64,000 bases of DNA. Origin: an uncultured Ignavibacteriales bacterium (GTDB lineage: Bacteria > Zixibacteria > MSB-5A5 > GN15 > FEB-12). Every line of letters begins with the position of its first letter. Positions within the stretch are counted from its first letter, which is position 1. Under the pieces are notes generated by a model that was not told where the DNA came from, made no database searches, and was given only the letters and a program-made list of their open reading frames with translations. Made by a program: the position numbers and the translations under genes. The DNA is taken from NCBI GenBank assembly GCA_964544635.1, contig CAZJCK010000004.1, positions 1,790-65,789 on the forward strand, given 5' to 3'. Shown in pieces: positions 1 to 64,000 of the stretch.

Positions 1-1
1 C

Positions 2-493
2 GGCTACGATGATACCGCGGTCGCGAAGGCGCTGCAGCTTGCCGATGACCTGTTCGATGTTGCGGACAACAAGCAGTCGTTTGAATCTTACGAAGCGCTG
101 GCCCGACAGTACGATACCGCAGCGTGGTACCCAGACTACTTTGGCCCGTATGTGCATGCCGACTCGATTCTCGACTGGCGATCACAGAGATACGATCCTG
201 AGGATGACCTGCGCGCCATTGCCTATCCGACACTCGTTATCTACGGTCGCGACGATCTTTTCGTGCCGCCGGCCCACAACCGTGACCTCATGCAGCGTTA
301 CCTGAGTGCGGCACCGACAGCACGCTTCGACATCATGGTCATCGATGGCGTCGGGCACGACCTGATGACCGGCCATTCGCTCGTCGGCACGACCTGGGAC
401 TGGCCATCGCAGTTCTGGCGCTGGAACCGTCGACCGGTGCAGTTGTACGATGCCATCGTCGCTTTTCTTGCGCCATTCGCCAGTGGCGACTAA
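2..493 (+). CDS. alpha/beta-fold hydrolase, C-terminal portion (5' end outside window)
   Basis: Frame 2 is open from the window edge (GYDDTAVAKAL...) and runs into ORF-track entry 152..493. The tail shows the usual a/b-hydrolase pattern ...PTLVIYGRDDLFVP... and ...VIDGVGHDLM (triad His context). Confidence 0.7.
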   Translation, partial: GYDDTAVAKALQLADDLFDVADNKQSFESYEALARQYDTAAWYPDYFGPYVHADSILDWRSQRYDPEDDLRAIAYPTLVIYGRDDLFVPPAHNRDLMQRYLSAAPTARFDIMVIDGVGHDLMTGHSLVGTTWDWPSQFWRWNRRPVQLYDAIVAFLAPFASGD

Positions 494-909
494 AAGCTCA
501 GGCGCACGCCGAACTGGTTGATCGGTTCGTTTTCAAAACTCGAGATGATCCGTTGCACGTTCACGCTGAACACTGAGTAGACCGGTTTGACGAGCGACAG
601 TTCGATATAGTGGTCGTCGCGCAACCCGGGCGAAAAATCAAAATTGAAGTCGCCGGTGAACTCGAACGAGAAGTCGGTGAACAGGCGGAAGGCGTTGATC
701 GAAATGACCTGAACCGTCTCGCCGCGATCCTCACCGGCATCGTCGTAGTTCTTATAGTATGAGATTTCGTTTGAGATCGGGTAAAACCCGAGATTACCGG
801 ATGGTGATTCCCAGGATGGAATCACGTCCCCGGCGGACACAGTCGCACACGGGCACAGCAGCGTAGCTACCGCCCACAACGACGCCACAAACAGCATAAG
901 CTTGCGCAT
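490..909 (-). CDS. small secreted protein, probable outer-membrane beta-barrel
   Basis: Inside ORF 490..1011. I place the start at ATG 909 (MRKLMLFVASLWAVATLL...), with GGAGAG 5 nt upstream, which gives a signal peptide. The alternating hydrophobic pattern and terminal ...GVRLSF (C-terminal Phe) are OMP-like. No family recognised. Confidence 0.5.
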   Translation of the reverse strand: MRKLMLFVASLWAVATLLCPCATVSAGDVIPSWESPSGNLGFYPISNEISYYKNYDDAGEDRGETVQVISINAFRLFTDFSFEFTGDFNFDFSPGLRDDHYIELSLVKPVYSVFSVNVQRIISSFENEPINQFGVRLSF

Positions 910-970
910 CGGGACTCTCCTTGCAGGTGTGATTGATTGGATTGAGTTGCATATATGATTGCAGTCGACG

Positions 971-2065
971 CTACTTTGTCGACTCGGCGGCCTTCCGGTC
1001 GTTGCGGCCATTGGTCCCGTTGTGCGCCGTCGGCTTCAGCCAGGTACCGTAGAAGTGATTGCTCAACAGATCCGACAGCGTGGCGACCAGCGAACGATGC
1101 TGGTAACCCAGCTCCTCGCGCGCTTTTCGTGAGCTGTACACCCAGTCGTAGTCGAGCAGCTTCACCAGGTCGGGATAAAACGAAATCTTGCTCTTGCCGG
1201 TCAAGCGACACCAGACCACCGATAGTCGCGCGGCAATATTGAAGAGCCAGCGCGGCAGGCGGACCAGGTGCGGCGTCTTCCCCAGGAGGGCCGAGGCCGT
1301 CAGGGCCAGCTCGCGCCCGCTGATATCATCCCCGGCCAGGATGTACCGTTCACCGTGGCGCCCCAACTCGGCCGCCTTGATGACGGCTGGCGCGACATCC
1401 CGGATATCCACGAAGTTGATGCGATTAGCGAACTCCGGCACCACCGGGTAGGCAAAGCGCTTGATCGCTTTGGCGCGATCGTCACCGGAACGTGATGGCG
1501 CCATGATGATCGACGGATTAACCATGATCAGCTCGGTGTCGCCATTGTCCGCCTGCGCCCACAGTTCTTTTTCGGCGGCATGTTTGGTCATGATATAGGG
1601 AATGCGCAGATGATCGAGATTGAATTCGGCATCTTCGTCGACCAGTTCGTGCGGGTTGACCGGCTGACCGTTGGGCGTCAGTTTCCGGGCCCCGACGGCC
1701 GCCACGGTCGAAACATGCAGGAACCGTTTGACACCGGCGCGCTGGGCCGCTGCCAGCATCTGCACGGCGCCCATGGCGTTGATCCCGGTGAACTGGGTCA
1801 GGCGATCCTGGCGGAAGTTGGGCCAGCCGATGGTGTGGATAATGATATCGATCCCGGCCACGACAGCGTCGAGCTTCTCGGCCTGCCGAATATCGGCAAC
1901 CCTCTTTTCCAGGCCGAGCGAATCGATGAATCTGGTGTCGGAGGTTTCGCGCACATGGACAATCGGGCGGAATCCGGCACGGTCAAGCTCGAACACGATC
2001 TGACTGCCCAGCGTGCCGGTCGCCCCGGTCACGAGTATTTGCTGTCCATCAAAGTTGACGTTCAT
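971..2065 (-). CDS. NAD-dependent epimerase/dehydratase (extended SDR family)
   Basis: 364-aa ORF with an N-terminal Rossmann motif ILVTGATGTLGSQIV and the overall layout of the sugar epimerase/reductase SDR family. Confidence 0.85.
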   Translation of the reverse strand: MNVNFDGQQILVTGATGTLGSQIVFELDRAGFRPIVHVRETSDTRFIDSLGLEKRVADIRQAEKLDAVVAGIDIIIHTIGWPNFRQDRLTQFTGINAMGAVQMLAAAQRAGVKRFLHVSTVAAVGARKLTPNGQPVNPHELVDEDAEFNLDHLRIPYIMTKHAAEKELWAQADNGDTELIMVNPSIIMAPSRSGDDRAKAIKRFAYPVVPEFANRINFVDIRDVAPAVIKAAELGRHGERYILAGDDISGRELALTASALLGKTPHLVRLPRWLFNIAARLSVVWCRLTGKSKISFYPDLVKLLDYDWVYSSRKAREELGYQHRSLVATLSDLLSNHFYGTWLKPTAHNGTNGRNDRKAAESTK

Positions 2066-2141
2066 CGGTGACGAAAGATACGGCCTTTTACCGTCGTTGA
2101 AAAGCTACTCCTTTGCCAATAATCAGCACGAACGTACCCTC

Positions 2142-3311
2142 TCAACCGTTCTTTCTACGAAAAGTTTCGAGCACGTCGACCAGGCGGTCGATATCCGATT
2201 CATCGTTGAACAGGTGTACCGACACCCGGATCGAGCCCTCGCGCCGGACCAGGACAATGTTGTTGTTCAGAATTTCACGGTGCAGCGCCATCGTGTCGGG
2301 GCAAGTGAAGGTGAAAATCGACGACCGGTGCTCCGGCTCCATCGAGCTGGTAACCTGGTAGTAATCGCTCTTGTCCACATAGTCGGCCAGACGGTCAATC
2401 AAGGAGTGATTGTGCTCGCTGATCCGGGCAATGCCCAGATCGGTAAACAGCCGACTGGCCGCCTTCATGCCGAGCAGATTGAGCACCACGTAGTAGCCCA
2501 TTTCGAAGCGGACCGCTGAGTCCTCCCAGTCGAGGTCGTACTTGAACAGGTCCGTAAAGTCCATGCCCCAGTCGACACCGAGCCAGCTTGCCGATGTCAG
2601 CTTGAGTCGGTCGCGGATATGATCTGCCAGGTAAAAGAAGCCGCACCCCTGCGGCGCCAGCATCCATTTCTGGCAGCCGCTGGTGAAGATATCGATACCG
2701 AGCTTCTTGACATCGATCGGCTCCACCCCCATCCCCTGGATGCCGTCAACGACAAACCAGATATCGTTCTTCCGGCACAGTTCGCCGATAACCGCCAGGT
2801 CGTTCTTGTAGCCGTTGAAGAACTGTACCCACGAAAGCGCGACAATTCGTGTTCGATCGGTGATGGTCGACTCAAGCGCGTCGATGTCGAACATGCGGTC
2901 GCGCGACGGTACGAACGTCAGGTTCAGCTTGCGGGCTTTGGCGGCGCCCCGAAAGGTGTAGGCGACGGCCGGGAACTCGACGTCGGATACCAGGATCTCG
3001 TCGCCTTCGTCCAGCGGCAAGCCGTAGGCGGCGATGTTCAACCCGAAACTGGTGTTCAGGCCGATGCCGACTTCACGTTCTTCGGCGCCAATGAGCGATG
3101 CATAGATGCGTCTCAGTTCGGCGCGCGTCGCAAAGCCGTCGTGGCTGTCATCCTTGTCGGCCGACAGCCGCAGGTCGACATTCCCTTTGATGGCGTCGGC
3201 GACCGGCGTTGAAAACGGACCGTATGATGCCGAGTTGAAATAGACGACATCGCCGGCGTGAGGAAAGAGCGCCCGGGCCTGCTCGAACGTGGTTATTTTC
3301 TGGTCAGACAT
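2142..3311 (-). CDS. class-V aminotransferase-fold PLP-dependent enzyme
   Basis: 389-aa ORF with ...DIFTSGCQKWMLAPQGCGFFY... (PLP-lysine context) and a C-terminal ...IRVSVHLFNDESDIDRL... typical of the class-V fold. Confidence 0.8.
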   Translation of the reverse strand: MSDQKITTFEQARALFPHAGDVVYFNSASYGPFSTPVADAIKGNVDLRLSADKDDSHDGFATRAELRRIYASLIGAEEREVGIGLNTSFGLNIAAYGLPLDEGDEILVSDVEFPAVAYTFRGAAKARKLNLTFVPSRDRMFDIDALESTITDRTRIVALSWVQFFNGYKNDLAVIGELCRKNDIWFVVDGIQGMGVEPIDVKKLGIDIFTSGCQKWMLAPQGCGFFYLADHIRDRLKLTSASWLGVDWGMDFTDLFKYDLDWEDSAVRFEMGYYVVLNLLGMKAASRLFTDLGIARISEHNHSLIDRLADYVDKSDYYQVTSSMEPEHRSSIFTFTCPDTMALHREILNNNIVLVRREGSIRVSVHLFNDESDIDRLVDVLETFRRKNG

Positions 3312-3321
3312 AGCATCAATC

Positions 3322-3750
3322 CTATAGCGAATACAAGTAACCGATCAGGGCGAGGGCCCCGCCAAGCTTGATTAAATGATTGAGCAGTTGGAACATAAGA
3401 AACGGCATGGGCAGGCGGATGCGCACCGATATCGACATGGCGATCGGCAGCGCCCCCAAAGTGAAGGCGAACAGCGCCGCCGCCATGCCCGAGCGCACCC
3501 CCGACAACGGCATGATGACATACGCAAAACTGTAGGCCAGCGTGGGAATGGCCACGAAAAACAGCGCCTCCATGAGGAAGTTGACGACATACCAGCCGAG
3601 GTTGGTCTGTTCGACCAGTTCCGACGGCAGCCGCTTGTTCACCTTGAGCAGCTTGCCTACAGATTCAAGGATGATCGTCGACGCCAGTAAATAGATGCTG
3701 CCGATGACGAGACAGTAAAGGAGCAGTTCGCCGGAGATCAACGCAGCCAT
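3322..3750 (-). CDS. small integral membrane protein (about four TM helices), unknown function
   Basis: Inside ORF 3322..3993. The start is placed at ATG 3750 (MAALISGELLLYCLVIGSIYLL...), which overlaps the stop of the upstream SDR gene by 13 nt. The product is hydrophobic throughout. The longer N-terminal extension is Arg/Gly-rich and lies antisense-out-of-frame within the SDR gene. Confidence 0.55.
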   Translation of the reverse strand: MAALISGELLLYCLVIGSIYLLASTIILESVGKLLKVNKRLPSELVEQTNLGWYVVNFLMEALFFVAIPTLAYSFAYVIMPLSGVRSGMAAALFAFTLGALPIAMSISVRIRLPMPFLMFQLLNHLIKLGGALALIGYLYSL

Positions 3751-4733
3751 CCTTTCCCGATATACCAGTCGTAGGTTTGCTTCGCGCCGACCGGAAAACT
3801 GATTTGCGCCTGAAAGCCCATCTCTTCCAGGGCGCGATCGGTTGATACCTCCCACGATGCCAGCAGTTCGTCGGCTTTTTCCGAGGTCAGCATCGGTGTC
3901 ATACCCAGCAGCTTGCTTACACCGCCGGAAATCGCCGCCACCGTCTTGAACAGCGGTGACGGTATCACCAGTGGCACGCCCCTGCGGTTGCATGCCTGCT
4001 GCAAGTGCCCGATCAGTTCATCCATGCTGTAGGCGCGGGGTTCAGCCACGAAGCAGACAAGGCCGGAGCGGTCGGCACGGGTGAGGGCGGCGTGGACGGC
4101 GCGGCAGAGATCGTCGACATGAACAAGCTGCAGCTTGCGACTGGTATCGCCGATCATCGGTTTGGTACGGTTGTGCACCGCCTTGAAGAACGAGAATATC
4201 TCTTTGTCGCCCGGACCGTACACCCCCGCCGCCCGCAATGCTGCGACCGGAAAACGATCGGCATACGAGAGCGCGTACTCCTCACCCTTGAGCTTGGACC
4301 GCCCGTAGGCCGTGACCGGCGCCGGGCGATCATCCTCGGTGCGCGGGCGGTCGCCATAAGTCGGACCGGCCGCCGCCTGCGACGAAATGTATGCAAAGCG
4401 CTTCAGCTCGGGGTTGTACCGCGCCGCTGCTTCGCACATGGCCCGGGTGCCTTCGGCATTGACTTTGAAAAACTGCTCAGGTGTTCGCGCTTTCACGATA
4501 CCGGCGTTGTGCACGATGTAGTCTACATCGCGCACCATCTCGGCCAAAGCGTCGGGATTCGTCACGTCGCCGCAGCGATACGTAACATCGCAGCCTTCCA
4601 GCAGTGTCAGGTCGGCGCCGTCGCGGACGCCCGCAAACACCTGCATCCCCTCGGTGTGCAGGTGGGCGCAGAGGCGCGAACCGACGAAGCCGTTGGCGCC
4701 GGTCACCAGGACTGTTTTAGCAGGTTCAGACAT
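3738..4733 (-). CDS. NAD-dependent epimerase/dehydratase (extended SDR family)
   Basis: 331-aa ORF with VLVTGANGFVGSRL Rossmann motif and a YGRSK (YxxxK) active-site motif. Confidence 0.85.
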   Translation of the reverse strand: MSEPAKTVLVTGANGFVGSRLCAHLHTEGMQVFAGVRDGADLTLLEGCDVTYRCGDVTNPDALAEMVRDVDYIVHNAGIVKARTPEQFFKVNAEGTRAMCEAAARYNPELKRFAYISSQAAAGPTYGDRPRTEDDRPAPVTAYGRSKLKGEEYALSYADRFPVAALRAAGVYGPGDKEIFSFFKAVHNRTKPMIGDTSRKLQLVHVDDLCRAVHAALTRADRSGLVCFVAEPRAYSMDELIGHLQQACNRRGVPLVIPSPLFKTVAAISGGVSKLLGMTPMLTSEKADELLASWEVSTDRALEEMGFQAQISFPVGAKQTYDWYIGKGWLR

Positions 4734-4786
4734 GGCGACAAGCTACGGCAGAATTGATCAGTCGACAAGTTTCCAATCGAAACCGA

Positions 4787-6232
4787 TCAGAAGATCTCGG
4801 CTGAGAACTTATACACCTCGGCGGCGGGATCCTTATAACTGTTGCGCGGCAGGCCGGCTTTCAGGCAGGTCTGTTCGAGGAACTGGCTGACCTCCCATTT
4901 GTGGTCGGCGGCAACCTGTGGCAACAAAAGACCGGAGTTCATGTCCAGCTTGATCATCAGGCCGTCGCGACCGATCTGGATCTTCTTGAAATCATGTACC
5001 CGTTCCAGCCGGGACAATACCGAGATTTCATAGTCGATCGTCTCGGCCTCCGCCGGCGTGAGTGGATCAAAGCGGGGATCGTCGAATGCCGCCGCCACCG
5101 CCATTTCGGCGACCGCTTCGTAGAGCGGACGGCGCGCCCGGATCTGGCCGATACAACCGCGCAGCGCCCCGGCCATGGTCAGGGTGACAAACACGCCACG
5201 GCGGACATCGAGCGATTCACGGTACGGCGGCTCATACTTGTTGTTTTCGATATGGGCCATGACCGCATCGCGAGCCACCTGCTTGATGTATTCGCGATCT
5301 TCGTCAGTCAGTATGAGTTCGTCGCCACGCGCCGGGCGGGCGCCGATATCGGCCTTCGATACTTTCGAAATCTTGCTCTTTTCACCCTCGGTTACCACCG
5401 CCGACAGGTAACCGACAACTTCCTCGAAGTCACCGGTTGTCTCGGCCGACGTCGTATACTCAAGCACTTCAGCCGCGCCGCCGCCAAGACGTCGCGCCGC
5501 CGCCATCACCGCCGCCATCGGGCCGGCGCCGCAGGCTTCGCCCTTGCCGCTGTCGACGATGTCCATCAGCGCCGTCGGATCGAACTGCGAGATCGCTTCG
5601 CGGATGTTTGAGTCGAGCCGCTCCGCCTGCTTCTGCCTGTGGAAATGCGACAGATCACTCGAGGCCACCAGCAGCGTGTTGGTGCCGCCCAGGGCACTGG
5701 CCAGCACCTCGCCCAGGGCACTGACGGAATCCGATTCCTGGTCCCCCATCACGATCGCCACCAGCTTGAAGTTCCCAAGTACCGTCTGTAAAAAGGGAAG
5801 CTGCACCTCGAGGGCGTGCTCGCCACGGGTACCGCCGGTAGCGTGCCCCATCTTCGAGGTATAGACAAGGGGATGGATGTTGGCGATTTTGTCCGACAGT
5901 TCGCGATCGATCTCGACCACACCAATCGGTGTCTGGTAACCGTGCCCGGAAAAGACTGACGATCCCTGGAAGAAGACGGTGTGCGACGGCGACACGACAA
6001 CGACCGTGTCATATTGTTCTCCCTGCAGCAGCTTGAATGCCTTGGCAGCGGTCTTGCCGGAATACGCATAGCCGGCGTGGGGGGCAATCAGCGCCATCGG
6101 ACGGCCACCGATCGGCTTTATGCTCACCTCCGAAAACAGCCCGGCCACCTGCTTGATCAGGTCGACCTGTCCGGCCAGGTAAAATGATCCCGCTACGGCG
6201 GGTTTGCGAATCTCGAGTGTATCGTCAGACAT
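4787..6232 (-). CDS. fusion of Memo-family (AmmeMemoRadiSam protein B-like) and AMMECR1-family (protein A-like) domains
   Basis: 481-aa ORF. The N-terminal half has ...LIAPHAGYAYSGKTAA... and ...SSDLSHFH... (Memo-type). The C-terminal half has ...RGVFVTLTMAGALRGCIGQI... (AMMECR1-type). Confidence 0.85.
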   Translation of the reverse strand: MSDDTLEIRKPAVAGSFYLAGQVDLIKQVAGLFSEVSIKPIGGRPMALIAPHAGYAYSGKTAAKAFKLLQGEQYDTVVVVSPSHTVFFQGSSVFSGHGYQTPIGVVEIDRELSDKIANIHPLVYTSKMGHATGGTRGEHALEVQLPFLQTVLGNFKLVAIVMGDQESDSVSALGEVLASALGGTNTLLVASSDLSHFHRQKQAERLDSNIREAISQFDPTALMDIVDSGKGEACGAGPMAAVMAAARRLGGGAAEVLEYTTSAETTGDFEEVVGYLSAVVTEGEKSKISKVSKADIGARPARGDELILTDEDREYIKQVARDAVMAHIENNKYEPPYRESLDVRRGVFVTLTMAGALRGCIGQIRARRPLYEAVAEMAVAAAFDDPRFDPLTPAEAETIDYEISVLSRLERVHDFKKIQIGRDGLMIKLDMNSGLLLPQVAADHKWEVSQFLEQTCLKAGLPRNSYKDPAAEVYKFSAEIF

Positions 6233-6338
6233 CTGTGTTTTCCCTTCAGAGTTGTACTATAGGCAACATACTTCGCGGCCCCGCACACTTCAACAACTGA
6301 TCTTCCCACGAGTTTTCAGAATATCGGTCGTAAATGAA

Positions 6339-6366
6339 GAAAGGCGACCCGGCTGGGCCGCCTTTC
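6339..6366 (-). terminator. putative rho-independent terminator after the lipoprotein gene
   Basis: GAAAGGCGACCC-ggct-GGGCCGCCTTTC hairpin (one mismatch), 40 nt downstream of the stop at 6405. On the minus strand it is followed by an interrupted T-run (TTCTTCATTT). Confidence 0.4.
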
Positions 6367-6404
6367 GCTGCAACGAGGAGACGCGGAGGTGTGAAACCGA
6401 CAGG

Positions 6405-7481
6405 TTATTCGTCCGTCTGGGAGAGCAGATCGACGACGAAGACATCCTTCGGTTCGATCAGCCGCTTGATCCCCGCACCCGACTTCTGCAACACATAGCC
6501 ATCTGCCGTCCCCACCACCAGATCAGCGCCATACCGTCGAGCCACCGTCACGGTGTAGTCCTCGAATTTCTTCTGCGGCAAAAAGTCGCCATTGAAGTAG
6601 CCCACAAAGCCGCCGTCGGTGACGAGATAGACCACCCAGGAGGCGGCGTCGATCTTCCGCACCTGGTCGCCCGGCAGACCGTCGGCCGAGGTCAACTGCG
6701 TCCACGAGCCACCGTCGAAGATGAACAGCCCCTGGTCGGTACCGAGGTAGAGGTGGGCATGACGGAAGTAAAGGGCGTTGACATAGTCAAACAGCGCCGC
6801 ATCCCGTTCCAGCCAGCGCTTGTCGACGGTGCGGCCGTCCCAGCGGTACAGCCCCTGGCCGTCGGTGCCAATCCAGACACCATCGAGATCGGGCGCCAGC
6901 GCCGACACCACGACATCTTCAAGCAGCGTTTCGTTGCCGAAAGTGGAGTGGGTGAAGACACCTTCGTCGGTACCGATGATGAGGCGGTAGTTGAGGCTGG
7001 CCAGCGCCGTAACATTGCCGAGGTACTCGCCCGGAATCGGCTCGAGGATACCGTCAACAACCTTGTAGAGCTGGTCGAAGCCGACAAAAATCTCGCCGTG
7101 ATGTTCGACGATGGCGGCCGGACGGTCGGTGGTCGGGATATCGGTCCGTTCACCCGAATGCAGGTTGTAGACGACGATTCCATCATCGTAGAGTGAGTAC
7201 ACCACCGAGTCGGCGATGATCAGTTCGGCGACACCGCCTTCAGTGGTGACCGGAGTTTCTGTAGCCGAGGCATGGACCGCATTCGGCTGCTCGACTACAC
7301 TGTCGGTTGCCCGGTCAAGCCGTGCCCTGGTCAGGCTTTCGGCAAACCCGTCCGCCACCGTATCGACCATGCGATTGACCATCCCCTTCGTTTTCGGCTT
7401 TTCTTCGGAGCCGCAGCCGATCGCCATCAGGGCGCTCATCAGCCCTATAGCGAGGATCAGGATCAGTTGATTGCGTTTCAT
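6405..7481 (-). CDS. lipoprotein with beta-propeller repeats (two-component-regulator-propeller-like)
   Basis: Inside ORF 6405..7577. The start is placed at ATG 7481 (MKRNQLILILAIGLMSALMAIGCGSE, lipobox-like AIGC) with AGGAG upstream. Contains repeated ...GVWIGTDGQGLYRWDG..., ...LYLGTDQGLFIFDGGSW..., ...VYLVTDGGFVGYFNG... motifs. Confidence 0.7.
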   Translation of the reverse strand: MKRNQLILILAIGLMSALMAIGCGSEEKPKTKGMVNRMVDTVADGFAESLTRARLDRATDSVVEQPNAVHASATETPVTTEGGVAELIIADSVVYSLYDDGIVVYNLHSGERTDIPTTDRPAAIVEHHGEIFVGFDQLYKVVDGILEPIPGEYLGNVTALASLNYRLIIGTDEGVFTHSTFGNETLLEDVVVSALAPDLDGVWIGTDGQGLYRWDGRTVDKRWLERDAALFDYVNALYFRHAHLYLGTDQGLFIFDGGSWTQLTSADGLPGDQVRKIDAASWVVYLVTDGGFVGYFNGDFLPQKKFEDYTVTVARRYGADLVVGTADGYVLQKSGAGIKRLIEPKDVFVVDLLSQTDE

Positions 7482-7526
7482 CGTATTTCTCCTTTCGAGT
7501 GTGTTGTTCTGTCTGGTGGGGTATAT

Positions 7527-7542
7527 TTCAAACCCGGTGCCA
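7527..7542 (-). promoter_or_regulatory. candidate sigma-54 (-24/-12) promoter for the lipoprotein gene
   Basis: The minus strand 7542->7527 reads TGGCAC-CGGGT-TTGAA against the consensus TGGCAC-N5-TTGCW; only the -12 C is off. The predicted start is about 35 nt upstream of ATG 7481. Confidence 0.45.
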
Positions 7543-7600
7543 ACGGATAAAGCCGTTGAAATACAATAACTTAACATAAACAGGGAGGGTGCAGTCAGGG

Positions 7601-7625
7601 CTAAACCGTGTCACCGCTGACACAG
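7601..7625. promoter_or_regulatory. palindromic site 1 (CTAAACC-GTGTCA-ccgc-TGACAC-AG), candidate activator binding site
   Basis: Perfect 6-N4-6 inverted repeat GTGTCA/TGACAC at 7608-7623. Nearly the same 24-mer recurs 63 bp away. Confidence 0.5.
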
Positions 7626-7664
7626 TCTTGCAGCCGATCGGCTAACTGTTTGCAAGACATCGAA

Positions 7665-7688
7665 CTAACCGTGTCAGAACTGACACAG
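7665..7688. promoter_or_regulatory. palindromic site 2 (CTAACC-GTGTCA-gaac-TGACAC-AG), candidate activator binding site
   Basis: Perfect 6-N4-6 inverted repeat at 7671-7686 with the same flanks as site 1. Centre-to-centre spacing is 63 bp (six helical turns). Confidence 0.5.
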
Positions 7689-7771
7689 GAGATTGCCACA
7701 GGTGTGTAAAATGCTTGTTTTGCTTCAGGTTACAGCGATTGATTGTATAAGCCACACAGGAGGTGCTGACA

Positions 7772-9040
7772 GTGATCGCCCGGATAATCGTCATCATCGC
7801 AGCCATATGCACGCTCGCAGCCGCTTCGCAGGCAGAAGCGCGGTCGACCGAGGTCGACATCCTCAAGCTGCACCATGGCCGGGTCTATTTCGACGCCGGC
7901 ACAGAGCGCTATATCTTCACCGATCATTCATGGCTGATCACCTGTGGCAACGATACCATTGCCGGCGGGCGGATAGAGCGATCGTTCGACGGTTTGTCGT
8001 ATGGGCGCATCGATCCGGGTACTCAGATAGTCAGCAGTGACTCCTGCCGGGCGCAGATTGCGGTCGCCCGAATTGACACAACCTCGACGATCAGTGTCGG
8101 CCTGGTTGAATCGGCGCCGCTGACCGACTGGCTGGTGCTGTCGTGCGACCGTTCGGATACGACGGGCTCGCTCTCGATGGCATTGGATACCGCTCGTTCG
8201 GTGGCGGTGCGCAGTTTTGCCTCGCAGCTTTCGATGGTACTGGCGTTTGAGCGGGGTGAAATCGACGGAATGATCTCAAGCGAACAGCCGGCCGACCTGG
8301 CAGTGCCGTTCAATCAGCGCACAGCCGCGGCCCCCTACTACTTCGCGCTCATACCCAATCCGGCCAGCCGGGCGACGACCGACGGTTTGTTGTCAACATC
8401 GCTGTACTATCGTTTTGACGATCGACGGTTGCACGACTTGTACGACGGTTCGGCGCCGTCGCTCTACACCGGCCTGTACTGGTCACAGCGCGCTGCGATG
8501 CGGCCGTATGAATACAGCCCGTCCACCGGTCGCCATCTGCTGGCGCGAATGACATCGCCGGTGCGCCGCGTCGGACTGGCGTACGAATACGACCTGTTGC
8601 GCCCGCTGGCTGAGTATTTCGGCGACCTGTTGTCGCGCGACCGCATACGGGTCGCCCTTGACAGAGAACTGCCCGAGCCGGATCTGCGTTTTGCCGCCAT
8701 ACCACTGTACAGCGAACGACCATGGCAGAGTATGGAGGTGATCAGCCACATACTGGCACAGGATACGTCGGCCTTCTCGCGGGAAGCGGAACTGGTTCGG
8801 CAGACCTTTGAGCGGCTTGCGCTGGTGGCACGATTCTACGATCAACCGCAGGGACGAACATACCTGGCACGGGCCGAACAGGGTTTGATTGACGATCTCG
8901 GCGTGTTTCCATTGTTCCGCCCCACCCTTTTTGTGATCACGTCACCGAATATTGTGGGCGTCGTTGTTACGCCGGAGGGTCGGGTCGACCTCTGCAATGC
9001 CAACAAGCTCATAGCGCCCCAGACGGAGGCCAGGCCGTGA
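7772..9040 (+). CDS. secreted solute-binding-protein-like protein (degenerate family-5 SBP-like), probable co-sensor
   Basis: ORF 7763..9040. I prefer GTG 7772 because AGGAGG at 7758-7763 lies 8 nt upstream. It has a signal peptide (IARIIVIIAAICTLAAASQAEA). The C-terminal ...LRFAAIPLYSERPWQ... and ...GVFPLFRPTLFVITSPNIVGVVVTPEGRVDL resemble SBP family 5 by eye. The stop overlaps the kinase start. Confidence 0.6.
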   Translation: MIARIIVIIAAICTLAAASQAEARSTEVDILKLHHGRVYFDAGTERYIFTDHSWLITCGNDTIAGGRIERSFDGLSYGRIDPGTQIVSSDSCRAQIAVARIDTTSTISVGLVESAPLTDWLVLSCDRSDTTGSLSMALDTARSVAVRSFASQLSMVLAFERGEIDGMISSEQPADLAVPFNQRTAAAPYYFALIPNPASRATTDGLLSTSLYYRFDDRRLHDLYDGSAPSLYTGLYWSQRAAMRPYEYSPSTGRHLLARMTSPVRRVGLAYEYDLLRPLAEYFGDLLSRDRIRVALDRELPEPDLRFAAIPLYSERPWQSMEVISHILAQDTSAFSREAELVRQTFERLALVARFYDQPQGRTYLARAEQGLIDDLGVFPLFRPTLFVITSPNIVGVVVTPEGRVDLCNANKLIAPQTEARP

Positions 9041-10653
9041 GCTTGACCGGGCGCATTCGAATCAGCCTGCTGCTGGCGGCGCTGGCTCCGCCGCTGTTGG
9101 TGATGCTGTCGCTATATGTCTGGGTTGACTCGCGCACGCAAATGCAGCGTCGACAAGCAGCGGCCGAAGCCGTGGAGCGATTCAGCAGCTACCTGAGCCA
9201 GTGGCAACAGCAGACCGACCATGCCGCTGCCGACCTGGCGGCGTCGCGTTCGGTCAGCCGTGCCGTCGCACTCCTGCAAGCGGATCGCGTGGCACCAATC
9301 GATATTTCGATCGATCGCCTGCCGCTCGACTTCGTGGAACTGGTCGACGCCGGCAATATCTGCCGCTACAGCCTGCACCGACCCGGCCTGGTCGGCGAAC
9401 GCCTGAAACTGCCACCCACCGGTACCGCAACACAACCCGATGTCCAGTACGATCTCGACGGCGCGCATGCGGCGTATACCGTGGTCGCACCGCTGCCCGA
9501 CCAATACCGTCTCTACACCGGACGCTACTTCGACAGCAGCGACATTGCCATCGCAAAACAGCTTCTCGATGCACCGGTCATCCTGTCGTGGAGCGGTGAT
9601 GCCGACGAGCCGATCAGTCGCATGGAGCCGCGGCAGGTGTATGCGGTCGACAGTGTCATGCAGTCGCTGCTGTGGGGTGGCAGTGACGCCGGCTTCTTTC
9701 TTTCGGCAACGTTTGACGGCGCCACCGAACAGCCACAGTTTGTATCCCTCTTTTACATCACGGGTATCGTAGCGCTGGCCTCGGTAGCCTTCGCCGTTTT
9801 TCTCGGTTTCTATTTCACCGGTCGCGCCAAGCGCGAAATCGACAATCTGGTGGCCGCTACCAATCGCGTCGCCGGGGGAGACTTCGCGACTCCGGTCATG
9901 GCATATGAAGAAGGAGAATTCTCGCAACTGGCCGATTCCTTCTCCGATATGATGTACCGCCTTCGCCGCGCCCAGGACAAACTGGCGGTGTCGGAGAAGA
10001 TCGCCGCCTGGCAGGCGATGGCGCGCAAGATCGCGCACGAGATAAAGAACCCGCTGTCGCCGATTGCCATCTCGGCCGACGACCTGCGGCAATCCTACCG
10101 CGAACAGCTGCCGGACTTCGAAACGACACTCCTCGACACAACCGGTACGATTAAGAATGAGGTGCGCCGCCTGACTCGCTTGCTCGACGAATTCGTCGCC
10201 TTCGCACGCATGGCGCCGCCGGACATTCAGACGGTGCCGCCGGAGGTGCTGAGTGACAACATCCTCTCGCTCTACCGCACCGAACTCGAACAAGGCCGTC
10301 TGACCGTCAAGATGACGTCGTCGCTACCTGCCATCGAGGTCGACCCCGACAGTATCCAGCGCCTGCTGGTGAACCTGATCAAGAATGGTCTTGAAGCTTC
10401 GCCAGAGAGTCACGTAAACGTAACCATGACCGATGACAGTGGCGAGGTGGTCATCACAGTCCGCGACACCGGCCCCGGCTTTCCACCAACAGTGCTGCAG
10501 GAGCAATTCGTTCCCTACATGTCGACCAAGCCGCACGGCTCCGGTCTGGGACTTGTAATTTCGCAGCGCATTGCGCATGATCACGGTGGCAGTATTGAGC
10601 TTGGCAACCATGAACAAGGAGGCGGCATCGTCACCGTGCGACTGCCGCAATAA
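9037..10653 (+). CDS. sensor histidine kinase (periplasmic domain, HAMP, HisKA, HATPase_c)
   Basis: 538-aa ORF with two TM segments flanking a periplasmic domain of about 200 aa, an H-box HEIKNPLSPI and a G2-box GSGLGLVISQRIAHDHGGSI. The GTG start overlaps the upstream TGA (GTGA). Confidence 0.9.
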   Translation: MSLTGRIRISLLLAALAPPLLVMLSLYVWVDSRTQMQRRQAAAEAVERFSSYLSQWQQQTDHAAADLAASRSVSRAVALLQADRVAPIDISIDRLPLDFVELVDAGNICRYSLHRPGLVGERLKLPPTGTATQPDVQYDLDGAHAAYTVVAPLPDQYRLYTGRYFDSSDIAIAKQLLDAPVILSWSGDADEPISRMEPRQVYAVDSVMQSLLWGGSDAGFFLSATFDGATEQPQFVSLFYITGIVALASVAFAVFLGFYFTGRAKREIDNLVAATNRVAGGDFATPVMAYEEGEFSQLADSFSDMMYRLRRAQDKLAVSEKIAAWQAMARKIAHEIKNPLSPIAISADDLRQSYREQLPDFETTLLDTTGTIKNEVRRLTRLLDEFVAFARMAPPDIQTVPPEVLSDNILSLYRTELEQGRLTVKMTSSLPAIEVDPDSIQRLLVNLIKNGLEASPESHVNVTMTDDSGEVVITVRDTGPGFPPTVLQEQFVPYMSTKPHGSGLGLVISQRIAHDHGGSIELGNHEQGGGIVTVRLPQ

Positions 10654-10658
10654 CCACT

Positions 10659-11966
10659 ATGGCGCGCATACTTGTAGTCGATGATGAAGCCAATATCCGC
10701 AGCTCCCTGAAGTCGGCGCTCGAACGGCGCGATCACCAGGTTGTGACGGCGGAATCGTTTGCCGAGGGGGAACGGTTCGCCCGGGCGCGGTTCGACCTGA
10801 TCTTCCTCGATGTCATGCTTCCCGACGGCAACGGTGTCGATCTGCTTAAGAAGATCCTTGCCGAGAAACCGGACCAGATGATAGTGATGATCTCCGGCCA
10901 CGCCGATATCGACACGGCCGTCGACGCCATCAAGGCCGGCGCGCACGACTTTATCGAGAAGCCTTTGTCGCTGGATCGGGTCATGATCACCATCGACAAC
11001 ACCACGCGCACCCGGCAACTCCGGAACGAAAACGTGCGCTTGTCGTCGCGTGTTTACCCCGATTTCATCGGAGATCATCCCTCGATTCGCAAACTCAAGG
11101 ATGCCATCAGCCAGGCGGCGCCCAAAGCGAACCGCTTCCTGATCACCGGCGAGAACGGTACCGGGAAGGAACTGGTGGCCCATGCCATACACCGGGGATC
11201 GTTGCGGGCCGACGGTCCATTCGTATCAGTGAACTGCGCGGCGCTACCGTCGGAACTGGTCGAGTCGGAACTGTTCGGCCACGTCGCCGGCGCCTTTACC
11301 GGCGCCACCCGCGATCGCAGTGGACGGTTTGTCGAGGCCGACGGCGGCACGATTTTTCTCGACGAAATCGGCGACATGCCGCCGGCGGCGCAGGCCAAGA
11401 TTCTCCGAGTTATCGAAAACGGCGAAGTCAGCCCGGTCGGATCCGACCGTACAACTACTGTCAACTGTCTTATCGTCGCCGCCACCAACCGTCCACTCAA
11501 CGAACTGGTCGAACGCGGCACATTTCGTCAGGATCTGCTCTATCGATTGAACGTTGTCGCGCTTTCGCTGCCGCCATTGCGCGAACGCAAATCCGACCTG
11601 CCGGTGCTGGCCAGCTTCTTCCTGCGTCGCTTCGCGGCCGAGTCGGGCAGCCCGGTGGTCAGCCTCAGTAGTGACGCCGTCAAGTATCTCATGGAATACT
11701 CGTTCCCCGGGAACATACGCGAGTTGCGAAACCTGATGGAGCGCGTGAGTATCTTCTGCTCCCGGGAAGTTGCCGATCTCGATGACGTCAAGCCACACCT
11801 GTCATCCGTCGCAACGGTCAAACCAACTCACCTCAAGGATGCCGTCACCCGCTTCGAGCAGGACTATATCCGGGCCGCCATTGGCCGCAACGACGGCAAC
11901 GTCACGAAAGCCGCGCGCGAACTGGGTATCGAACGGTCGCTGTTATACAAGAAACTGAAAAAGTAG
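10659..11966 (+). CDS. sigma-54-dependent response regulator (NtrC family: REC + AAA+ + Fis-type HTH)
   Basis: 435-aa ORF with a receiver domain (ILVVDDE...DLIFLDVMLPDGNG), Walker A GENGTGKE, the GAFTGA loop, ESELFGH and a C-terminal HTH ...KAARELGIERSLLYKKLKK. Confidence 0.92.
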   Translation: MARILVVDDEANIRSSLKSALERRDHQVVTAESFAEGERFARARFDLIFLDVMLPDGNGVDLLKKILAEKPDQMIVMISGHADIDTAVDAIKAGAHDFIEKPLSLDRVMITIDNTTRTRQLRNENVRLSSRVYPDFIGDHPSIRKLKDAISQAAPKANRFLITGENGTGKELVAHAIHRGSLRADGPFVSVNCAALPSELVESELFGHVAGAFTGATRDRSGRFVEADGGTIFLDEIGDMPPAAQAKILRVIENGEVSPVGSDRTTTVNCLIVAATNRPLNELVERGTFRQDLLYRLNVVALSLPPLRERKSDLPVLASFFLRRFAAESGSPVVSLSSDAVKYLMEYSFPGNIRELRNLMERVSIFCSREVADLDDVKPHLSSVATVKPTHLKDAVTRFEQDYIRAAIGRNDGNVTKAARELGIERSLLYKKLKK

Positions 11967-13064
11967 CTACCCGGTGCGCTTGCTGAAGCGCAACGCGGAG
12001 AGCGTGAAGATGGCGATGCCGTACACCGCCAGGCTGACAATATCCGGCAGCATGTCCATAAAACCGGCGTCGCGCATCATGATCGAGCGAACTATGCTCA
12101 GGAAGAAGCGCATCGGGTTGACGTAGGTGACGTATTGCAGCCACTCCGGCATGTTAGCGATCGGCGTGAAGAAGCCCGACGTCAATATCGCAAACACCGA
12201 AAAAAACCAGGCGAAAAACATCGCCTGCTGCTGGGTGGAGGTGACAGTCGAAAAGAACAGGCCGATGCCGAGGGTGGTCAGCAGGTATAGAGCCGAAAGA
12301 CTGAACAGCAGGAAAGGCGAGCCGATAAACGGCACGCTAAACCACCACACTCCCAACAGCAGCACGACAACCAGCTCGAAGAAGCCGAGCGCAGCAAACG
12401 GCAGCACTTTGCCCATCAGGAAGGCCGGCGTGGATATCGGCGTCACCATCAGTTGCTCGAGAGTACCGGCCTCGCGTTCACGTACGATGGCCATGGCGGT
12501 CAGCACGACCGTAATCATCGTCAGCAGCGTAGCGACTACGCCCGGCACCATGAAATAGACCGACTCCCCCTCGGGATTGTACAGCACCCGGTAGCTCAGT
12601 TCGACGGGACGCCGGGTACCGTAGATATCGGCAGAGTAACGCCCCACGATCTGGCCGGCATACCCGATTCCGATCGCGGCGGCATTGGCATTGGCGCCGT
12701 CGACGATCAAACCGACCCGGGGGCTTTCGCCCCTGAGCAACTGACGTTCAAACTGGTTAGGTATGATCAGCACCATCTCGGCATCGCCGGCTATGAATCT
12801 CGGCTCGTATTCGAACAGCGACTCAGGTGCATCGGTGGGAACGAAGTAAGTACCGGGCTTGAACGACTGCACGAACCGGCGCGACTGGTGGGATCGGTCG
12901 AAGTCGTACACGTCGAGGGCGATGTTCTCCACTTCGGTATTGGCGACATAGCCGAAGATGATCAGCTGTACCACCGGAATCAGGAAGATGATCCGTACCA
13001 TATTGACATCACGGAATACCTGGATAAATTCCTTGCGTATCAATCCAAAGAGCGCCCGTCTCAT
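11967..13064 (-). CDS. ABC-2 type transporter permease (YbhS/YbhR-like)
   Basis: 365-aa ORF with an N-terminal cytoplasmic segment, a large periplasmic loop and then 5 TM helices, as in the ABC-2 family. The ATG overlaps the upstream stop (ATGA). Confidence 0.85.
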   Translation of the reverse strand: MRRALFGLIRKEFIQVFRDVNMVRIIFLIPVVQLIIFGYVANTEVENIALDVYDFDRSHQSRRFVQSFKPGTYFVPTDAPESLFEYEPRFIAGDAEMVLIIPNQFERQLLRGESPRVGLIVDGANANAAAIGIGYAGQIVGRYSADIYGTRRPVELSYRVLYNPEGESVYFMVPGVVATLLTMITVVLTAMAIVREREAGTLEQLMVTPISTPAFLMGKVLPFAALGFFELVVVLLLGVWWFSVPFIGSPFLLFSLSALYLLTTLGIGLFFSTVTSTQQQAMFFAWFFSVFAILTSGFFTPIANMPEWLQYVTYVNPMRFFLSIVRSIMMRDAGFMDMLPDIVSLAVYGIAIFTLSALRFSKRTG

Positions 13065-14170
13065 GAACTCATCCCCGTCTTGAATTGTCGCACCGCAATG
13101 CCGAGCAGCACTACCGTGAGCGCCGAGAGCAGAAAAGCCTGATCAAGCAGGGCGGTCAGCCCGGCTCCCTTGAGCATGATACCACGGATAATTGTCAGGA
13201 AGTACCGCGCCGGCACCATGTAGCTGAGGGCCTGCAGCGCGAACGGCATGTTCTTGAGTGCGAAGATCAAATCCGACAGCATGATTGACGGCAGCATGGT
13301 CGACATGAGGGTGAGCATCATCGCCACCTGCTGTGTGCGCACCAGCGTCGAAATCAGCACGCCGATCGACAACGACGTGATGATATACAGGAAACCAAAG
13401 CCCAAAAGCACGAACATGCTGCCGACAAACGGTACGTCGAACAGCAGCTTGGCGAATACCAGTACCAGGATACCATCGACCAGCGCCAGGCCGGCATAGG
13501 GAATGAGCTTGCCTATTATGATCTGGGCCGGTCGCACCGGAGCGGTCAGCAGCTGTTCCATCGTGCCGGTTTCCTTCTCCCGGGCGATGGTTATCGATGT
13601 CAGCAGCGCCGAGATCATCATGAGTATGACCGCGACCAGCCCGGGCACGAAAAAGACAGGCGACTCCAGGTCGGGATTGTACAGCACCTGGACCGACAAC
13701 TCGACTGAAGGCGGCTGTTGCACCGGGGCAAAGCGCTCGCGCAGGTACATGCCGAGCACGCCGTCGGCATAGCCGCGCAGGGCGGCGGCGGTATTGTTGT
13801 CGGCGCCGTCGATAATCAGGCCGACACGCACAGGCCGGCCGGTGCGGAGCGCCGCCGCAAAGCCCTGCTTGATCACCAGCACGCCATTGGCGTCGCCACG
13901 GCGCAGGCTCCGTTCCGGATCGAGATGGTCCAGCGGTTCCTCCGGCATATGGAAGTACGTACTGGCGTAGAACTGGTCGGCCAGGTCGCGCGACTCCCGC
14001 GAGTTGTCGCGATCGACCGTCGCCAGCACCAGGTGCTCGACATCCATGTTGATGGCGTAGCCGAACAGAAAGGTCATCAGTATCGGCATAACGATGATGA
14101 TCGTCAGCGACCGCGGATCACGCATGATGTGATAGAATTCCTTGCGCGCGATAAAACCGAGCTTACGCAT
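13061..14170 (-). CDS. ABC-2 type transporter permease (YbhS/YbhR-like)
   Basis: 369-aa paralogue of the downstream permease with the same architecture. It overlaps the upstream ATPase gene by 8 nt. Confidence 0.85.
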   Translation of the reverse strand: MRKLGFIARKEFYHIMRDPRSLTIIIVMPILMTFLFGYAINMDVEHLVLATVDRDNSRESRDLADQFYASTYFHMPEEPLDHLDPERSLRRGDANGVLVIKQGFAAALRTGRPVRVGLIIDGADNNTAAALRGYADGVLGMYLRERFAPVQQPPSVELSVQVLYNPDLESPVFFVPGLVAVILMMISALLTSITIAREKETGTMEQLLTAPVRPAQIIIGKLIPYAGLALVDGILVLVFAKLLFDVPFVGSMFVLLGFGFLYIITSLSIGVLISTLVRTQQVAMMLTLMSTMLPSIMLSDLIFALKNMPFALQALSYMVPARYFLTIIRGIMLKGAGLTALLDQAFLLSALTVVLLGIAVRQFKTGMSS

Positions 14171-14906
14171 CGATGCTCTCCCGACCCTGGATCAGGTCGA
14201 CGAACAACTCTTCGAGATTGGCCGCACCGTGCTCCTCCACTAATTCGTGTGGCCGACCAAGCGTGATGATCCGTCCCTGGTGCATGATCGAGATGCGGCC
14301 GCAAAACTCCGCTTCGTCCATGTAGTGGGTGGTGACAAAGATGGTGATGCCGCTGTCGACCAGTGAGTAGAGTATGTTCCAGAAGCGACGTCGATAAATC
14401 GGGTCGACCCCTCCGGTCGGCTCGTCGAGGAAGATGATCCTCGGCTCGTGGAGCAGCGCCGCCGACAGGGCGAGGCGTTGACGCCAGCCGGTGGGCAGCG
14501 AGATGGTCTTGCGATCCAGGAATTCCGTCAGGGTCAACTGCTCGGTCAGTTCTTCAATCCGCCGCTTGACGCGTTTCTTATCGAGGTTGTAGGCAGCGCC
14601 GTAGAAACTCAGGTTCTCGCGCCCGGTCAGGTCGGGATACAGCGAGAACCTCTGCGACATGTACCCGATGCGGTGCTTGATCGCTTCCGATTGGGTATTG
14701 ATATCCAACCCCGCAACTGTGCCACCGCCCTCGCTGGGCAACAAGAGGCCGGTCATCATTCGAATGGCCGTGGTCTTGCCGGCGCCGTTGGCGCCGAGAA
14801 AGCCGAAGATCTCGCCACCTTCGACCGTCAGCGAGATACTGTCGACCGCCGTAAAGTCGCCGAAGCGACGCGTCAGGTTCTCAATCTGTACCGCTGCCTC
14901 GCTCAT
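14163..14906 (-). CDS. ABC transporter ATP-binding protein
   Basis: 247-aa ORF with Walker A GANGAGKTT, signature LPTGWRQRL and Walker B IIFLDEPT. Confidence 0.9.
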   Translation of the reverse strand: MSEAAVQIENLTRRFGDFTAVDSISLTVEGGEIFGFLGANGAGKTTAIRMMTGLLLPSEGGGTVAGLDINTQSEAIKHRIGYMSQRFSLYPDLTGRENLSFYGAAYNLDKKRVKRRIEELTEQLTLTEFLDRKTISLPTGWRQRLALSAALLHEPRIIFLDEPTGGVDPIYRRRFWNILYSLVDSGITIFVTTHYMDEAEFCGRISIMHQGRIITLGRPHELVEEHGAANLEELFVDLIQGRESIDA

Positions 14907-15817
14907 GCCCGGCGCTCCATCAATTGAATGAAGCAGTCCTCGAGATCAGGTTCGATCGGTTTGAGCCTGTCAGGATCCACACCGGCCGCCTGCAACTGTT
15001 CACTGAACGCTGTCGGCTTTTCGCCCCCGGGAATGGTCAGGTGCAGACCGGCGCCAAAACGTCGCGCCTCCAGCCGCTCAATACCTTGCAGTTGTTTCAT
15101 CTGGTCGGCCGAGGGCGTGATGGCGACAAAGAAAATCTGCCCTTCATACAAATCGCGCAGTTCGTCCGGCGTTCCTTCGGCCAGCTTGCGACCGTCGAAA
15201 ACAAAGCAGGCTCGGTCGGCACGGGCTACCTCATCCATGTACGGCGTACTGACCAGGACGGTAACACCACGTTCCCGAAAGGTCTTGAGTATTTCCCAGA
15301 ACTGACGTCGCGACACCGGGTCGACACCCGTGGTCGGTTCGTCGAGTACCAGCAACTCCGGGTTGTGCATCAGGGCGCACGAGAGCGCCAGCTTCTGCTT
15401 CATCCCCCCCGACAGGGCGCCGGCGCGACGGTCGTGAAACGGGGCCAGTCGCGAGAACTGGTACATTTCGTCACGCTTGCGACGGTACTCGCGGCCGGTG
15501 ATACCGTAGATGCCGGCAGAAAAGATGAGGTTCTCCTCGACCGTCAGGTCCGGATACAGCGAGAATACCTGCGGCATGTAGCCGAGGCGCGACTTGAAGG
15601 CTTCAAAGCCATGGCTGATGTCGCTGCCGTTGAGCAGGAGTCGCCCGCTGTCCGGCCGGATGAGGTTACAAACGCAGCGTATGAAACTCGTCTTGCCCGC
15701 ACCGTCAGGACCAACCAGCGCCATGATCTCGGCCGGCGGTATGGCAAGCGAGAAGTCGGTGAGCGCTTCAACCGACTGGTAGCGCTTGGTCACACTCTGT
15801 GCTTCGATAAAACTCAT
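14903..15817 (-). CDS. ABC transporter ATP-binding protein
   Basis: 304-aa ORF with Walker A GPDGAGKTS, signature LSGGMKQKL and Walker B LLVLDEPT. Confidence 0.9.
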   Translation of the reverse strand: MSFIEAQSVTKRYQSVEALTDFSLAIPPAEIMALVGPDGAGKTSFIRCVCNLIRPDSGRLLLNGSDISHGFEAFKSRLGYMPQVFSLYPDLTVEENLIFSAGIYGITGREYRRKRDEMYQFSRLAPFHDRRAGALSGGMKQKLALSCALMHNPELLVLDEPTTGVDPVSRRQFWEILKTFRERGVTVLVSTPYMDEVARADRACFVFDGRKLAEGTPDELRDLYEGQIFFVAITPSADQMKQLQGIERLEARRFGAGLHLTIPGGEKPTAFSEQLQAAGVDPDRLKPIEPDLEDCFIQLMERRA

Positions 15818-16698
15818 TGCGAATACAACGTTACATACACCGGCATGCCGATTTTCAAGTTACCGTCGGTATTGGGAATCTCGACCTTGACCGCAAACAC
15901 CAGGTTGGCGCGGGTTTTGGCTGTCTGTACATTCTTGGGCGTAAACTCCGCCTCCTGGCTGGTCCAGACGACTCGCCCCGAATAGACCGTACCTCCGGAC
16001 TCGGTGTCAACCGAGGCCGAGTCGCCCACCGACACCGAGGCAAACTTGCCGGTCGGCAGGTAGACTTCAACTTCCATCGTATCCAGGCGGGCTACTTTGA
16101 CAATAGGACGCCCCAGCGACAACAGTTCGCCGATCTCGACGAAGCTCTCGGTGATGCGTCCGGCCATCGGAGCGACCGGCGTGCAGTCATCGAGCTGTTG
16201 CTGCAGGTTGGCAATGTCCGCAGCGAGTCGTTCAATCTCAGCTTCGAGCGCCGCGATATTGGCCGTTGCCGCCGGTACCGCTATCAATGCCTGGGTATGT
16301 TCATGGTCGGCACGGTCGAGTTGCTGCTCGGTAGCGGTGCCGGAAGCTCTCAGCTTTTCGATGCGAGCCAGCTCGGTTGCCATAAACGAGACCTGCTCCT
16401 GTGCCCGGCGACGCTCCGTTTCAGCGGCGTTGCGCCTGGCCTTAGCTGCGGTCAAACCGGCGCGGGCGGCATCGAGCTGCAACGCCACGCGGGTGGTGTC
16501 GATCAGTACCAGGGTATCACCCGGCCCGACACTGCTGCCTTCGTCGACATACCTGGCCAGCACCCGGCCCGACGTTTCCGCCGATATGATCGACTCGGTC
16601 GATTCGATCAGCCCGGAGCCGCCCGGTAGTTCAGCTTCGTCGCCGCAACCGCCGATCAGCAACAGAGCGCCGACTGCCGCCTGGAGTAATCTCTTCAT
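15814..16698 (-). CDS. HlyD-family membrane-fusion (periplasmic adaptor) protein
   Basis: 294-aa ORF with a lipoprotein-like signal (LLLIGGCG), a coiled-coil hairpin and beta-barrel segments typical of YbhG/HlyD adaptors. Confidence 0.85.
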   Translation of the reverse strand: MKRLLQAAVGALLLIGGCGDEAELPGGSGLIESTESIISAETSGRVLARYVDEGSSVGPGDTLVLIDTTRVALQLDAARAGLTAAKARRNAAETERRRAQEQVSFMATELARIEKLRASGTATEQQLDRADHEHTQALIAVPAATANIAALEAEIERLAADIANLQQQLDDCTPVAPMAGRITESFVEIGELLSLGRPIVKVARLDTMEVEVYLPTGKFASVSVGDSASVDTESGGTVYSGRVVWTSQEAEFTPKNVQTAKTRANLVFAVKVEIPNTDGNLKIGMPVYVTLYSQ

Positions 16699-16699
16699 A

Positions 16700-18010
16700 T
16701 TACATGCCCTCGTTCAATTGTTCCGATCCAATGGCGAACCAGTAGGCTGATTGCGCCTGGTAGAAGCCGGCCAGCGCCATCGCCAGGTTGGCCTCGGCCT
16801 CGCTCAGCGAGGTTTCTATTTCCAGCAAACGATTGGTCGACAGGGCGCCGTCGCGATGGCGCTGCTGCGACAGACGGTAGTTGTCGCGGGTGAGCGCAAC
16901 CTCGCGCTCGGCAATAGTATAGCGCTCCCGGGCCAGGCTCAGTTGCTCTCGCGCCAGGCGGGCTTGTTCGTCGAGACGTTCAGCGGTGTGGTCGCGCTCG
17001 TGCCGGGTAGCGTCGAAGCGGCGTTGCGCCGCGTTTACCTCCGAAGCGGTCTTGTTGCCCAGGTTGAAGGACCAGGTCAGGCGAGCGCCAACCGTAAAGT
17101 GATCGTTCCAGGTGTTCTCGAACAGGTCGATGTTCGGCTTGCCGTAGTGGTAGCCGCCGGTCACCGACAAACTCGGCAGGTAACCCGATTTGGACAGCCC
17201 GACGGTCGCCCGTTGGACACCCAGCATGGCATTGGCCGCGCGCAACTCCGGTTTGCTCGTGTCGACCTGAACCAGCAACGATGCCACCCGGGCCGGTGGC
17301 GCCGGCTCGTCTGACGGTGTGATCGCTTCCGATGGATCGCGTCCAAGCAGAATCGCCAGTTCAATCGAGGCCTGGCGAAGCTCGATCTCTGCTTCCCGAA
17401 CACGCAGGTTGGCGCGATTGACGGTGTACGCGACTTCGAGCAGATCGACCGAATCGGCCACGCCGCCCTCGAACATGGCGGTGACATCGTCCCGGACGAT
17501 TTCAGCGCGCCGTTTCCCTGCCTCCGCCGCCGCCAGTTCGCGCCGTGCCCGCAGCAGCGAGAAGTAGGCCAGGCGGGTCGAGAGTATGACCTGATCGGTG
17601 GTGGCATCGCGGATGGCCGCCTGGTATGTCGCCAGTGAAGCCGCCCGATCTATTCCGCCCGAAATGCGGCCGCCGGTGTAAACCGGCAGGCTAACCAGGG
17701 CACTGAACTGGTACTGTTCCTTGCTGCCAAGTTCACGCCGGATACCGGGCGCTCCGGGAAAAGTCAGCTGGAGATCCGCGATCTCGCTCTGATAGTTGGC
17801 CATTGCCTCCGCACTCAAGGTGGGGAAACGGTTCTTCTCGGCCGCCAAAAGATCAGCCGTCGCCGCCCGGTGCTCAGCCTCCGCTTTCCTGAGGTGAAAT
17901 GAATGGGCGCGAGCTTCGGCAATCGCCTCGGCCAGCGTCAGCGGCGCAGCACCAACCGAGGCCGCCAGCGCCGAAATCAGGATGACAGTTACAGCAACGT
18001 GCATTCTCAT
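16700..18010 (-). CDS. TolC-family outer-membrane efflux protein
   Basis: 436-aa ORF with a signal peptide and two repeated OEP-type halves (LTLAEAIAEA..., coiled-coil rich). Confidence 0.85.
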   Translation of the reverse strand: MRMHVAVTVILISALAASVGAAPLTLAEAIAEARAHSFHLRKAEAEHRAATADLLAAEKNRFPTLSAEAMANYQSEIADLQLTFPGAPGIRRELGSKEQYQFSALVSLPVYTGGRISGGIDRAASLATYQAAIRDATTDQVILSTRLAYFSLLRARRELAAAEAGKRRAEIVRDDVTAMFEGGVADSVDLLEVAYTVNRANLRVREAEIELRQASIELAILLGRDPSEAITPSDEPAPPARVASLLVQVDTSKPELRAANAMLGVQRATVGLSKSGYLPSLSVTGGYHYGKPNIDLFENTWNDHFTVGARLTWSFNLGNKTASEVNAAQRRFDATRHERDHTAERLDEQARLAREQLSLARERYTIAEREVALTRDNYRLSQQRHRDGALSTNRLLEIETSLSEAEANLAMALAGFYQAQSAYWFAIGSEQLNEGM

Positions 18011-18645
18011 CGTGGCAATACTCCGTTGAGAAAGAGGTCGACCACCACTTCGGGACGGTCGGCAGTGAACTTGTCGGGATCCTTTATGTCAAGCGCCTGG
18101 TGCAGAATCGGCGCAAGCATGAAGTAGCCGATATGCATGGCGATGAACGAGCAGATCGTGTGCTTGGCCCTCACATCACGTAACTCACCCGCGGCCCGAC
18201 CACTCTTGATGCGATCCATGATCATGCCGGGGAGACCGGTACTGCTGATCATTTCGGCAGCAGTATTGATGATGTCGCTCTTCGGATTGGCCAGCTCGCG
18301 CATGAGGAGCTGGAAGATTTTCGGACGGTCGGCGGCGATATTGGCATATACCTGCGCCATCGCCGTCAAAAGCTCGGGGAGGCTCTTGTCGGGATCGAGT
18401 CGGCTGTGAACATCGGCCGTCGCTTTCTCGAAATGGTCCTGTACCACCCGGCGGTAGAGATTCTCCTTCGAAGAAAAGTGATAGTAGATCATTGCCTTGT
18501 TGACGCTGGCACGTTCGGCAATGCGGTCGACCCGTGCCCCGGCCAGGCCGAACTCCGCAAACTCGATGAGGGCGGCACGAATAATCCGGTCGTACGTGGC
18601 CTGGGGCGGGCTATTGGTCTGCTTGCCTTCCGGCATATTAACCAT
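18007..18645 (-). CDS. TetR/AcrR-family transcriptional regulator
   Basis: 212-aa ORF with an N-terminal HTH ...IIRAALIEFAEFGLAGARVDRIAERASVNKAMIYYHFSSKENLY. The stop overlaps the TolC start (ATGA), so this is the first gene of the efflux operon. Confidence 0.85.
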   Translation of the reverse strand: MVNMPEGKQTNSPPQATYDRIIRAALIEFAEFGLAGARVDRIAERASVNKAMIYYHFSSKENLYRRVVQDHFEKATADVHSRLDPDKSLPELLTAMAQVYANIAADRPKIFQLLMRELANPKSDIINTAAEMISSTGLPGMIMDRIKSGRAAGELRDVRAKHTICSFIAMHIGYFMLAPILHQALDIKDPDKFTADRPEVVVDLFLNGVLPR

Positions 18646-18654
18646 CCATTCAGT

Positions 18655-18701
18655 TTAACTAACTATACGGTTAATATATCGGCAATGCTTATCCCAATCA
18701 A
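18655..18701 (-). promoter_or_regulatory. candidate sigma-70-type promoter plus operator of the TetR-efflux operon
   Basis: The minus strand reads TTGATT (18701-18696), a 17-nt spacer, then TATATT (18678-18673). An inverted repeat TTAAC-N10-GTTAA (18655-18674) overlaps the -10 and start region, a typical position for a TetR operator. Confidence 0.4.
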
Positions 18702-18878
18702 CCCATTTTTTTTCAGTTATCCACAGAAACTCAACCCAAGAGCAGCCATCAAGAGTACGCTAAAATACGCTACACCACAGCCAACGTCAGCAACTGCGCA
18801 AAAACTTGACAAAATTGAGCCCTGAAGCGACAAGTCATAGTGTGACGTAGTTTCGCTGTGACAGACCTGTCCTGGCAG

Positions 18879-19400
18879 TCAGTGACGCCTCGTATAATGA
18901 ATCTGCCAGAGGGGTTTCCACGTTGCGCCGCCATCTGCGGAGCTTTGCCAGTCCCAATCGAGCGAGTCAGCGGCAATATTGTAAAACACCATCCGCTGTT
19001 TGACCGGTTTGCCGTCACGGACGGCATCCCGGCTGAGAATCATGCTGTCGCCCACCATACCGCCCTCGAAATCGAGATATCCCCCGCTGTTGTCGACCCA
19101 GGTCTGCTTCCAGACACCGGCCGCTTTGTCGTAGACCGACAGGCTGTTGCCGACAAACGGTTTCTCGCCGAGGGTGGTGAAGTTTTCCTCGATCACGCAG
19201 CCGTTCATTTCGCCGCTGATAATATTGGTGCCACGGCCGGCGTTTTCTCCATCGCCCCAGGTCAGATCCCAGGTCCCCACCCAGAAGTCGAACTGGCGGT
19301 GTTCCGGTGAGGAGCAGGGCGGCTCCTTTGGTTCGTCTTGAGCCGACGTGCTCACAGCCACCCCCAGCACGGCAGTAAACAGCAGTGCCCGCACATACAT
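18879..19400 (-). CDS. secreted DUF1579-like (NTF2/SnoaL-like fold) protein
   Basis: Inside ORF 18879..19406. ATG 19400 (MYVRALLFTAVLGVAVSTSAQ) has AGGAAAGGA 6 nt upstream. The FDFWVGTW motif and overall size are as in DUF1579-type proteins. Confidence 0.6.
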   Translation of the reverse strand: MYVRALLFTAVLGVAVSTSAQDEPKEPPCSSPEHRQFDFWVGTWDLTWGDGENAGRGTNIISGEMNGCVIEENFTTLGEKPFVGNSLSVYDKAAGVWKQTWVDNSGGYLDFEGGMVGDSMILSRDAVRDGKPVKQRMVFYNIAADSLDWDWQSSADGGATWKPLWQIHYTRRH

Positions 19401-19507
19401 AACCAATCCTTTCCTGATAATATGGTGTCTGAACAGTCAAACGAGGCGGCCCGGCATCGGTTCAGGCAGAGCAGCCGGTGGCATGCTCCTGCAGCCAATG
19501 GTTGCGG

Positions 19508-20395
19508 TTATCGCCCCGGGCGGCCCGAATCAACCCGGTGCGCCATACCGGTCAGCTGTTCACTGAGCTGCCAGAGCTGTCGCTGCGCTTTTTGGTCGTA
19601 CGCCCGGCGCCCGCTCAGTTTCGGCTTACAATCGACGAAGTATTTGCCGGAGACCGACTGCACTTCGTCCGACGTCGCCAGGTAGACAATCGTTTTGGCG
19701 CCATCTTTGACCGAACCGGTGACCCACTCGAACAGCTTGTTGAGCCATGTCGGCAGCGCCACCAAATCCTGCAACAGGCGGGTAAAGATGACACCCGGGT
19801 GCAGCGAGTTGACTGTCACGCCCGACCCCTCCAGCCGCCGCGCCAGTTCATAACAAAACATGACATTGGCCAGCTTCGACTGGTTGTAGGCCGGCCAGCG
19901 GCCGTAGGCGTGCTCCGACTGGATGTCATCGAAATTGATCTTGCCGCGCTCATGGGCTCGCGACGCTACCACGATGATGCGGCTCGGCGCCGCCATCACC
20001 AGCCGATCGAGTAACAGGTGGGTTAGAAGAAACGGCGCCAGATGGTTGACGGCAAACTGCAGCTCGTAACCGTCGGTGCTCTCTTTTCGCTCGCTCGGTA
20101 CGATGGCGGCGTTGTTGATCAGCACGTCAAGCTGCCCGAAGCGATCCTTGTACTCCTGCGCGATCCGTCGGATATCGTCGAGCGACGCCAGGTCGCCAAT
20201 TATTAAATGCACCCGGTCATGGCCAACCGCATTCTGGATCTCGGCCTGCGCCGTGCGGCCGCGCCCTTCATCCCGGCTCACCATGACAACCGTCGCCCCC
20301 ATCCCGGCCAACTGTGCGGCCACCTCGCGGCCGATGCCGCGGTTGGCGCCGGTGATCAGGGCGGTCTTGCTATTCATCGACTGATGCTGTGCCAT
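19508..20395 (-). CDS. short-chain dehydrogenase/reductase (classical SDR)
   Basis: Inside ORF 19508..20503. The start is placed at ATG 20395 (MAQHQSMNSKTALITGANRGIGREV). Carries the TGxxxGIG cofactor motif, NNAA and YNQSK (YxxxK). Confidence 0.85.
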   Translation of the reverse strand: MAQHQSMNSKTALITGANRGIGREVAAQLAGMGATVVMVSRDEGRGRTAQAEIQNAVGHDRVHLIIGDLASLDDIRRIAQEYKDRFGQLDVLINNAAIVPSERKESTDGYELQFAVNHLAPFLLTHLLLDRLVMAAPSRIIVVASRAHERGKINFDDIQSEHAYGRWPAYNQSKLANVMFCYELARRLEGSGVTVNSLHPGVIFTRLLQDLVALPTWLNKLFEWVTGSVKDGAKTIVYLATSDEVQSVSGKYFVDCKPKLSGRRAYDQKAQRQLWQLSEQLTGMAHRVDSGRPGR

Positions 20396-20435
20396 GTCTG
20401 TCTGCAACGGCAACCGCTCGAGCCCGGTTCCAGAG

Positions 20436-21230
20436 CTATTTACCGGCAGCCAGTGCCGCCATAATCCGGTCCGGGTAGTCGCTGATGATGAGGTTGACAC
20501 CACGTTTCGCCAGGCGTCGAGCGTGGTACCTCCGGTTGACTGTCCAGACTGCGATGGGAATGCCCAGGCGGTGCAGTCGGTGCCAGAAGCCGAGCCGCAT
20601 CAATTGCCAGTGCGGCGCAATAAAGTCGGCACCGCAACGTCGAAGACGGCGGATCGGCAGGTATTCGCGGCGATCCCGCCGGGCCAGCGTGAAAAGGTTG
20701 TGCCCGATCAGCAGCCCTACCATACTGCCGGTGGCATACCCTTTCAGCGCGCTGACACTGGAATCGTGAAACGAGGTGTATACGACGTTCCCAGGCTCGT
20801 ACCGTTGCGCCACCTCGCTTACCACTTTCGCCTCGTAGCCGACCTCTTTCAGCTCGACATCGAGTGCAATGCGGCCGGCACACCACCCGACCGTCTCGGC
20901 CAGCGTGGGCACCTCATACCCCCGCCTTCGCGCCGACTGCCGGATGTCGCTTGCAGTCATGTCGCGGATAAACTGCTCATGGCCGCGCAGCCGGGCATCG
21001 TGATGCACCAGCAGGACACCGTCGCGACTGCGCCGGACATCGATCTCGATACCGCCGGCGCCCATCTCGATAGCCAGTTCGAACGCCTCGATGGTATTTT
21101 CGTAGCGATGTCCCGACGCACCGCGGTGGGCGATGACAATCGGCTTCGATCGTGACTCCAGTTGCGTGAAATCGACCATATCAAAGGTGTCCCTGCTCTG
21201 AATCGACCGTGCACGCAGTGTCGACTGCAT
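20436..21230 (-). CDS. glycerophosphodiester phosphodiesterase (GDPD family)
   Basis: 264-aa ORF with ...VIAHRGASGHRYENTIEAFELAIEMGAGGIEIDVRRSRDGVLLVHHD... The start is uncertain (ATG 21230 or ATG 21179). Confidence 0.8.
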   Translation of the reverse strand: MQSTLRARSIQSRDTFDMVDFTQLESRSKPIVIAHRGASGHRYENTIEAFELAIEMGAGGIEIDVRRSRDGVLLVHHDARLRGHEQFIRDMTASDIRQSARRRGYEVPTLAETVGWCAGRIALDVELKEVGYEAKVVSEVAQRYEPGNVVYTSFHDSSVSALKGYATGSMVGLLIGHNLFTLARRDRREYLPIRRLRRCGADFIAPHWQLMRLGFWHRLHRLGIPIAVWTVNRRYHARRLAKRGVNLIISDYPDRIMAALAAGK

Positions 21231-21239
21231 CGATGGCGG

Positions 21240-22619
21240 CTACTTCGATGGCGCCACCAGTTCATCCATGAAGTCGCGCGCCTTTTTCCCCTCGCAGTTG
21301 TAAATCATATGGCGCAGCTCGTTGAGCTGATCTCCGTCGAACAAATCTTCAGCGAGCGCATTGAACTTGACCTCGAGATCCTCTTCAGTCATCGGTTCGC
21401 GCGGATCACCTTTCGGATACTCGAGATACTCTTCATAGCTGCTGCCGTCCTTTGTGCGCACACGCACCCGCGACGGCTGCTTGGCCGGGAACATCGCCTC
21501 GAACTCCTTGGAGGCCTCGCCCTTGATCTTGTCGATCACCGCCCAGATACGCTCATCCTTCAGTTTTTCGTCCGAGAACGACTGGGTGGTCACCTGGTGA
21601 TCAACCAGTGCCGCGGCGATGCAATACGGCAGCGAGTGGTCGGCCGTTTCGCGCGACTCCGGACGGTACTTGTGCGGATCAAAGAGAATGTCACAGGCAC
21701 GAGCGATGGTGGTAATTGTGACTTCCTCGATATCTTCGGACGGTATGTTGTTTTCGGTCACAACTTTGAGGGTGGCGGTGAGGTGGGTATGGGTGAGCGC
21801 TTCAGTCGGAAACGCTTTCATGCTGCACTCGAGAATCTTGAACGAATCACCGAGGCCGCCCACCAGCTTGTCTTCATCCCAGCCCTCGCCGAAACAATCC
21901 ATGAAGCCTTCCTTGCCCTCAAAGACCGCCTCGGTGCCGGAATAGCCCTTCTTCGCCATCAGGGCGGCGAGCACGCCCGACTGCACCGCCATCGGATCGA
22001 CGGTGTTCTTCATCATGGTCAGCTTGCCGGCGGTAGGACAACCGATCGTATGGTTATGGCAGCCCGAAATGCCGATGGCGTTGACCATCTCTTTCACACT
22101 CAGGTTGAGCAGCTTACCGGCCACGATCGGCGAGACGAACTGCGTCAGGGTAGCATGGTGCCACTTACGTTCGCGGACACCCGGCGTGGCAAACTCGCAC
22201 AACCGCTGCTCGAATTCATACGCCAGCACGATCGCTACGATGACATCCTTCATAGACGCACCGACCAGCTCGCCGACTGCCAGCGCGGCCGGGATGAGGT
22301 CGGAGGGGTGCGACGGATCCTCTTTCCAGTAAATGTCGTTGTAATCGAGCGCTCGTACCATCAGCGAATTGACCAGCGTTGCATTGACTGCCGGAATCTT
22401 TTCGCCGAAGCCGATGACAGTCGCCTCCTCCTTGCCCGCCATTTCCTTGTAGATGTCGCGCAGCATATTGACATCCCTGGTATGATAGCCGCCATAGGCG
22501 CAGCCGATCGAATCGTACAGGTAGCGCTTGACCTCGTGGATGACATTCTTCGGCAGATCATCGTAGCTCAGGTGGTGAGCAAACTCGGCCATCTTGTGTG
22601 ACAATGTTTTCTCGGACAT
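21240..22619 (-). CDS. MmgE/PrpD-family protein (2-methylcitrate dehydratase-like)
   Basis: 459-aa ORF. The N-terminus ...LAEFAHHLSYDDLPKNVIHEVKRYLYDSIGCAYGG... and the length are typical of PrpD-family proteins. Confidence 0.88.
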   Translation of the reverse strand: MSEKTLSHKMAEFAHHLSYDDLPKNVIHEVKRYLYDSIGCAYGGYHTRDVNMLRDIYKEMAGKEEATVIGFGEKIPAVNATLVNSLMVRALDYNDIYWKEDPSHPSDLIPAALAVGELVGASMKDVIVAIVLAYEFEQRLCEFATPGVRERKWHHATLTQFVSPIVAGKLLNLSVKEMVNAIGISGCHNHTIGCPTAGKLTMMKNTVDPMAVQSGVLAALMAKKGYSGTEAVFEGKEGFMDCFGEGWDEDKLVGGLGDSFKILECSMKAFPTEALTHTHLTATLKVVTENNIPSEDIEEVTITTIARACDILFDPHKYRPESRETADHSLPYCIAAALVDHQVTTQSFSDEKLKDERIWAVIDKIKGEASKEFEAMFPAKQPSRVRVRTKDGSSYEEYLEYPKGDPREPMTEEDLEVKFNALAEDLFDGDQLNELRHMIYNCEGKKARDFMDELVAPSK

Positions 22620-22640
22620 GGTTGTGCAATCCTCTTATCG

Positions 22641-23438
22641 TTATTGTTCTAAGCTGCTTTGTAAGTGTCGCGCCGCCTCGAGCGCCAGCGCGAACAGGTT
22701 CTCGCGCACGTCGGCGCGGCTGACCCACGACCGGTTGTCCCACACCTCGCCGGAGACATCGTCGCCGCCATAGAGCATCTGGCCGATTTCGAGTCCGCGG
22801 AACTGCGCGACGGCGAACATCGCCGATGCCTCCATGTCGACCGTGATACACCCGTCCTCCCGGCGCTTCGCTACTTTCGACGGTGTTTCGCGGAAGATAC
22901 CGTCGGTCGTCCAGGTCTTACCGGTCAGGTACGGTACCTTGTAGTTGTCGAGTGTCGACTTCAATACCTCGACGACTCGCGGCGACGGCGCTACTTCACG
23001 TTCGGCCGGGAGATAGTGATACGACGTCCCTTCATCACGCACCGCCGAGGTCGGCAATACGATGTGGCCGACCGCAATGTCTTTCCTGAGCACGCCGGCA
23101 CCGCCGATGGCGATAAACGTCTTGCAACCAAGCGCCCCGATCGATTCGACCATACCGGCGGCGTGAGGTGCGCCGACACCGGGATGCGCGTATGCGACGC
23201 ACAGGCCGTCGGTCTCGAGTTCACGAACCGGGTGCGGCCCGCACTCGCAGGCGAATTCTTTTACGACGCGTGTCTTGTAATCGTGGGTAACCGCCTGGAT
23301 GACATCGCTAAAGAAGCACAGGATACAAACCTCGGCGATATCGACCGGTTGGTAGAACCTGTACGGATCGATGAGCGCCTCGCGCGAATCATCGAACTCG
23401 AGTATGGGGTAGTGGTGGTCGTTCACGACTCCCTGCAC
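22641..23438 (-). CDS. nucleoside phosphorylase-family protein (PNP/UDP_1 superfamily)
   Basis: 265-aa ORF (GTG start) with ...GVGAPHAAGMVESIGALGCKTFIAIGGAGVL... and ...VDMEASAMFAVAQFRG..., as in uridine/purine nucleoside phosphorylases. Confidence 0.75.
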   Translation of the reverse strand: MQGVVNDHHYPILEFDDSREALIDPYRFYQPVDIAEVCILCFFSDVIQAVTHDYKTRVVKEFACECGPHPVRELETDGLCVAYAHPGVGAPHAAGMVESIGALGCKTFIAIGGAGVLRKDIAVGHIVLPTSAVRDEGTSYHYLPAEREVAPSPRVVEVLKSTLDNYKVPYLTGKTWTTDGIFRETPSKVAKRREDGCITVDMEASAMFAVAQFRGLEIGQMLYGGDDVSGEVWDNRSWVSRADVRENLFALALEAARHLQSSLEQ

Positions 23439-23441
23439 CCC

Positions 23442-25412
23442 CTACAACCGTTCCCCGACCCAGGCCTCGAGACCACCCGCAACGACCAGCTCCTGCGCCG
23501 GCACACCGACCGGAGCAATGTTGTACGATTGACCGTCGACCGTCACCTTCGACTTCACAAAATCGACCGCCGCTTCCAAACCGGTGCGAACAGTCAGCTT
23601 GTCGCTACCGAACTTTTCTTTCAGCATCTTCACCAGGCCGGGCGCCTCTATCACGAGGTAACCGTTGTTGATGGCGTTGCGCTTGTACGTTTGCGAGAAC
23701 GAACCGCCCAGCACCAGTTGGATGCCCCGATACTTCAGCGCCGTGGCCGCCTGCTCGCGCGACGATCCGGTACCGAAGTTGAAACCGCCGACGAGGATAT
23801 TTCCCTCCTCGACAATCCTGCCAAATTCCGGGTCGTAATTTTCCATCACGACTCTGGCCTGCTCGTCGGCGGTCATGTCATCCTTATAAGTGTACTTGCC
23901 GGGATAGATACCGTCGGTGTTGAGGTTATCCTGGTGGCACCAGACCAGCACGCCGGTCAGTTCTTTCGGAAAACCGTCGACAATGCGCACGGTGCGCTCA
24001 CCGGTATCGTCGGTTTCATTATCTTTGCATGTTCCTTTAATGGGAAGGTCGTCGATATCATCGGGCAGGTCGATGTAGCCCGACACCGCCGAGGCCGCCA
24101 CCACCGCCGGTGACCCCAGATACGCTTCGGCGCTGCGCGATCCCATCCGTCCCTTGAAGTTGCGATTGGTGGCGCTGATCCCCACCTCGCCATCCTCGAG
24201 CAAACCTTTGCCCATACCGATGCACGGTCCGCAGCCGGCTGGGAGTACTTCGGCGCCTGCCTCGACGAGCGCCTGCCAGTCGCCGCGCTTCTCGCTTTCG
24301 GCCTGTACTTCGCTCGAGGCGGCTGCAATGTAGAAGCCGACACCCGGCGCGACCTGCTTCCCCCTGATAACCTGCGCCGCCTCGGCAATATCCTCAAGGC
24401 GCGAATTGACACAACTGACGAGATACGCCTTCTGGATCTTCTTCTTCTCCTTGCGCATCTTTGCTACCGACGTCATCACCTTCACGTGGTTCGGCCCGCT
24501 GACATACGGGCTGACCGTCGACAAATCAAGCGTCAACTCCTTGTCATACGTCGCATCGCCGTCGGCCGTCGGCAGGTTGCTGCGCAGTGCTTCCAGTCGC
24601 CGGCGGTTCATCCGCGGGTGACCGCCGGCAGCATCCTCATCCGACGGCACTCCCTGTTTACCGCGTTTCTCTACGTAGGCAACTCTAGCACTCAACCACT
24701 CGAGCGTGATATCGTCGATCGGGAACAGCCCGACCAGCGCTCCCCACTCGGTGGTCATGTTGGCAATCGTCAGGCGATCGTTGAGTGAGAGATTGGTGAC
24801 ACCATCGCCGACAAACTCAACCGCGTGGTTCAGTACTTCGTCGTTGTTAAAGAAACCACACAGCGTGACGATGACATCCTTCCCGGTCACCCCCTTGCGC
24901 AGCCTGCCGGTCAGCGTGCAGCGCGCCACCGGCGGCAGTTGCCACCAGGTGCGGCCGGTCGCCCAGATGGCGGCAGCATCAGTGCGTACGATCGGGGTGC
25001 CGAGACAACCGATACCACCGTACATGTTGGAGTGGGAATCCGAGGCCACGACCATCGTGCCGGGCCAGGCATACCCTTCCTCGACCATGATCTGGTGACC
25101 GATCCCGCGCCCGGCCGGATAAAAATCGATACCGTGCTGGCTGGCGAAATTTTCGATCTTCTTGTACTTGGCCAGGTTTGCTTCCGACATATCCTGTACA
25201 TTGTGATCAAGCGTAAATACTACCTGGCGCTTGTTGTGCACCTTCGTTGCCCCAATCGAATGAAACTTGGGAATGACCGCACCGGTGTTGTCGTGAGTCA
25301 TCACGTGCTGCGGTTGTATCGACAAGAAATCGCCCGCCCGCACTACCTGGCCGTCGTCCAGACCGACCGCATACTGCTGGGCAATCTTCTCAACTAAGTT
25401 CTGACCTGCCAT
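23442..25412 (-). CDS. aconitase-family hydro-lyase with fused large and small (swivel) domains (homoaconitase / isopropylmalate-isomerase type)
   Basis: 656-aa ORF with ...HVMTHDNTG..., ...[11 protein letters not shown]..., Fe-S ligand contexts ...VSCVNSR... and ...GCGPCIGMG..., and a C-terminal LeuD-like domain ...[14 protein letters not shown]... Confidence 0.85.
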
Positions 25413-25437
25413 ACCGTGTATACCTGCCTTGTCTGTC

Positions 25438-25971
25438 CTACTTTACGAGATCGAAGTCGATGAAGTCACAATGATGGAAAATGATCGATTCCGCGAGTAA
25501 CTTCTCACCATGGCCTTCTTTGGAATGCGTCGCGATAACGTGCATGACTTCCGAGGGAACGTCGTGCTTGAACGCCAGCCCGACGCCGGAGAAGGGGTGA
25601 CGGATATGTTTGCCGTAGTCCGACTTCTTCGGCTGACCGTCGACAATCTCAAACTCCATCAGCTTACCGACATCGGCCAAAAGCGCCCCGGAGATCAGGT
25701 AGTCGCGGTTGACCCTGGTCTTTCGATCGCCGTGGACCTCGTCGAGTACTTCGTCGCAGGCGATACACATGCGGCAGACCGCCCGCACATGATCGATAAA
25801 CGTAATCTTCACGTTCTCCGCCAACAGGGTGAAGGGAATGTTGCGCAACAGTTCCTCGGTCCAGCCGCGAAATTTGATGGCGTCGACCCAGCAGGCGATG
25901 GTTTTCTCTTTAAGTTGTTGGTCTTTAATAAGTTCAACTTCCGGCAGCAACCGCACGACAGTGTCCTTCAT
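25438..25971 (-). CDS. HD-domain metal-dependent phosphohydrolase-like protein
   Basis: Inside ORF 25438..25986. I prefer ATG 25971 because GAGGAG lies 5 nt upstream. Contains ...IDHVRAV... and ...[20 protein letters not shown]... His/Asp-rich motifs. Confidence 0.7.
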
Positions 25972-26066
25972 ATACTCCTCACACATCTGAAACTATGTTG
26001 TTTATTCCTGTCGAAAACTACAATGCGGCCGTGTGCCGGTCAATCGGTTTCGGCGCAAACAGACAA

Positions 26067-26090
26067 AGCCGGCCCCGCTCGGGACCGGCT
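26067..26090. terminator. possible terminator hairpin downstream of the NfeD-SPFH pair
   Basis: AGCCGGCCCC-gctc-GGGACCGGCT (one mismatch), flanked by ACAAA on one side and TTTT on the other. On the minus strand the T-run is interrupted (TTTGTCTGTTT). Confidence 0.35.
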
Positions 26091-26116
26091 TTTGATAGAA
26101 TTCTGCGGTCAAACTC

Positions 26117-27076
26117 TCAGCTCACGGCCGGCGATTCCTTCTGCTCCGGTCGTTTTGACGTTTCCGGGCCGCCGTTCGATTTGATTCCCTCGATCATCGC
26201 CGCCAGCGACGAGATGATGCCGCTCGCTTCGTACGGCAGGAAGATCTTGTTGGCGGCGTTGTCGGCCAGCTTCGGCAGCATTTCGAGGTACTTCAACGTG
26301 ATCAGCTTGTCGTCGGGGTTACCGTCATGGATCGCCCGGAAGACCGCCGCAATCGCCTGCGCCTCACCGTCGGCAACCGCAATCTGGCGATACCGCTCGG
26401 CGTCGGCCTTCTTCTTCACCGCTTCGGCATACCCCTCGGCATCGAGGATTTGCGCCTGCCGGGCGCCCTCGGCGATGGCAATGGCCGACTGCCGACTGGC
26501 CTCGGCGTCAAGAATCGTCGCACGCTTGTCGCGTTCGGCTTTCATCTGGCGGCTCATCGCCTCGGTAATATCGATGGGCGGGTCGATCCGCTGCAGCTCG
26601 ACCCGGTTGATCTTCACGCCCCACTTGTCAGTAGCTTCGTCGAGCACGTCGCGCAACTGGCCGTTGATCTGGTCGCGCGACGATAGCGAGGCGTCGAGGT
26701 CCAGCTCGCCCACCACGTTACGCAGGTTGGTCTGCGCCAGCTTGGTGGCAGCCAGGATATAGTTGGAAATCTCGTAGTAGGCACGGATCGGGTCGGTCAC
26801 CTGGGCAAACACCACGGCGTCGACCTCAACCCCGACGTTGTCCTTGGTAATGACCAGCTGAGGCGGTACGTCGAGCACCACCTCGCGCATGTCCATTTTG
26901 ACCATCGTATCAAAGAACGGGACGATGACATTCAGGCCCGGATCGAGTATGCGGTTGAACTTGCCGAGACGTTCGACCAGGCCGCGTTCGTACGGACGTA
27001 CCAGCTTGAACGACATCGGCGTGAATGCCGCGGTCAGCGCGATCAGCGCTATTAGAACTATGTAGACTGTATCCAT
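26117..27076 (-). CDS. SPFH/Band-7 (stomatin/slipin-like) membrane protein
   Basis: 319-aa ORF with an N-terminal TM followed by ...VRPYERGLVERLGKFNRILDPGLNVIVPFFD..., and a coiled-coil Ala/Glu-rich C-terminal half. Confidence 0.9.
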   Translation of the reverse strand: MDTVYIVLIALIALTAAFTPMSFKLVRPYERGLVERLGKFNRILDPGLNVIVPFFDTMVKMDMREVVLDVPPQLVITKDNVGVEVDAVVFAQVTDPIRAYYEISNYILAATKLAQTNLRNVVGELDLDASLSSRDQINGQLRDVLDEATDKWGVKINRVELQRIDPPIDITEAMSRQMKAERDKRATILDAEASRQSAIAIAEGARQAQILDAEGYAEAVKKKADAERYRQIAVADGEAQAIAAVFRAIHDGNPDDKLITLKYLEMLPKLADNAANKIFLPYEASGIISSLAAMIEGIKSNGGPETSKRPEQKESPAVS

Positions 27077-27083
27077 GGTATCC

Positions 27084-27518
27084 TCACTCGCTGGTTCGCT
27101 TTGTTACCCGCACCCTGGTGCCGGTAACTTCCAATATGGTTACTCTCTCGTTCATGGCGATATCTTCGTCAGCGATGGCGTTCCAGACCTCACTGCTCAC
27201 CCGCACCTGGCCGTGGTCGGTGGTCGTAATCGGCTTGACCACGATTCCGACACTGCCGATCAGACGGTCGATATTGGTCGGCTTGCCGCCTTTCGGGCTC
27301 ATGCGATCGGCGAACCGACGGGTGACCGGTATGAGGGCGATCGTCGCCAGCGCGAACGAAGCGAGTTGCCAGTAATACGCCTCCGGCCAGAACCAGGCAA
27401 CCACGCCGCCGGCCACTGCGCCAACCGAGAAGCAGATGAAAAAGAACGCCGGGGTGGCCAGTTCCAGTATCAAAAACAGCACCACCGCCGCCAGCCAGAG
27501 CCAGACTATTCCAGGCAC
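27084..27518 (-). CDS. NfeD-family membrane protein
   Basis: Inside ORF 27084..27557. I prefer GTG 27518 because GAGGG lies 7 nt upstream. It has three TM helices and a C-terminal OB-fold-like ...GSVGIVVKPITTTDHGQVRVSSEVWNAIAD.... It lies 7 nt upstream of the SPFH gene, the classical NfeD-stomatin pairing. Confidence 0.8.
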   Translation of the reverse strand: MPGIVWLWLAAVVLFLILELATPAFFFICFSVGAVAGGVVAWFWPEAYYWQLASFALATIALIPVTRRFADRMSPKGGKPTNIDRLIGSVGIVVKPITTTDHGQVRVSSEVWNAIADEDIAMNERVTILEVTGTRVRVTKRTSE

Positions 27519-27669
27519 ACCTACGCCCTCATCGTTTCGGTTTTCAGGTCGTTGCACCGATCGGCAGGGAATTCTATATTGGATACCGCCGAGCGGCCGG
27601 ATTATTCGATGTTCCCTTCAGGGTGCGCCGAAAAGCGCCGCCAAGTCAACTTTTAACAGGAGACGCCGC

Positions 27670-28458
27670 ATGACCGATACCAACCGCGATCGCACCCCCT
27701 ACCAGCGCTTTGCCACCGTCTACGACCAGATGGGGGCCGACCGCTTCTCGATCGATATGGTCGAATACTGTTCGCGGATCTTCAAGACATTCAACATTCG
27801 GCCGTGCGACGCCCTCGATATGTGCTGCGGCACCGGCTCGGCCATCGAACGGCTGCTCGAGTGCGGTTTCAGTATGTCGGGGCTGGACGGTTCCGCCGAG
27901 ATGCTGGCGATGGCGGCCAAAAAACTGCAGAAAAAAAAGGTGCACCTCTACCACAAGCAGTTGCCGAAATTCCGGCTGCTCGATTCCGATGATTCAGGAA
28001 TTACCCGCTCGTTCGGCCTGATTACCTGCTTTTACGACTCGCTCAATTACCTGCGTAACCTGACCGAACTAAAAACGGCGTTCAAGTCGGTCCATCAGCA
28101 CCTCGAACCGGGCGGCTGGTTCATCTTCGATATGAATACACCGGTGGCGCTCGAGACGATCTGGGATGGTCAGGTGTGGGGCGGCACGACCGACGATCTG
28201 GCGTGGGTATGGAAGAACGAGTATTTCGCGAAGGCCAAATCGGCGATCTGTCATACGACATTCTTCGTGCGCGAGGGTGAGGTGTGGCGGCGCTTCGATG
28301 AAGATCATTTCGAGAAAGCGTACGACAACCGTACGTTGCGCCAGGCGGTGAAAGACTGCGGCTTCCGGGTGAAGGGGTTCTTTGATTGTTTCACCTTTGA
28401 CCGCGCCACGAAGAACTCCGATCGAGTGTGTGTGGTAGCGCGCAAACCGTCGCGGTGA
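27670..28458 (+). CDS. class-I SAM-dependent methyltransferase
   Basis: Inside ORF 27436..28458. The start is placed at ATG 27670 (MTDTNRDRTPYQRFATVYD) with AGGAG 8 nt upstream. Motif I is ...ALDMCCGTGSAIERL.... Confidence 0.8.
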   Translation: MTDTNRDRTPYQRFATVYDQMGADRFSIDMVEYCSRIFKTFNIRPCDALDMCCGTGSAIERLLECGFSMSGLDGSAEMLAMAAKKLQKKKVHLYHKQLPKFRLLDSDDSGITRSFGLITCFYDSLNYLRNLTELKTAFKSVHQHLEPGGWFIFDMNTPVALETIWDGQVWGGTTDDLAWVWKNEYFAKAKSAICHTTFFVREGEVWRRFDEDHFEKAYDNRTLRQAVKDCGFRVKGFFDCFTFDRATKNSDRVCVVARKPSR

Positions 28459-28522
28459 CAAGCCGCAGGGCAGGGCCGGAGTCTTCGACCGACCTGCCGT
28501 GTCACCAGATCATCATCCACAC

Positions 28523-28555
28523 AAAAAAACCCGGAAGTCCTGCGGACATTCCGGG
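28523..28555 (-). terminator. rho-independent terminator of the OsmC-to-FmdB operon
   Basis: The minus strand reads CCCGGAATGTCC-gca-GGACTTCCGGG (one bulged A) followed by TTTTTTT. It lies 45 nt downstream of the stop at 28600. Confidence 0.55.
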
Positions 28556-28599
28556 CTACAAAGATTGTCATCCGCGCACGGCGGAGTGAGTCATATGCC

Positions 28600-28809
28600 T
28601 CAACCAAACCCTGAGCCGCAGCCGCCACCTCCGCACGACGGCGCGCTGCCGCTGCTTTGCGACGATGATGACGAGGCAGCGAAGGTCGACAGCAACTTCT
28701 CCACTTCGTCCGACTTACACCTCGGACAGGCGACGACTGCAATTGACGACGACACCAGCTCTTCGAACCTGGCGCCGCAAGTGCTGCATTTGTATTCAAA
28801 GATCGGCAT
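28600..28809 (-). CDS. FmdB-family zinc-ribbon protein (CxxC...CxxC)
   Basis: Inside ORF 28600..28842. The start MPIFEYKCSTCGARFEELV...ACPRCKSDEVEKLLS is the hallmark N-terminus of this family, and the tail is Ser/Gly/Cys-rich. Confidence 0.8.
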   Translation of the reverse strand: MPIFEYKCSTCGARFEELVSSSIAVVACPRCKSDEVEKLLSTFAASSSSSQSSGSAPSCGGGGCGSGFG

Positions 28810-28813
28810 AGGT

Positions 28814-29005
28814 CTATCCGTTCTCGCTTTTTCGCTTTTCATCGAGCGCCATCACGCCGCCGAACATGGCGCCGAAGCCGCCGGCCAGCCACTGGTTGCA
28901 CATGATAGAGCAACTGCTCCCAAAGTGACTCGTCACCAGCGAGATGCCGACGCCGATGACAGCGCCGGCGACGGCAAACAGTCCAAACCTGGTCAGCTTG
29001 TTCAT
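28814..29005 (-). CDS. small two-TM membrane protein with a CxxxC motif
   Basis: 63-aa ORF (MNKLTRFGLFAVAGAVIGVGISLV...SSCSIMCNQWLAGGFGAMFGGVMAL). The ATG overlaps the DUF302 stop (ATGA). It resembles small Cys-containing membrane proteins of the DUF6132 type, from memory only. Confidence 0.5.
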   Translation of the reverse strand: MNKLTRFGLFAVAGAVIGVGISLVTSHFGSSCSIMCNQWLAGGFGAMFGGVMALDEKRKSENG

Positions 29006-29433
29006 TGTTTCTCCACCGCTTCGTGCATTATCGCTTTGAGCGTTTGTTCGACATTCTCGGCCAGATCCTCCAGCTCTTTTCCAGGCATGAGCTGGGCGAT
29101 CATCGATGGCCGCCCCAGCGACACAACTGTCTTGCCGGCCTGCTCATACACCGAGTACCGACACGGCATGAACAGGGCCACGCCGGTGTCCTTTGCCAGG
29201 GCCTGGTGGGCGAAGCCGGCATTGCAGACCTCGATGATTTTCAAAGGCCCGCGCTCAAACCCCTTTTCGGCCAGCGTTTCCCGGACATCGTGGACCGCCA
29301 GCACGCGAAAGGAGTGGTTCGGGGGAATCGTTTCGAGTGCCTCGGTAACCTTGTCAAATGGTTTGTCGGTTTCGATCGTGTACGCTATATCTATACTGTT
29401 CATGGTGTTAGTCATTGTATTCGGTCCTTTCAT
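29002..29433 (-). CDS. DUF302 domain protein
   Basis: 143-aa ORF with ...SFRVLAVHDVRETLAEKGFERGPLKIIEVCNAGFAHQAL...ALFMPCRYSVYE..., matching the DUF302 pattern. The start is ambiguous (ATG 29433, 29415 or 29403). Confidence 0.8.
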   Translation of the reverse strand: MKGPNTMTNTMNSIDIAYTIETDKPFDKVTEALETIPPNHSFRVLAVHDVRETLAEKGFERGPLKIIEVCNAGFAHQALAKDTGVALFMPCRYSVYEQAGKTVVSLGRPSMIAQLMPGKELEDLAENVEQTLKAIMHEAVEKQ

Positions 29434-29472
29434 TCCTCTTTGTTAGATATACGAAACGGCCTAATGATTCAG

Positions 29473-29892
29473 CTAATCCTTCAGGATTTCATAGCTGGTA
29501 ACGACCTTGCACTCCATCGCCGCCGTCAGGCTGACCGCGCAGTACTTCTCCTGCGACAACGTAATGGCCTGCTCGAGCTTCTTGTGGTCGAGGTCCTCCC
29601 CCCTGAAGATGTACTTTATCTCTATGACTTCAAACGGCTTAGGGTATTCGTCCGGCTGCCGCCCGGTAACCTCCAGCTCGAAATGAGTCACTTTCTGGCG
29701 CATCTTCTCGAGCATTTTCAAAACGTCCATCCCGGTACAACCGGCCACGCCGAACAGCAGCAATTCAGTCGGTTTAGCGCCTTCTTCGTTGCCGCCCACT
29801 TTTTTGGCGCCATCGGTAACGACTTTATTACCAAAAACCCCGGTTCCCTCGAACTTTAATCCACCCTGCCAGGTCGTCTTAATTGTAAGCAT
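29473..29892 (-). CDS. OsmC-family peroxiredoxin-like protein
   Basis: 139-aa ORF with the two conserved Cys contexts ...LLLFGVAGCTGMDV... and ...SQEKYCAVS.... Confidence 0.88.
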   Translation of the reverse strand: MLTIKTTWQGGLKFEGTGVFGNKVVTDGAKKVGGNEEGAKPTELLLFGVAGCTGMDVLKMLEKMRQKVTHFELEVTGRQPDEYPKPFEVIEIKYIFRGEDLDHKKLEQAITLSQEKYCAVSLTAAMECKVVTSYEILKD

Positions 29893-30070
29893 GTGTATTT
29901 TTCTCCCAGTTCATTTGCTCTATATTATGGAAGGTCAAGTCGTACCGCAATACTTGTACGTCGTCAACAGAGATCTGCACCCGCGGCGGCTCCTCGACCG
30001 CAACTCATACTGACAGCATATCGATGTAACATGGAAGTTACCGATAAAGTGTCGGAGTTTGGGGGATAAT

Positions 30071-30790
30071 ATGGCAGGCGAATTTGCGAACTCATGCCCG
30101 GCATGTAGTACCATCAGTCAACACCGGCAGTCGATTGAAGCCGATTTTTTCAATCTGTCCGGACATTACCAGCAGCAACGTACACTGAGTGAGGGCCAGT
30201 TCGTCTTCCGTGAGGGCCAGACCAGCGATACCGTCTACTGCGTCCACACCGGCCAGATCAAATTGTCGCGTTCTGCGCCCGGCGTGCAGCAGGTGCTGCG
30301 GCTGGTGACCCCCGGTTACCTGTTCGGTCATCGGGCGGCAGTGGTCGGGGAGGCCTATCAGTTGACCGCCCAGGCCTCGGAGCCAACCACTGTCTGCGCC
30401 ACCGGCGCCGAACTCTTCCGCCATCTGCTCCGTATGGACAGTGCATTCGCCGCCCGGGTACTCGAGCAACTGGCCGGCACCCTGAGCGAAGCGGAGGATC
30501 GCATTGTTTCGCTGGCCCATGATTCGGTACGGCGGCGCTGCGCCAAGATGCTCCTGTATCTGCGCCGCGGCCCCGAGGTTTCGGCAATCTCGGCCAACGA
30601 GGTTCGTCCCGGCCTGCGACGCATTGAAATGGCTCAGATGATCGGGACCACGCCTGAAACGCTGTCGCGCACCCTGCACACCCTGGCCAGGCAGGACCTG
30701 ATTGAAATCAGTCGTACCGATATTCGTATCCTCAATCCAGAAGCACTCGAGCAGATCGCCGGTTCGCCCGAAGAGGCAACTGTTTCGTAG
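30071..30790 (+). CDS. Crp/Fnr-family transcriptional regulator
   Basis: ORF 30059..30790 (TTG). I prefer ATG 30071. It has a cNMP-binding-like beta-roll (...FVFREGQTSDTVYCVHTGQIKL...) and a C-terminal HTH (...RIEMAQMIGTTPETLSRTLHTLARQDLI...). There is an N-terminal C-P-A-C pair. Confidence 0.85.
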   Translation: MAGEFANSCPACSTISQHRQSIEADFFNLSGHYQQQRTLSEGQFVFREGQTSDTVYCVHTGQIKLSRSAPGVQQVLRLVTPGYLFGHRAAVVGEAYQLTAQASEPTTVCATGAELFRHLLRMDSAFAARVLEQLAGTLSEAEDRIVSLAHDSVRRRCAKMLLYLRRGPEVSAISANEVRPGLRRIEMAQMIGTTPETLSRTLHTLARQDLIEISRTDIRILNPEALEQIAGSPEEATVS

Positions 30791-30920
30791 GTGCCGACGG
30801 CAAAAGGTGGCGCTGTAATTCGCATTTCGATCTTGTTACTCAGCGGAAACGATCACCTTTGCGCACGGTTATGGATAGTGAACCGAAAACTCCGCCGCAA
30901 AGGAGGCATCGCTGCGCTCT

Positions 30921-31271
30921 GTGTATCTTCTGCTGGCGATTGTCGGCCTGCTGTTGCCGTACAGCCAGTTCATACCATTTCTGACCGCCCACGGTTTCGA
31001 CGTCGGCCTGTTCTTTGACCAACTCTTCACCAACCGTATCAGCACGTTCTTTGCCTACGACCTGTTCATCTCGGCCGTCGTCGTCATAGTGTATGCCGTG
31101 TCGGAGAGCGCCCGCCTGAAAGTGAAACATGTCTGGTTGCCGATTGTCGGCACCGTTGTCGTCGGAGTATCGTTCGGCCTGCCGCTGTTCCTGTACCTGC
31201 GCGAGTTGAACCTGACGGTGCAGCAGGCATCCGACGCTGCCCCCAAAGACAACGGCGGCCGACAGGAATAG
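30921..31271 (+). CDS. small membrane protein, DUF2834-like
   Basis: 116-aa ORF (GTG start) reading MYLLLAIVGLLLPYSQFIPFLTAHGFDVGLFFDQLF...GLPLFLYLRE. The pattern is as I recall for DUF2834. The start codon is uncertain. Confidence 0.55.
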   Translation: MYLLLAIVGLLLPYSQFIPFLTAHGFDVGLFFDQLFTNRISTFFAYDLFISAVVVIVYAVSESARLKVKHVWLPIVGTVVVGVSFGLPLFLYLRELNLTVQQASDAAPKDNGGRQE

Positions 31272-31311
31272 CTCCGGCCGGCCGCGTTCAGGCTATCGTC
31301 GATCTACCTGA

Positions 31312-32739
31312 TTACAGTTTGAAATAGTCTTCGAGGTTGAGTTCGAACCCTTTCGGAGTGTACTCCCCCTTCTCTTTGTTCAGCTGATAGTCGCCAACCG
31401 TTTCATCGTCGGCAATCTTCTTGATCATCTCCACAAACCGATCGACTTCCTCTTTGGTATTGTAGATGCCGAACGACATCCGAATAGTCCCCGGCAGGTT
31501 GGAGCGATCGCGCTGCAGGATCTGGCGTTCGAGTTCTTTCGAGTCTTCGTCGCCGACCTTCAGCAGTTCCTTCACATACAGGTGCGCGCAGAAGCAGCCG
31601 GAACGCACGCCGATGGCACCCTCATACGACAGCATCGCCGCCACCAGGGCGTGCGGTTTCCCCTCCACGTTGAGCGAAATGACGCCGAGGCGATTGCGCG
31701 CGTTGTCGGGATCGGAGTCGCCGTACACGTGCACCGCGGGAATCTCTTTCAGTTTCTGCAGGGCATAGCGTGTCAATTCCGCTTCGTGGTTGATGATGCC
31801 ATCCCAGCCGAGCGACTGGAACAGGCGGATCGCTCGCGAGGTTGCGACCACGCCGACGATATCGGGGGTGCCGGCCTCTTCCTTTTCCGGGAGGTCGGTC
31901 CAGTAAGCTTCCTCGAGGGTGACGATATCGACCACCCCGCCACCGACCTCCAGCGGATCACCCTGCTCGAAAGTATCGCGGTCGCCGACCAGCACGCCGA
32001 CACCAAACGGTGCGTACATCTTGTGCGCCGAGAAGACCAGGTAGTCGATCCGATGCACCGGATCGGCCGGTTTCATGTTGACCGGACGGTGCGGTATCAA
32101 CTGGGCGCCGTCGACCAATATCCGCGCCCCGATGTTATGGGCTTCTTTGGCGAAGTAGTCGATGTCGTTGATATAGCCGGTCACGTTGGAAGCGCCGGAG
32201 ATAGCGACCAGCTTGACACGGTCCTTGAAGTTGTCGAGCAGAAACTTGAAGTGATCCTTGTCGATCGTACCGTCGGGATTCAACCCGACATGGGCAACCC
32301 GGCCGGCGCGCCGCCACGGCAATTCATTGGAGTGGTGCTCCATCAGGGTGGTCAGGATGACATCTTTTGGTGACAGGCTCAGACGGTTGGCCAGCTTGTT
32401 GATCGCCTCGGTGGAATTCTTGGTGAACAGAACCACCTGCCGCTGCAGGTCGGCGCCGACAAACTCGGCGCAAATCTCCCGGGCCTTCTCGAACGCCCAG
32501 CTCGAAAGCTGCGACTTGAAGCCGGTGCCGCGGTGCACATTGGAATACCACTGCAGAAACTCGGTAACCGCCTCGGCGATCGGCTTGAAGGTGGGGGTAG
32601 AGGCGGCATTGTCGAAGTTGATATATCGCTTCTCACCATTCAGCGTCGGTACGTCGGTATCGTGTCCGATCAGCAGTTCGGGCAAATCATCGATCTTCAA
32701 GGTACTGACATCAATGGTCGGTTTGGCCAGCGTGGGCAT
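31312..32739 (-). CDS. class-V PLP enzyme, cysteine desulfurase/selenocysteine lyase-like
   Basis: 475-aa ORF with ...DYLVFSAHKMYAPFGVGVLVG... (PLP Lys) and ...GVRSGCFCAHLY... (active-site Cys context). AAGGAG lies 7 nt upstream of ATG 32739. Confidence 0.78.
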   Translation of the reverse strand: MPTLAKPTIDVSTLKIDDLPELLIGHDTDVPTLNGEKRYINFDNAASTPTFKPIAEAVTEFLQWYSNVHRGTGFKSQLSSWAFEKAREICAEFVGADLQRQVVLFTKNSTEAINKLANRLSLSPKDVILTTLMEHHSNELPWRRAGRVAHVGLNPDGTIDKDHFKFLLDNFKDRVKLVAISGASNVTGYINDIDYFAKEAHNIGARILVDGAQLIPHRPVNMKPADPVHRIDYLVFSAHKMYAPFGVGVLVGDRDTFEQGDPLEVGGGVVDIVTLEEAYWTDLPEKEEAGTPDIVGVVATSRAIRLFQSLGWDGIINHEAELTRYALQKLKEIPAVHVYGDSDPDNARNRLGVISLNVEGKPHALVAAMLSYEGAIGVRSGCFCAHLYVKELLKVGDEDSKELERQILQRDRSNLPGTIRMSFGIYNTKEEVDRFVEMIKKIADDETVGDYQLNKEKGEYTPKGFELNLEDYFKL

Positions 32740-32763
32740 ATGTCCACTCCTTTATGTTGAGCT

Positions 32764-32791
32764 ATTGTATTGTCTGGCTGGAATATAACAA
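32764..32791 (-). promoter_or_regulatory. candidate sigma-70-type promoter of the desulfurase-like gene
   Basis: The minus strand reads TTGTTA (32791-32786), a 16-nt spacer, then TACAAT (32769-32764). It lies immediately downstream of the GT4 terminator. Confidence 0.35.
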
Positions 32792-32801
32792 GAAATGAAG
32801 G

Positions 32802-32826
32802 AAAAGAAAAGCCGGACAGTCCGGCT
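32802..32826 (-). terminator. rho-independent terminator of the GT4 gene
   Basis: The minus strand reads AGCCGG-actgt-CCGGCT followed by TTTTCTTTT. It begins 5 nt after the stop at 32831. Confidence 0.55.
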
Positions 32827-32830
32827 TTCG

Positions 32831-34045
32831 TTACTGCAACGTACGGACCACCGTGAGATACTTGTCAGCCCATACTTCCCGACGATGATAGCGGGACACA
32901 TGCTCATGGTACTTGCGGCCCAGCATCTCACCGTCAATCTCACCCGTCTTCAGCTTCATGATAATCTCGCAAAGCTCTTCGGGCGAATCGGCCGGGTAGG
33001 TAAGCGCACCACCGGCAACCTCGAGTTCGCTGATGGCTTCGCCCTGGGCGGAGCCGAAGATGATTGGACGGCCGGAGGCCATGTATTCGAACATTTTCGA
33101 CGGAAACGCCATTTTGGCGACCTTGACTTCTTTGAGCGTTTCGACCAGCACGTCGCCCGACTTCAAGAACTGCGGGATCGTCTCGAGCGGCTGCGGTCCG
33201 ACAAAGCGGACATTCTTGAGGCCGTAGTCACGGACCATGTTCTCCAGCGCCTGCTTCTTCTGACCGGCGCCGATGAAGATGAACAGGATATCCGGCTGAT
33301 CGGCCAGCTTGCGGGCTGCCTCAACCAGCGTTTCCAGCGGCCGAACCCAGCCGAGCGTGCCGGAATAGACGACGAGAAACTTACCGTCCCAGCCATACCG
33401 TTCCCGGATACCGTTGCTTTCGGCGTTGATAAAATCGTGACTGACACCCGACTTGATCGTCGCCACCCGCTTCGGCGAAATGCCGATCGCTTCCATGTAT
33501 CGCGAGATACCGTCGGTAACCGATACAATCTGGTCGGCCTTATAGTACAACCAGTGCATCATGGCGCGGAGCCCACGGGTGAACAGGCCACGGTTGAGAT
33601 TACCGAAGTCTTCACTTGATTCCGGCTGCAGGTCGCGGACCTCGATGATAAAGCGGGTCCGTTTCAGGCGCGAAAGCAAGAATCCGATCACCGGCGAGGT
33701 TACCGGCGGCGACGAGGCCAGCACAATATCGAACTTGTCTTTCAGCCGGAACGAGTTGATCAGGGTGGTCAGCAGGAAAACGACAAAGCCAATCATCCGC
33801 TTACCCGGATACTGGTTCGAGGCGGGCAGAACATAGCTGCGGTAGACCTTGACACCGTCCATTTCTTCCTTGAAAAAGAAATGCCCCCGATACTTCGGCG
33901 GCACAACTCCATCCGGGTAGTTCGGGATGGCGGTCATAACCGAGACATCTTCACCGTTCTTGACAAAATACCGGGCGAACTCGAAAAGCCGCCTGACCGC
34001 CCCTTTTTCCGGCGGAAAGTGTTGTGTAACAATGAGAATTCGCAT
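32831..34045 (-). CDS. family-4 (GT-B) glycosyltransferase, WcaI-like
   Basis: 404-aa ORF with N-terminus MRILIVTQHFPPEKGAVRRLFEF... and a C-terminal ...FPSKMFEYMASGRPII... (EX7E-type region). Confidence 0.85.
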   Translation of the reverse strand: MRILIVTQHFPPEKGAVRRLFEFARYFVKNGEDVSVMTAIPNYPDGVVPPKYRGHFFFKEEMDGVKVYRSYVLPASNQYPGKRMIGFVVFLLTTLINSFRLKDKFDIVLASSPPVTSPVIGFLLSRLKRTRFIIEVRDLQPESSEDFGNLNRGLFTRGLRAMMHWLYYKADQIVSVTDGISRYMEAIGISPKRVATIKSGVSHDFINAESNGIRERYGWDGKFLVVYSGTLGWVRPLETLVEAARKLADQPDILFIFIGAGQKKQALENMVRDYGLKNVRFVGPQPLETIPQFLKSGDVLVETLKEVKVAKMAFPSKMFEYMASGRPIIFGSAQGEAISELEVAGGALTYPADSPEELCEIIMKLKTGEIDGEMLGRKYHEHVSRYHRREVWADKYLTVVRTLQ

Positions 34046-34119
34046 ATTGCACCGATTTAAATTCTACCCGATTGTGCCGGTTGACGCAAGGGCTTTTTTG
34101 AGGCCAAAGCTTGAGAAAA

Positions 34120-34135
34120 TTGTAACAAATTACAA
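34120..34135. promoter_or_regulatory. 16-bp perfect palindrome TTGTAA-caaa-TTACAA, possible operator upstream of the cytochrome gene
   Basis: Seen directly in sequence. It lies 11 nt upstream of the candidate -35 element at 34146. Confidence 0.3.
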
Positions 34136-34145
34136 CAACTGATGC

Positions 34146-34174
34146 TTGACTGCATGGGCAGGAAAGTATATTTT
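34146..34174 (+). promoter_or_regulatory. candidate sigma-70-type promoter of the cytochrome c gene
   Basis: TTGACT (34146-34151) followed by TATATT at a 15-nt spacing or TATTTT at a 17-nt spacing. It is about 85 nt upstream of ATG 34258. Confidence 0.35.
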
Positions 34175-34257
34175 TCAACGACTGGAAAGAAGACCATTTT
34201 TTTAGTGTATAACTAACACAATCGGTAATTGTGAGAGGTACAAGAGAGGTAATGACC

Positions 34258-34776
34258 ATGCGTAAACCGACCATCATCGCGCTGCTCATCATGGGGCTGA
34301 TGGGTCTCTGGCTGGTAACGGCCGTCGCCCAGGAAGCCGAAAAGGCAAATGAACATGAGTACGTCGGCTCCAACAAGTGCAAAATCTGTCATAAGGACGT
34401 CTACGAGGCCTGGGAACAGACCGGCCACGCCACCACCTTCGCTGATCTGACCGAAGAAGAGCAGAAGAAGGAAGAGTGCTACGTTTGCCATATCACCGGC
34501 ACCGATGCCGATGGCGAAATGCTGACCGACGTGGGCTGCGAGGCCTGTCACGGTCCGGGTTCTGATTACAAGTCGCCCAAGGTGAAGTCGAAGAAGAAAT
34601 GGGCGGAGAATCCTGAAGAAATGCGCAAGCTGGCCCAGGAAGCCGGCCTGATTTCGGTGCCGAGTGCTGAAGACTGCACGCAGTGTCACAAGAAGGAAGG
34701 CAACCCGAACTTCAAGCCGTTTGACTACGAAGAAATGAAAGACAAGGTCCACCCGATCAAGGCCGAAGAAGGCTAA
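34258..34776 (+). CDS. tetrahaem c-type cytochrome (secreted)
   Basis: ORF 34231..34776. I prefer ATG 34258 because AAGAGAGG lies 8 nt upstream. It has a signal peptide MRKPTIIALLIMGLMGLWLVTAVAQ and four CxxCH motifs (CKICH, CYVCH, CEACH, CTQCH). Confidence 0.85.
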   Translation: MRKPTIIALLIMGLMGLWLVTAVAQEAEKANEHEYVGSNKCKICHKDVYEAWEQTGHATTFADLTEEEQKKEECYVCHITGTDADGEMLTDVGCEACHGPGSDYKSPKVKSKKKWAENPEEMRKLAQEAGLISVPSAEDCTQCHKKEGNPNFKPFDYEEMKDKVHPIKAEEG

Positions 34777-34803
34777 GCAACCCGGTTGGCACAGAGTAAA
34801 GCA

Positions 34804-34834
34804 AAAGCCGGAAGGTTGACCACCTTCCGGCTTT
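34804..34834. terminator. bidirectional rho-independent terminator between convergent genes
   Basis: AAAGCCGGAAGGT-tgacc-ACCTTCCGGCTTT, a perfect 13-bp stem with an A-run on one side and a T-run on the other. It lies between the stops at 34776 (+) and 34860 (-). Confidence 0.65.
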
Positions 34835-34859
34835 TTCTATGCTCGTCACTTGCCCGTCG

Positions 34860-35423
34860 TCAGTATTCAGGGAGGGTAAATGTCCGCACGCTGACCCAGC
34901 GATCCCCGCGCAGCGGCGTGATCAGGTCAATCTTGTTGCAGGTAAACGACTCCGTCGGCAGGTAGGGGACGATCTTCTCTTTTACCAGCAGTACCCGGTG
35001 GCTGGAGATTTCCCGGGCTACCGTCACATGCGGAATGTAGTTACGGTGCGGCAGTGAAAGCTCCAACTTGGCGCTCAACTTGTAGTACAACGTCGAGAGT
35101 ATCTGATTTTCCTTCACCTTCCAGTAGATCTCCGGAACCTTGGGATAGAAGTCGCCGATACTGTCGAGTTCGACCTCGAACGCCGGCACCGATTCCAGCT
35201 CATCACTTACCCGGATGGCCAGTTGATCGACCGGGCCGTCGTACTGAAATGGAAAGACGATGCAGATATGCGACGGTATTGCCTTGTAGATGGGATCATA
35301 TTTTTCGCGCAGCGGCACAACGTACTGATCCAGGGCGCGCGGCAGGAACGTGACCAGTGAATAGGTTGCATTATCGTCGTCGCTCAAATAGCGCGAATGG
35401 AATGTCGTGTCAAAGAAGGCCAT
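34860..35423 (-). CDS. 2H phosphoesterase superfamily protein (LigT / 2'-5' RNA ligase-like)
   Basis: 187-aa ORF with two H-x-T/S-x-type motifs (...PSHICIVFPF... and ...IPHVTVAREI...) at the expected spacing. The first motif is non-canonical (HxCx). Confidence 0.6.
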   Translation of the reverse strand: MAFFDTTFHSRYLSDDDNATYSLVTFLPRALDQYVVPLREKYDPIYKAIPSHICIVFPFQYDGPVDQLAIRVSDELESVPAFEVELDSIGDFYPKVPEIYWKVKENQILSTLYYKLSAKLELSLPHRNYIPHVTVAREISSHRVLLVKEKIVPYLPTESFTCNKIDLITPLRGDRWVSVRTFTLPEY

Positions 35424-35431
35424 GTGTTGTT

Positions 35432-36874
35432 TTATTTGTAGAATTGAATTTCTATACGTCGATTGCGCGCCCGTCCTTCGCGAGTATCGTTGGAGGCGAT
35501 GAAGTTCGTTTCACCCCCTCCATGTACCTGCATGCGGTCGGTATCCACACCAAGCAATACGAGGTAATCGCGAACCCGGTTGGCGCGCTTTTCGGACAAC
35601 TGACGGTTGGCGGCTTCGGTCCCGATGTTGTCGGTATACCCGCTGATCTCGAGCTTTATCTGGGGGACAAAGTTAAGCAAACGCGAAAGCTGGCGCAACC
35701 GTTCCCGATTGCTCGGATCGATTTCAAACGACCCCGGCACATAGTCGATGTGCAGCACCATCGTCTCGCCCAGCATCGACAGGTCGATGCAGCCGTAGCG
35801 ATCGACTTCCGCCGACGGCAGGGTGTTCGGGCAGTCGTCGAGACCGTCCGGCACGCTGTCACCATCGCTGTCGACCGGACAGCCGTCGGCGCCGACAATG
35901 GCGCCGACCCGGTTGTACGGGCAACTGTCACGAAAGTCCGGAATACCGTCGTAATCGGAATCAACCGGGCAACCGTGAATACCGATGGTTTGCCGCGCCG
36001 CCAGGTCGGTGCCGTCGCAATAGTCATGGCTGTCATACACGCCATCACCGTCGGAATCGGCGGTATCGCTGCCGATGACAAAGCCCCGCGTGGTCTCCAG
36101 CGTGGGCGTGGCATCGCTGCTGGTGACCAGCAGATCGGTCGATTCCCGGCGCACCACCGGTTGATCCTGGCTGGAACTCCAGATTGTTTCTTCGAACGGT
36201 TCGTTGCGGATGGTCTTGTTACGACCGAAGAAATAGCGCACGTTCAGGTTGAGCGAGATAATGACATCATCGCGCCCCAGCGCCAGCGGATCGTCGAACT
36301 CGACCCCCCGGCCGGTCAGGTAGTCGAGATCAAACTGGCTGCCGACCTCGATCACCGGCGTGACAAAGTACGACAGCGACGCTCCCCCGGAGAGAAACAG
36401 TTCGTCGGCCGCAAAGTCGACCGTGTCGGTGTCATTCCTGGCTACCCGCAGCACCTCACCGGTGTTTGGATCCTTCACTTTCCACGACAACAGGCCGGCA
36501 CCGACGCCAATCGACAGGCCGAGATTCTTCTGTGCCCAGAGATCGAGCTTCCACAACCGCGCCCCAACACGCCACGCCTCGAATTCCTGGCTGGTGTGCT
36601 CGGCATCGTGCCAGGGCAGGAAACTGAAGCTGGAGGTAGTATCGTCGGCGAAGGTATAGCGGCGCAGGGTCAGGTCAAACCCCCAGTTATCGTGAAACTG
36701 GTAGCCGACACCGCCACCGAATGCAGGCTGGAAGGTGTAGCCGGCTGCCGAGCCGCCGGTCATGGTGGTCATACCCCCGCCAAGCGTCAGGCTGAACCTG
36801 TTCTTTGCATCTGCCGACGGCAGCACCAGACAGAGGGCGACGGCTATAATCAGTATGCTCTTGAAGCGCCCCAT
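35432..36874 (-). CDS. OmpA-family outer-membrane protein with thrombospondin type-3 (Ca-binding) repeats
   Basis: Inside ORF 35432..36877. ATG 36874 (MGRFKSILIIAVALCLVLPSADA) overlaps the SpoIID stop (TGATG). It has an N-terminal beta-barrel, the repeats DSDGDGVYDSHDYC, DSDYDGIPDFRDSCP and DSDGDSVPDGLDDCP, and a C-terminal OmpA domain ...GYTDNIGTEAANRQLSEKRANRV.... Confidence 0.85.
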   Translation of the reverse strand: MGRFKSILIIAVALCLVLPSADAKNRFSLTLGGGMTTMTGGSAAGYTFQPAFGGGVGYQFHDNWGFDLTLRRYTFADDTTSSFSFLPWHDAEHTSQEFEAWRVGARLWKLDLWAQKNLGLSIGVGAGLLSWKVKDPNTGEVLRVARNDTDTVDFAADELFLSGGASLSYFVTPVIEVGSQFDLDYLTGRGVEFDDPLALGRDDVIISLNLNVRYFFGRNKTIRNEPFEETIWSSSQDQPVVRRESTDLLVTSSDATPTLETTRGFVIGSDTADSDGDGVYDSHDYCDGTDLAARQTIGIHGCPVDSDYDGIPDFRDSCPYNRVGAIVGADGCPVDSDGDSVPDGLDDCPNTLPSAEVDRYGCIDLSMLGETMVLHIDYVPGSFEIDPSNRERLRQLSRLLNFVPQIKLEISGYTDNIGTEAANRQLSEKRANRVRDYLVLLGVDTDRMQVHGGGETNFIASNDTREGRARNRRIEIQFYK

Positions 36875-38163
36875 CAATACAACTTCCGTACGTCAACCGA
36901 TGTATAGTAATGCGTCAGTATCTGATCAAATTTCCATCCCGTGCGCGACAGCCCGATGGCGCCGCACTGGCACATCCCCACGCCATGGCCGTAACCCCGG
37001 CCGCGGAAAGTCACCGCCGACAGTTCGCCACGGAAATCCCGATCGATATCGACCGAGAAGTTATCCGACGGCAGTATCAGGTCGGAGCGGGAGGTGCGAC
37101 GCACCACCCAGCGGATACGGTCTTTCGTAAATGTGAAGCTGTTGTTCTCGGTTTTGACAATCAGTCGCGCCACCCGTCCGCCCGGGGTTCGGTCCTCGGC
37201 GCGAACGTCGACAATCCGCCCGATCGACAGGTCGCGACCGCGGTCACTGGCCAGGTACTGCTCGATTCGGCTGCGCAATTGTGATTCTGTGAAGTGCTCG
37301 GTCCAGGTGTAATACTTCGACCAGGCACAGGCGCCGGAGTCGGCCACCGGTTTAAGGTAGGGCCGTTCGGGGCGATCCCAGACATGGGCGATGTCGTCGG
37401 TCATACCGCCACAAGTGGAGTGGTAATAGGCGTCGATAAAATCATTTTCGTACATGAGCACATGACCGGCGGTGGCATCGATAGCCCGATTGACCAGCAC
37501 GTTCTCCACTTCCATGCCGTGATACAACTGATCCATGATGCTCGACTTCAGATCGTACGGCTGGTTGCCGTATTGCTGCAGGTGGGCCATGGCATAGGTA
37601 CGGGCGGCAACCGCCTGGGCCTTGATTGATTCAATCTCCTCTTCGATGCGCGGGCCCAGCTCCGGCGGCACCACGCCACGCAGGTAGTCTTCCATGTAGA
37701 CGACATTGACGACGCGGACATTGCCGCCGTTGGGCAACAGTTTCAGGATGCCGCGATACCGATCCTTGCCGAACCACAGACGATTTTCGTTACCCCGCGG
37801 CAGCAGGTTGACCTCGTCGAGGCCTGACGCTATCTGCTGGCCACGGCTGACCGCGGTCAGCTTACCGTTACTGTTACGCACGCTGACCGGGTTGCTCGAA
37901 TAGTAGACCTGCTGCTGACCGTTGGTGAGACACTCGACAGCGAAGGCATGATCGGCACTGATGACGGCTTCGGCGTTGGATTCATCGAGCAGCACGCGCA
38001 CGAACGGTACCCGAATCGGATCGCCGCCGCTCTCATCGCGCAGCACCGGCACCGTGGCGCAACTGAAACAGAGGCAGACAATGGCCAGCACTGCCGCCAA
38101 CCGTCCGGCGATAACAAAGGCAGGGCGCGCTTGCCATGATTTTGTGGTCGTTTTCGTGGTCAT
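36874..38163 (-). CDS. SpoIID/LytB-domain protein (peptidoglycan remodelling)
   Basis: 429-aa ORF with ...AQAVAARTYA..., ...YHSTCGGMT... and ...GHGVGMCQCGA... hallmark motifs. Confidence 0.85.
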   Translation of the reverse strand: MTTKTTTKSWQARPAFVIAGRLAAVLAIVCLCFSCATVPVLRDESGGDPIRVPFVRVLLDESNAEAVISADHAFAVECLTNGQQQVYYSSNPVSVRNSNGKLTAVSRGQQIASGLDEVNLLPRGNENRLWFGKDRYRGILKLLPNGGNVRVVNVVYMEDYLRGVVPPELGPRIEEEIESIKAQAVAARTYAMAHLQQYGNQPYDLKSSIMDQLYHGMEVENVLVNRAIDATAGHVLMYENDFIDAYYHSTCGGMTDDIAHVWDRPERPYLKPVADSGACAWSKYYTWTEHFTESQLRSRIEQYLASDRGRDLSIGRIVDVRAEDRTPGGRVARLIVKTENNSFTFTKDRIRWVVRRTSRSDLILPSDNFSVDIDRDFRGELSAVTFRGRGYGHGVGMCQCGAIGLSRTGWKFDQILTHYYTSVDVRKLY

Positions 38164-38175
38164 CTCTCTATTGCC

Positions 38176-39378
38176 TTATGTCGGCATTTGCTGCGGCGGC
38201 TGTACAATTCTGCCCGATACCGGCACACTGCGGGCACGGCGCCCGGTGAACAAGGTCGGCAGAGCGTCGCTTCGCAGCGCCGCTTCTCCCATGACAGCGA
38301 AAGCGGCCGCTTCGACCAGGCCCCCCGGAATCCCGAGTCCGTCGATACGCCCGATCTCGCATCCCGGCAAACGGTCCTGCAGTCGCTGTACGAGAAGTTT
38401 GTTTCGCCTGCCCCCCCCAGTCAAATACAATTTTACCGGCCGCGGACCGGAGATGTGCCGCCGGACGGCGCGGCTAATCGCGACCGCCGTCAGCTCGGTG
38501 ACAGTAGCCAGCACATCGTTCGTGCTCAACTCGTACCGGCGGCTATAATCCAGCACCTGTTGCACCACCGCCGGGCCGAAATGTTCCCGCCCGGTCGAGC
38601 CGGAACGACCGGAGAAAAACGGGTTCTTCAGAAGACTTTCGAGGAGGTCGTCGCACACCGTTCCGGCGGCGGCAAACCGCCCGTTGCGATCCATCGGCTC
38701 ACCGAACAACTGGCGCGTCAGCATATCGATCAGCACATTACCCGGCCCGCAGTCGGCGGCGCGGATGGAGCTTTGCTTCGACGAACGCGCCGGGAAAAAG
38801 AAGAAATTGGACATGCCACCGATGTTGACAATCAGCCGCGGTTCCGATCGACTGGCGAACAGCCGCTCCATGGCTGCCACCGTAATCGGCGCGCCCTCAC
38901 CACCGAGGGCGATGTCGGCCTGGCGCAGGTCGGATATCACGGTCCGCCCGGTCAGGCCCGCCACCAGTTCGGGAAGACCGAGCTGCAGGCTGGCGCTGAA
39001 CTGGCTGCGCCCCAGACGGTGCAGGCGCGGGTAGTGCGCCACCGTCTGGCCGTGCCAGGCGATACAATCGACCAGCACACGGCGCCTCTCAAGACGCCGG
39101 ATAAACGAGCGGCACATCCGTCCCCCCACGTTGCCTAACTCATTGTGCAGGCAAAGAAGCGACTGCAAATCGACCGACGCGGCATCGGCGACAGCCAGGA
39201 TGGCGTTCTTCAGTTCGCTGGAGAAGGCTTGCTCCTCGCCGCCGATGAAAGCCCCTTCAATGGCGCGCCCCTGCCGCCGGATACGCACCGCCGCCAGATC
39301 CAAACCGTCGGCCGAGGTTCCGGTATTGAGACCGACGATGACGAGTGAATTGCGGCGCAGCAGATGGGTCAGGTGCAT
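38176..39378 (-). CDS. anmK: anhydro-N-acetylmuramic acid kinase
   Basis: 400-aa ORF with ...GLNTGTSADGLDLA... and ...NIGGMSN... motifs, and length and layout as in AnmK. Confidence 0.88.
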   Translation of the reverse strand: MHLTHLLRRNSLVIVGLNTGTSADGLDLAAVRIRRQGRAIEGAFIGGEEQAFSSELKNAILAVADAASVDLQSLLCLHNELGNVGGRMCRSFIRRLERRRVLVDCIAWHGQTVAHYPRLHRLGRSQFSASLQLGLPELVAGLTGRTVISDLRQADIALGGEGAPITVAAMERLFASRSEPRLIVNIGGMSNFFFFPARSSKQSSIRAADCGPGNVLIDMLTRQLFGEPMDRNGRFAAAGTVCDDLLESLLKNPFFSGRSGSTGREHFGPAVVQQVLDYSRRYELSTNDVLATVTELTAVAISRAVRRHISGPRPVKLYLTGGGRRNKLLVQRLQDRLPGCEIGRIDGLGIPGGLVEAAAFAVMGEAALRSDALPTLFTGRRARSVPVSGRIVQPPQQMPT

Positions 39379-39389
39379 GTCGTAAACAT

Positions 39390-40403
39390 TTAGGGAATAA
39401 CCGAATTGCGCAAACGGAATTTCAGACCGGCAACGCGACTCAGCGACGCCTGAATCCGGGCCGGTTCAATATCGCCCCGGTTGACAGCATCGCAAAACAG
39501 GTCATAGGCGTGCATGGCAGCCTCGGCATCCTGCGAAAACAGCAGCATATCATGGCCGGCCTGGAAGGCTTTAATAGCGCGCTGCCCGACATTACCCAGG
39601 GCCGCAGCACCCTCCATCAGCAGGTCATCGGTAATGACCGCACCGTCGTAGCCCAGGTCGTTGCGGAGCAGCTCCTGGACCACCCTGGGCGAGGCGGTGG
39701 CCATCTGGTCGTCGTCGAAGGTCCGCAGCATGACATGGCTGGTCATGACCAGGTCGGCGCCCTCCTCGATACCGGCAGCAAACGGCAGGCGGTCGCGATC
39801 GCGCCACTCCTGGACATTGAACTCGAGTTCGGCGGTCTTTTCGTGGGGATCGAACGACGCTGCGCCCAGGCCGGGGAAATGCTTGAGACAACTGAGCAGT
39901 CCGGCGCGGCGCGCGATGGTGACGGAGGCGCGAACGAACGGTGCCACGGCATCAGGGGTCTGGCCGAAGCAGCGATCGCTCAGGACGGTATTGCGGGCAT
40001 TGGTCAGGACGTCGGCGACCGGAGCAAAATTGAGCGAAATGCCAAGCGACTCCATGTACATGGCGGAACGACGGTAATCTTCGCGGAAGTGCTCGACATC
40101 GCGGCTGCGGCCATAGCTCCAGGGTGAATGAAATTCGGCAGGCGCTCCCTTGATCCGGCAGACCCGTCCACCCTCCTGGTCGATGGCAATAATCGGCGGC
40201 TGGTCGCCGGTGGCCTGGCGAATCAGTTCGATGTTGTGCCGGGTCTGGTCGTGATCGGGACAGTTGTCGGCGAAGAAAATGACGCCGCCGATTCGTTCCT
40301 CAGCCAGGAAGTTAAGGAATGGTCGGGACGGTTCCCGGCCTTTGAATCCAACTATGAACAGTTGACCGATATTCTTGATGCTCGTCTTCATCTCAGTATC
40401 CAT
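39390..40403 (-). CDS. nagZ: beta-N-acetylhexosaminidase (GH3, NagZ-type)
   Basis: 337-aa ORF with ...IDQEGGRVCRI... and ...KHFPGLGAASFDPH... motifs. Confidence 0.85.
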   Translation of the reverse strand: MDTEMKTSIKNIGQLFIVGFKGREPSRPFLNFLAEERIGGVIFFADNCPDHDQTRHNIELIRQATGDQPPIIAIDQEGGRVCRIKGAPAEFHSPWSYGRSRDVEHFREDYRRSAMYMESLGISLNFAPVADVLTNARNTVLSDRCFGQTPDAVAPFVRASVTIARRAGLLSCLKHFPGLGAASFDPHEKTAELEFNVQEWRDRDRLPFAAGIEEGADLVMTSHVMLRTFDDDQMATASPRVVQELLRNDLGYDGAVITDDLLMEGAAALGNVGQRAIKAFQAGHDMLLFSQDAEAAMHAYDLFCDAVNRGDIEPARIQASLSRVAGLKFRLRNSVIP

Positions 40404-40445
40404 GGTAAGCAGTAAGTGTGTTCCCGTACAGTTTTCATTTTTGTG

Positions 40446-42005
40446 CTATCGTGTGCATACAAGGTTGCGTCCCTCCCCCTTGGCTTGGTACAATGCTTCA
40501 TCGGTTACCGACACCAGTTCTTCGTGCGAATGACCGTTCTCGGGGAATGAGCTGACCCCCACCGAAACGGTAATGCGGATCTTGCCGTATTTGCCGGCAT
40601 CGAACACCGCCCGTTCGACATGCTCGCGGATCCGTTCGGCAATGATACGGGCTTCTTTGACCGTCGTTTGCGGCAGAATGACGACAAACTCCTCGCCGCC
40701 GTAGCGGGCGAAGATATCGACATCACGGATGCAACCCTTGATGATCTTGGAAAGTCCGGCCAGGACCATGTTACCGATCTCGTGCCCGTAAGAATCGTTG
40801 AGTTTCTTGAACCAGTCGATGTCGACCATGATCAGTGAGAGCGGCAGTTGGTAGCGGACGGCGCGGCGTTTTTCTTCCTGCAGTTTCTGCACGAAATAGC
40901 GGTAGTTGTAGGTTTCGGTCAGTTCGTCGATAATCGTCATCTCTTCCGTGCGGCGGTGCAACTGTGCGTTTTCCAAAGCCAGGGCGGCTGAACGCGCCAC
41001 CGTGGTGAGCAACTGGAGGTCGCGTTCACGGAAGAAGTCGGTGCTCGTTGCCTCGGCGACCAGGACTCCCTTGACGCGACCGCGCGACAACATCGGCACC
41101 AGCATGGCCGAGTGCGATGTCTCTACCAGCGCACCGTAGTCGTCGCGGGTGGTGATATCCTTGACGCGAATCGGCTCGCCCACGGTGGAAACCCGCTGGA
41201 TCAGCTCGGCGTTCTCCATCTCCAGTGGACGTGCATGCAGGTTCTTGTGTCCATCGAAACTGCTGGCCCGAACGTACAGCTTACCCCGGTCGTCCTTGAG
41301 TATCACGGCAAACTGGGGGTACTGCAGAATGGTGCCGAGCATGCGCATGATCTCCTTGATCAAACCGTCGGAGTCGAGAATGGAGGCCAGCGAGCGGGAG
41401 TTTTCGTAGATCATCTCGAGCTGCGCCTGCGATTTCTCTAATTCGGCCGTGCGCATATTCAGGGTGTCGAACAGCTTCATCAGGCGCTTCTCGCTTCGCC
41501 GCATGTAGTCCGAGGCATAACTGATCGCCAGGAAGTAGACCAGCACAAAGGCGGTCTGCATTGACAGGTTGAACATGCTGTCGAGATCGATCTGGGTGAA
41601 GACGGATATGATATAGGTCGCAACGACCAGCGCTGCCGTCGTCAGCGCGAACGGAAATGTAAGCACATACACCGCAACCGAAATCGTCAGGTAATACAAC
41701 AGAAAGAATGGTGAGGGCATGCCGCCGGCATGCAATACCAAAGTCGGCACCAGAATCAGGTCATAGATGATTGCCGAAAGGTAGGCCAGCTTGAGGTCGA
41801 AACGCCCCATGATGGCAATACCATATACGGCCAGGTGCACCGCGAAGGTACCCAAAACAACGTAAAATACAATACGATCGGCGGGCGGGTAGTCGCCAAA
41901 GAGCGCAAACCAGCCGATTCCCAGCAGCGTCATGACGCGAGCCAGCATGTAGATGACGTCAATACGCGGCAGGAGGGTCTTATTTCGGTCGAGAAATAGT
42001 TGCAT
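40446..42005 (-). CDS. membrane-bound diguanylate cyclase (multi-TM N-terminus, GAF, GGDEF)
   Basis: 519-aa ORF with about six N-terminal TM helices, a central GAF-like region and a C-terminal GGDEF domain with active-site RYGGEEF and an RDVD (RxxD) I-site five residues upstream. Confidence 0.88.
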   Translation of the reverse strand: MQLFLDRNKTLLPRIDVIYMLARVMTLLGIGWFALFGDYPPADRIVFYVVLGTFAVHLAVYGIAIMGRFDLKLAYLSAIIYDLILVPTLVLHAGGMPSPFFLLYYLTISVAVYVLTFPFALTTAALVVATYIISVFTQIDLDSMFNLSMQTAFVLVYFLAISYASDYMRRSEKRLMKLFDTLNMRTAELEKSQAQLEMIYENSRSLASILDSDGLIKEIMRMLGTILQYPQFAVILKDDRGKLYVRASSFDGHKNLHARPLEMENAELIQRVSTVGEPIRVKDITTRDDYGALVETSHSAMLVPMLSRGRVKGVLVAEATSTDFFRERDLQLLTTVARSAALALENAQLHRRTEEMTIIDELTETYNYRYFVQKLQEEKRRAVRYQLPLSLIMVDIDWFKKLNDSYGHEIGNMVLAGLSKIIKGCIRDVDIFARYGGEEFVVILPQTTVKEARIIAERIREHVERAVFDAGKYGKIRITVSVGVSSFPENGHSHEELVSVTDEALYQAKGEGRNLVCTR

Positions 42006-42432
42006 CCGCAGTTACCGTCTTATGTGCACTGTATCGACAGAAACGGCGGTTTGTTGATTGCAGGAGAACGATCTAACCGGTTGCGGCAGTCCCCCTTTCG
42101 GGGATCGACCGGGCCAGGCTGCGGATCTAGACGCTCATATGGCGAGGCCAATCAGAAGAACATCGGTGGCCACGGCAGGCCCCCGACATTCGGCAGGAAG
42201 CCGGCGAGACCCTTGTAACTCACTGAAACGATAGTTGTTAGCACCATAGTGACGGCTAAAAGGAGAATAAACCTGAGGGATCGCCACCCTTGTGCCGCCG
42301 GTCGATGACTCCGATGCGGGCAGCTCCAGTCGGCCGGCCGTTTTTTGCTGGTCATGCTGTTGTCGACAGCATAATATTGCGTAACAGTAACTGCGCCGGC
42401 CTCGTAAACGGTGATAAAAGGACCATTTAGCT

Positions 42433-43716
42433 GTGCTCAACCGATCCCGAACATTCCTCACCGTCGCCCTTGCAGTCGTCTGCTGCCTTATCTCCGGCGC
42501 AGCCGCGACCGAATACGACACCGCCGACCGTCTCCATATCTCCAACCTGCACCATATCAACGACGATTATGTGAGCTGGAGCGAACGGTTGCTGGTTGAC
42601 GGTCTGATCGATGGTGACATGATTTCCGGATCGGGCGATATCACTATCAACGGCACAGTGGGCGGTTCGGCAAACCTGTTCGCGGCACAGATTCACCACT
42701 TCGGCACGATCGATCGCTCCCTGCGCATCTTCGCGCAGTCGGCCGACATCGACGGCACTGTCGGCGGCTCGGTCATGGCTTTCGCCATGGATCTCACGCT
42801 CGGCAGACCATCGGTGGTGACTCGCGATGTCAGTGTCTTTGGCACTACCGTGAAGCTGCGGGGCACCGTGGGGGGGCGCGTGCTGGCCTATGCAGAGAAC
42901 ATATCCATCAGCGGACGAATCACCGGCGATGTCGAGATCAAGGCGGAGCAGCTCGAACTGATCGCACCGGCTGTCATCGAGGGAAATCTCATTTACACCT
43001 CGGAACGGGAGATGTTTATCGACGATACCACCGGTGTGACAATTGTCGGCGGCATCGAGTGGAAACGGCCATCCGATCGGGATGAGTCGGAGGACGACGG
43101 CAACGCCGTGGCCGGCATCGCCATGACGACCGGAAAGCTGCTGGCGGCATTCATCTTCGGTATTATCATGATGGCCCTGTCGCGACGCCATGCCGATGCT
43201 GCGTTCCGGTCGCTGCAGAATCGCCTGACCACCTCCCTGGCCGCCGGCGTCGTCACCCTGCTGGCCTTTGTCTTCGCCGTCATTGTGCTGATCATCGCGC
43301 TGGCCATGCTGATAAGCGGCACCATTATAGCCGCCTCGGAAAACGCCACCGTGGGTGCCTTCATCTTCTCGCTGTCAGTGATTGCGCTGCCGATCAGCAG
43401 CTTCGTCTCGGTGGCGGGGGGGGTGCTGTTTTACTCCGGTAAGATCATTGCCGGGTTCCTGATCGGCTACTGGATCATGTGCCGCCGTTCACCCGACTGC
43501 CGCCCGCTCGGCAAAGGACAGCTTTTTCTCGGTCTGCTCATCCTCTTTCTGGTCTTCGCCATACCGTACGCCGGGTTTGTCGTCTACCTGGCGGTGAGTA
43601 TTCTCGGTATGGGTGCGATTGTGCTGGGGATCAGGTACTGTCAACAAACCGGAACGGCTGCCGGCGACGGGCGCGCTTCGCCGCCCCCGCCGATTCCCCC
43701 CGGCTCGACTCAATAG
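42433..43716 (+). CDS. exported beta-helical repeat (bactofilin/DUF583-like) domain fused to a multi-TM C-terminal region
   Basis: 427-aa ORF (GTG start) with a signal/anchor LTVALAVVCCLISGAAA. It has repeated ...I(D/N)GTVGGS... units (ITINGTVGGSANLF, DIDGTVGGSVMAF, KLRGTVGGRVLAY, ISGRITGDVEI), then about six hydrophobic helices and a Pro-rich tail. Confidence 0.55.
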   Translation: MLNRSRTFLTVALAVVCCLISGAAATEYDTADRLHISNLHHINDDYVSWSERLLVDGLIDGDMISGSGDITINGTVGGSANLFAAQIHHFGTIDRSLRIFAQSADIDGTVGGSVMAFAMDLTLGRPSVVTRDVSVFGTTVKLRGTVGGRVLAYAENISISGRITGDVEIKAEQLELIAPAVIEGNLIYTSEREMFIDDTTGVTIVGGIEWKRPSDRDESEDDGNAVAGIAMTTGKLLAAFIFGIIMMALSRRHADAAFRSLQNRLTTSLAAGVVTLLAFVFAVIVLIIALAMLISGTIIAASENATVGAFIFSLSVIALPISSFVSVAGGVLFYSGKIIAGFLIGYWIMCRRSPDCRPLGKGQLFLGLLILFLVFAIPYAGFVVYLAVSILGMGAIVLGIRYCQQTGTAAGDGRASPPPPIPPGSTQ

Positions 43717-45419
43717 CCGCCGGAGCTGCCGCGCCCGCGCGGATCTGCCTTCGACACCAGCATACCGCCCGAGGTATACTGCACGACATTCATCTCGCCC
43801 ATCGGCGACCGTTCTTTTACCATGTGACCATATTGAATGAGCGCCTGGGTTGTCTGGATGGGAAAGCCGCCCTGTTCCATGTACAGCATGTCCGGCAGCC
43901 ACTGGTGATGCACCCGCGGCGCCTCGACCAGCGCGCTCAGGCTCATCGTGAAGCGCGAATAGTTCAGTATTCCCTGTGCCACAGTACTGATGATTTTCGA
44001 ACCGCCCGGTGAACCGAGCGCCATCACCGGTTCATCCCCTTTAAGGACCAGCGTCGGTGACATACTCGAGAGCATCCGCTTGCCCGGTTCGATGCGGTTG
44101 GCTTCGCCGGTGATCAATCCGAACTGATCGGGCACCCCCGGGCTGACCGAAAAGTCGTTCATCTCGTTGTTCAACAGGAAGCCGCCGCCGGCTACCATCA
44201 GTTGGGCGCCATACGACGAGTTGAGGGTGTAAGTCAGCGCCACCATGTTACCCTGATTGTCGCATACCGACAGGTGGGTGGTACTCTCGCTTTCCGGCAA
44301 CGGCGGCGTACCGGGACCTATCTCCTCGGAGTTGTGCGCTTCGCCTGGTTCTATCATGCTGCGGCGCATCGCCACATATTCGGAATCCAGCAGACCGGTG
44401 GGGATGGATACAAAGGCGGGATCGCCGAGGTAACGCGAGCGATCAGCAAACGCCAGTCGCGAGGCCTCGGCGAACAGGTGGAGGTACTCGGGCGACACCT
44501 GTGACATCAACGACATATCATACGGTTCGAGAATCGACAGTATCTGGCCGATGACTATGCCACCCGACGATGGCGGCGGCATGGAATAGATCGTCAGGGA
44601 GTCGAAATCAAACCGGATCGGTTCACGCCAGACCGGCTTATATCCGGCCAGGTCCTCAAGCGTGATGAGGCCGCCGCGACGCTGCATCGAGGAATCGATA
44701 AGATTGGCTACGAAGCCGGTATAAAACTCGTCAGCGCCCTCGGTTGCGATCAGGTAGAGGGTGCGGGCCAACTCCGGCTGCACCAGGCGTTCGCCCGGTG
44801 CCGGGGGACGGCCATTGGGGAAAAACGTCGCCGCGGTTACCGAGTCATGCTGCAACAGCGGGTAATATTCGGCGAGTGACTCGGCCAGGCCATCATCGAT
44901 GACAAAACCGGTATCGGCCAGGGCGCGGGCCGGCTGAACGAGAGCCTCCCACTCCATGCTGCCGAACCGCTTGTGCAACTGCCATAACCCGGCCACCGTG
45001 CCGGGAACACCGACTGCCTTTGCGCCAACCAGCGAGGCCTCTTCGTCAATCGTACCGTCGGCCGTGAGGTACATCGAATCGGTTGCGGCCTCCGGCGCAG
45101 TTTCGCGGAAATCGAGACTGGTCACCGTGCCGCCGGAACCGTCACGCAGCAGGGCGAAGCCACCGCCGCCGATGTTGCCGGCCTGGGGATGGACCACCGC
45201 CAGTGCGAAGGCGGTAGCAACAGCGGCGTCAAACGCATTGCCGCCGTCCGCAAAGATCTGTTCGCCGACCTTGGTGGCAATCGGTGCCGCGCTGGCCAGC
45301 GCCCCGCCCTGGTATTGCTGCGTAACCTGGAGCTGCTCGCAACCGGCAATCGCCAGTAGCAGGACGACCGTCGCCGCAAACAGCATGCAGGCGCGACGCA
45401 ACACAGTACGATCTGTCAT
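43710..45419 (-). CDS. ggt: gamma-glutamyltranspeptidase
   Basis: Inside ORF 43710..45446 (TTG). I prefer ATG 45419 (MTDRTVLRRACMLFAATVVLLLAIAGC) because AGGAG lies 8 nt upstream. The autoprocessing and nucleophile context is ...ESTTHLSVCDNQGNMVALTYTLN.... The 3' end overlaps the convergent gene by 7 nt. Confidence 0.9.
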   Translation of the reverse strand: MTDRTVLRRACMLFAATVVLLLAIAGCEQLQVTQQYQGGALASAAPIATKVGEQIFADGGNAFDAAVATAFALAVVHPQAGNIGGGGFALLRDGSGGTVTSLDFRETAPEAATDSMYLTADGTIDEEASLVGAKAVGVPGTVAGLWQLHKRFGSMEWEALVQPARALADTGFVIDDGLAESLAEYYPLLQHDSVTAATFFPNGRPPAPGERLVQPELARTLYLIATEGADEFYTGFVANLIDSSMQRRGGLITLEDLAGYKPVWREPIRFDFDSLTIYSMPPPSSGGIVIGQILSILEPYDMSLMSQVSPEYLHLFAEASRLAFADRSRYLGDPAFVSIPTGLLDSEYVAMRRSMIEPGEAHNSEEIGPGTPPLPESESTTHLSVCDNQGNMVALTYTLNSSYGAQLMVAGGGFLLNNEMNDFSVSPGVPDQFGLITGEANRIEPGKRMLSSMSPTLVLKGDEPVMALGSPGGSKIISTVAQGILNYSRFTMSLSALVEAPRVHHQWLPDMLYMEQGGFPIQTTQALIQYGHMVKERSPMGEMNVVQYTSGGMLVSKADPRGRGSSGGY

Positions 45420-45442
45420 ACCGTCAACTCCTGTGCTGTCAC

Positions 45443-47623
45443 TCAACGCTTCTCAACCAGAAAGATGGCGCCGTCGGGAATGTTAATCGTCATCTGGATA
45501 CCGTCGGCCAGTTCCTTCGCGGTCACCTTGATCGGCTCGGTCTCCTCCCCTTCGAACAGGCGCGTGAGTTTGACACGGGCCGAACGGAAACCGAACTTCT
45601 TGAGGTCGACGCGGATGATGACATCCTTGCGGGTGGCCTCATAGCTGTCCGACAACTCACCGGCCGGCGGCGCCACGATGAACATGAGGCCGCGCTTTTC
45701 ACCCATCTGGACACCGATATCGACCGACGGATCGCTGCAGTGCATCGCCGACACCAGCCCCTCGCTCTCGAGGGTCGACTCGGTAAACATCAGCTTGTGG
45801 TGATGGCCGCCGGAGGCGATGTCGTAGGTGAACAAGTAGAGCTTGCCTTTGTAACGCGACGACACGGCGCCCAGGGTCTTCTTGCCCGACTTGACCAGCG
45901 AGCGGGTCTTGGAATCGTCGTTACCGCGAATGTAGCCGTAGGTATACGACGGAAAGTCGCCGAACTTGTGTTCGATAGTCGAGATGCCGTAGTCACAGGT
46001 CGTCTTCATGCGGAAATGGTTGGCGAGGATCTGGCAGTCCTTGAAGTTTTCGTCATACTTCGGCATCAGGCCGCAGAGGATGACCACCGCGCCCTCCTTG
46101 ACGAGGTTGACGATCTCTTCCTGGTCACGTTCGGACATGACCTCGGTGCTGGGGATGAACAACAGCTTGTATTTGTTCATCGTACTCCACTCGCGGTTCT
46201 CGCGCACCCCCCAGTTCATTTTGAGGCGCATGAGATCGCGGCAGAAACCGACGGTGGAGTCGTCAAGCAGACGCTTGATATATGGGAAGTCCTTTTCGCT
46301 GTCGGTTTCGCGCATCCAGTAGTAGAGCCGGTTGCCGACGACGGCGATTTCGGTAGGGGCGTCCATATCCTCGAGTCCGATTTCAGACATGGCGAGATTG
46401 AAGTTCTTGGCGATTTCGTAGCCTTCGCTGACAGTACCGTCGTTGCGCAACGGCGCGCCGTACCAGTGATCACGGTCGACAAACATGTACTGGTTCAGCC
46501 CCTTGAAACCGGCCGACAGGCCGGCGGCGAGATAAAAGCGACGCTGGTTATTGTCGACCGGCGCGACGTGCTGCTCCCGTTCCGGGTCAGTTGCGGCTGA
46601 TCCGGAGGTGAACGACGAGGCGTACGCAAAGCCGTACTCCTCCCTGAGGAAGCGGGCCTTGACCGAGAGGTCGAAGTAGGAGCCTTCCGGAAAGACATTC
46701 GCCCCGAGGAAGGGAGAGCGGTCTTCAGGCACCAGGTTGAAGGCCGGAAGCAAGTCGCCACCGCGAAAATAGAGGGATCGGAATATGAGCGGCTCGACCG
46801 TATAGGCCTGAAACAGATCCTCGAGCTGTTCGAGATAAGTGCGCAGCATGTACTGGCGGAAGTGCTGCCAGTCGAGCACCTTCGGGTAGTCGCTGATCGC
46901 GAGCTTGTCGAACTTGCGCGGCGGTTCGACCTCCTCGAAGCTCTTGTTCTTTTCCTTGTAGGCCTGGTTGAGCTTCTTGATATCCTCGTACTGACGTTCG
47001 AGAAATTCCGGGTAGAAACTCCTGAGCACATCCTGGTTGTAGTCGGCGCTGTCCGGCTCGATAAGACGGCCGTACGACGTTTCATAATCCAGCTCGACCA
47101 TGAAAACCGGGCCGCGCGGGTGGATGTAGTTTTTCGTGACTTCGATGACCGACTTGAAGTAGTTGCGCAGGTGATACTGATAGTTGGTGTGCAGGTAGCT
47201 GGGCAGATAGCCGGCGTCAACCCCACAATCGTCGGGCAGCTTCACCTCTTCACCGTCGGCTCCCCGCGCAAACACTTTCAGATCGGAGAACAGGTATTTA
47301 GGCAGACCGGCATATCGCAACTGACCATGGACCTGCGGGCCGGGACGAAGAATGACCTTGAAGCCAAACTCGCGCGCCAGCTCGAGGAATACAACCAGAT
47401 CCTTTTTAGGATCGGAAAGTCCGTTAAAGTCGTAGTGCTTACGCTCATCCTGATGCACGTTCCAGGGTACGGCGGTGGAGATGATCCGAAATCCGGCTCG
47501 TTTGATTCGCTCGAAACAGATCGACCAATATCGCTTTTCCACCCGGAAGTAATGCAATTCGGCAGAAAACGGATGATAGGTTTCCTTACCGATGGAGAAC
47601 TTGTTACCGATAACGCCTAACAT
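45443..47623 (-). CDS. GH35-family-like glycoside hydrolase (beta-galactosidase-like), no signal peptide
   Basis: 726-aa ORF. The N-terminus ...SAELHYFRVEKRYWSICFERIKRAGFRIISTAVPWNVHQDERKHYDFNG...VILRPGPQVHGQ... follows the GH35 pattern. The acid/base region is divergent (see findings). Confidence 0.65.
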   Translation of the reverse strand: MLGVIGNKFSIGKETYHPFSAELHYFRVEKRYWSICFERIKRAGFRIISTAVPWNVHQDERKHYDFNGLSDPKKDLVVFLELAREFGFKVILRPGPQVHGQLRYAGLPKYLFSDLKVFARGADGEEVKLPDDCGVDAGYLPSYLHTNYQYHLRNYFKSVIEVTKNYIHPRGPVFMVELDYETSYGRLIEPDSADYNQDVLRSFYPEFLERQYEDIKKLNQAYKEKNKSFEEVEPPRKFDKLAISDYPKVLDWQHFRQYMLRTYLEQLEDLFQAYTVEPLIFRSLYFRGGDLLPAFNLVPEDRSPFLGANVFPEGSYFDLSVKARFLREEYGFAYASSFTSGSAATDPEREQHVAPVDNNQRRFYLAAGLSAGFKGLNQYMFVDRDHWYGAPLRNDGTVSEGYEIAKNFNLAMSEIGLEDMDAPTEIAVVGNRLYYWMRETDSEKDFPYIKRLLDDSTVGFCRDLMRLKMNWGVRENREWSTMNKYKLLFIPSTEVMSERDQEEIVNLVKEGAVVILCGLMPKYDENFKDCQILANHFRMKTTCDYGISTIEHKFGDFPSYTYGYIRGNDDSKTRSLVKSGKKTLGAVSSRYKGKLYLFTYDIASGGHHHKLMFTESTLESEGLVSAMHCSDPSVDIGVQMGEKRGLMFIVAPPAGELSDSYEATRKDVIIRVDLKKFGFRSARVKLTRLFEGEETEPIKVTAKELADGIQMTINIPDGAIFLVEKR

Positions 47624-47680
47624 ATAAACCCTTATATTTTAACGACTTAGCTGTTTCTATCAGGGGCCAGACAACCATCC

Positions 47681-47709
47681 ATAATACCCATATGGCGAGA
47701 TAAAGTCAA
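47681..47709 (-). promoter_or_regulatory. near-consensus sigma-70-type promoter of the GH35-like/ggt genes
   Basis: The minus strand reads TTGACT (47709-47704), exactly 17 nt, then TATTAT (47686-47681). It is about 50 nt upstream of ATG 47623. Confidence 0.5.
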
Positions 47710-47797
47710 CCCAATTTAGCTAACCGCATGATGCTCTTGTGCTTACAGCGGCGACCTAACAGGGCTGCTCAAGTCTACATTTCTTTTTCGCGGGGAC

Positions 47798-47825
47798 AAA
47801 AAAGCCCCCGCCGAATGGCGGGGGC
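47798..47825 (-). terminator. rho-independent terminator of the T9SS-sorted protein gene
   Basis: GCCCCCGCC-gaat-GGCGGGGGC perfect stem. On the minus strand it is followed by TTTTTT. It lies 26 nt after the stop at 47851. Confidence 0.7.
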
Positions 47826-47850
47826 TTCGATTACTCTGTGCGTAAGCTGA

Positions 47851-48759
47851 TTACTTCAGAAGCATCATCTTCCTGGTATCAACATGCTCGCCGGCAGTCA
47901 GCTTATAGAAATAGATACCACTGGCAACACTGCCGCCGGACTGATCGGTACCATCCCACTCTACTTTGTAGGTGTTGGCATCCAGCGGGGCGTCGAGCAG
48001 GGTATTAACCTTCTGTCCGAGCACATTAAACACATCGAGGCGTACCCATTCGCGTGACGGTACGGAGAACTCGATCGTCGTGGTCGGGTTGAAGGGGTTC
48101 GGATAGTTCTGGCTCAGGCTAAAGCTGTTCGGTACAGCGCCGCCGGTCGCGGTCGCACTCGAAACGTCGGCAATCGTAATAGAGCCCCCCGGGCCATACG
48201 GCCAGACCGGCTTGAACCCTTGTGGCGGGTTAACTTTGTTAATGAACGTCCAGACCGAGTTGGCGTTGAACTGGTTGGTGTCGATTACGATGACATCAGA
48301 GGTCGACCAGGTCGGATCGACCGAGAAATGGTACGTCGCAATCAGCCGGCGACCGGAAGCATCGCCGGGAGCGATACCAAATAGGCGCGCTCCGGCGAAA
48401 TAGAAACGTTTGTTGGCATTGGTGGTGGCAAGACTACCGTCTTCAAAATAGCCGACCGCCAGATCAAACCAGTCGTCTTCAATGACGGCCGGGGAGCCGG
48501 CGGAGTCGAGAACGAGGAGTGCCGGATTGGGTGAGTTGTTCCATGTAAATCCACAATTCATGCCCTTCAGGGAGTCATCAAAAAACGCCCACAGCTCCAG
48601 CTTGAATGTGTACTTACTGGAGCCGGCATCCGGCTGATCACCGGGCACCAGCACGAGGTCGACGGTATCGGTAATGCCGAAGTCGGGCTGCGCCAGGGCA
48701 CTGCCGCCGGCAAACAGCATCAGGCCGAGCAGCGCGGCGAGAAATACTTTACCTTTCAT
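47851..48759 (-). CDS. secreted protein with a T9SS type-A C-terminal sorting domain and a cohesin-like beta-sandwich body
   Basis: Inside ORF 47851..48795. ATG 48759 (MKGKVFLAALLGLMLFAGGSALA) has GGAGG upstream. The C-terminal 90 aa ...LSQNYPNPFNPTTTIEF...GIYFYKLTAGEHVDTRKMMLLK are a textbook Por_Secre_tail. The cohesin-like call for the body is by eye only. Confidence 0.85.
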   Translation of the reverse strand: MKGKVFLAALLGLMLFAGGSALAQPDFGITDTVDLVLVPGDQPDAGSSKYTFKLELWAFFDDSLKGMNCGFTWNNSPNPALLVLDSAGSPAVIEDDWFDLAVGYFEDGSLATTNANKRFYFAGARLFGIAPGDASGRRLIATYHFSVDPTWSTSDVIVIDTNQFNANSVWTFINKVNPPQGFKPVWPYGPGGSITIADVSSATATGGAVPNSFSLSQNYPNPFNPTTTIEFSVPSREWVRLDVFNVLGQKVNTLLDAPLDANTYKVEWDGTDQSGGSVASGIYFYKLTAGEHVDTRKMMLLK

Positions 48760-48933
48760 TCTATGTATGCCTCCATAGCAAAAAAAATTGTCCACGTTAT
48801 AACTTCATCTTTCCTCAAACAAATACGATAACAATAGTCGTTAACCGTTCCTCCTTCTCAAAGTTCCCCTAGATACACTAAGTTGGCTATCTCAATAGAC
48901 GTTCTTATCCGTGCGTACGTTTGCCGCCATAAA

Positions 48934-48962
48934 ATAATAGCTGAGGCAAGAATACGAGTCAA
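48934..48962 (-). promoter_or_regulatory. near-consensus sigma-70-type promoter upstream of the T9SS-sorted protein gene
   Basis: The minus strand reads TTGACT (48962-48957), exactly 17 nt, then TATTAT (48939-48934), implying a leader of about 170 nt. The -35 element sits inside the palindrome GAGTCAAT-aagag-ATTGACTC (48956-48976). Confidence 0.45.
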
Positions 48963-48983
48963 TAAGAGATTGACTCAATCTGC

Positions 48984-49031
48984 AAAAAACACGAGAAATG
49001 CGAACGGTTCACTAAACCGTTCGCATTTCTC
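48984..49031 (-). terminator. rho-independent terminator of the S8 protease gene
   Basis: GAGAAATGCGAACGG-ttcactaaa-CCGTTCGCATTTCTC, a perfect 15-bp stem. On the minus strand it is followed by GTGTTTTTTG. It lies 50 nt after the stop at 49081. Confidence 0.7.
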
Positions 49032-49080
49032 AATTCCGTCACAATGGCCCGGTTGCGGCCGTTATTGGTCTTACTTCAGA

Positions 49081-51456
49081 TTATGGACCGAACAGGAAGT
49101 CGGTCAGGCAGGCAAGATCGATCGGATCCACAATCGTATCCATGTTACAGTCACCGCCAACCGGGTCCGGAGTGGGGCCATTGTCGAAAAGGAAGTTGAC
49201 CATAAAGGCCAGATCGATCGGGTCCTTTACACTGCCGTCACAGTTGGCATCGCCGAAGTCACAGGCGTTGACAACAACCTCCCCGGCCTGCGTTATCGGC
49301 CAGTAGTCGCCGTAAATGGTCGAAATAAACGCCTTCTTGGTGCCTAACTGGGTGACGGTATCGATGGGCACCGATCCACCCGCGCTGCTCGCGCCTATCT
49401 TGAAGCGCAGCTTGACGATAGCACCGGTATCCGGCAGCAGGTAGGTCGACTCGCCCGGGCCGCTCGAGGAAAGCAGGAGCGAATACTGCTTGGTAAAGCC
49501 GGAGGCGAGGTTGAAGTCGATATCGAAAAAGTCTTCAGTTCGCAGGCCCTCAACCGAGAAGGCCGAATCGGTGTCAAAACCAACATCGATGCTGTTCGGG
49601 AATTCGAAGACCAACTGAACCGACTTGACCGGCACCGTATTGTTCAGGTAAATCGGCATTTCAACGATGTCACCGAGGCCACCTTCGACAGTCGTGAAGA
49701 CCAGCGTGTCGGCCTGCGCCCAGATGTAGTTGACCAGTCGCTCCTCACCCATCCCGAGCGGGTGACCGTCATCGATAGCAAGGTTCACGGAGTACACACC
49801 CGGTTCGGTATAGACAAACTGCGGATTCTGTACGATCGAGCTGTCGCCGGTGCCGAAATCCCAGATCCACGAGACCGGAGAATTCGGCGACTGATCCGTG
49901 AAATTGACCGTCAACGGCACATTGCCGTCGGTGACGTCGGAAGTGAATTTGGCATTGGAGAGGCTGCTCAGGGCAGTAAAGGCGTTAATCCGCCCGGAAC
50001 CAAGACGCCCGGTGTAGATCGGGTCGTTGATGCCATCAATGTTGTCGGTGGTGGCGATAATGATCGAGTCGACCTGGGCACGGGTCAGCGACGGCATCAT
50101 TGACTTGATCAGCGCGGCGAGGCCGGCTACCATCGGCGAGGCCATTGAGGTACCGCCAAGCGTCGCTGTTGTCGGGCTGTACTGGAACGAGTAGGTGGAG
50201 AGAATGGATGAACCCGGCGCCGAGACATCGACCCAGATGCCGAAGTTAGAGAAGCCGGACCTTATGTCCGACGAGGTGGTGGACGCCACCTGCAACAGGG
50301 CCGGGACCGCCGAGGTGTAACCGTCGGGGCAATCACAATTGTCGTTGCCGGCCGCCTTGACGACCGTGACACCGTTGGCGATCGCATTGTTCATGGCAGC
50401 GATCACCGTTGAACTGCCGCCACCGCCCCAGCTGTTGTTGAGAATGTCCACGCCCATCATGGTGGCATAGTCCATAGCAGTAGCGATATTGTTGCTGTTG
50501 AGTAGACCAAGACCATCGGAGGCCCGGCTGGCGCCGGCTCGCAGGGCCATAATGCGGACTCCGCCGAACGAGCGATGACCACCATACCAGCCACCGGCCG
50601 CGCCGGTAACATCGACCAGGTTATTGTTCATGGCGGCAATGATGCCGCTGACGTGCGTGCCGTGTCCGCCAAAGTCGTTGGGATCGGGATCGGGCGCACT
50701 GCCGTCCTCGCCCGGCACGACCGGCTCGCCAATTCCTGTCATGAAGTCGTAGCCGATCAGGTCGTCGATAACACCGTTGCCGTCGTCATCGATGCCATTG
50801 ATGTCGTCGGTGTCGAGAACATACCCGTCACCGTCGATGTCTTCCCCCGGGTTTACCCAGGTATTGCTATTGAGGTCGGAGTGGGTCCAGTTATAGCCGC
50901 CGTCAATCACGCCGACGACGATCTCCATCGAGCCGGTTTCGATATCCCAGGCATTGTAGAATTCCGGGTCTGGCCCCGGCGGCTCCATTGCCCACTGGTT
51001 AGACCACAGCGGATCGTTGGGCGTCGCCAGTTGCGGAATGGCCCAGACCGGTTCGGCCATGCGCACATTCGGATCCTGCGACAGGGCATCGACGACATCC
51101 TGTACCGGGATGTCTTCAGGGAATTGCAGCTCATAGAAACGCGACAGATCTTTCATCCCTGAATTGACAGCCGGCCGTTCATTGTTGTATGGGAAGACCG
51201 CTCGATAGGCGGCGACATCGAATTGCTGCATGGCAGCATCGAAGCTCGCAACACCAAAGCTGGGCGCCCCCGATGCCGCTTTGCTGACATTGTTCAGACG
51301 GACATTATCCTCAAACTGAACGGTGACCAATCCGGGGATGATAGTCGCCTGGGGCTGCTCGCCATTGGGATTGTAGACAGCCGAGGCTGATGTCGACAGG
51401 ACTGTCAGCAACAGCGCCAGGCAACCGACCGCTACGGTTGTTCGGCAGATAGTCAT
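49081..51456 (-). CDS. secreted S8 (subtilisin-family) serine protease with PKD, cohesin-like and dockerin-like C-terminal modules
   Basis: Inside ORF 49081..51465 (GTG). I prefer ATG 51456 (MTICRTTVAVGCLALLLTVLSTSASA) because GGAG lies 8 nt upstream. The catalytic triad contexts are VGVIDGG, GHGTHVSGIIA and GTSMASPMVAG. The PKD module has ...PLTVNFTDQS...WDFGTGD...YTEPGVYSVNL.... The tail is GDANCDGSVKDPIDLAFMVNFLF...GDCNMDTIVDPIDLACLTDFLFGP. Confidence 0.9.
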   Translation of the reverse strand: MTICRTTVAVGCLALLLTVLSTSASAVYNPNGEQPQATIIPGLVTVQFEDNVRLNNVSKAASGAPSFGVASFDAAMQQFDVAAYRAVFPYNNERPAVNSGMKDLSRFYELQFPEDIPVQDVVDALSQDPNVRMAEPVWAIPQLATPNDPLWSNQWAMEPPGPDPEFYNAWDIETGSMEIVVGVIDGGYNWTHSDLNSNTWVNPGEDIDGDGYVLDTDDINGIDDDGNGVIDDLIGYDFMTGIGEPVVPGEDGSAPDPDPNDFGGHGTHVSGIIAAMNNNLVDVTGAAGGWYGGHRSFGGVRIMALRAGASRASDGLGLLNSNNIATAMDYATMMGVDILNNSWGGGGSSTVIAAMNNAIANGVTVVKAAGNDNCDCPDGYTSAVPALLQVASTTSSDIRSGFSNFGIWVDVSAPGSSILSTYSFQYSPTTATLGGTSMASPMVAGLAALIKSMMPSLTRAQVDSIIIATTDNIDGINDPIYTGRLGSGRINAFTALSSLSNAKFTSDVTDGNVPLTVNFTDQSPNSPVSWIWDFGTGDSSIVQNPQFVYTEPGVYSVNLAIDDGHPLGMGEERLVNYIWAQADTLVFTTVEGGLGDIVEMPIYLNNTVPVKSVQLVFEFPNSIDVGFDTDSAFSVEGLRTEDFFDIDFNLASGFTKQYSLLLSSSGPGESTYLLPDTGAIVKLRFKIGASSAGGSVPIDTVTQLGTKKAFISTIYGDYWPITQAGEVVVNACDFGDANCDGSVKDPIDLAFMVNFLFDNGPTPDPVGGDCNMDTIVDPIDLACLTDFLFGP

Positions 51457-51743
51457 GGATCTCACTCCAACACGATTACTGGTGATTTATTGACAATTCT
51501 CTTCTCTCAGACAGGACGCACCGTGCCAACCGAATGTTTGCAGCAATCGCCACCCTCAGTCTGTATCCCTTGGTTATGCTGTCGGCCGGGTCATGGTTAG
51601 ACCTTATCGTCGTACACCTTCGGTAGATTGCCGGTCAGAGACAGGTACCGCTGCAACACGCGAACCGACGGGCGACCGATTTGCGGCAGATGTACCGATG
51701 GTGGAATACACCTAAATATAAGGGATTAGCCTGATTATCCAAG

Positions 51744-51777
51744 AAAAAACCGCCCGCTCTAATCTAAGAGCGGGCGG
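51744..51777 (-). terminator. rho-independent terminator of the BNR-repeat protein gene
   Basis: CCGCCCGCTCT-aatcta-AGAGCGGGCGG, a perfect 11-bp stem. On the minus strand it is followed by TTTTTT. It lies 54 nt after the stop at 51831. Confidence 0.7.
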
Positions 51778-51830
51778 CTATTCATCTATATCGCTTCACG
51801 ATCAGCAGGCTGACCGCAAATCTCAATAGC

Positions 51831-54800
51831 TTACGGACACGGGACCGGACCGGCGCCACCTGCGAACAGGAAGTCCACAAAGGCAGCAAGGTCAATCGGG
51901 CCGGCGCTTGTGCCGTCGCCGTCAAAGTCGGCTTCTTCCGGACAGACCGGACCAGAACCACCTGCGAACAGGAAGTCCACAAAGGCAGCAAGGTCAATCG
52001 GGCCGGCATCAATACCGTCACCGTCAAAGTCACCGGTCGTACCAATACAGCAGCCAGTGCTGAGGTTGGCCTGGTACCAGGCTTGCGCATCGTCAAAGGA
52101 AGCCTGAACATCAGCGTCCGTACCGTTCTGGATGGTAATGAGGACGGTTCTGAAGCTCAGGGTGTCACCGATGTTGAGCGAGGCGTTCTTCGTGAACACC
52201 ATGGCCGAGTGCAGATCGACGAACAGCGAATCCGGATCGGGCGAGCTAAACGTCTCGAACGCAACGGAAGTCACCATACGATCGTACATCTGACCGGCTT
52301 CGAAGCCGGAGACGTTCAGCACGTAAGTGGCGTTGTCAGCGGTGTAGGCCGACAGACCAGCCTGGTCACCACCGAGGTAACCAAGGGCGCCGTAACGAGC
52401 GTCGTTATCCTGGCACTCAGTCGTGTCGTCCTGGTTGTATTCGCCACCGAACTGCCAGATGATACCGCGGGTATCATCGAAACCGGAACCGTTGTCGACA
52501 GCGGAGTCGGCCGGGATATCCCAGTCGATCGCTTCACCGATCAACAGACCGGAACGGGTGCGAGTGTCGCACAGGGTCAGGCTCAGTTCCTGCAGAATGT
52601 AGTTGCCCACGCTGACGCCGGCGCCGCCACCGGAGGTCGGGGCGTACCAGGTCTTGGTCAGGCAGATACTGGAGTCGTTGGTGAAGAACTCAGCCACGTA
52701 TTTCTCGTAGCTGTCACCAGCGTTACCGGTTTCGTTGGACGGACCGGTGTGGCCGCGCGGACGCAGACCGTTGTCGCTGAGCCAGCCGTCACCGAAGATC
52801 GACCAGTTCATGACAGTATCAGTACCGTCAACCCAACCGACCACCGGGGTACCATCGTACAGGTAAACCGTAGCCAGAGAATCACATTCAGTAACGTCGC
52901 CGGCATAGTCCATGGTCACCGAGTCGGCGCCCTGGTTACCGAAGTTACCGGCCGAGTTCACGACGAGATCAACAACGCCGGTCGAGATGGTGTCGAAGAC
53001 CGGGGCGATGACAGTGTCAGCAACCCAGTATTCGAGTTCCAGCGTATCCGGCGAGCTGGCCGCGTTGTGGACAAATTCGAGGAAACCGGCCAGGTAAACG
53101 ATCGTACCAGGCGAGTTCACGATACCACCAGTGTTAAAGCTGATCGTACCGGTTTCCTGGTTACCAATACCCGACGGAACAGCACCGTCGAAGTTGGCGC
53201 CGGTGGCGAGCCAGCCGGACGGACCGGCGGTTTCCACGGCATTGATCGAATATGTCAGAGGCTCGTTACCGAGGTTTTCAATAAGTACGTCTTTGTCGGC
53301 CTGTACGCCATGCTTGGTCCAGTTCGGGAAACCGATCGAGGTCGGGTTCACGCTGAACTGCGAGGCGCGGACCGGCTCGACACAGGCGAGGCGGAACCAG
53401 GCGACATTGGAGAGCGCCCAGGTACCTTCGGTCTGCACCGAACCACCCGGATCACCGTCCTGAATGTACTGGACATCCAGGTAATCGTCGCCGGCATATG
53501 AACCGTCGACATCGACGTAGCTGGCCTGCGACCAGTTTTCACCGACCTGCTGGGTGTGTCCGAAGCGGGTCATGGACGGCCAGTGGTCAGAGAAGCACGG
53601 GCCACCGGTACCGGTCGCGGAGTCACAACCCGGCGTGCGGGAATTGGTGACGTTACGCGACTCGTCCCAGGTGATACCGTTGTCATCAGACACCGACACG
53701 TACAACTCACCGTTGGCAGCGCCACCGAAGTCACCATCGGCAGCACGGGCGGCACAGTCGTCTTCGACACCACGCGGGATGTCGTTAAACTGGACCCACA
53801 GACAGTAGAGCTTACCATCACATTCGCCCAGCTGCATCTTCGAGAAGTTCAAATTCCAGACACCGCTGTTACACTCGGTTTGATCCCACTGACCGTTGTA
53901 GATCGTACGGATCGAGCCAACGTCGGACGCCCAGTAGAACAGACGGCCGCGGAACAGACCGCAGTCACCGGTCGCGTCGACCGAACAGGTGCCCGGCCAT
54001 TCGCGAGCGCCCCAGGCAATCGACACTTCGTCGTCGCTGCGGATGAGCACGGAGAGATCGATGTAGGCGCGGAAGCCGTCTTCGTCACGCACGTACTGCG
54101 TAATGTTCTGGCGCGGATTGAAGGTTACGCCACCGTCGTCAGAGGTAAACAGATAAACATCGTTATCCTGCTGCGCGATGAGCGCACCGTCGTTGTTCGA
54201 ACAGGTGTCGCAATCGCCAACTTTGGGAATGTTCGCCATGAAAGCGATCGCAACCTTCTGGGTGGTACGGGAGGCCGAGATATCCTGCGACAGCGTAAAG
54301 TTGGTGTCGAGTACACGCGGCGGGTAATCCCAGGTACCGGCATTGTCAACGCCAACCTTACGGAAGTAGTACATGAAGCTCGGATCGCCGGCCTGGCCGT
54401 TGTCAGTCGTCGAGGCCGCAATCACGTGGGTCACCGGCGTAGCGCCGGTTTCCTGGTAGGCGATAGCGGGCCAGATGGTCGACTGGGCAGTCGGCCCTTC
54501 GGCGCCAAAGCCACCCAAGTACTGCTGCACAGAATCCGGAACACGCGAGTTCTTCGTAAAGGTCTGGAAGTGCTCGAGGAAATCCCAGTAAATATGGGTC
54601 GAGTTCCGTGTGCCCGGGTTGTTGTGACCACCGATGACGACGCGGTTGTCAGTGGTGACATCCGCTACGACATAACCGGCGTAGTCGCCACCCGCCTGAA
54701 CGGGGACGTCGCCGGCAAATGAGCCGTCATCAGCTTTGTAAAAGTTATAACGATAGCGACGGTCCGAACCGAAGGCGGCTTCGGAAGGCATCCACATCCA

Positions 54801-55148
54801 CGAGAAGTGGACGGTCGGAATGCCGGAGCCACCGGAGTGGGGGCCGAATCCAACCATGCGGCGCATCGAACCGTTGCGCTGATATTCATACCAAGTGTCA
54901 CCGACGACGGTACCCGGTGAGGCTGACGGCGTGGCCGTACCGAGGGTACGGGTCGCGAGATCGCCTTTCGGGGCCATGGTCGGATTACCCTGTTCACCGC
55001 CGGCCGCAAACGCATACCCAACCGACTTCCAAATCAACGGATTCGGATGGACGCGAGGCACTTCATTTTTGGCGGCAAAGGCTGACATGGCCATAAAGGC
55101 AAATGCCAGCAAGGAGATCAAAACTATGGTCGATAGTCTCCTTGTCAT
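51831..55148 (-). CDS. large secreted BNR/Asp-box repeat protein with a tandem dockerin-like C-terminus
   Basis: Inside ORF 51831..55184. ATG 55148 (MTRRLSTIVLISLLAFAFMAMSAFA) has AGGAG upstream. It carries Asp-box motifs SDDGGVTF and SDDNGITW, and the tail is GDFDGDGIDAGPIDLAAFVDFLFAGG...ADFDGDGTSAGPIDLAAFVDFLFAGG. No closer family recognised. Confidence 0.75.
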   Translation of the reverse strand: MTRRLSTIVLISLLAFAFMAMSAFAAKNEVPRVHPNPLIWKSVGYAFAAGGEQGNPTMAPKGDLATRTLGTATPSASPGTVVGDTWYEYQRNGSMRRMVGFGPHSGGSGIPTVHFSWMWMPSEAAFGSDRRYRYNFYKADDGSFAGDVPVQAGGDYAGYVVADVTTDNRVVIGGHNNPGTRNSTHIYWDFLEHFQTFTKNSRVPDSVQQYLGGFGAEGPTAQSTIWPAIAYQETGATPVTHVIAASTTDNGQAGDPSFMYYFRKVGVDNAGTWDYPPRVLDTNFTLSQDISASRTTQKVAIAFMANIPKVGDCDTCSNNDGALIAQQDNDVYLFTSDDGGVTFNPRQNITQYVRDEDGFRAYIDLSVLIRSDDEVSIAWGAREWPGTCSVDATGDCGLFRGRLFYWASDVGSIRTIYNGQWDQTECNSGVWNLNFSKMQLGECDGKLYCLWVQFNDIPRGVEDDCAARAADGDFGGAANGELYVSVSDDNGITWDESRNVTNSRTPGCDSATGTGGPCFSDHWPSMTRFGHTQQVGENWSQASYVDVDGSYAGDDYLDVQYIQDGDPGGSVQTEGTWALSNVAWFRLACVEPVRASQFSVNPTSIGFPNWTKHGVQADKDVLIENLGNEPLTYSINAVETAGPSGWLATGANFDGAVPSGIGNQETGTISFNTGGIVNSPGTIVYLAGFLEFVHNAASSPDTLELEYWVADTVIAPVFDTISTGVVDLVVNSAGNFGNQGADSVTMDYAGDVTECDSLATVYLYDGTPVVGWVDGTDTVMNWSIFGDGWLSDNGLRPRGHTGPSNETGNAGDSYEKYVAEFFTNDSSICLTKTWYAPTSGGGAGVSVGNYILQELSLTLCDTRTRSGLLIGEAIDWDIPADSAVDNGSGFDDTRGIIWQFGGEYNQDDTTECQDNDARYGALGYLGGDQAGLSAYTADNATYVLNVSGFEAGQMYDRMVTSVAFETFSSPDPDSLFVDLHSAMVFTKNASLNIGDTLSFRTVLITIQNGTDADVQASFDDAQAWYQANLSTGCCIGTTGDFDGDGIDAGPIDLAAFVDFLFAGGSGPVCPEEADFDGDGTSAGPIDLAAFVDFLFAGGAGPVPCP
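51856..52007. repeat. 50-nt perfect direct repeat (51856-51905 and 51958-52007), offset 102 nt, inside the dockerin-like coding region
   Basis: Both copies read CCACCTGCGAACAGGAAGTCCACAAAGGCAGCAAGGTCAATCGGGCCGGC on the plus strand. They encode the identical peptide GPIDLAAFVDFLFAGG in the two dockerin-like segments. Confidence 0.9.
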
Positions 55149-55645
55149 CCATTGCTCCTTTCGAGAATCCTGAATAGTTCCCAACTAGATTTTTCCGTGA
55201 CTTTTCGTCTCACTCCCGAGAGACGCATTCGGAAAGTTAGAGGCTTCGTCCGCCATCCATCACGGATGTGAATGGCTACCTCTTCGGATTCGGTTACTCC
55301 TTCTTCCAGTTCACCTCCCTTCGTTCGTCCATACTCTGCATAGGCAGATTCCTCTTGTGGACAGTGTTCTGTTGTTGTGCTTTAACGTTAGTCAAGAAAA
55401 CAGCTTTGAAGTAAGCCCAACCAATTCCACGTTTAATTCGTTCAGCGTTCCCGGTCAGAGAACTAGACAATGGTAGCACGAGGTATGCAGCGAACGCTCA
55501 CACTTTCGCGCATAAAAGTACGCGGGAAATAAGGGAACGCCTGAAGGCCATCCCCTCCACGCATCAGTATTTTGCACGTAGACCAAGATTCGCTGGTCAG
55601 TACTTGTTGTAGACATTAAAACCCATCACCGGGGTTTTCGCCCTA

Positions 55646-55674
55646 TATATAATTGGCATGCCTGTATTTGTCAA
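55646..55674 (-). promoter_or_regulatory. near-consensus sigma-70-type promoter far upstream of the BNR-repeat protein gene
   Basis: The minus strand reads TTGACA (55674-55669), exactly 17 nt, then TATATA (55651-55646). It lies just downstream of the preceding terminator and implies a leader of about 490 nt. Confidence 0.45.
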
Positions 55675-55740
55675 GCAATTTAACCTTTCCAAGAACCTGC
55701 CGAAAGGTGTTTTTCACCCCGGGCATGCGTCCTGAGCGGC

Positions 55741-55770
55741 AAAAAAAAGAGGCCGCCAAACGGCGGCCTC
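55741..55770 (-). terminator. rho-independent terminator of the giant adhesin gene
   Basis: GAGGCCGCC-aaac-GGCGGCCTC perfect stem. On the minus strand it is followed by T8. It lies 32 nt after the stop at 55802. Confidence 0.7.
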
Positions 55771-55801
55771 GTATCGCATCACAGCCCGAATTACGGCGCA
55801 A

Positions 55802-58800
55802 TTACTGCGGCGGACGGGGGCCGTAATTGTAGAGATAGTTGACAAGATAAGCGAGATCGGCAGGATCCACGATTCCACTGCGATCAACATCGCAGCGCTC
55901 CCACGGATCGGGCAGGCCGCCGCCGCGATACAGGTGCTTTGCGATGATGATCACATCGTTGAGTGTGTACACCTCGTCATCGTCGCTGTCACCCCGCATG
56001 AAAACTCCTACCTGGTAACTGATAATCAATACGGTGGAGTCGACGCCATCCGAGGCGGTTACCGTAACGTCATATGAATTACCAAGTTGGACACTGTCGG
56101 GGGCGAACATCAGGGTGGCCGTGCCGTTGCCGTCGTCGACTATCGACATGTTCGGCGCCAGCGCCGAAGTGGAGTACATGATCGAATCACCCTCGCGATC
56201 CTCGGCCTGAATGACCACTTCGTTGTCCAGTCCGAGGTAGGCGCCCTTGTTCAGCGGCGGATCGTTGACAATCGTCGGCGCCTGATTGCCGGCATCGACA
56301 ACGGTAAATTCAACAACCTCGGTCGAGATTCTGAAGGTCGGGTCAAACGCCTCGATCGTCAGCGAATAGGTGCCGGCCTGCGCAAAGTTGGGCGAGAAGC
56401 TCATGTTGTAGACCAAGCTGTCGCCGAGCAGGGCGACAAAGCTCAATGTCGCATTCGTCGGTGGATTGACCAGCCGCGCCGAATCAGGCCGGGCATCGAC
56501 ATCCCAGATATAGACCGTCGAGAACCAGCTCTCACCTTCATCAAGGGTGAACGGTCCGGTGCCCTCAGAGACACGAATGGTGGGCGGCTGCGGCACATCG
56601 AATACCCTGATCAACTGAGAGTTGACCGGCGAGACAAGCGTAGGATCGAGCTCGTCAACAGCCTGGAAGTCGATGTTGTATCGCCGCGGTGTCGGCGCCG
56701 CACCCTGGGTGTAGCTGGGGATAAAGGTCAGGTAGCCGAAGCCGTTGCCGGAGTCGACGAACGTCATGTTGTCGGCCAGCGAATCAGTACCCTGAAGTAC
56801 CGCGGTCAGGCTGGGCACAGTCGAATCCGGATCGATGCCGCGCATGACGAAGACGAGGGTGTCACCCTCGGCGACAGTATCCTGCTGGCTGAAGGTGCCC
56901 TCGATAACGAACGGCGCGCGGTTGGTATCGATGACCGTGATCTGGACGATCGTGGAATCGATATCGAGCACGCCGCCATTGGCGACGCCGGCCGTATCCT
57001 CGGCATAGAAGGTGATATTCCAGACACCGGCCTGAGTATCGTTGGGCACCCAGTTGAAGAAGCCGCTACCGTCGTCAAGATCGGTGTAGTCGGCGCCGAG
57101 CGGCAGGTTGCCGGCGGTCATCTGCGGAATGTCACCGTCGACATCGGTCGCCGTCATCGTGAACTGCAGGCTCTTCAACTCGGTAATCGAGGTGTCGGCC
57201 CGCGGATTGATGACCGGCGGCTGGTTGCCCGCTTCGTCGTAGGTCACGATCATGTCGGTTGTATCGGCAAGCGTACCATCGGATACCCAGACCTCGACGA
57301 TATAGACGCCGGCCATGGTGAAGTCGGGCGACATGGTGATCTCGGCAGTACCGTCACCGTTGTCGGTGAAGGTGAACTCGGGCGGCTCCGTTCCCTCAAT
57401 GACGCCGATGGTAACCGGCAGGGTATCGGGATCGGAGGCGTAGATCGTGTCGGCAACCGTGGTGCCTTCGACAACCACCGGGTTGGGCAGGGTATCGAAG
57501 ACCGGTACCTGGTCGCCGGCATCCGCGACCTGGAAGAGGACAACTTCCTTATCACTGGCCAGGCCGTCGAGCGCCTTGAAGGTCACACTGTGGAGACCGG
57601 ACTGGATAAAGTCGGGCGTCCAGGTGAAGACGGCTGTACCGTCGCTGTTGTCGGTAAACTCAGCGCCGCGCGGCAGCTTGGTGACATCAAAGAACGGCGT
57701 GGTGCCGTCGGGATCAGTGGCCGCCAGGTTGAGCGTGACGGTTTCACCCTCGGTGAGCACCTGCGGTCCAATCGGGGCCAAAATCGGCGCCTGGTTGGCT
57801 GCGAGCACCTCGATGTCGACCGTGATCTGCGACGACAGCTGCGGCGTACCCTCGTCAACGACAAGGAACTGCACGCCTAACGAGCCTTCCTGTCCGGCCT
57901 GTGGTGTGAACCGGAAACTGCCGGTGCCATTACCGTTATCGGTGAACGTGGCATTCGGCGGCAGACTGACAACCGACAGGAACAGGATATTGAACGGGTT
58001 CTGGTCGGTGGTGTCGCTGGCTTCGATGGTGAACTCCAGCAGGCCGTTGACTTCCACGGTGAACGGGCCGACCGGTTCGATTACCGGCGCCTGGTTGTTC
58101 TCGTTGGTGACTACGGCCGTGCGCAATGTTTGGGTCACCTGTGGCGTGCCGTCGTCGCGCGCGAATATGATCAGCGAGTCGACGCCGGCATCGAAGAAGT
58201 TCGGCGTGTATGTCAGCAGCGCCGTACCGTCACCATTGTCGACGAACGTATAGTTCTGCAGCGTCGTGTTGATCGAGATCGTCACGGCGCTACCTTCGGG
58301 ATCGGTGGCGGTGATGGTCACCTCGAGCGTATTCCCCTCGGTAACCGCCAAAGTACCGAGCGAATCGATGACCGGCGGCTGGTTGCCCGATTCGGTGACG
58401 CTGATGGTCACCACTTCGGAGTCGGTTGCGGCGCCGTCGGTGGCAAAGAAGGTGACGTCGTAGCTGCCGGCCTGGGTGAAGTCGGGAGTCCAGGCAAACT
58501 CACCGGTGCTGTCGGTGAAGACGGCGCCGGTCGGCAGGGCCGAGGTTGAGAGTGTCGGGACGGTGCCGTCGGCATCGCCGGCAGTAACCGTGAAGGCCAG
58601 CAGGGTGCCCTCGGCAATCGACTTGTCACCAATCGAATCGAGCACCGGCGGCTGGTTGCCGGCATCGAGCACGGTGATGGTCACCACTTCGGAATCGGCA
58701 ACACCGGCATCGAGAGCGTCGATCGCATAGAAGGTTACATCGTATGAACCGTCCTGGGCGAAGGTTGGTGTCCAGTCGAACAGGCCGGTACCGTCGCCGT

Positions 58801-61618
58801 TGTCGACAAAGGTCGCGCCGGCCGGCAGGGCGGTGGTTGACAAGAGCGGCGTATCGCCGTCGCCATCCGAGGCGATCACCCCAAAACTGAGGGGCAGGCC
58901 CTCGCTGGTCGATTGCGGGCCAATCGCGGTCAGGACCGGCGGTTCGTTGACGTCGTTTATTGTAATCGTGACAACTTCACTGTCGACCGCCGTCGGCACA
59001 GCACCGTCGGTGGCATAGAATGTCACCTGGTAGACACCGGCGTCGGTGTAGGTCGGGGTCCAGTCGAAGGCGCCGGTACCGTCGCCGTTGTCGACGAAGG
59101 TCGCACCGGTCGGCAGGGCCGAGGCGCTCAAGATCGGCGTATCGCCGTCGCCGTCGGTGGCACTGACCGGGATGTTGAGCGGCACCGCTTCATCCGACGT
59201 CTGGTCGCCGATGGTCGTAAGGATCGGCGGCAGGTTCTGGTTGGTGACGGTAATGGAGACGACCTCGGAGTCGACCGCCGCCGGGAAGGCCGGGTCGGTC
59301 GCGTAGAAGGTCACCGCGTAGATGCCTGAATCGGCAACGGTGGTTGCCCAATCAAACGTACCGGTACCATCACCATTATCGGTAAAAGTCGCCGCACCCG
59401 GCAGCGTGCTGGTGCTGAGGACCGGGATCTCGGTATCACCGTCAGTGGCACTGACGCCGAAGTTGAGTACGTTGCCCTCGAGCACTGCCTGATCGCCAAT
59501 TGCGGCCAGAACCGGGAGCTGGTTGACGTTGTTTACGCTTATCGTCACCTGCTCGCTGTCGACGGCAACGCCATCGCTGGCGTAGAATGTCACAGCGTAG
59601 GTGCCGGAATCGGCGAAGGTCGGCGTCCAGTCAAAGGTGCCGGTACCGTCGCCATTGTCGAGGAAGGTGGCGCTGCCCGGCAGGAGGGTGGTGCTCAGTG
59701 CCGGGATAGTACCGTCAAGATCGCTTGCGCTGACGCCGAAGGTCAGGTTGACGTTTTCATCGGTCGTTTGATTGCCGATGGCGGCCAGCTCAGGTGCCTG
59801 GTTGCCGGCATCGGCCACCGTGATCGTCACCGTCTCCGAATCAGCAGCCGTGCCGTCGGATGCTACAAATATGACATCGTATGAACCGGCATCATCGAAG
59901 TCGGGCGTCCAGTCGAACGTACCGGTACCATCACCGTTGTCAGTGAAGATGGCCGTACCCGGCAGCGGCGACGCACTGAGCGCCGGATTGGTGCCGTCGG
60001 GATCGGAGGCGCTGACTCCGAAAGTTAACAGTGTGCCCTCGGTCGTACCCTGGGCGCCGATGGCGGCCAGGTTCGGGGTCTGGTTACCGGCATCGTTCAC
60101 CGTGATAGCGACCACCTCACTGTCGGAGGCGGCGCCGTCGGTAGCGATAAAGGTTACGTTATAGTTACCCGCCTGTGTAAAGTCGGGAGTCCAATCAAAC
60201 GTACCGCCGCCGGAACCATCGGGCGTGAAGGTTGCACCGGTCGGCAGGTTTTCAGCCGACACGGTGGGAGTAGTTTCATCCGGGTCGGACGAGCTGACCG
60301 CGAAGTTGAGATTTACATTTTCGGTCGTAGTTTGAGCACCGATGGCGGCCAGGACTGGAGACTGGTTGCCCGCTTCGGTGACCGTTATCACCACCTGTTC
60401 CGAGTCGACCAGTGACGGTGCGACGGGATCGGTAGCGTAGAAAATGACATTATACGTGCCTGCTTCGGTAAAGCCGGGCGTCCATGCAAAGTCGGCGGTA
60501 CCATCGTTGTTGTCGATGTAGGTCGCCGAGCCTGGTAGTGCGGAGCTCGTCATGACCGGGAAACCGCCGTCGGCATCGGAGGCGGATGCCGTGAAGTTGA
60601 GCGGTTGTCCTTCGACAACAGATTGTGAGCCTATAGCCGCCAATACAGGAGGTGTATTGGCTTCGTAGGTGTAAGCGTCGGCCAGCGTATTCGAGGCCAG
60701 GCCGGAAGCGCTGTTGGTCACCGTGACATCGGCCGTACCGGCGGTTGCCGCCTGGGTCGTGCCGGTGATTTCATACGGCGAGACGACTGTCACGTCGGTC
60801 AGGGCAGCCGAACCGACGACAACCGAGACACCTGCCGGGTCGAAGCCGGAACCGGTGATGGTAACATCGGTGCCACCGAGCGCCAAACCGGTGGTCGGCG
60901 TGATGTCGACCAGGACCGGCGCGACCGAACTGCTGGAGTTGGCCGTCACGATCGCCGAGTGCGGCGAATAGTTGCCCGAACCGTCTTCCGCGATCACCAC
61001 ATACTGGTACGAGCTGGCACCGTCAACCGTGGCATCGACAAAGAAGCTGTCAACCACTCCGGGGTCGGAGAGTTGACCGGCGGTATTGTCGATCCGGAAG
61101 AACGAACCGGTCGAGGTGCCCAGGCGCCGATAGACGTGCATTGTCTGGCCGGGCACATGATCCCATGAGACGACGACGGCCGATGACGAGATGGTGGTGG
61201 TGGTCAGGCCGGACGGTTGGCCGGGCCAGGATACCGTTTGCAGCAGAATATTCTCCTGCTGGAACGAGTTGTTCGGTATCGTCTTGTTCAGGTGGAAGCC
61301 TTCGGCGCGCGACGCATTGTAGAAGTAATAGTCGTACGGATTGCCGGGAGCTTCCGTGAGGTAATTCTGGAAATCATCGAACCAGTTACCGTCATCGTAA
61401 CCCGCGCCGGTCGAAGTTTCGATTCGAATCTCTTCATCGGTATCATCCAGGAAACCGAAGAACGAGATGTTGCCGTTTGGTGGTACGGTGAGGTCAGCGT
61501 TCTGGACGGTACCGAAAATCGATCCCTGAGCCGCTGCCGTTAGCGGAATAACCGCAATGGCAGTGACAGCCAGAACGCACAGTCTCACTAACCGCACCAA
61601 CTGTCTGTTCGTTTGCAC
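55802..61618 (-). CDS. giant secreted adhesin-like protein: FN3-like + IPT/TIG + about 16 cadherin-like/Ig-like repeats + dockerin-like C-terminus
   Basis: Inside ORF 55802..61651. I prefer GTG 61618 because GGAGG lies 7 nt upstream, giving the signal peptide (M)QTNRQLVRLVRLCVLAVTAIAVIPLTAAAQG. There are sixteen repeats of about 95 aa ending ...GTGTFDWTPDF(T/A)xAGxYxVTFxAxD.... The IPT-like segment reads ...ITPTTGLALGGTDVTITGSGF.... The tail is ...GDSDDDEVYTLNDVIIIAKHLY...CDVDRSGIVDPADLAYLVNYLYNYGPRPPQ. Confidence 0.85.
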   Translation of the reverse strand: MQTNRQLVRLVRLCVLAVTAIAVIPLTAAAQGSIFGTVQNADLTVPPNGNISFFGFLDDTDEEIRIETSTGAGYDDGNWFDDFQNYLTEAPGNPYDYYFYNASRAEGFHLNKTIPNNSFQQENILLQTVSWPGQPSGLTTTTISSSAVVVSWDHVPGQTMHVYRRLGTSTGSFFRIDNTAGQLSDPGVVDSFFVDATVDGASSYQYVVIAEDGSGNYSPHSAIVTANSSSSVAPVLVDITPTTGLALGGTDVTITGSGFDPAGVSVVVGSAALTDVTVVSPYEITGTTQAATAGTADVTVTNSASGLASNTLADAYTYEANTPPVLAAIGSQSVVEGQPLNFTASASDADGGFPVMTSSALPGSATYIDNNDGTADFAWTPGFTEAGTYNVIFYATDPVAPSLVDSEQVVITVTEAGNQSPVLAAIGAQTTTENVNLNFAVSSSDPDETTPTVSAENLPTGATFTPDGSGGGTFDWTPDFTQAGNYNVTFIATDGAASDSEVVAITVNDAGNQTPNLAAIGAQGTTEGTLLTFGVSASDPDGTNPALSASPLPGTAIFTDNGDGTGTFDWTPDFDDAGSYDVIFVASDGTAADSETVTITVADAGNQAPELAAIGNQTTDENVNLTFGVSASDLDGTIPALSTTLLPGSATFLDNGDGTGTFDWTPTFADSGTYAVTFYASDGVAVDSEQVTISVNNVNQLPVLAAIGDQAVLEGNVLNFGVSATDGDTEIPVLSTSTLPGAATFTDNGDGTGTFDWATTVADSGIYAVTFYATDPAFPAAVDSEVVSITVTNQNLPPILTTIGDQTSDEAVPLNIPVSATDGDGDTPILSASALPTGATFVDNGDGTGAFDWTPTYTDAGVYQVTFYATDGAVPTAVDSEVVTITINDVNEPPVLTAIGPQSTSEGLPLSFGVIASDGDGDTPLLSTTALPAGATFVDNGDGTGLFDWTPTFAQDGSYDVTFYAIDALDAGVADSEVVTITVLDAGNQPPVLDSIGDKSIAEGTLLAFTVTAGDADGTVPTLSTSALPTGAVFTDSTGEFAWTPDFTQAGSYDVTFFATDGAATDSEVVTISVTESGNQPPVIDSLGTLAVTEGNTLEVTITATDPEGSAVTISINTTLQNYTFVDNGDGTALLTYTPNFFDAGVDSLIIFARDDGTPQVTQTLRTAVVTNENNQAPVIEPVGPFTVEVNGLLEFTIEASDTTDQNPFNILFLSVVSLPPNATFTDNGNGTGSFRFTPQAGQEGSLGVQFLVVDEGTPQLSSQITVDIEVLAANQAPILAPIGPQVLTEGETVTLNLAATDPDGTTPFFDVTKLPRGAEFTDNSDGTAVFTWTPDFIQSGLHSVTFKALDGLASDKEVVLFQVADAGDQVPVFDTLPNPVVVEGTTVADTIYASDPDTLPVTIGVIEGTEPPEFTFTDNGDGTAEITMSPDFTMAGVYIVEVWVSDGTLADTTDMIVTYDEAGNQPPVINPRADTSITELKSLQFTMTATDVDGDIPQMTAGNLPLGADYTDLDDGSGFFNWVPNDTQAGVWNITFYAEDTAGVANGGVLDIDSTIVQITVIDTNRAPFVIEGTFSQQDTVAEGDTLVFVMRGIDPDSTVPSLTAVLQGTDSLADNMTFVDSGNGFGYLTFIPSYTQGAAPTPRRYNIDFQAVDELDPTLVSPVNSQLIRVFDVPQPPTIRVSEGTGPFTLDEGESWFSTVYIWDVDARPDSARLVNPPTNATLSFVALLGDSLVYNMSFSPNFAQAGTYSLTIEAFDPTFRISTEVVEFTVVDAGNQAPTIVNDPPLNKGAYLGLDNEVVIQAEDREGDSIMYSTSALAPNMSIVDDGNGTATLMFAPDSVQLGNSYDVTVTASDGVDSTVLIISYQVGVFMRGDSDDDEVYTLNDVIIIAKHLYRGGGLPDPWERCDVDRSGIVDPADLAYLVNYLYNYGPRPPQ
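56044..60649. repeat. coding tandem-repeat array (about 285-291-nt period, about 16 units) within the giant adhesin gene
   Basis: Recurrent near-identical stretches occur, for example ...GCCGGTACCGTCGCCGTTGTCGAC(A/G)AAGGTCGC... at about 58786 and about 59074 (288 nt apart). The central units (about 58.4-60.4 kb) are the most similar. Boundaries are approximate. Confidence 0.8.
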
Positions 61619-61686
61619 TACCAAACCTCCAGTCGTGAAGTAAACACGCACGTTTTTCCTAATCTTACATCCTCAACCAGGCGGCC

Positions 61687-64000
61687 TTATGGCGCCGGGA
61701 ACGTCCCGGTGCCGGCGGCGTTGGCCTGGTACGGCTTCCCGGCTCGCACCGGGAAGTTGGTGCCGAAGCCGACCGCGAACCGTGATTCATAGTTCTGCGA
61801 ACCGGCTACGAAATTATTCAAGGTGTTCAGCAGGCCCGGGACGTTGTCAATGACATCCTGCGCTACGCTGAACTGGTCTTCATACTCAAACGGAATCAGT
61901 ATGTAGTTAAAGTCGGTGGTGGCCGTCGTTATGATCGGCGAAGACACCGATCCCGGATCAGGCACCGAACCGGCGACACTGAAGACGGTCGCGGCGCGGG
62001 CGTTGATCTGGTAGACACCGCCGACGGTTACCGCGAAGTTGACACCGAAGCCGGCCGCGAACCGCGCCTCCCAGCTTTGCGAGGAAGCGTTGTAGTTGTT
62101 GGCCGTATTGACATTAGCCGTGCCGATGGCGGCGATGAGGCTGACGGCGTCGGTAATGCCGGTGTTTTCAAACGGTATGGCCACCAGGTTGAAGTCGGCA
62201 GTGGCCGTGGTTACCAACTGGTAATCATACTGACCCACACGGTTCGACACCAGCGAACGGTTGCCGTAGATGTCGACCGCTTCAACGACATAGAAGTAGT
62301 TGGTCGTGGTGTCGCCAACCACATCGGCGCCGTCGATATTGTTATCCGTAAAGCTTGTCGTAAATTCGTCGGTGACGCCGATCGAGTCGATGGCGCTCGG
62401 CGTGAAGTACGCCCGGGTGCCGCGATAAATCGTGTAATGATCGACATTCGTCGGCAGGCCGCTGGTATCGACAGTGGCGGCGCTCCAGGCAAGCTGGATG
62501 TCGTCGCCGGCGATGCTGATCGCCAGATCCGTAATCGCCTGCGGCGGGGCGGCGTTGACCGCCTCGATCGCCACCGTGTCGGGCGCCGAGGAGTCGATGT
62601 TGTCATCCACCACCAGCTCGAACTCGTAAATGCCGATCTCGTTCGGCGTGAAGGTCGGGCCGGCCGTCGTCGCACCGTTGAGGCTGGTCGACGGTCCGGC
62701 GACCTGGGTCCAGGTGTAGTTCAACGGATCGTTGTCGGGATCCGAGGAAGCGGTACCGTCGAGCGTTACCAATTGACCCAGCGGAATCTCGAATTGATCG
62801 GGACCGGCCTCGGCCGTCGGGGTACGGTTAGCGTCACCCACCGTAATCGTCACCAGTTCGCTGTCGGCGGCGAGGGTATCATCCTCAGCGATGAACAGTA
62901 CGTCAAAGGAACCGGCGTCGACAAAGCCGGGCGTCCAGTCGAAGGTACCGGAACCGTCGCCATTGTCGACGAAGGTGGCATTGCCCGGCAGGTTCTCGGC
63001 GCGCAGTGACGGTGTGTCTTCGGCGTCGGTGGCGGTGACGTCAAAATTCAAGTTGACCGTCTCCTGCGTACTGCGCGGCCCGATCGGATCGAGCACCGGC
63101 GGCTGGTTGCCGACTTCGTTGACGGTGATCGACACCGCTTCGCTGTCGGCAGCGCCGGCGCCGTCGGATACGTAGAACGTCACGCTGTAAACGCCGGACT
63201 CAATATAGCTCGGTGTCCAGTTGAACTCACCGGTGCCGTTGCCGTTGTCGACGAAGGTCGAGGTGCTCGGCAGCGTCGACGTCGTGAGCGTGAGCACGTC
63301 GCCGTCGATATCGGCTGCCGAGACCGGGATGGTCAGTTGCACCGCTTCATCGACCGACTGCGCACCGATAGTAGCGAGGACCGGGGCGTCGTTGACGGCG
63401 GTTACCGTGAACGTCGCCGGATCGGAGTCAAACAGGCTGCCCGGGTCGGTGGCGGTGAAGGTGATCGTCTCGCTGCCGTTCCAGTTGACATCCGGAATTG
63501 TGATGGTAGCGACGCGGTTGGCATCGATGCTGACCGTCAGCTCGGTTTCACCGGAGGTCGTCCAGGTCATTTCGGCGTCGGTATTATCAAGATCGCTCAC
63601 GAAATCGTCGAGCGTTATAGTCGCAAAGGCGGCGCCTTCCGCAATCGTCTGGTTCGGGATATCGGTGACAACCGGGGCGTCGTTGACGGCGCCAACCGTG
63701 AACGTTGCCGCATCGGCATCCGACAGTGCGCCCGGATCGGTGGCAGTAAACGTGATCGTTTCGCTGCCGTTCCAGTTGACATCCGGGATACTGATCGTGG
63801 CGACGCGGTTGGCATCGATGCTCACGGTCAGCTCGGTTTCGCCGGTCGCCGTCCAGGCGATGGTGCTGTCGGCGTTGTCGACATCGGACACGAAGTTGTC
63901 AAGCGCGATGGTCGCAAAGGTGGCGCCTTCGGCGATGCTCTGGTCGGGGATATCGGCAACAACCGGTGCGTCGTTGACAGCGGTCACGGTGAACACCGCC
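61687..64000 (-). CDS. large secreted repeat protein (5' end outside window): cadherin-like repeats, PKD-like and FN3-like domains, C-terminal tandem unknown domain
   Basis: ORF 61687..63996 stays open to the window edge. It has VNDAPVV...NWNGSETITFTATDPG 97-aa repeats and two ...F(N/D)WTP...YSVTF... repeats like the downstream gene. The PKD-like region reads ...LDGTASSDPDNDPLNYTWTQVAGP.... The FN3-like region reads ...HYTIYRGTRAYF...NYFYVVEAVDIYGNRS. Only 35 nt (or 68 nt using the preferred GTG 61618 start) separate it from the giant adhesin gene. Confidence 0.8.
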   Translation of the reverse strand, partial: AVFTVTAVNDAPVVADIPDQSIAEGATFATIALDNFVSDVDNADSTIAWTATGETELTVSIDANRVATISIPDVNWNGSETITFTATDPGALSDADAATFTVGAVNDAPVVTDIPNQTIAEGAAFATITLDDFVSDLDNTDAEMTWTTSGETELTVSIDANRVATITIPDVNWNGSETITFTATDPGSLFDSDPATFTVTAVNDAPVLATIGAQSVDEAVQLTIPVSAADIDGDVLTLTTSTLPSTSTFVDNGNGTGEFNWTPSYIESGVYSVTFYVSDGAGAADSEAVSITVNEVGNQPPVLDPIGPRSTQETVNLNFDVTATDAEDTPSLRAENLPGNATFVDNGDGSGTFDWTPGFVDAGSFDVLFIAEDDTLAADSELVTITVGDANRTPTAEAGPDQFEIPLGQLVTLDGTASSDPDNDPLNYTWTQVAGPSTSLNGATTAGPTFTPNEIGIYEFELVVDDNIDSSAPDTVAIEAVNAAPPQAITDLAISIAGDDIQLAWSAATVDTSGLPTNVDHYTIYRGTRAYFTPSAIDSIGVTDEFTTSFTDNNIDGADVVGDTTTNYFYVVEAVDIYGNRSLVSNRVGQYDYQLVTTATADFNLVAIPFENTGITDAVSLIAAIGTANVNTANNYNASSQSWEARFAAGFGVNFAVTVGGVYQINARAATVFSVAGSVPDPGSVSSPIITTATTDFNYILIPFEYEDQFSVAQDVIDNVPGLLNTLNNFVAGSQNYESRFAVGFGTNFPVRAGKPYQANAAGTGTFPAP
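63399..63980. repeat. two 291-nt coding tandem repeats (VNDAPV-type units), probably continuing beyond the window
   Basis: The exact 25-mer CGCTGCCGTTCCAGTTGACATCCGG occurs at 63471 and 63762 (291 nt apart), and the exact 23-mer GCGACGCGGTTGGCATCGATGCT occurs in both units. Confidence 0.85.

Follow-up and report, generated by a model that had tools for sequence, protein, structure and literature searches.

The 64,000-nucleotide stretch of Zixibacteria DNA analyzed here (the window) carries a gene for an envelope lipoprotein that is divergent from a three-gene operon for a two-component regulatory system. The lipoprotein gene occupies 6405–7481 on the minus strand and encodes 358 amino acids, as judged from its open reading frame, its homologs, and an AlphaFold model. 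Mechanical open reading frame calling extends the frame to an ATG at 7577 (6405–7577, 390 amino acids), which would swallow the promoter described below. Because orthologs share the N-terminus, the Shine-Dalgarno sequence, and the lipobox of the shorter protein, the real start is 7481 rather than 7577. Direct reading of the minus strand confirms the translation signals listed in the preliminary description, with AGGAG at 7493 to 7489 and ATG at 7481, and AAGGAG is conserved upstream of the lipoprotein orthologs.

The protein begins with a signal peptide whose lipobox cysteine (Cys23) is invariant in 53 homologs. Between the lipobox and a Reg_prop-like beta-propeller that spans residues ~85–345 lies a disordered linker of about 60 residues. 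The AlphaFold model, built on the 53 homologs, has a pLDDT of 82.5 (above 90 over residues ~85–345) and contains 28 strands, which by count would form seven propeller blades. Foldseek matches the model to propellers (E 1e-10), the best being the periplasmic sensors BT4663, BT4673, and BT3049, with BamB and WD40 proteins next. Judging from the predicted structure and these propeller matches, the label of "beta-propeller lipoprotein" assigned in the preliminary description is correct. Searches of Pfam and NCBIfam with this protein gave nothing above threshold (Reg_prop, E = 0.18); weak PF07494 matches occur in many members of the family, which comprises about 85 full-length proteins. Those that come from named organisms are almost all from Candidatus Zixiibacteriota.

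A strong terminator-like hairpin lies at 6339–6366 on the minus strand, 39 nt past the lipoprotein stop codon; it has 12 pairs, 8 being G-C, with TTCATTT after it. The genes further downstream differ by genome and include Memo-AMMECR1, MerR, a TonB-dependent receptor, peptidases, and PAS kinases. Together, the terminator and the changing downstream neighbors mark the lipoprotein gene as monocistronic. The neighbor in the window, just past the terminator, is a 481-amino-acid open reading frame (4787–6232, minus strand) that fuses a Memo-like domain (PF01875) to an AMMECR1 domain (PF01871). This fusion is kept in two close relatives (82–92% identity) and not in more distant loci.

The divergent operon on the plus strand starts with a GTG at 7772, as had been proposed, and the GGAGG eight nt upstream makes this a better choice than the position returned by the ORF finder (7763). 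Its first gene (7772–9040) encodes a secreted 422-amino-acid protein that has no match in Pfam or NCBIfam. The predicted structure (pLDDT 86.4) has the fold of family-5 solute-binding proteins, with Foldseek matches to LpqW, NikA, and proteins of the DppA/OppA type. One ortholog (L100:4134-5807) is longer, with 557 amino acids, and matches PF00496. The family looks like a trimmed, divergent solute-binding protein that was recruited as a sensor partner, and the protein is probably the ligand-sensing partner of the kinase encoded next to it.

This sensor histidine kinase (9037–10653) carries HAMP, HisKA, and HATPase_c domains by domain search. The last gene (10659–11966) encodes an NtrC-family response regulator with receiver, AAA+ Sigma54_activat, and HTH_8 domains. 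The earlier assertion that the operon ends in a sigma-54 activator is thus borne out by matches to PF00072, PF00158 (220 bits), PF25601, and PF02954. The activator has an intact GAFTGA motif (residues 211–216 by count), and its receiver aspartate lies in the context FLDVMLPD. Its scores are below every named NCBIfam equivalog cut-off: NtrC (391 against a cut-off of 559 bits), AtoC (391 against 714), NtrX (371 against 600), PrsR (355 against 503), ZraR (354 against 760), and GlrR (331 against 763).

Related loci were collected for comparison, giving a set of 18 Zixibacteria loci that consists of the window and 17 orthologous loci with lipoprotein identities of 32–79%. Two of these are close relatives (79% and 74% lipoprotein identity), seven came from scanning metagenomes with the family alignment as the seed, and eight were reached via exact-protein look-ups. 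When genome contigs were searched with the lipoprotein sequence alone, the only matches were distant Reg_prop proteins of other phyla. The cassette, in which the lipoprotein gene is divergent from the genes for the solute-binding-like protein, the kinase, and the activator, is present in 13 of the 13 loci whose flank reaches the activator. In two others (L009 and L010), it is kept as far as the contigs run. Orthologs of the activator are 60–65% identical in cases where the lipoproteins share only 33–38%, and both GAFTGA and the recognition helix ERS(H/L)LYKK are kept across them. In a complete-genome record, the activator gene (L096:1300-1990) seems to be truncated (295 amino acids, without the HTH). 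However, a run of N marks an assembly gap at this place, and the truncation is therefore not real.

The -24/-12 element of the lipoprotein gene

Upstream of the lipoprotein gene, in the 290-bp spacer that it shares with the divergent operon, the sigma-54-type element TGGCAC-CGGGT-TTGAA lies at 7527–7542 on the minus strand. The minus strand from 7542 to 7527 reads TGGCACCGGGTTTGAA, and the plus strand from 7527 to 7542 reads TTCAAACCCGGTGCCA. As the preliminary description had stated, the element differs from the consensus TGGCAC-N5-TTGCW at a single position, with A in place of C at -12. The GG doublet at -25/-24 is found inside TGGCAC (7542–7537, minus strand), and TTG occupies -15 to -13 with the correct spacing. 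From the fixed geometry of sigma-54 promoters, and with the A at 7528 taken as -12, transcription is predicted to start at 7516 on the minus strand, 12 nt downstream of -12. This would give a 5′ UTR of about 35 nt.

A match of this quality means little by itself, since chance alone should yield 1.9 matches to TGGCAC-N5-TTGCW with no more than one mismatch per 64-kb window. Scoring with a position weight matrix had been suggested as a check, and we used a matrix of 52 curated sigma-54 sites copied from the S2 Table of PMC12316311. The element scores 12.8 bits, the best of 127,970 positions in the window, and the orthologous element is the top-ranked site in 9 of 17 related loci. However, 12.8 bits falls below the median score of the curated sites (16.7 bits) and is attained somewhere in 16 of 20 shuffled 64-kb windows. 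The score alone is therefore at chance level. The significance of the element comes from its position and from its conservation in orthologous loci.

This conservation is extensive. The pattern YGGCAY-N5-TTGW is found in 17 of the 18 spacers, the exception being locus L019, which has CTGA in the -12 region. GGCA is invariant in all 18 loci, and the element begins 57–77 nt upstream of the lipoprotein ATG in every one of them. Information content reaches 1.5 bits per column in the GGCA of the -24 box and in the TTG of the -12 region. By comparison, it is 0.08 bits in the internal spacer of the promoter and ~0.1 bits in flanking spacer DNA, and values range from 0.08 to 0.35 bits across the internal spacer, the downstream region, and neighboring spacer DNA. 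Indeed, the sequence between the conserved elements has diverged to randomness across the 18 loci.

A pattern scan of 6100–7900 found no sigma-70-like promoter. When the window and all 100 loci collected were translated in six frames, no RpoN-box motif was present, and a literature search for Zixibacteria together with sigma-54 or rpoN found nothing.

The base at -12 deserves separate comment. The canonical C is present in none of the 18 loci, which carry TTGA (11 loci), TTGT (6 loci), or CTGA (1 locus). Among the 52 curated sites that we tabulated, 7 have A or T at this position, including those of E. coli pspA (TTGTA) and pspG and that of a Desulfomicrobium zraP (TTGAT) (S2 Table of PMC12316311). 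A or T at -12 is thus a variant that is recognized but found in a minority of curated sites.

Two findings argue against a shift of sigma-54 specificity in the whole lineage, which was considered as a reason for the missing C. Curated promoters from other phyla include some with TTGA or TTGT, and a canonical TGGCAC-N5-CTGCT element exists in one of the related loci. This element, TGGCACGCCTCCTGCT (L018:8675-8690, plus strand), scores 17.5 bits, which is the maximum for that locus. A flgF/G-type rod gene has its ATG 24 nt past the end of this element and is followed by a second rod gene. The position of the element suggests that the lineage makes use of sigma-54 promoters and that flagellar genes may be sigma-54 dependent in a Zixibacterium. 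The conserved GAFTGA motif of the activators gives further indirect support for sigma-54 in this group.

Another locus contains a second sigma-54-like site, TGGCACAGCAGTTGTT (L091:1032-1047, plus strand), which again has a base other than C at -12. It is located directly downstream of the gene for another NtrC-type activator (L091:1-796) and 87 nt upstream of a 110-amino-acid open reading frame without a Pfam match. Sites of this kind are too few to settle the question of the -12 base for the lineage as a whole. Work on core promoters has linked non-consensus bases at -12 to weaker silencing of the closed complex.

Paired palindromes and other elements of the spacer

Further upstream of the promoter are two palindromic sequences that had been proposed as enhancer sites. 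The proximal site, CTAAACC-GTGTCA-CCGC-TGACAC-AG (UAS1), spans 7601–7625, and the distal site, CTAACC-GTGTCA-GAAC-TGACAC-AG (UAS2), spans 7665–7688. Their cores, at 7608–7623 and 7671–7686, are perfect palindromes of the form GTGTCA-N4-TGACAC. The centers (7615.5 and 7678.5) are 63 bp apart, exactly as reported before, and are placed at about -99.5 and -162.5 relative to the predicted start near 7516. These two are the only copies without mismatch in the 64-kb window. With 12 specified bases, about 0.004 occurrences would be expected in 64 kb. Moreover, when the window and the orthologous loci are searched together (237 kb), all matches with at most one mismatch are found in this spacer.

Loss of the palindrome from orthologous intergenic regions had been named as an observation that would speak against its function. 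Instead, UAS1 is found in all 18 loci, although in two of them (L012 and L014) only as a half-site. The distance from its center to the T of the -24 box is 72–74 bp in 17 of the 18 loci and 76 bp in the remaining one (L018). UAS2 is present in 16 of the 18 loci, with zero to two mismatches, 63–67 bp further upstream than UAS1. It is absent from L019 and L100, which have one palindrome each. Between UAS2 and the first codon of the two-component operon, the distance is variable, ranging from 81 to 163 bp. Because this distance varies while the distance to the promoter is fixed, the geometry is anchored on the sigma-54 promoter.

The overall arrangement agrees with the enhancer geometry invoked in the preliminary description, in that the sites have dyad symmetry, lie 70 bp or more upstream of the promoter, and number two in 16 of 18 loci. 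The accompanying claim that the two sites are phased by six helical turns fares less well. It fits the 63 bp measured in the window, but it is only approximate because the inter-site spacing ranges from 63 to 67 bp across loci. This spacing is also wide for the assembly of one AAA+ ring, which counts against the main reading developed below. So do the single palindrome of L019 and L100, the missing C at -12 with the below-median matrix score, and the absence of rpoN from the window and the loci collected.

The arms of the palindromes are conserved while the 4-nt center is free to vary, and this pattern points to a protein-binding site rather than an RNA hairpin. A hairpin or a known RNA family was rejected on the grounds that there is no Rfam match, that the stem is conserved without covariation, and that the loops are variable. 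A NifA-type site (TGT-N10-ACA) was likewise set aside, given that the palindrome reads TGT-N8-ACA, or TGT-N12-ACA with flanking bases. A literature search for the GTGTCA/TGACAC motif returned unrelated eukaryotic papers only.

Between UAS1 and the promoter, at 7548–7573 on the minus strand (about -57 to -32), is the sequence TAA-N4-TTG-N5-CAA. In 10 of the 18 loci, compared with 1.7% of shuffled segments, the TAA-N4-TTG portion has one fixed position, 31 nt upstream from the first base (T) of the -24 box, and CAA usually follows after five further bases. The element sits near -50, where many sigma-54 promoters have their bending sites. Its agreement with the reverse complement of the IHF consensus (YAANNNNTTG) is limited to the core, and we regard it as a candidate only for the binding of a DNA-bending protein.

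About midway between the palindromes is an A(C/G)TTA motif, which in the window falls at ~7636–7650 (CAGTTAGC) and which reads CAACTTA in several loci. It is the reverse complement of the TAAGTTG that is present in the promoter-proximal element of some loci, and it could be a second bending site.

The operon side of the spacer contains one more conserved block (7702–7751, plus strand), upstream of the two-component operon. It consists of a GTGTGT element that resembles a half-site, an A-tract, CTTGT, 24–25 nt of free sequence, and TATAAG. The block is found in the orthologous spacers of L009, L010, L013, L015, L091, L093, L096, L097, and L099 in the form GTGT(C/G)(A/T), A-tract, CTTGT, N24-25, and (TTGATTG)TATAA(G), with the last part some 20 nt upstream of the start codon. 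The spacing differs from that of E. coli sigma-70 promoters. This block is likely to be the promoter region of the operon, and possibly it includes a third, autoregulatory site. Perhaps it displays the form that housekeeping promoters take in Zixibacteria, or its role may be in autoregulation. In the direction of the operon there is no -24/-12 element, and matrix scores reach 1.5 bits at most.

Control of the lipoprotein gene and competing explanations

The simplest explanation offered for this locus was that the neighboring two-component system controls the lipoprotein gene. The comparison of loci supports this proposal, in that all of the elements are kept together at fixed geometry in 18 loci. 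On this comparative sequence evidence, we consider it highly probable that the adjacent NtrC-type regulator activates the lipoprotein promoter through the two palindromes and sigma-54. In such a scheme, the kinase (9037–10653), probably together with the secreted solute-binding-like protein (7772–9040), would phosphorylate the regulator (10659–11966). Dimers of the regulator would then bind the palindromes near -100 and -162 and assemble an active AAA+ ring, and the TAA-N4-TTG sequence near -50 would probably aid bending of the intervening DNA. By looping of the DNA, the ring would contact sigma-54 holoenzyme held in a closed complex on TGGCAC-N5-TTGAA and open this complex with ATP. The resulting transcript would run from near 7516 to the hairpin at 6366–6339, yielding a monocistronic mRNA for the envelope beta-propeller lipoprotein.

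The palindromes might instead serve mainly, or additionally, as operators for the regulator's own operon, such that activation of the lipoprotein gene is secondary or shared, much as both divergent promoters of zraP/zraSR are served by one set of sites. The sites do sit between divergent genes, and a third GTGT(C/G)(A/T) half-site with an A-tract follows 22–31 bp past UAS2, where it abuts the CTTGT...TATAAG sequence. However, the UAS2-operon distance varies over 81–163 bp when that to the sigma-54 promoter is constant to within 1 bp, which speaks against a role centered on the operon, nor does any operon-facing element score above the 1.5 bits noted above. We therefore view this explanation as possible but somewhat unlikely. 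It is compatible with activation of the lipoprotein gene by the adjacent regulator, to which it would be an addition.

A different factor, encoded elsewhere, could also bind the palindromes, leaving the adjacent activator to act on other targets. The motif is indeed unlike any activator site that we found in the literature. Yet all loci examined combine the palindromes with the promoter and the activator gene, and conservation of the half-site goes hand in hand with that of the recognition helix in the HTH domain. No further copy of the motif was found in the 237 kb that include the surroundings of the cassette. Given these associations, the involvement of a separate factor seems very improbable. 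Least credible of all, to the point that we give it almost no weight, is the notion that the -24/-12 match is a chance resemblance and that an unrecognized housekeeping-sigma promoter drives the gene: the chance-level score for a 64-kb window, the missing C at -12, and the uncharacterized nature of Zixibacteria housekeeping promoters would allow it, but GGCA and TTG are near-invariant, with constant spacing and enhancer distance, in 18 diverged loci with randomized flanks, YGGCAY-N5-TTGW is expected only ~0.002 times per 300-bp region, and the scan of 6100–7900 offered no sigma-70-like site in its place.

The locus provides a fully specified cis-regulatory map for a Zixibacteria-wide signaling module, with the promoter, a pair of activator sites, a probable site of bending, and the terminator. 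To our knowledge, no member of this phylum has been cultured, and next to nothing about its regulation is known from experiments. Through the map, one NtrC-family regulator gains a defined DNA motif, and two unannotated proteins, one solute-binding-like and the other a propeller lipoprotein, are linked to the same pathway. Because the mechanism is textbook enhancer control by sigma-54, its value lies in annotation and in the design of heterologous tests rather than in a new principle. The new details are the A or T in place of C at -12 in all 18 loci and the fixed position of the IHF-like TAA-N4-TTG.

It is tempting to speculate further that the cassette is a phylum-specific, self-contained circuit for envelope sensing, in which the inducible propeller lipoprotein is more than an output and joins the solute-binding-like protein and the kinase as a third periplasmic component for sensing or feedback, much like ZraP or QseG. 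This idea is, in our estimation, rather doubtful. If it were true, the invariant A or T at -12 and the rigid enhancer-promoter distance of 73 bp might be tuned for feedback, for example through basal leakiness, and the three-protein periplasmic sensor architecture would be one that is not described elsewhere.

Comparison with known systems

Several features of the locus recall the zraP/zraSR system of E. coli. In both, the gene for an envelope protein is divergent from a two-component operon that ends in a sigma-54 activator, the target gene has a -24/-12 promoter, and activator sites are located in the shared spacer. ZraS and ZraR are also among the best NCBIfam matches of the kinase and the regulator in the window, albeit far under the cut-offs (117 versus 479 bits and 354 versus 760 bits, respectively). 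The two systems differ in that the target here is a beta-propeller lipoprotein rather than a ZraP/CpxP-type protein, that the operon has an extra solute-binding-like gene, and that no sigma-54 promoter was found facing the operon in the window. Furthermore, the binding motif of ZraR differs from GTGTCA-N4-TGACAC.

The enterobacterial QseE-QseG-QseF system (GlrK-YfhG-GlrR) is likewise a single module in which a kinase and a sigma-54 activator work with an envelope lipoprotein of their own. QseF/GlrR binds TGTC inverted repeats of the form TGTC-N10-GACA, a spacing unlike the TGTC-N6-GACA of the window. In the enterobacterial system, the lipoprotein gene is inside the operon, the kinase requires its product in order to be active, and the module acts on the sRNA gene glmY, whereas the lipoprotein gene of the window is the divergent sigma-54 target. 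The relationship between GlrR and the regulator of the window is one of family-level homology only (331 versus 763 bits).

For the lipoprotein itself, the structurally closest propellers are the periplasmic, glycan-sensing ones of Bacteroides hybrid sensors (BT4663, BT4673, and BT3049). Unlike propellers of the BT4663 type, that of the window belongs to a free-standing, single-propeller lipoprotein that is not fused to a kinase, and the identity is about 16%.

With regard to the enhancer, NtrC at glnAp2 and PspF at pspA also act from dyad-symmetric sites ~100–160 bp upstream of a -24/-12 promoter. The pspA promoter is similar in two additional respects: IHF binds between its enhancer and promoter, where the window has a candidate bending site, and it has T instead of C at -12 (TTGTA). 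In contrast to the sites in the NtrC and PspF systems, those in the window are ~63 bp apart rather than adjacent. The NtrC site is not GTGTCA-N4-TGACAC, and the regulator in the window is not an NtrC equivalog (391 versus 559 bits). The locus is orthologous to none of the zraP/zraSR, glnAp2, and pspA systems. Overall, zraP/zraSR is the closest known architecture, and glnAp2 and pspA have a similar enhancer layout.

What the first reader, a model, noticed from the sequence alone, without database searches (positions are those of the whole stretch)
47681..64000. Candidate T9SS-anchored cohesin-dockerin-like surface display cluster (main candidate for a new system)
Five consecutive minus-strand genes encode large secreted proteins. 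Three of them end in a two-segment EF-hand-like module with the dockerin signature D-x-(D/N)-x-(D/S)-(G/x)-x-(I/V)-x-(D/x)-P-x-D-L-hydrophobic helix:
- the S8 protease (GDANCDGSVKDPIDLAFMVNFLF / GDCNMDTIVDPIDLACLTDFLF)
- the BNR/Asp-box protein (GDFDGDGIDAGPIDLAAFVDFLF, twice)
- the 1,938-aa adhesin with 16 cadherin-like repeats (DSDDDEVYTLNDVIIIAKHLY / CDVDRSGIVDPADLAYLVNYLY)

The smallest gene (47851..48759) has no dockerin. Instead it combines a cohesin-like beta-sandwich body with a textbook T9SS type-A sorting domain. In Bacteroidota that domain directs export and covalent attachment to the outer membrane. The protease additionally carries a cohesin-like module.

Cohesin-dockerin pairs are established for Gram-positive cellulosomes, and scattered non-cellulosomal modules are known from genome surveys. 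To my knowledge, a T9SS-anchored cohesin scaffold displaying a protease, a sialidase-fold protein and a giant adhesin has not been described.

Each of the four genes lying fully within the window has its own strong terminator. The promoters of the T9SS-sorted-protein and BNR genes, and that of the adjacent GH35-like gene, match the TTGAC(T/A)-17-TAT(T/A)(A/T)(T/A) pattern.
Basis: partly seen in the sequence, partly recalled or inferred. Interest (0 to 1): 0.8.

Follow-up and report, generated by a model that had tools for sequence, protein, structure and literature searches.

The report
T9SS-sorted cohesin with dockerin-tagged neighbours
An uncultured Zixibacteria genome carries a conserved four-gene block in which a small secreted protein with a cohesin fold and a type IX secretion tail sits beside a protease, a giant adhesin and an unknown protein that all end in dockerin tags; this is a cellulosome-style plug-and-socket kit, probably used for surface display rather than cellulose digestion.

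Summary
In six-frame translation of the 64 kb window, exactly six dockerin-like segments occur. They form the duplicated C-terminal tails of three consecutive genes: a 16-repeat adhesin, a 1,105-aa Asp-box protein and an S8 protease.

The next gene (302 aa) has a signal peptide, a roughly 180-aa domain and a T9SS type-A sorting domain that scores above the curated cut-offs. AlphaFold models of that domain and of the protease's extra module are confident. Foldseek matches both almost only to solved cohesins, and profile comparison shows the two modules are homologous.

The order adhesin, 1,100-aa protein, protease, cohesin-CTD recurs in dozens of Zixibacteriota species. Dockerins on different proteins of one genome resemble each other more than they resemble their orthologues. 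Their divergence also tracks that of the cohesins. Relatives carry 2 to 5 tandem cohesins plus the sorting domain, or a cohesin plus a dockerin.

Still inferred: actual binding, surface anchoring, presence of T9SS machinery, and how the dockerin proteins cross the outer membrane.

The idea is not new. A T9SS-CTD cohesin scaffoldin with dockerin enzymes, including an S8 peptidase, was inferred for Cloacimonadota in 2021. I rate this a new variant of a known kind, of moderate interest.

The parts
47851..48759 (-). G1: 302-aa secreted protein made of a signal peptide, a cohesin-fold domain and a T9SS type-A CTD
   Evidence: ORF. It is identical to database protein P0001. Domain evidence is given in the sub-parts below.
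48145..48690 (-). G1 cohesin-fold domain (residues about 24-205)
   Evidence: AF2 with a 47-sequence alignment gives pLDDT 89.9 and pTM 0.87. Foldseek against the PDB returns almost only type I, II and III cohesins; the best is 5lxv_A at E=5.7e-7, with target-normalised TM up to 0.74. hhalign to the protease module gives probability 96.2% and E=2.5e-9. The only PDB sequence-profile hit is a cohesin, at E=0.09. There is no Pfam hit.
47854..48123 (-). G1 T9SS type-A C-terminal sorting domain (residues about 213-302)
   Evidence: PF18962 scores 30.4 bits (cut-off 27) and TIGR04183 scores 36.5 bits (cut-off 23). The motif NYPNPFNP is invariant across the family.
48934..48962 (-). Sigma-70-like promoter of G1 (TTGACT-17-TATTAT)
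   Evidence: The pattern occurs 4 times in the window against 0.01 expected.
47797..47826 (-). Intrinsic terminator after G1 (10-bp G+C-rich stem, ATTC loop, T-run)
   Evidence: Read directly from the sequence. The automatic scan did not list it.
49081..51465 (-). G2: S8 serine protease with N-terminal propeptide, PKD, cohesin and dockerin modules (794 aa as ORF; 791 aa in the database entry P0121)
   Evidence: Peptidase_S8 at 1.4e-40, PKD_4 at 1.5e-10 and Peptidase_S8_N at 7.9e-8. The D/H/S catalytic motifs are visible in the sequence. The orthologous group is about 790-800 aa in Zixibacteria.
49267..49707 (-). G2 cohesin module (residues about 587-733)
   Evidence: Pfam Cohesin scores 22.9 bits against a 24.1 cut-off, E=1.1e-4. 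11 of 29 orthologues hit PF00963. AF2 gives pLDDT 89.5. The top 50 Foldseek hits are all cohesins; the best is E=3.5e-10, and TM to 1aoh is 0.81.
49084..49263 (-). G2 dockerin (two segments: GDANCDGSVKDPIDLAFMVNFLF and GDCNMDTIVDPIDLACLTDFLF)
   Evidence: 22.2 bits against a 22.9 cut-off. 23 of 29 orthologue tails hit Dockerin_1, best 8.3e-13. AF2 places two helices at the expected positions.
48992..49032 (-). Intrinsic terminator after G2 (19-bp stem)
51831..55148 (-). G3: conserved roughly 1,105-aa secreted protein of unknown function, with two Asp-box motifs and a C-terminal dockerin
   Evidence: ORF; start codon inferred from the AGGAG and ATG. The window protein has no Pfam family. Orthologues of 1,050-1,250 aa sit at the same position in other genomes.
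51855..52049 (-). G3 dockerin (two near-identical segments, GDFDGDG(ID/TS)AGPIDLAAFVDFLF)
   Evidence: My own dockerin HMM scores it at 1e-9. The family profile hits solved cellulosomal dockerins at E=1e-4. Orthologues carry the canonical GDVNGDGGTNVSDLTYLVDFLF.
55646..55674 (-). Promoter of G3 (TTGACA-17-TATATA), followed by a leader of about 490 nt
   Evidence: The element, with an upstream A-tract, is conserved in about 11-12 of 13 species.
51748..51779 (-). Intrinsic terminator after G3
55802..61651 (-). G4: giant adhesin-like protein with TIG, 16 Big_9/He_PIG/cadherin-like repeats and a dockerin
   Evidence: Pfam. 16 repeats by iterative self-search.
55817..55996 (-). G4 dockerin (first segment degenerate, second canonical)
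   Evidence: Dockerin_1 scores 26.7 bits, above the 22.9 cut-off, on the isolated tail.
55749..55770 (-). Intrinsic terminator after G4

Best explanation
This is a minimal, non-cellulolytic cohesin-dockerin display module of a Zixibacteriota bacterium.

Proposed mechanism, with each step marked shown or inferred:
1. G1 is exported by Sec. The signal peptide is shown.
2. The T9SS recognises G1 through its type-A C-terminal domain. The domain is shown; transport is inferred.
3. G1 ends up on the outside of the outer membrane, where it presents one cohesin-fold domain. The location is inferred by analogy with Bacteroidota type-A cargo.
4. The adhesin (G4), the 1,105-aa Asp-box protein (G3) and the S8 protease (G2) each end in a duplicated, Ca-binding dockerin. 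The dockerins are shown.
5. Each dockerin plugs non-covalently into a cohesin, either that of G1 or the second cohesin carried by the protease. This is inferred. A two-tier arrangement is therefore possible: G1, then protease, then adhesin or G3.

The expected result is a cell surface carrying an adhesin and a protease held by exchangeable plug-and-socket links, for attaching to and digesting proteinaceous particles.

The organism assignment rests on the named homologues and loci being overwhelmingly Zixibacteria.
For: Folds and homology.
- Both modules have a cohesin fold from confident models.
- The two modules are homologous.
- The protease module reaches Pfam Cohesin at near-threshold scores, and 11 of 29 orthologues match it.

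Dockerins.
- The six segments occur only in the three tails.

Sorting domain. It scores above curated cut-offs.

Conserved gene order, from species-representative genomes.
- 44 of 54 S8-cohesin-dockerin genes with enough downstream sequence are followed directly by a CTD gene.
- 40 of those 44 CTD genes encode fewer than 450 aa.
- 31 of 40 with enough upstream sequence are preceded by a dockerin gene.
- 27 of 29 of those have a second dockerin gene further upstream.
- The small CTD proteins that my HMM missed still align to the G1 cohesin family as a group (hhalign probability 92.8%).

Co-evolution.
- Dockerins of different proteins in one genome are 50.5% identical.
- Cross-protein pairs between genomes are 38.4% identical, and orthologous pairs are 44.0% identical.
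- 0 of 2000 permutations reached the observed within-genome value. This is the pattern expected if the dockerins share a binding partner.
- Dockerin divergence correlates with G1-cohesin divergence after controlling for the catalytic domain (partial r=0.42, p=5e-4), and with the protease cohesin (partial r=0.36, p=0.0035).

Family architectures. The G1-type cohesin forms 841 clusters at 50% identity. These include proteins with 2, 4 and 5 tandem cohesins plus the CTD, and many cohesin-plus-dockerin proteins. These are scaffoldin-like and adaptor-like layouts.
Against: - No binding was predicted or measured.
- G1's domain does not match Pfam Cohesin.
- No T9SS machinery gene lies in the window, and I could not scan a whole Zixibacteria genome.
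- The dockerin proteins have no CTD, so their route across the outer membrane is unexplained.
- In some Bacteroidota, type-A CTD cargo is released rather than anchored (my knowledge), so anchoring is not guaranteed.
- The whole region is syntenic, including housekeeping genes such as GH35, GGT, AnmK and SpoIID. Adjacency alone is therefore weak evidence of functional linkage.
- Concerted evolution could also come from gene conversion between neighbouring 3' ends.
- The Mantel control for phylogeny is only linear.
Confidence: 0.58

Rival explanations
1. Hitch-hiker export. G1 is a carrier rather than mainly an anchor. Its cohesin captures the folded, dockerin-tagged proteins in the periplasm. 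Its CTD then takes the complex through the T9SS translocon, giving CTD-less proteins a route across the outer membrane.
For: - The three dockerin proteins have Sec signals but no CTD.
- G1 consists of nothing but a cohesin and a CTD.
- In this protein set a C-terminus carries either a dockerin or a CTD, and almost never both.
- The pairing of a small cohesin-CTD gene with dockerin genes is conserved.
- From my own knowledge, the T9SS transports folded cargo.
Against: - No precedent for piggy-back transport through the T9SS is known to me.
- A 1,949-aa adhesin bound non-covalently would be a very large passenger.
- Everything listed in support is equally expected for a simple anchor.
- Other export routes, such as T2SS, were not examined.
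Confidence: 0.12
2. The dockerins do bind cohesins, but not G1's. Their partner is the protease's own cohesin, giving protease-centred complexes or chains, or cohesins encoded elsewhere in the genome. G1's cohesin-fold domain has a different ligand, and G1 sits here only because the region is syntenic.
For: - The protease module is the closer match to canonical cohesins.
- The G1 domain is invisible to Pfam.
- Synteny extends to unrelated housekeeping genes.
- Dockerin divergence also tracks the protease cohesin.
Against: - The partial correlation is at least as strong for the G1 cohesin (0.42 against 0.36).
- In L004 the adhesin is followed directly by the G1 orthologue, with no protease between them.
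- G1-type cohesins occur in tandem arrays with a CTD and together with dockerins. This is hard to explain unless they are dockerin receptors.
Confidence: 0.15
3. The dockerin-like tails are not protein-protein plugs. They are Ca2+-dependent stabilising or sorting tags, and the cohesin-fold domains are generic beta-sandwich spacers or glycan binders.
For: - Non-cellulosomal dockerin-like modules are widespread and mostly have no known partner (Peer et al. 2009, cited in PMC8542988; my knowledge).
- Three of the six segments deviate from the canonical 12-residue loop.
Against: - Within-genome homogenisation of dockerins on unrelated proteins and covariation with the cohesins are not expected for a stabilising tag.
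- Foldseek returns cohesins specifically, with only a handful of non-cohesin chains among the hits (integrin ectodomain chains and one adhesin CLIPPER domain).
- Multi-cohesin and cohesin-dockerin architectures occur in the family.
Confidence: 0.1

Closest known systems
Cellulosome-like complex inferred for Ca. Stygibacter (Cloacimonadota), Williams et al. 2021, PMC8542988
   Same: - It is a diderm of the FCB group.
- Signal-peptide enzymes carry C-terminal dockerins, including an S8/S53 peptidase.
- The cohesin-bearing protein has a T9SS C-terminal domain, proposed to attach it to the cell surface.
- The proposed role is not in cellulose breakdown.

   Different: - The Stygibacter scaffoldin is a 3,755-aa protein with tandem cohesins recognised by InterPro, plus CBMs. 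Here the CTD protein is 302 aa, has one cohesin that Pfam does not see, and has no CBM.
- The cargo here is an adhesin, an unknown protein and a protease that carries its own cohesin.
- The genes here form a fixed four-gene block conserved across a phylum.
- Both cases rest on in-silico inference only.
Single-cohesin anchoring proteins of Clostridium thermocellum (OlpA, OlpC) and ScaE of Ruminococcus flavefaciens
   Same: - One cohesin is joined to a cell-surface anchoring module.
- It tethers individual dockerin-bearing proteins or a scaffoldin.
- Solved OlpA and OlpC cohesins are among the best structural matches (3ul4_A and 4dh2_A).
   Different: - Anchoring in those proteins uses SLH repeats or sortase on a Gram-positive wall, not a T9SS CTD on an outer membrane.
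- Sequence identity is only about 8-18%.
- Their partners are glycoside hydrolases or scaffoldins of a cellulosome.
Adaptor scaffoldins (for example ScaA of Acetivibrio cellulolyticus, ScaC of R. flavefaciens)
   Same: One polypeptide carries a cohesin and a dockerin, as in G2 and in the 45 cohesin-plus-dockerin relatives. This allows layered assemblies.
   Different: G2 is itself an active-looking enzyme (an S8 catalytic triad is present), not a non-catalytic adaptor. The linker between its cohesin and dockerin is only a few residues long and contains an invariant Cys pair.
Non-cellulosomal cohesin and dockerin modules (Peer et al. 2009; Archaeoglobus fulgidus cohesin, PDB 2xdh)
   Same: Cohesin and dockerin modules occur outside cellulolytic organisms, sometimes in the same protein and often on peptidases. 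2xdh is among the structural hits.
   Different: Those modules are scattered and lack a defined anchor or a conserved gene cluster. Here there is a defined sorting domain, a conserved cluster and evidence of co-evolution.
'Planctosome' of freshwater Planctomycetes (Andrei et al. 2019, as cited in PMC8542988)
   Same: A non-canonical cohesin-dockerin assembly proposed for polypeptide degradation in a non-Firmicute.
   Different: It belongs to a different phylum and envelope, with no T9SS CTD. I did not read the primary paper.

Membership tests
Cohesin module (structural family; Pfam PF00963) | Flattened nine-stranded beta-sandwich (jelly-roll) fold | tested here: met
   G1 domain: AF2 pLDDT 89.9, with Foldseek hits almost exclusively cohesins. 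G2 module: pLDDT 89.5, with the top 50 hits all cohesins and TM 0.81 to 1aoh. Strand count and topology could not be inspected because no coordinates are returned.
Cohesin module (structural family; Pfam PF00963) | Sequence-profile match to PF00963 at the gathering threshold | tested here: not met
   G1 domain gives no hit. G2 module scores 22.9 bits against 24.1. 11 of 29 G2 orthologues match at E<0.01. G1 is linked only indirectly, by hhalign to the G2 module (96.2%) and a weak PDB cohesin hit (E=0.09). I therefore call it a divergent cohesin-fold subfamily, not a Pfam member.
Cohesin module (structural family; Pfam PF00963) | Ca2+-dependent binding of a dockerin | not testable with these tools
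There is no multimer tool. Only indirect support is available, from co-evolution.
Dockerin (Pfam PF00404) | Tandem duplication of a roughly 22-residue segment, each an EF-hand-like Ca loop followed by a helix | tested here: met
   Two segments lie in each of the three tails. AF2 places helices at 177-189 and 209-220 of the G2 fragment.
Dockerin (Pfam PF00404) | Profile match at the gathering threshold | tested here: inconclusive
   G4 tail scores 26.7 bits, above 22.9. G2 tail scores 22.2, below it. G3 tail gives no hit. Orthologues of all three are clear: 23 of 29 protease tails match, best 8.3e-13, and the G3 family hits PF00404 at 6.9e-10 and solved dockerins at 1e-4.
Dockerin (Pfam PF00404) | Canonical 12-residue loop with acidic or amide ligands at positions 1, 3, 5, 9 and 12 | tested here: inconclusive
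   By eye, the second segments of G2 and G4 fit (D-x-N/D-x-D/S-...-D9-P-x-D12). The first segment of G2 and both segments of G3 have one extra residue before the D-L. The first segment of G4 is degenerate.
T9SS type-A cargo | C-terminal domain matching TIGR04183 or PF18962 at the very C-terminus, plus an N-terminal Sec signal | tested here: met
   (both above cut-off; residues 219-299 of 302). The signal peptide MKGKVFLAALLGLMLFAGGSALA is read from the sequence.
T9SS type-A cargo | T9SS core machinery encoded in the same genome | not testable with these tools
   None of the window genes scanned with Pfam encodes it. No paper in the library links Zixibacteria and T9SS. Indirectly, CTD proteins are very numerous among Zixibacteria homologues.
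T9SS type-A cargo | CTD cleavage by PorU and covalent attachment to anionic LPS | not testable with these tools
   This needs biochemistry.
Cellulosome (sensu stricto) | Scaffoldin with several cohesins that integrates dockerin-bearing carbohydrate-active enzymes | tested here: not met
   G1 and G2 have one cohesin each. The cargo is a protease, an adhesin and an unknown protein. The adjacent GH35 has no dockerin. Relatives with 2-5 cohesins plus a CTD exist elsewhere. The system is therefore cellulosome-like in principle but is not a cellulosome.

The most novel reading that the evidence does not exclude
The small cohesin-CTD protein may be a T9SS export adaptor. Dockerin would then act as a detachable secretion tag. 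Folded dockerin-tagged proteins, such as the giant adhesin, the protease and the 1,100-aa protein, would be captured in the periplasm by the cohesin and carried through the T9SS translocon on its CTD. This would be a piggy-back route that extends the T9SS substrate range to proteins without a CTD.
Probability: 0.12. Interest if true: 0.85.

Novelty: new variant of a known kind. Interest (0 to 1): 0.5.

Why it matters
If binding is confirmed, the work would show three things.
- The cohesin-dockerin principle, best known from Gram-positive cellulosomes, serves as a phylum-wide surface-display device in Zixibacteriota, an uncultured but widespread sediment and soil lineage. There it would tether adhesins and proteases to the outer membrane through the T9SS.
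- Current domain libraries miss a cohesin subfamily of at least 841 clusters at 50% identity. Surveys that rely on PF00963 therefore undercount cohesins in the FCB group.
- The genome-specific dockerin variants offer natural orthogonal cohesin-dockerin pairs for protein engineering.

It also raises a concrete question: how do dockerin proteins without a CTD cross the outer membrane?

Tried and rejected
Attempts that failed or returned nothing:
- Exact look-ups of G1 and the GGT protein in the contig index found nothing.
- The word-indexed homologue search with the 220-aa cohesin-dockerin fragment returned nothing. The full-length protease worked.
A first alignment for it had misplaced the dockerin rows.
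The full-length S8 alignment worked.
- Direct BLASTP of the G1 domain against the protease module showed no similarity. Only profile-profile comparison did.
- Rfam found nothing in the window, including the long G3 leader.
- Peer et al. 2009 is not held in the library.
- Cluster look-ups gave no organism names.
- Literature searches for Zixibacteria with dockerin, T9SS or cellulosome gave nothing relevant.

Ideas considered and rejected:
- G5 as part of the system: it has no dockerin or CTD.
- G3 as a sialidase: the only support is short Asp-box matches.
- A mobile element or horizontally acquired island: base composition is uniform, and the region is syntenic with housekeeping genes across genomes.

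Full report
WHAT IS THERE. The last 16 kb of the window holds five minus-strand genes.
- G1 (47851-48759, 302 aa).
- G2 (49081-51465, 794 aa as ORF).
- G3 (51831-55148, about 1,105 aa from the ATG behind an AGGAG).
- G4 (55802-61651, up to 1,949 aa).
- G5 (61687 onward), the 3' part of a gene that runs off the window.

G1 to G4 start with Sec-type signal peptides. Downstream lie a GH35/42-like glycosidase and a gamma-glutamyltranspeptidase. The genes scanned in the rest of the window are ordinary housekeeping and regulatory genes, and none encodes T9SS machinery. G+C is even at about 0.54-0.63. Named homologues are overwhelmingly 'candidate division Zixibacteria / Zixiibacteriota', so the window most likely comes from a member of that FCB-group phylum. 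G1 is identical to a protein on a 93-kb NCBI contig.

CHECK OF THE OBSERVATION. A six-frame scan for the dockerin segment motif finds six matches in 64 kb. They lie in pairs at the C-termini of G2, G3 and G4 and nowhere else.

Pfam Dockerin_1 on the isolated tails gives 26.7 bits for G4 (cut-off 22.9), 22.2 for G2 and nothing for G3. G3's tail is nevertheless a dockerin by descent:
- A profile of 14 G3 orthologues hits solved cellulosomal dockerins (E=1e-4).
- Orthologues hit PF00404 with a best E-value of 6.9e-10.
- Orthologues read as textbook GDVNGDGGTNVSDLTYLVDFLF.

G1's C-terminus passes both curated T9SS sorting-domain cut-offs (PF18962 at 30.4 against 27; TIGR04183 at 36.5 against 23). 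G4 has exactly 16 repeats of about 95 residues. All four complete genes end in a strong hairpin and T-run. The promoter pattern TTGACW-N17-TATWWW occurs four times against 0.01 expected, and three of the four copies lie in front of GH35, G1 and G3.
- G5 has neither a dockerin nor a CTD.
- 'BNR/sialidase-fold' for G3 rests on two Asp boxes only. Pfam gives no hit for the window protein, and BNR hits 6 of 14 orthologues.

ARE THE 'COHESIN-LIKE' PARTS COHESINS? Pfam does not see G1's domain. BLASTP finds no similarity between it and the protease module. The structural and profile evidence is clear, however.
- An AlphaFold2 model of G1 residues 24-205, built with 47 homologues, is confident (pLDDT 89.9, pTM 0.87).
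- Foldseek against the PDB returns almost only type I, II and III cohesins (best 5lxv_A, E=5.7e-7; target-normalised TM up to 0.74).
- The only PDB sequence hit of the family profile is also a cohesin, though weak (E=0.09).
- The protease's C-terminal 222 residues, modelled with 29 orthologues (pLDDT 89.5, pTM 0.76), form a beta-sandwich followed by two helices at the dockerin positions.
- All of the top 50 Foldseek hits for that model are cohesins (best E=3.5e-10; TM 0.81 to the CipA cohesin 1aoh).
- Profile-profile comparison links the two modules (hhalign probability 96.2%, E=2.5e-9, 140 columns).
- The protease module is near the Pfam threshold (22.9 against 24.1 bits), and 11 of 29 orthologues match PF00963 at E<0.01.

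I conclude that both are cohesin-fold modules. G1's belongs to a divergent subfamily outside the current Pfam model.

CONTEXT IN OTHER GENOMES. Look-ups of four G1 homologues (31-40% identical) showed the same neighbourhood: giant adhesin, then a protein of 1,050-1,100 aa, then the S8 protease, then a small CTD protein, then GH35. All upstream proteins end in canonical dockerins.

A scan of species-representative genomes with the protease alignment gave 80 loci, mostly Zixibacteriota MAGs. I searched all their ORFs with HMMs built here for the two cohesin types, the dockerin and the CTD.
- 70 loci carry an S8-cohesin-dockerin gene.
- Of 54 with at least 1.3 kb of downstream sequence, 44 are followed directly by a CTD gene, and 40 of these encode fewer than 450 aa.
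- Of 40 with enough upstream sequence, 31 are preceded by a dockerin gene.
- Of 29 of those with more upstream sequence, 27 have a second dockerin gene further upstream.
- The 18 small CTD proteins that the G1-cohesin HMM missed still align to that family as a group (probability 92.8%, E=4e-7).

The caveat is that synteny here extends to unrelated housekeeping genes. Adjacency alone is therefore not strong evidence of functional linkage.

EVIDENCE FOR A SHARED PARTNER. In 27 genomes that have all three dockerin proteins, I compared dockerin identities.
- Different proteins within one genome: 50.5% identical on average.
- Cross-protein pairs between genomes: 38.4%.
- Orthologous pairs between genomes: 44.0%.
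- None of 2000 label permutations reached the observed within-genome value.

The homogenisation is visible by eye. The window lineage has (D/G)P(I/A)DL in five of its six segments, in all three tails (the first segment of G4 is degenerate), and its closest protease relative has DPVDL. L016 has IDLGDLSALVSYLT in all three, and L011 has DISDLTYYVDYMF. In cellulosomal dockerins the residues just before the helix (loop positions 10-11) are specificity determinants (established knowledge). The changes fall in that stretch.

Dockerin divergence between genomes also correlates with divergence of the G1 cohesin after removing the effect of the protease catalytic domain (partial Mantel r=0.42, p=5e-4). 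The same holds for the protease cohesin (r=0.36, p=0.0035). These tests are indirect. Gene conversion among neighbouring 3' ends, or rate heterogeneity not captured by a linear control, could contribute.

THE WIDER FAMILY. An exhaustive profile search with the G1 cohesin domain finds 841 clusters at 50% identity (405 at E<=1e-10). Among the 140 newly fetched of the 150 best-scoring proteins, the architectures include:
- 41 with one cohesin and a CTD, as in G1.
- 11 with two cohesins and a CTD.
- Two with four cohesins and a CTD (for example P0242, 894 aa).
- One with five cohesins and a CTD (P0241, 1,948 aa).
- 45 with a cohesin and a dockerin.

Some loci (L060, L061, L067) hold arrays of such genes. 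These are the layouts of anchoring scaffoldins and adaptor scaffoldins. They are hard to explain unless this domain receives dockerins.

MECHANISM. Most likely (confidence about 0.58), G1 is exported by Sec and then by the T9SS through its type-A CTD. It then displays one cohesin at the cell surface. The dockerins of the adhesin, G3 and the protease bind non-covalently, with Ca2+, to that cohesin or to the protease's own cohesin. That would allow a two-tier arrangement.
- Shown: the domains, their folds and homology, the conserved gene block, concerted dockerin evolution, and the family architectures.
- Inferred: binding, which cohesin takes which dockerin, T9SS transport and surface retention, and the biological role (attachment to and proteolysis of particulate organic matter).

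The main gap is that the dockerin proteins have no CTD, so their route across the outer membrane is unknown. This leaves room for the most novel reading, in which the cohesin-CTD protein carries them through the T9SS (probability about 0.12). The other rivals are that the dockerins use only the protease cohesin or distant cohesins (0.15), and that the tails are not plugs at all (0.10).

COMPARISON WITH WHAT IS KNOWN.
- Williams et al. 2021 (PMC8542988) inferred, for Ca. Stygibacter (Cloacimonadota), dockerin-bearing GH18, GH57, S8/S53 and C25 enzymes. [quoted passage not shown]
- Non-cellulosomal cohesin and dockerin modules (Peer et al. 2009) and the planctomycete 'planctosome' (Andrei et al. 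2019) are further precedents cited there.

I found no paper linking Zixibacteria with dockerin, cohesin or T9SS. What is different here:
- The anchor is a minimal single-cohesin protein whose cohesin subfamily is invisible to Pfam.
- The cargo is an adhesin, an unknown 1,100-aa protein and a protease that itself carries a cohesin.
- The four-gene block is conserved across a phylum.
- There is sequence evidence of co-evolution.

By function the closest analogues are the single-cohesin anchors OlpA and OlpC of C. thermocellum and ScaE of R. flavefaciens, with the T9SS CTD replacing SLH repeats or sortase. It is not a cellulosome in the strict sense, because there is no multi-cohesin scaffoldin and no dockerin-bearing glycoside hydrolase in this locus.

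VERDICT. Novelty is moderate: a new variant of a known kind. Interest is 0.5. The finding is solid and extendable and poses a concrete open question about export, but a specialist would not find it very surprising.

Noticed in passing
window 55149-55645 (minus strand); also the adhesin-to-G3 intergenic regions of L002, L007, L009, L012, L015, L025, L028, L031, L037, L044 and L060: The G3 promoter (A-tract, then CTTGACA-N17-TATnnT) is the best-conserved element of the 550-770-bp spacer between the adhesin and G3 genes in about 11-12 of 13 species. It leaves a leader of roughly 490 nt before the start codon. Rfam finds nothing there. The purpose of the long leader is unknown.
   Followed up: partly
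window 49240-49270 (G2 residues about 732-739); alignment A7: Two cysteines at the cohesin-dockerin junction of the protease (C-x-H-G-D-x-N-C-D-G) are nearly invariant (90% or more) across 30 orthologues. The second lies inside the first Ca-binding loop. They may form a disulfide staple. The linker between the cohesin and the dockerin is only a few residues long.
   Followed up: no
L060 9977-21072; L061 7219-20752; L067 201-11898; L063 5623-18090: Some Zixibacteriota have expanded the module. They carry tandem duplicate S8-cohesin-dockerin genes, two or three small cohesin-CTD genes in a row, 480-520-aa cohesin-plus-dockerin proteins, and 1,100-1,180-aa proteins with an internal cohesin and a CTD. 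L074 has a 471-aa protein with two cohesins and a CTD directly after the protease.
   Followed up: partly
window 34146-34174 (+) and 34231-34776 (+): The fourth perfect match to the strong promoter pattern sits in front of a small secreted protein with four CxxCH motifs, that is, a tetrahaem cytochrome c. A 176-aa cytochrome occupies the syntenic position in L001.
   Followed up: partly
window 61687-64000 (G5, partial): The adhesin-like protein upstream of G4 ends in two copies of an uncharacterised segment of about 120 residues (TTATADFNLVAIPFE... and TTATTDFNYILIPFEYE...) rather than a dockerin or CTD. Only 35 bp separate it from G4, so the two genes may be co-transcribed.
   Followed up: no
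window dockerins (49084-49263, 51855-52049, 55817-55996) and P0122: The window lineage has an unusual dockerin variant, with Pro at loop position 10 ('DPIDL' or 'DPADL') and, in three segments, a one-residue insertion. Its closest protease relative (80% identical) shares it. This may mark a lineage-specific switch in cohesin-dockerin specificity.
   Followed up: partly
Record titles of L009, L014, L021, L022, L029, L031 and others: Many TPA-assembled MAGs that carry this Zixibacteria-type module are titled 'uncultured Ignavibacteriales/Ignavibacteria bacterium'. Single loci are titled Deferrimicrobium, Acidoferrum or Calditrichaeota. These titles are probably placeholder or erroneous taxonomic labels, or reflect binning errors.
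   Followed up: no

Follow-up and report, generated by a model that had tools for sequence, protein, structure and literature searches.

[quoted passage not shown] The earlier note had given these positions and the same 302-aa product, and both stand, with the strand corrected to minus. The open reading frame spans 47851–48795, with the ATG start at 48759 and a GGAGG sequence (48774–48770) situated 10 nt 5′ of it. Residues 1–23 (MKGKVFLAALLGLMLFAGGSALA/QP; 48691–48759) read directly as a Sec signal peptide, with a basic N-terminus, a hydrophobic core and the cleavage motif ALA/QP. The body of the protein, of ca. 175 aa, corresponds to a putative module of the cohesin superfamily (residues ~26–202; 48154–48684) from an unnamed Zixibacterial family, assigned from a family HMM (149 bits), the predicted fold and hhalign. 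It is followed by a linker rich in Ser, Thr, Gly and Ala (residues 203–218; 48106–48153), without conservation in the family, and by the CTD (residues 219–302; 47854–48105). Por_Secre_tail (PF18962) matched residues 219–299 with 30.4 bits (cut-off 27), TIGR04183 matched the C-terminus with 36.5 bits (cut-off 23) and a local CTD HMM gave 129.7 bits; with both curated cut-offs exceeded, the division into signal peptide, body and CTD proposed from the sequence alone holds. Pfam and NCBIfam scans, together with the structural model, revealed no domain beyond the cohesin-fold module and the CTD. The gene, which is kept in many Zixibacteria, is the only ORF of the window matching a CTD model, and none of the T9SS core components SprA, PorV, PorU and GldKLMN was found among the window proteins scanned.

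Just past the stop codon there is a putative terminator hairpin (GCCCCCGCC-ATTC-GGCGGGGGC followed by T6; 47798–47825, minus strand), which was found by direct reading only and is absent from the output of the terminator scan. A promoter-like site 5′ of the gene (TTGACT-17-TATTAT; 48934–48962, minus strand) matched the consensus at 10 of 12 positions and carries no evidence of function. The transcript of the upstream gene, coding for an S8 protease, appears to be closed by an intrinsic terminator with a 19-bp stem and a T run (48992–49032, minus strand), recognised both by the scan and in the sequence. Because this strong terminator separates the two genes, co-transcription with the protease was ruled out and, as far as these signals indicate, the 302-aa gene is a transcription unit of its own. 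Separate transcription from the protease counts against a role of its product as an anchor.

Three genes situated upstream on the same strand code for products of 794, 1117 and 1949 aa, each with duplicated dockerin-like segments at its C-terminal end. The first (49081–51465) codes for an S8 subtilase (Peptidase_S8, E 1.4e-40) with a PKD domain, a cohesin module and a dockerin tail. The module (residues ~577–735; 49261–49737) was delimited with a profile of four orthologues against PDB sequences and with hhalign; the Pfam Cohesin model gave 18.9 bits in this protein, under its cut-off of 24.1. The tail of the protease (49084–49254) consists of segments DANCDGSVKDPIDLAFMVNFLF and DCNMDTIVDPIDLACLTDFLF and was assigned with Dockerin_1 and a local dockerin-tail HMM, which gave 28.5 bits. 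The second gene (51831–55184) codes for a secreted protein without any Pfam match; it has two Asp-box motifs, and its tail (51834–52049) is dockerin-like and duplicated, with DFDGDGIDAGPIDLAAFVDFLF present twice. The third (55802–61651) codes for an adhesin-like protein with Ig repeats (Big_9, He_PIG, Cadherin_5) and a Dockerin_1 tail (55805–55993). When the tails were searched alone with Dockerin_1 (PF00404, cut-off 22.9), that of the 1949-aa protein reached 26.3 bits and that of the protease 21.2 bits, just under the cut-off; the tail of the 1117-aa protein alone gave no match, and orthologous tails from loci L001 and L007 reached 31.3 and 29.8 bits. Direct reading showed that all three tails comprise two tandem segments of ~22 residues, each with an Asp/Asn-rich calcium-binding loop and then a helix. 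In segments cut by hand from three genomes, the helices of the dockerins of the S8 protease and the 1117-aa protein were 68% identical within a genome, as against 40% between orthologues across genomes. Such likeness between the dockerins of otherwise unrelated proteins is expected if they share one co-evolving receptor. A partial ORF at the edge of the window (61687–63996) ends without a dockerin.

The body of the 302-aa protein most likely is a very divergent cohesin module. An AlphaFold2 model of residues 24–212 from a 56-sequence alignment had a pLDDT of 90.6 and a pTM of 0.88, with the portion of the linker in this segment below a pLDDT of 50; the single-sequence model was useless (pLDDT 38.5). 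The model shows the cohesin fold, which is a flattened beta-sandwich of about nine strands, and can be superposed on solved cohesins. In a Foldseek search of the PDB its best matches were cohesins of types I, II and III (top match 5lxv_A, E 6e-6), which made up about 27 of the 31 matches at E ≤ 1e-3, with query TM-scores of 0.5–0.63 and target TM-scores reaching 0.75. Among the best matches were the single-cohesin anchors OlpC (4dh2) and OlpA (3ul4, target TM 0.75), and the cohesin-like module 2jh2 from Clostridium perfringens was also matched. A carbohydrate-binding module (CBM) or lectin identity of the body was discarded, as no such fold was among the significant matches, and the cohesin idea of the earlier note withstood this check. 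The CLIPPER domain of a fibrillar adhesin (9ifr) and pilins were returned as well, at lower scores. They are in line with another reading, in which the cohesin-like fold would form a tip for adhesion or ligand binding, like that of fibrillar adhesins, directed at polysaccharide, mineral or the surface of another cell and not at dockerins, and the dockerin-tailed neighbours would merely be co-located genes for surface proteins. We consider this unlikely, if deserving of some weight: cohesins are clearly ahead in TM-score of the non-cohesin fold classes (0.26–0.40), and the domain is homologous to a module that does match true cohesins by sequence.

That module is the one in the S8 protease, to which the earlier note had likened the body by eye. 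The likeness holds at the profile level: an hhalign comparison of the body family (profile A1) with the protease module from four orthologues (profile A3) gave an E-value of 2.1e-6 and a probability of 89% over 140 colinear columns, end to end, whereas reversed, shuffled and unrelated controls had E-values of at least 0.05. The match is significant only with the four-sequence profile, the family against the single protease sequence giving E 0.031 (probability 1.6%) and a BLASTP comparison of body and protease segment E 7.1. In turn, profile A3 retrieved cohesins from the PDB sequences at E 0.0016–0.03, with all five top matches being cohesins, led by cohesin 2 of CipA (E 0.0016) and including 2xdh from Archaeoglobus fulgidus among the matches, and hhalign of A3 with CipA cohesin 2 gave E 1.4e-4 (probability 53%). 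Pfam Cohesin (PF00963, gathering score 24.1 bits) did not match the 302-aa protein at E ≤ 0.1, and even at E ≤ 10 it missed all of the 56 family members searched; hhalign of A1 directly with CipA cohesin 2 found no match, the family profile found no PDB chain at E ≤ 10 and phmmer with the body found nothing among the PDB sequences. Because neither the Pfam model nor the direct comparison with CipA cohesin 2 finds anything, the proposed homology of the body to recognised cohesins is transitive, through the protease module, and structural, through the predicted fold.

No Pfam or NCBIfam model matches the body. A phmmer search with it delineated a family that comprises 141 clusters when grouped at 50% identity; nearly all of them belong to Candidatus Zixiibacteriota. 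Word-indexed homologue searches retrieved only the query itself with the single body and only three matches with the family alignment, and a genome scan with the 302-aa protein alone found no relative. A tighter alignment of 10 family sequences did retrieve genome loci, the 56-sequence alignment being too divergent for pattern design. With the family HMM no further member came to light in the window, where the protease module reached only a non-significant E-value; the value for a 311-aa CTD protein of locus L001 was likewise non-significant. In 123 of the 141 representatives the domain begins right behind a similar N-terminal leader or signal peptide, and the long members consist of the domain, a stalk of Ig-like repeats and a C-terminal anchor, as in fibrillar adhesins; both features would also suit an adhesive tip. 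There are, nonetheless, family members with a CTD and two, four or five tandem copies of the domain (P0007, P0005 and P0004, respectively), which would be like a scaffoldin, and arrays of four to five copies are typical of scaffoldins and not of adhesin tips. The layout with an N-terminal cohesin and a C-terminal anchor is also that of OlpA, OlpC and SdbA, which likewise argues against a tip. None of the 16 large members scanned contained a catalytic domain, only Ig-like spacers, and a role as a pro-domain or accessory domain of enzymes was discarded on this ground.

In further family members the domain and a dockerin are found on one chain, an arrangement that would be like an adaptor. The domain is about equally frequent on dockerin-tailed proteins (roughly half of the family) and on CTD proteins, and is thus not specific to anchors. 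For the same reason, an argument of the earlier note, that the gene codes for the only CTD protein in a cluster of dockerin-tailed genes, is weakened. The window scan bears out the single CTD, and the pattern of dockerin tails needs the correction that the ORF at the window edge has none. In Zixibacterial loci CTD proteins are frequent, with 37 matching ORFs, and on the complete family genes of 60 genome loci CTD and dockerin tails were mutually exclusive. The presence of domain and dockerin on one chain, also seen in the cohesin-dockerin pair at the C-terminus of the S8 protease, could alternatively mean that the module pairs only with dockerins of its own kind of protein, forming head-to-tail polymers or an intramolecular lock, and thereby a fibre or layer at the surface. 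In that case the CTD form would be a membrane-proximal starter unit and not a receptor for neighbouring enzymes. This seems improbable to us, since the neighbours conserved beside the small CTD form do not belong to the family and have dockerins that are alike within a genome.

The gene order found in the window, that is, giant adhesin, 1117-aa protein and S8 protease, each with a dockerin, and then the gene combining family domain and CTD, recurs in several Zixibacteria. The earlier note had made its idea depend on orthologues adjoining dockerin-tailed genes, and they do so in every orthologue locus with enough flank: orthologues with 32–41% identity are situated directly downstream of dockerin-tailed genes in L001/L002, L007, L051, L058, L063 and L065. 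The adjoining gene is an orthologue of the S8 protease in L058, L051 and L065, and orthologues of the 1117-aa protein (27–41% identity) occupy the same position in L001, L058, L063 and L065. Part of this co-localisation is plain inherited gene order, because cytoplasmic genes further downstream, for a GH35-like protein and GGT, are also kept in all four small-orthologue loci long enough to show them; the GH35-like gene is kept too in L007, a fifth such locus. Moreover, genes for secreted proteins tend to cluster anyway. Non-syntenic genes with the family domain and a CTD, however, also have a dockerin-tailed neighbour at up to 2.6 kb in L005, L006, L008 and L044, and this recurrence is a further point against an adhesive tip with fortuitous neighbours. 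Around family genes the density of dockerin-tailed genes is 1.8–2.6 per 10 kb within 1 kb, versus 0–0.7 at 6–10 kb. In favour of a tip, a group of large paralogues with family domain and CTD (L026, L027, L059 and L067) has no dockerin neighbour within 10 kb.

Because it adjoins dockerin-tailed genes in a conserved cluster, the 302-aa protein probably serves a cellulosome-like system as a docking post on the cell surface. In its specific form, as a minimal, single-cohesin anchoring scaffoldin that uses a T9SS CTD to hold its dockerin-tailed neighbours on the cell surface, we regard this reading as somewhat on the likely side. The scaffoldin with one binding module suggested in the earlier note has gained support from fold, profile homology and gene order, from which we infer binding and anchoring. 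Like known scaffoldins, the protein is non-catalytic and combines a cohesin-fold module with a presumed surface-anchoring module, although of a kind different from their SLH or sortase anchors, and potential dockerin-bearing partners are encoded in the same genome by the three genes directly upstream. By analogy with T9SS type A cargo, the CTD would direct export through the T9SS and would then be cleaved, leaving a mature cohesin of ~190 residues joined by its new C-terminus to outer-membrane lipopolysaccharide. Judging from fold, homology and neighbourhood, the exposed cohesin would, together with calcium, bind secreted proteins by their duplicated dockerin tails. As clients, the upstream S8 protease, the 1117-aa Asp-box protein and the 1949-aa Ig-repeat adhesin would be the most likely, and they would be held on the cell. 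The protease is proposed as the first of them; because it has a cohesin of its own ahead of its dockerin, it could take on a further client, giving a short chain.

On the dockerin-tailed neighbours there are Sec signal peptides but no CTD or other recognisable outer-membrane export signal, which counts against the anchoring reading and raises the question of how they cross the outer membrane. The 302-aa protein could instead be a periplasmic carrier, its cohesin gripping the CTD-less dockerin proteins so that the folded complex passes the T9SS pore in a piggy-back secretion, whether or not it stays on the surface after export. Such a carrier would be consistent with the mutual exclusion of CTD and dockerin tails, and folded cargo is indeed exported by the T9SS. 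Nevertheless, we know of no precedent for hitch-hiking through this system, and the dockerin proteins could leave by a type II system or some other route, so we give the carrier little credence as the main role of the protein.

For the phylum as a whole, we tentatively propose, with a confidence falling slightly short of even, that Zixibacteria possess an undescribed system of surface assembly through cohesins and dockerins, whose cohesin family has diverged beyond the reach of current sequence models. Its parts would be scaffoldins anchored through the T9SS, with one to five binding modules, and cohesin-dockerin adaptors, with the dockerins kept alike within each genome; what it displays would be proteases, Asp-box proteins and giant adhesins in place of cellulases. 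A bolder extension of this proposal would have the cohesin with the CTD also ferry its dockerin clients, which lack one, through the type IX pore. To our knowledge, nearly all understanding of cohesin-dockerin assembly comes from Gram-positive cellulosomes with SLH or sortase anchoring. If the proposal is true, the plug-and-socket principle would have been adapted to outer-membrane display and non-cellulolytic cargo in an uncultured diderm phylum, and a domain family so far without annotation, with at least 141 clusters at 50% identity, would gain a name and a testable function. It could also supply new orthogonal cohesin-dockerin pairs for protein engineering, and its central claim is accessible with two small recombinant modules.

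The closest parallel in architecture is with OlpA and OlpC of Clostridium (Acetivibrio) thermocellum, anchors with a single type I cohesin that tether single dockerin-bearing proteins directly to the cell. Like them, the 302-aa protein has one N-terminal cohesin, here a predicted one, a C-terminal surface anchor and no catalytic domain. In contrast to their SLH repeats, which hold to a Gram-positive wall, the anchor is a CTD of T9SS type A for the outer membrane of a diderm; the sequences share just 7–12% identity, with no match to Pfam Cohesin in the 302-aa protein, and the likely clients would be a protease, an Asp-box protein and an adhesin instead of cellulases. With T9SS type A cargo of Bacteroidota, such as the gingipains of Porphyromonas gingivalis, it shares the Sec signal peptide and the C-terminal TIGR04183/PF18962 domain. 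In P. gingivalis the CTD of the cargo is removed before attachment to anionic LPS. The passenger differs, being an enzyme or adhesin in Bacteroidota and a putative protein-docking module here.

The literature searched contained no mention of dockerins or T9SS for Zixibacteria. Candidatus Stygibacter, of the Cloacimonadota, is a bacterium of the FCB group (the Fibrobacterota-Chlorobiota-Bacteroidota superphylum). For this bacterium, a cellulosome-like system was predicted purely in silico (Williams et al., 2021; PMC8542988), including dockerin-tailed enzymes, an S8 peptidase among them, and a non-catalytic cohesin protein with a T9SS CTD from which surface attachment was inferred. The likeness lies in a cohesin protein ending in a T9SS CTD beside dockerin-tailed proteins that include an S8 peptidase. 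However, the Stygibacter scaffoldin is a protein of 3755 aa in which InterPro detects tandem cohesins, and it has CBM2/CBM3 modules (PMC8542988), whereas the Zixibacterial candidate has 302 aa and one cohesin-like module of a family without a Pfam or NCBIfam model, in a different phylum. Non-cellulosomal cohesins and dockerins occur outside plant-cell-wall degradation, sometimes on one polypeptide (Peer et al., 2009, as cited in PMC8542988). Sequence profiles recognise non-cellulosomal cohesins such as 2xdh and 2jh2, in contrast to the family described here, which is in addition coupled to T9SS sorting. A T9SS-anchored cohesin arrangement having already been inferred in silico for Cloacimonadota in 2021, the Zixibacterial case is a variant of it.

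The target ORF (47851..48795, minus strand; ORF scan) has an ATG at 48759, 10 nt downstream of a GGAGG motif read from the sequence. ORF translation and two above-threshold models confirm the three parts that the earlier note had described in its 302-aa product: a Sec signal peptide (residues 1–23, ending ALA/QP, by sequence reading), a middle region whose ca. 175 residues match no Pfam or NCBIfam model, and a T9SS sorting domain (residues 219–299; 30.4 bits with PF18962, curated cut-off 27, and 36.5 bits with TIGR04183, curated cut-off 23). The secreted polypeptide consists of a signal peptide, one cohesin-superfamily module (the body) and, joined to it by a linker, a C-terminal sorting domain (CTD) of T9SS type A. 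No other ORF in the window has a CTD, so the target is indeed the only such protein of its cluster. Its flanking terminators and a promoter-like site make the gene its own transcription unit: a terminator with a 19-bp stem (49032..48992, minus strand) ends the upstream S8 protease gene, the promoter-like site (48962..48934, minus strand; site scan) follows, and a hairpin (47825..47798, minus strand; 9-bp GC stem, 4-nt loop, T6) lies just past the target stop, absent from the output of the regional terminator scan though clear in the sequence.

Pfam Cohesin did not match any of 56 family members even at E <= 10, the family profile matched no PDB chain, and BLASTP of the body against the protease segment that the earlier note had likened to it by eye gave an E of 7.1. 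An AlphaFold2 model of the body, from the 56-sequence alignment, was confident and all-beta (pLDDT 90.6, pTM 0.88), and a Foldseek search of the PDB with it, the check proposed in that note, retrieved cohesins almost exclusively: R. flavefaciens ScaC (5lxv, E 6e-6), A. cellulolyticus ScaB cohesin 6, OlpC, OlpA and CipA cohesin 2 of C. thermocellum, and also type II and type III cohesins, with query TM-scores of 0.5–0.63 and Foldseek-target TM-scores reaching 0.75. The few other matches (integrin alpha-X, a CLIPPER domain, pilins) had TM-scores of 0.26–0.40; neither a CBM nor a lectin was among the PDB matches. The best five PDB matches of a profile of the protease C-terminal module, aligned from four orthologues, were all cohesins (CipA cohesin 2, E 0.0016–0.0019; A. 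fulgidus 2xdh, E 0.024; 1aoh, E 0.03), and hhalign aligned this module with the target family over 140 colinear columns (probability 89 %, E 2.1e-6). Controls gave E >= 0.05, whether the alignment was reversed, had its columns shuffled (20 versions) or was replaced by an unrelated CTD alignment. The likeness seen by eye is therefore real at profile level, indicating that both segments are divergent cohesins. Since the family profile did not match CipA cohesin 2 directly, family membership is a matter of fold plus a two-step homology chain, on which the body is very probably a cohesin-superfamily module.

Word-indexed homologue searches with the body found no protein except the target itself. 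Of 1.84 billion cluster representatives searched exhaustively with phmmer, 141 were relatives at E <= 1e-3 (76 at E <= 1e-10), the best of which, P0002 (60 % identity), has the same three-part architecture. The domain spans ca. 170 residues, and in 123 of the 141 representatives it begins no more than 60 residues from the N-terminus. It occurs in tandem in P0004 (1948 aa, five copies), P0005 (894 aa, four copies), and P0007 and P0008 (two each). P0004 (locus L006, 10001..15847) and P0005 (locus L005, 2619..5303), with Ig-like spacers and a T9SS CTD, have a multivalent scaffoldin-like build. The C-terminus is a T9SS CTD in about 52 representatives and a dockerin-like tail in about 57 (the remainder are truncated or end otherwise), so that the domain is about equally common on both kinds of protein. 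In a Pfam scan, 16 large members carried only non-catalytic modules (BACON_2, Big_9, PKD, fn3, TSP_3, FG-GAP, CarboxypepD_reg) besides either Por_Secre_tail or Dockerin_1; Dockerin_1 passes its threshold in P0006, P0014 and P0076. Scanning one genome per species gave 60 family loci, nearly all in Candidatus Zixiibacteriota MAGs and with several paralogues per genome; NCBI names one relative a T9SS sorting-domain protein of candidate division Zixibacteria. The family also occurs in MAGs labelled Ignavibacteriales (L012, L016, L021, L023, L026, L027, L058, others), Deferrimicrobium (L018, L025, L043) and Phycisphaerae (L050); L058, Ignavibacteriales by label, has a complete Zixibacteria-type cluster, and the labels or binning of these MAGs look doubtful.

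The earlier note's dockerin-tailed neighbours proved to be the three same-strand genes 5′ of the target (all minus strand), encoding an S8 protease (794 aa), a 1117-aa protein without a Pfam match and a 1949-aa Ig-repeat protein, each ending in a duplicated dockerin-like tail (49084..49254, 51834..52049 and 55805..55993, respectively). With isolated tails, the 1949-aa protein reached 26.3 bits on Dockerin_1 (cut-off 22.9) and the protease 21.2 bits; the 1117-aa protein had no match. The latter (51831..55184, minus strand) and its orthologues of ca. 1120–1190 aa (L001 4834..8400, L058 3491..6862, L063 4162..7701, L065 2649..6188) are conserved and secreted, and belong to no Pfam or NCBIfam family; proteins of this type carry Asp-box motifs, one or two each (SDDGGVTF, SDDNGITW), with cysteines flanking the duplicated tail, and may be BNR/sialidase-like propellers. 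At the edge of the window, an incomplete Big_9/PKD repeat protein (61687..63996, minus strand) has neither a dockerin nor a CTD at its C-terminus, ending with two copies of a ca. 60-aa segment (..SWEARFAAGFGVNFAVTVGGVYQINA.. and ..NYESRFAVGFGTNFPVRAGKPYQANA..). The protease has its own divergent cohesin directly before the dockerin tail (both modules together 49084..49737, minus strand); this cohesin scores below the Pfam cut-off and matches PDB cohesins with the four-orthologue profile. Candidate dockerin receptors in the cluster therefore number two. A less likely rival reading makes the target part of a self-polymerising cohesin–dockerin fibre, with the CTD form as its membrane-proximal starter unit; the protease and roughly half of the family members carry both a cohesin-like module and a dockerin.

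Other Zixibacteria keep the order giant adhesin (dockerin)–1117-aa protein (dockerin)–S8 protease (dockerin)–family domain with CTD–GH35/42-like–gamma-glutamyltransferase. L058 has all six genes (target orthologue 41 %, protease 53 % identity). The target orthologue is in two tandem copies in L063 (8920..10792) and L065 (8926..10792), and tandem also in L053 (1..1562); in the former two the upstream S8 gene is split, from either decay or assembly errors. A 311-aa CTD protein occupies the S8 position in L001/L002, and in L051 the dockerin-tailed protease is followed by a family gene with two domain copies and a CTD. The genes downstream of the target (43710..47623, minus strand) encode a GH35/GH42-like protein, without signal peptide and weakly matching exo-beta-D-glucosaminidase, and a gamma-glutamyltransferase; this pair recurs in L001/L002, L058, L063 and L065, while on the short contig L007, with a dockerin-tailed gene fragment upstream, the GH35-like gene alone is visible. 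Because loci of small orthologues with enough downstream flank keep these cytoplasmic genes too, the linkage is partly plain inherited gene order.

Co-localisation with dockerin-tailed genes, expected if the earlier note was right, held for the cluster loci and for loci not syntenic with the window. P0005 starts 11 bp past a dockerin-tailed FG-GAP/PKD protein, P0004 faces a 1604-aa dockerin-tailed protein, and such genes lie within 0.5 kb in L008 and 2.5 kb in L044. Over all loci, other dockerin-tailed ORFs number 1.8–2.6 per 10 kb up to 1 kb from a family gene, and 0–0.7 per 10 kb at 6–10 kb. Co-localisation failed for the CTD-bearing paralogues in L026, L027, L059 and L067 (1444–1553 aa), with no dockerin neighbour within 10 kb, where another rival, a cohesin-fold body that acts as an adhesive tip, would fit; the neighbours at the loci just named as non-syntenic favour a dockerin receptor. 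Together with that of L044, the only one of the group with a dockerin-tailed gene within 10 kb, these paralogues (1444–1638 aa, around 9900..15900) are always followed by a ca. 345–370-aa CTD protein.

Species-specific cohesin–dockerin pairing in cellulosomes produces within-genome homogenisation of dockerins. The three neighbours in the window have six dockerin segments, five of which share the motif [DG]P[IA]DLA; the corresponding proteins have NV[AS]D[LV]T in L058 and N[IV]LDLT in L065. In a small sample of 17-residue helix segments, cut and chosen by hand, the dockerins of the non-homologous protease and 1117-aa protein were 68 % identical within a genome (n = 10) and orthologous dockerins 40 % identical between genomes (n = 44), a sequence-level hint at one common receptor.

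The CTD would take the target protein through the T9SS and then be exchanged for a lipopolysaccharide anchor, and the surface-exposed cohesin would bind three clients by their dockerins, namely S8 protease, Asp-box protein and giant adhesin; the protease cohesin could lengthen the chain. For the dockerin-tailed proteins, no route through the outer membrane is evident; a third and less likely rival, the target as a piggy-back secretion carrier, would provide one. We lean, by a little, towards the complete surface-anchoring mechanism, with its predicted binding and location.

Our literature search found nothing linking Zixibacteria to dockerins, T9SS or type IX secretion; one paper mentions both Zixibacteria and the cellulosome, each a single time and outside title and abstract. 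Catalogues of cohesins and dockerins from outside cellulosomes go back to Peer et al. 2009 (as cited in PMC8542988), and for Candidatus Stygibacter (Cloacimonadota) MAGs a tandem-cohesin scaffoldin with a T9SS CTD was inferred in 2021, alongside dockerin-tailed enzymes including an S8 peptidase (PMC8542988). New here are a cohesin family that current models fail to detect, a minimal putative anchor of 302 aa, a conserved surface module of four genes, and a single phylum with one- to five-copy scaffoldin-like proteins plus proteins combining cohesin and dockerin. Among working analogues, OlpA and OlpC, single-cohesin anchors of C. thermocellum, come closest to the target.
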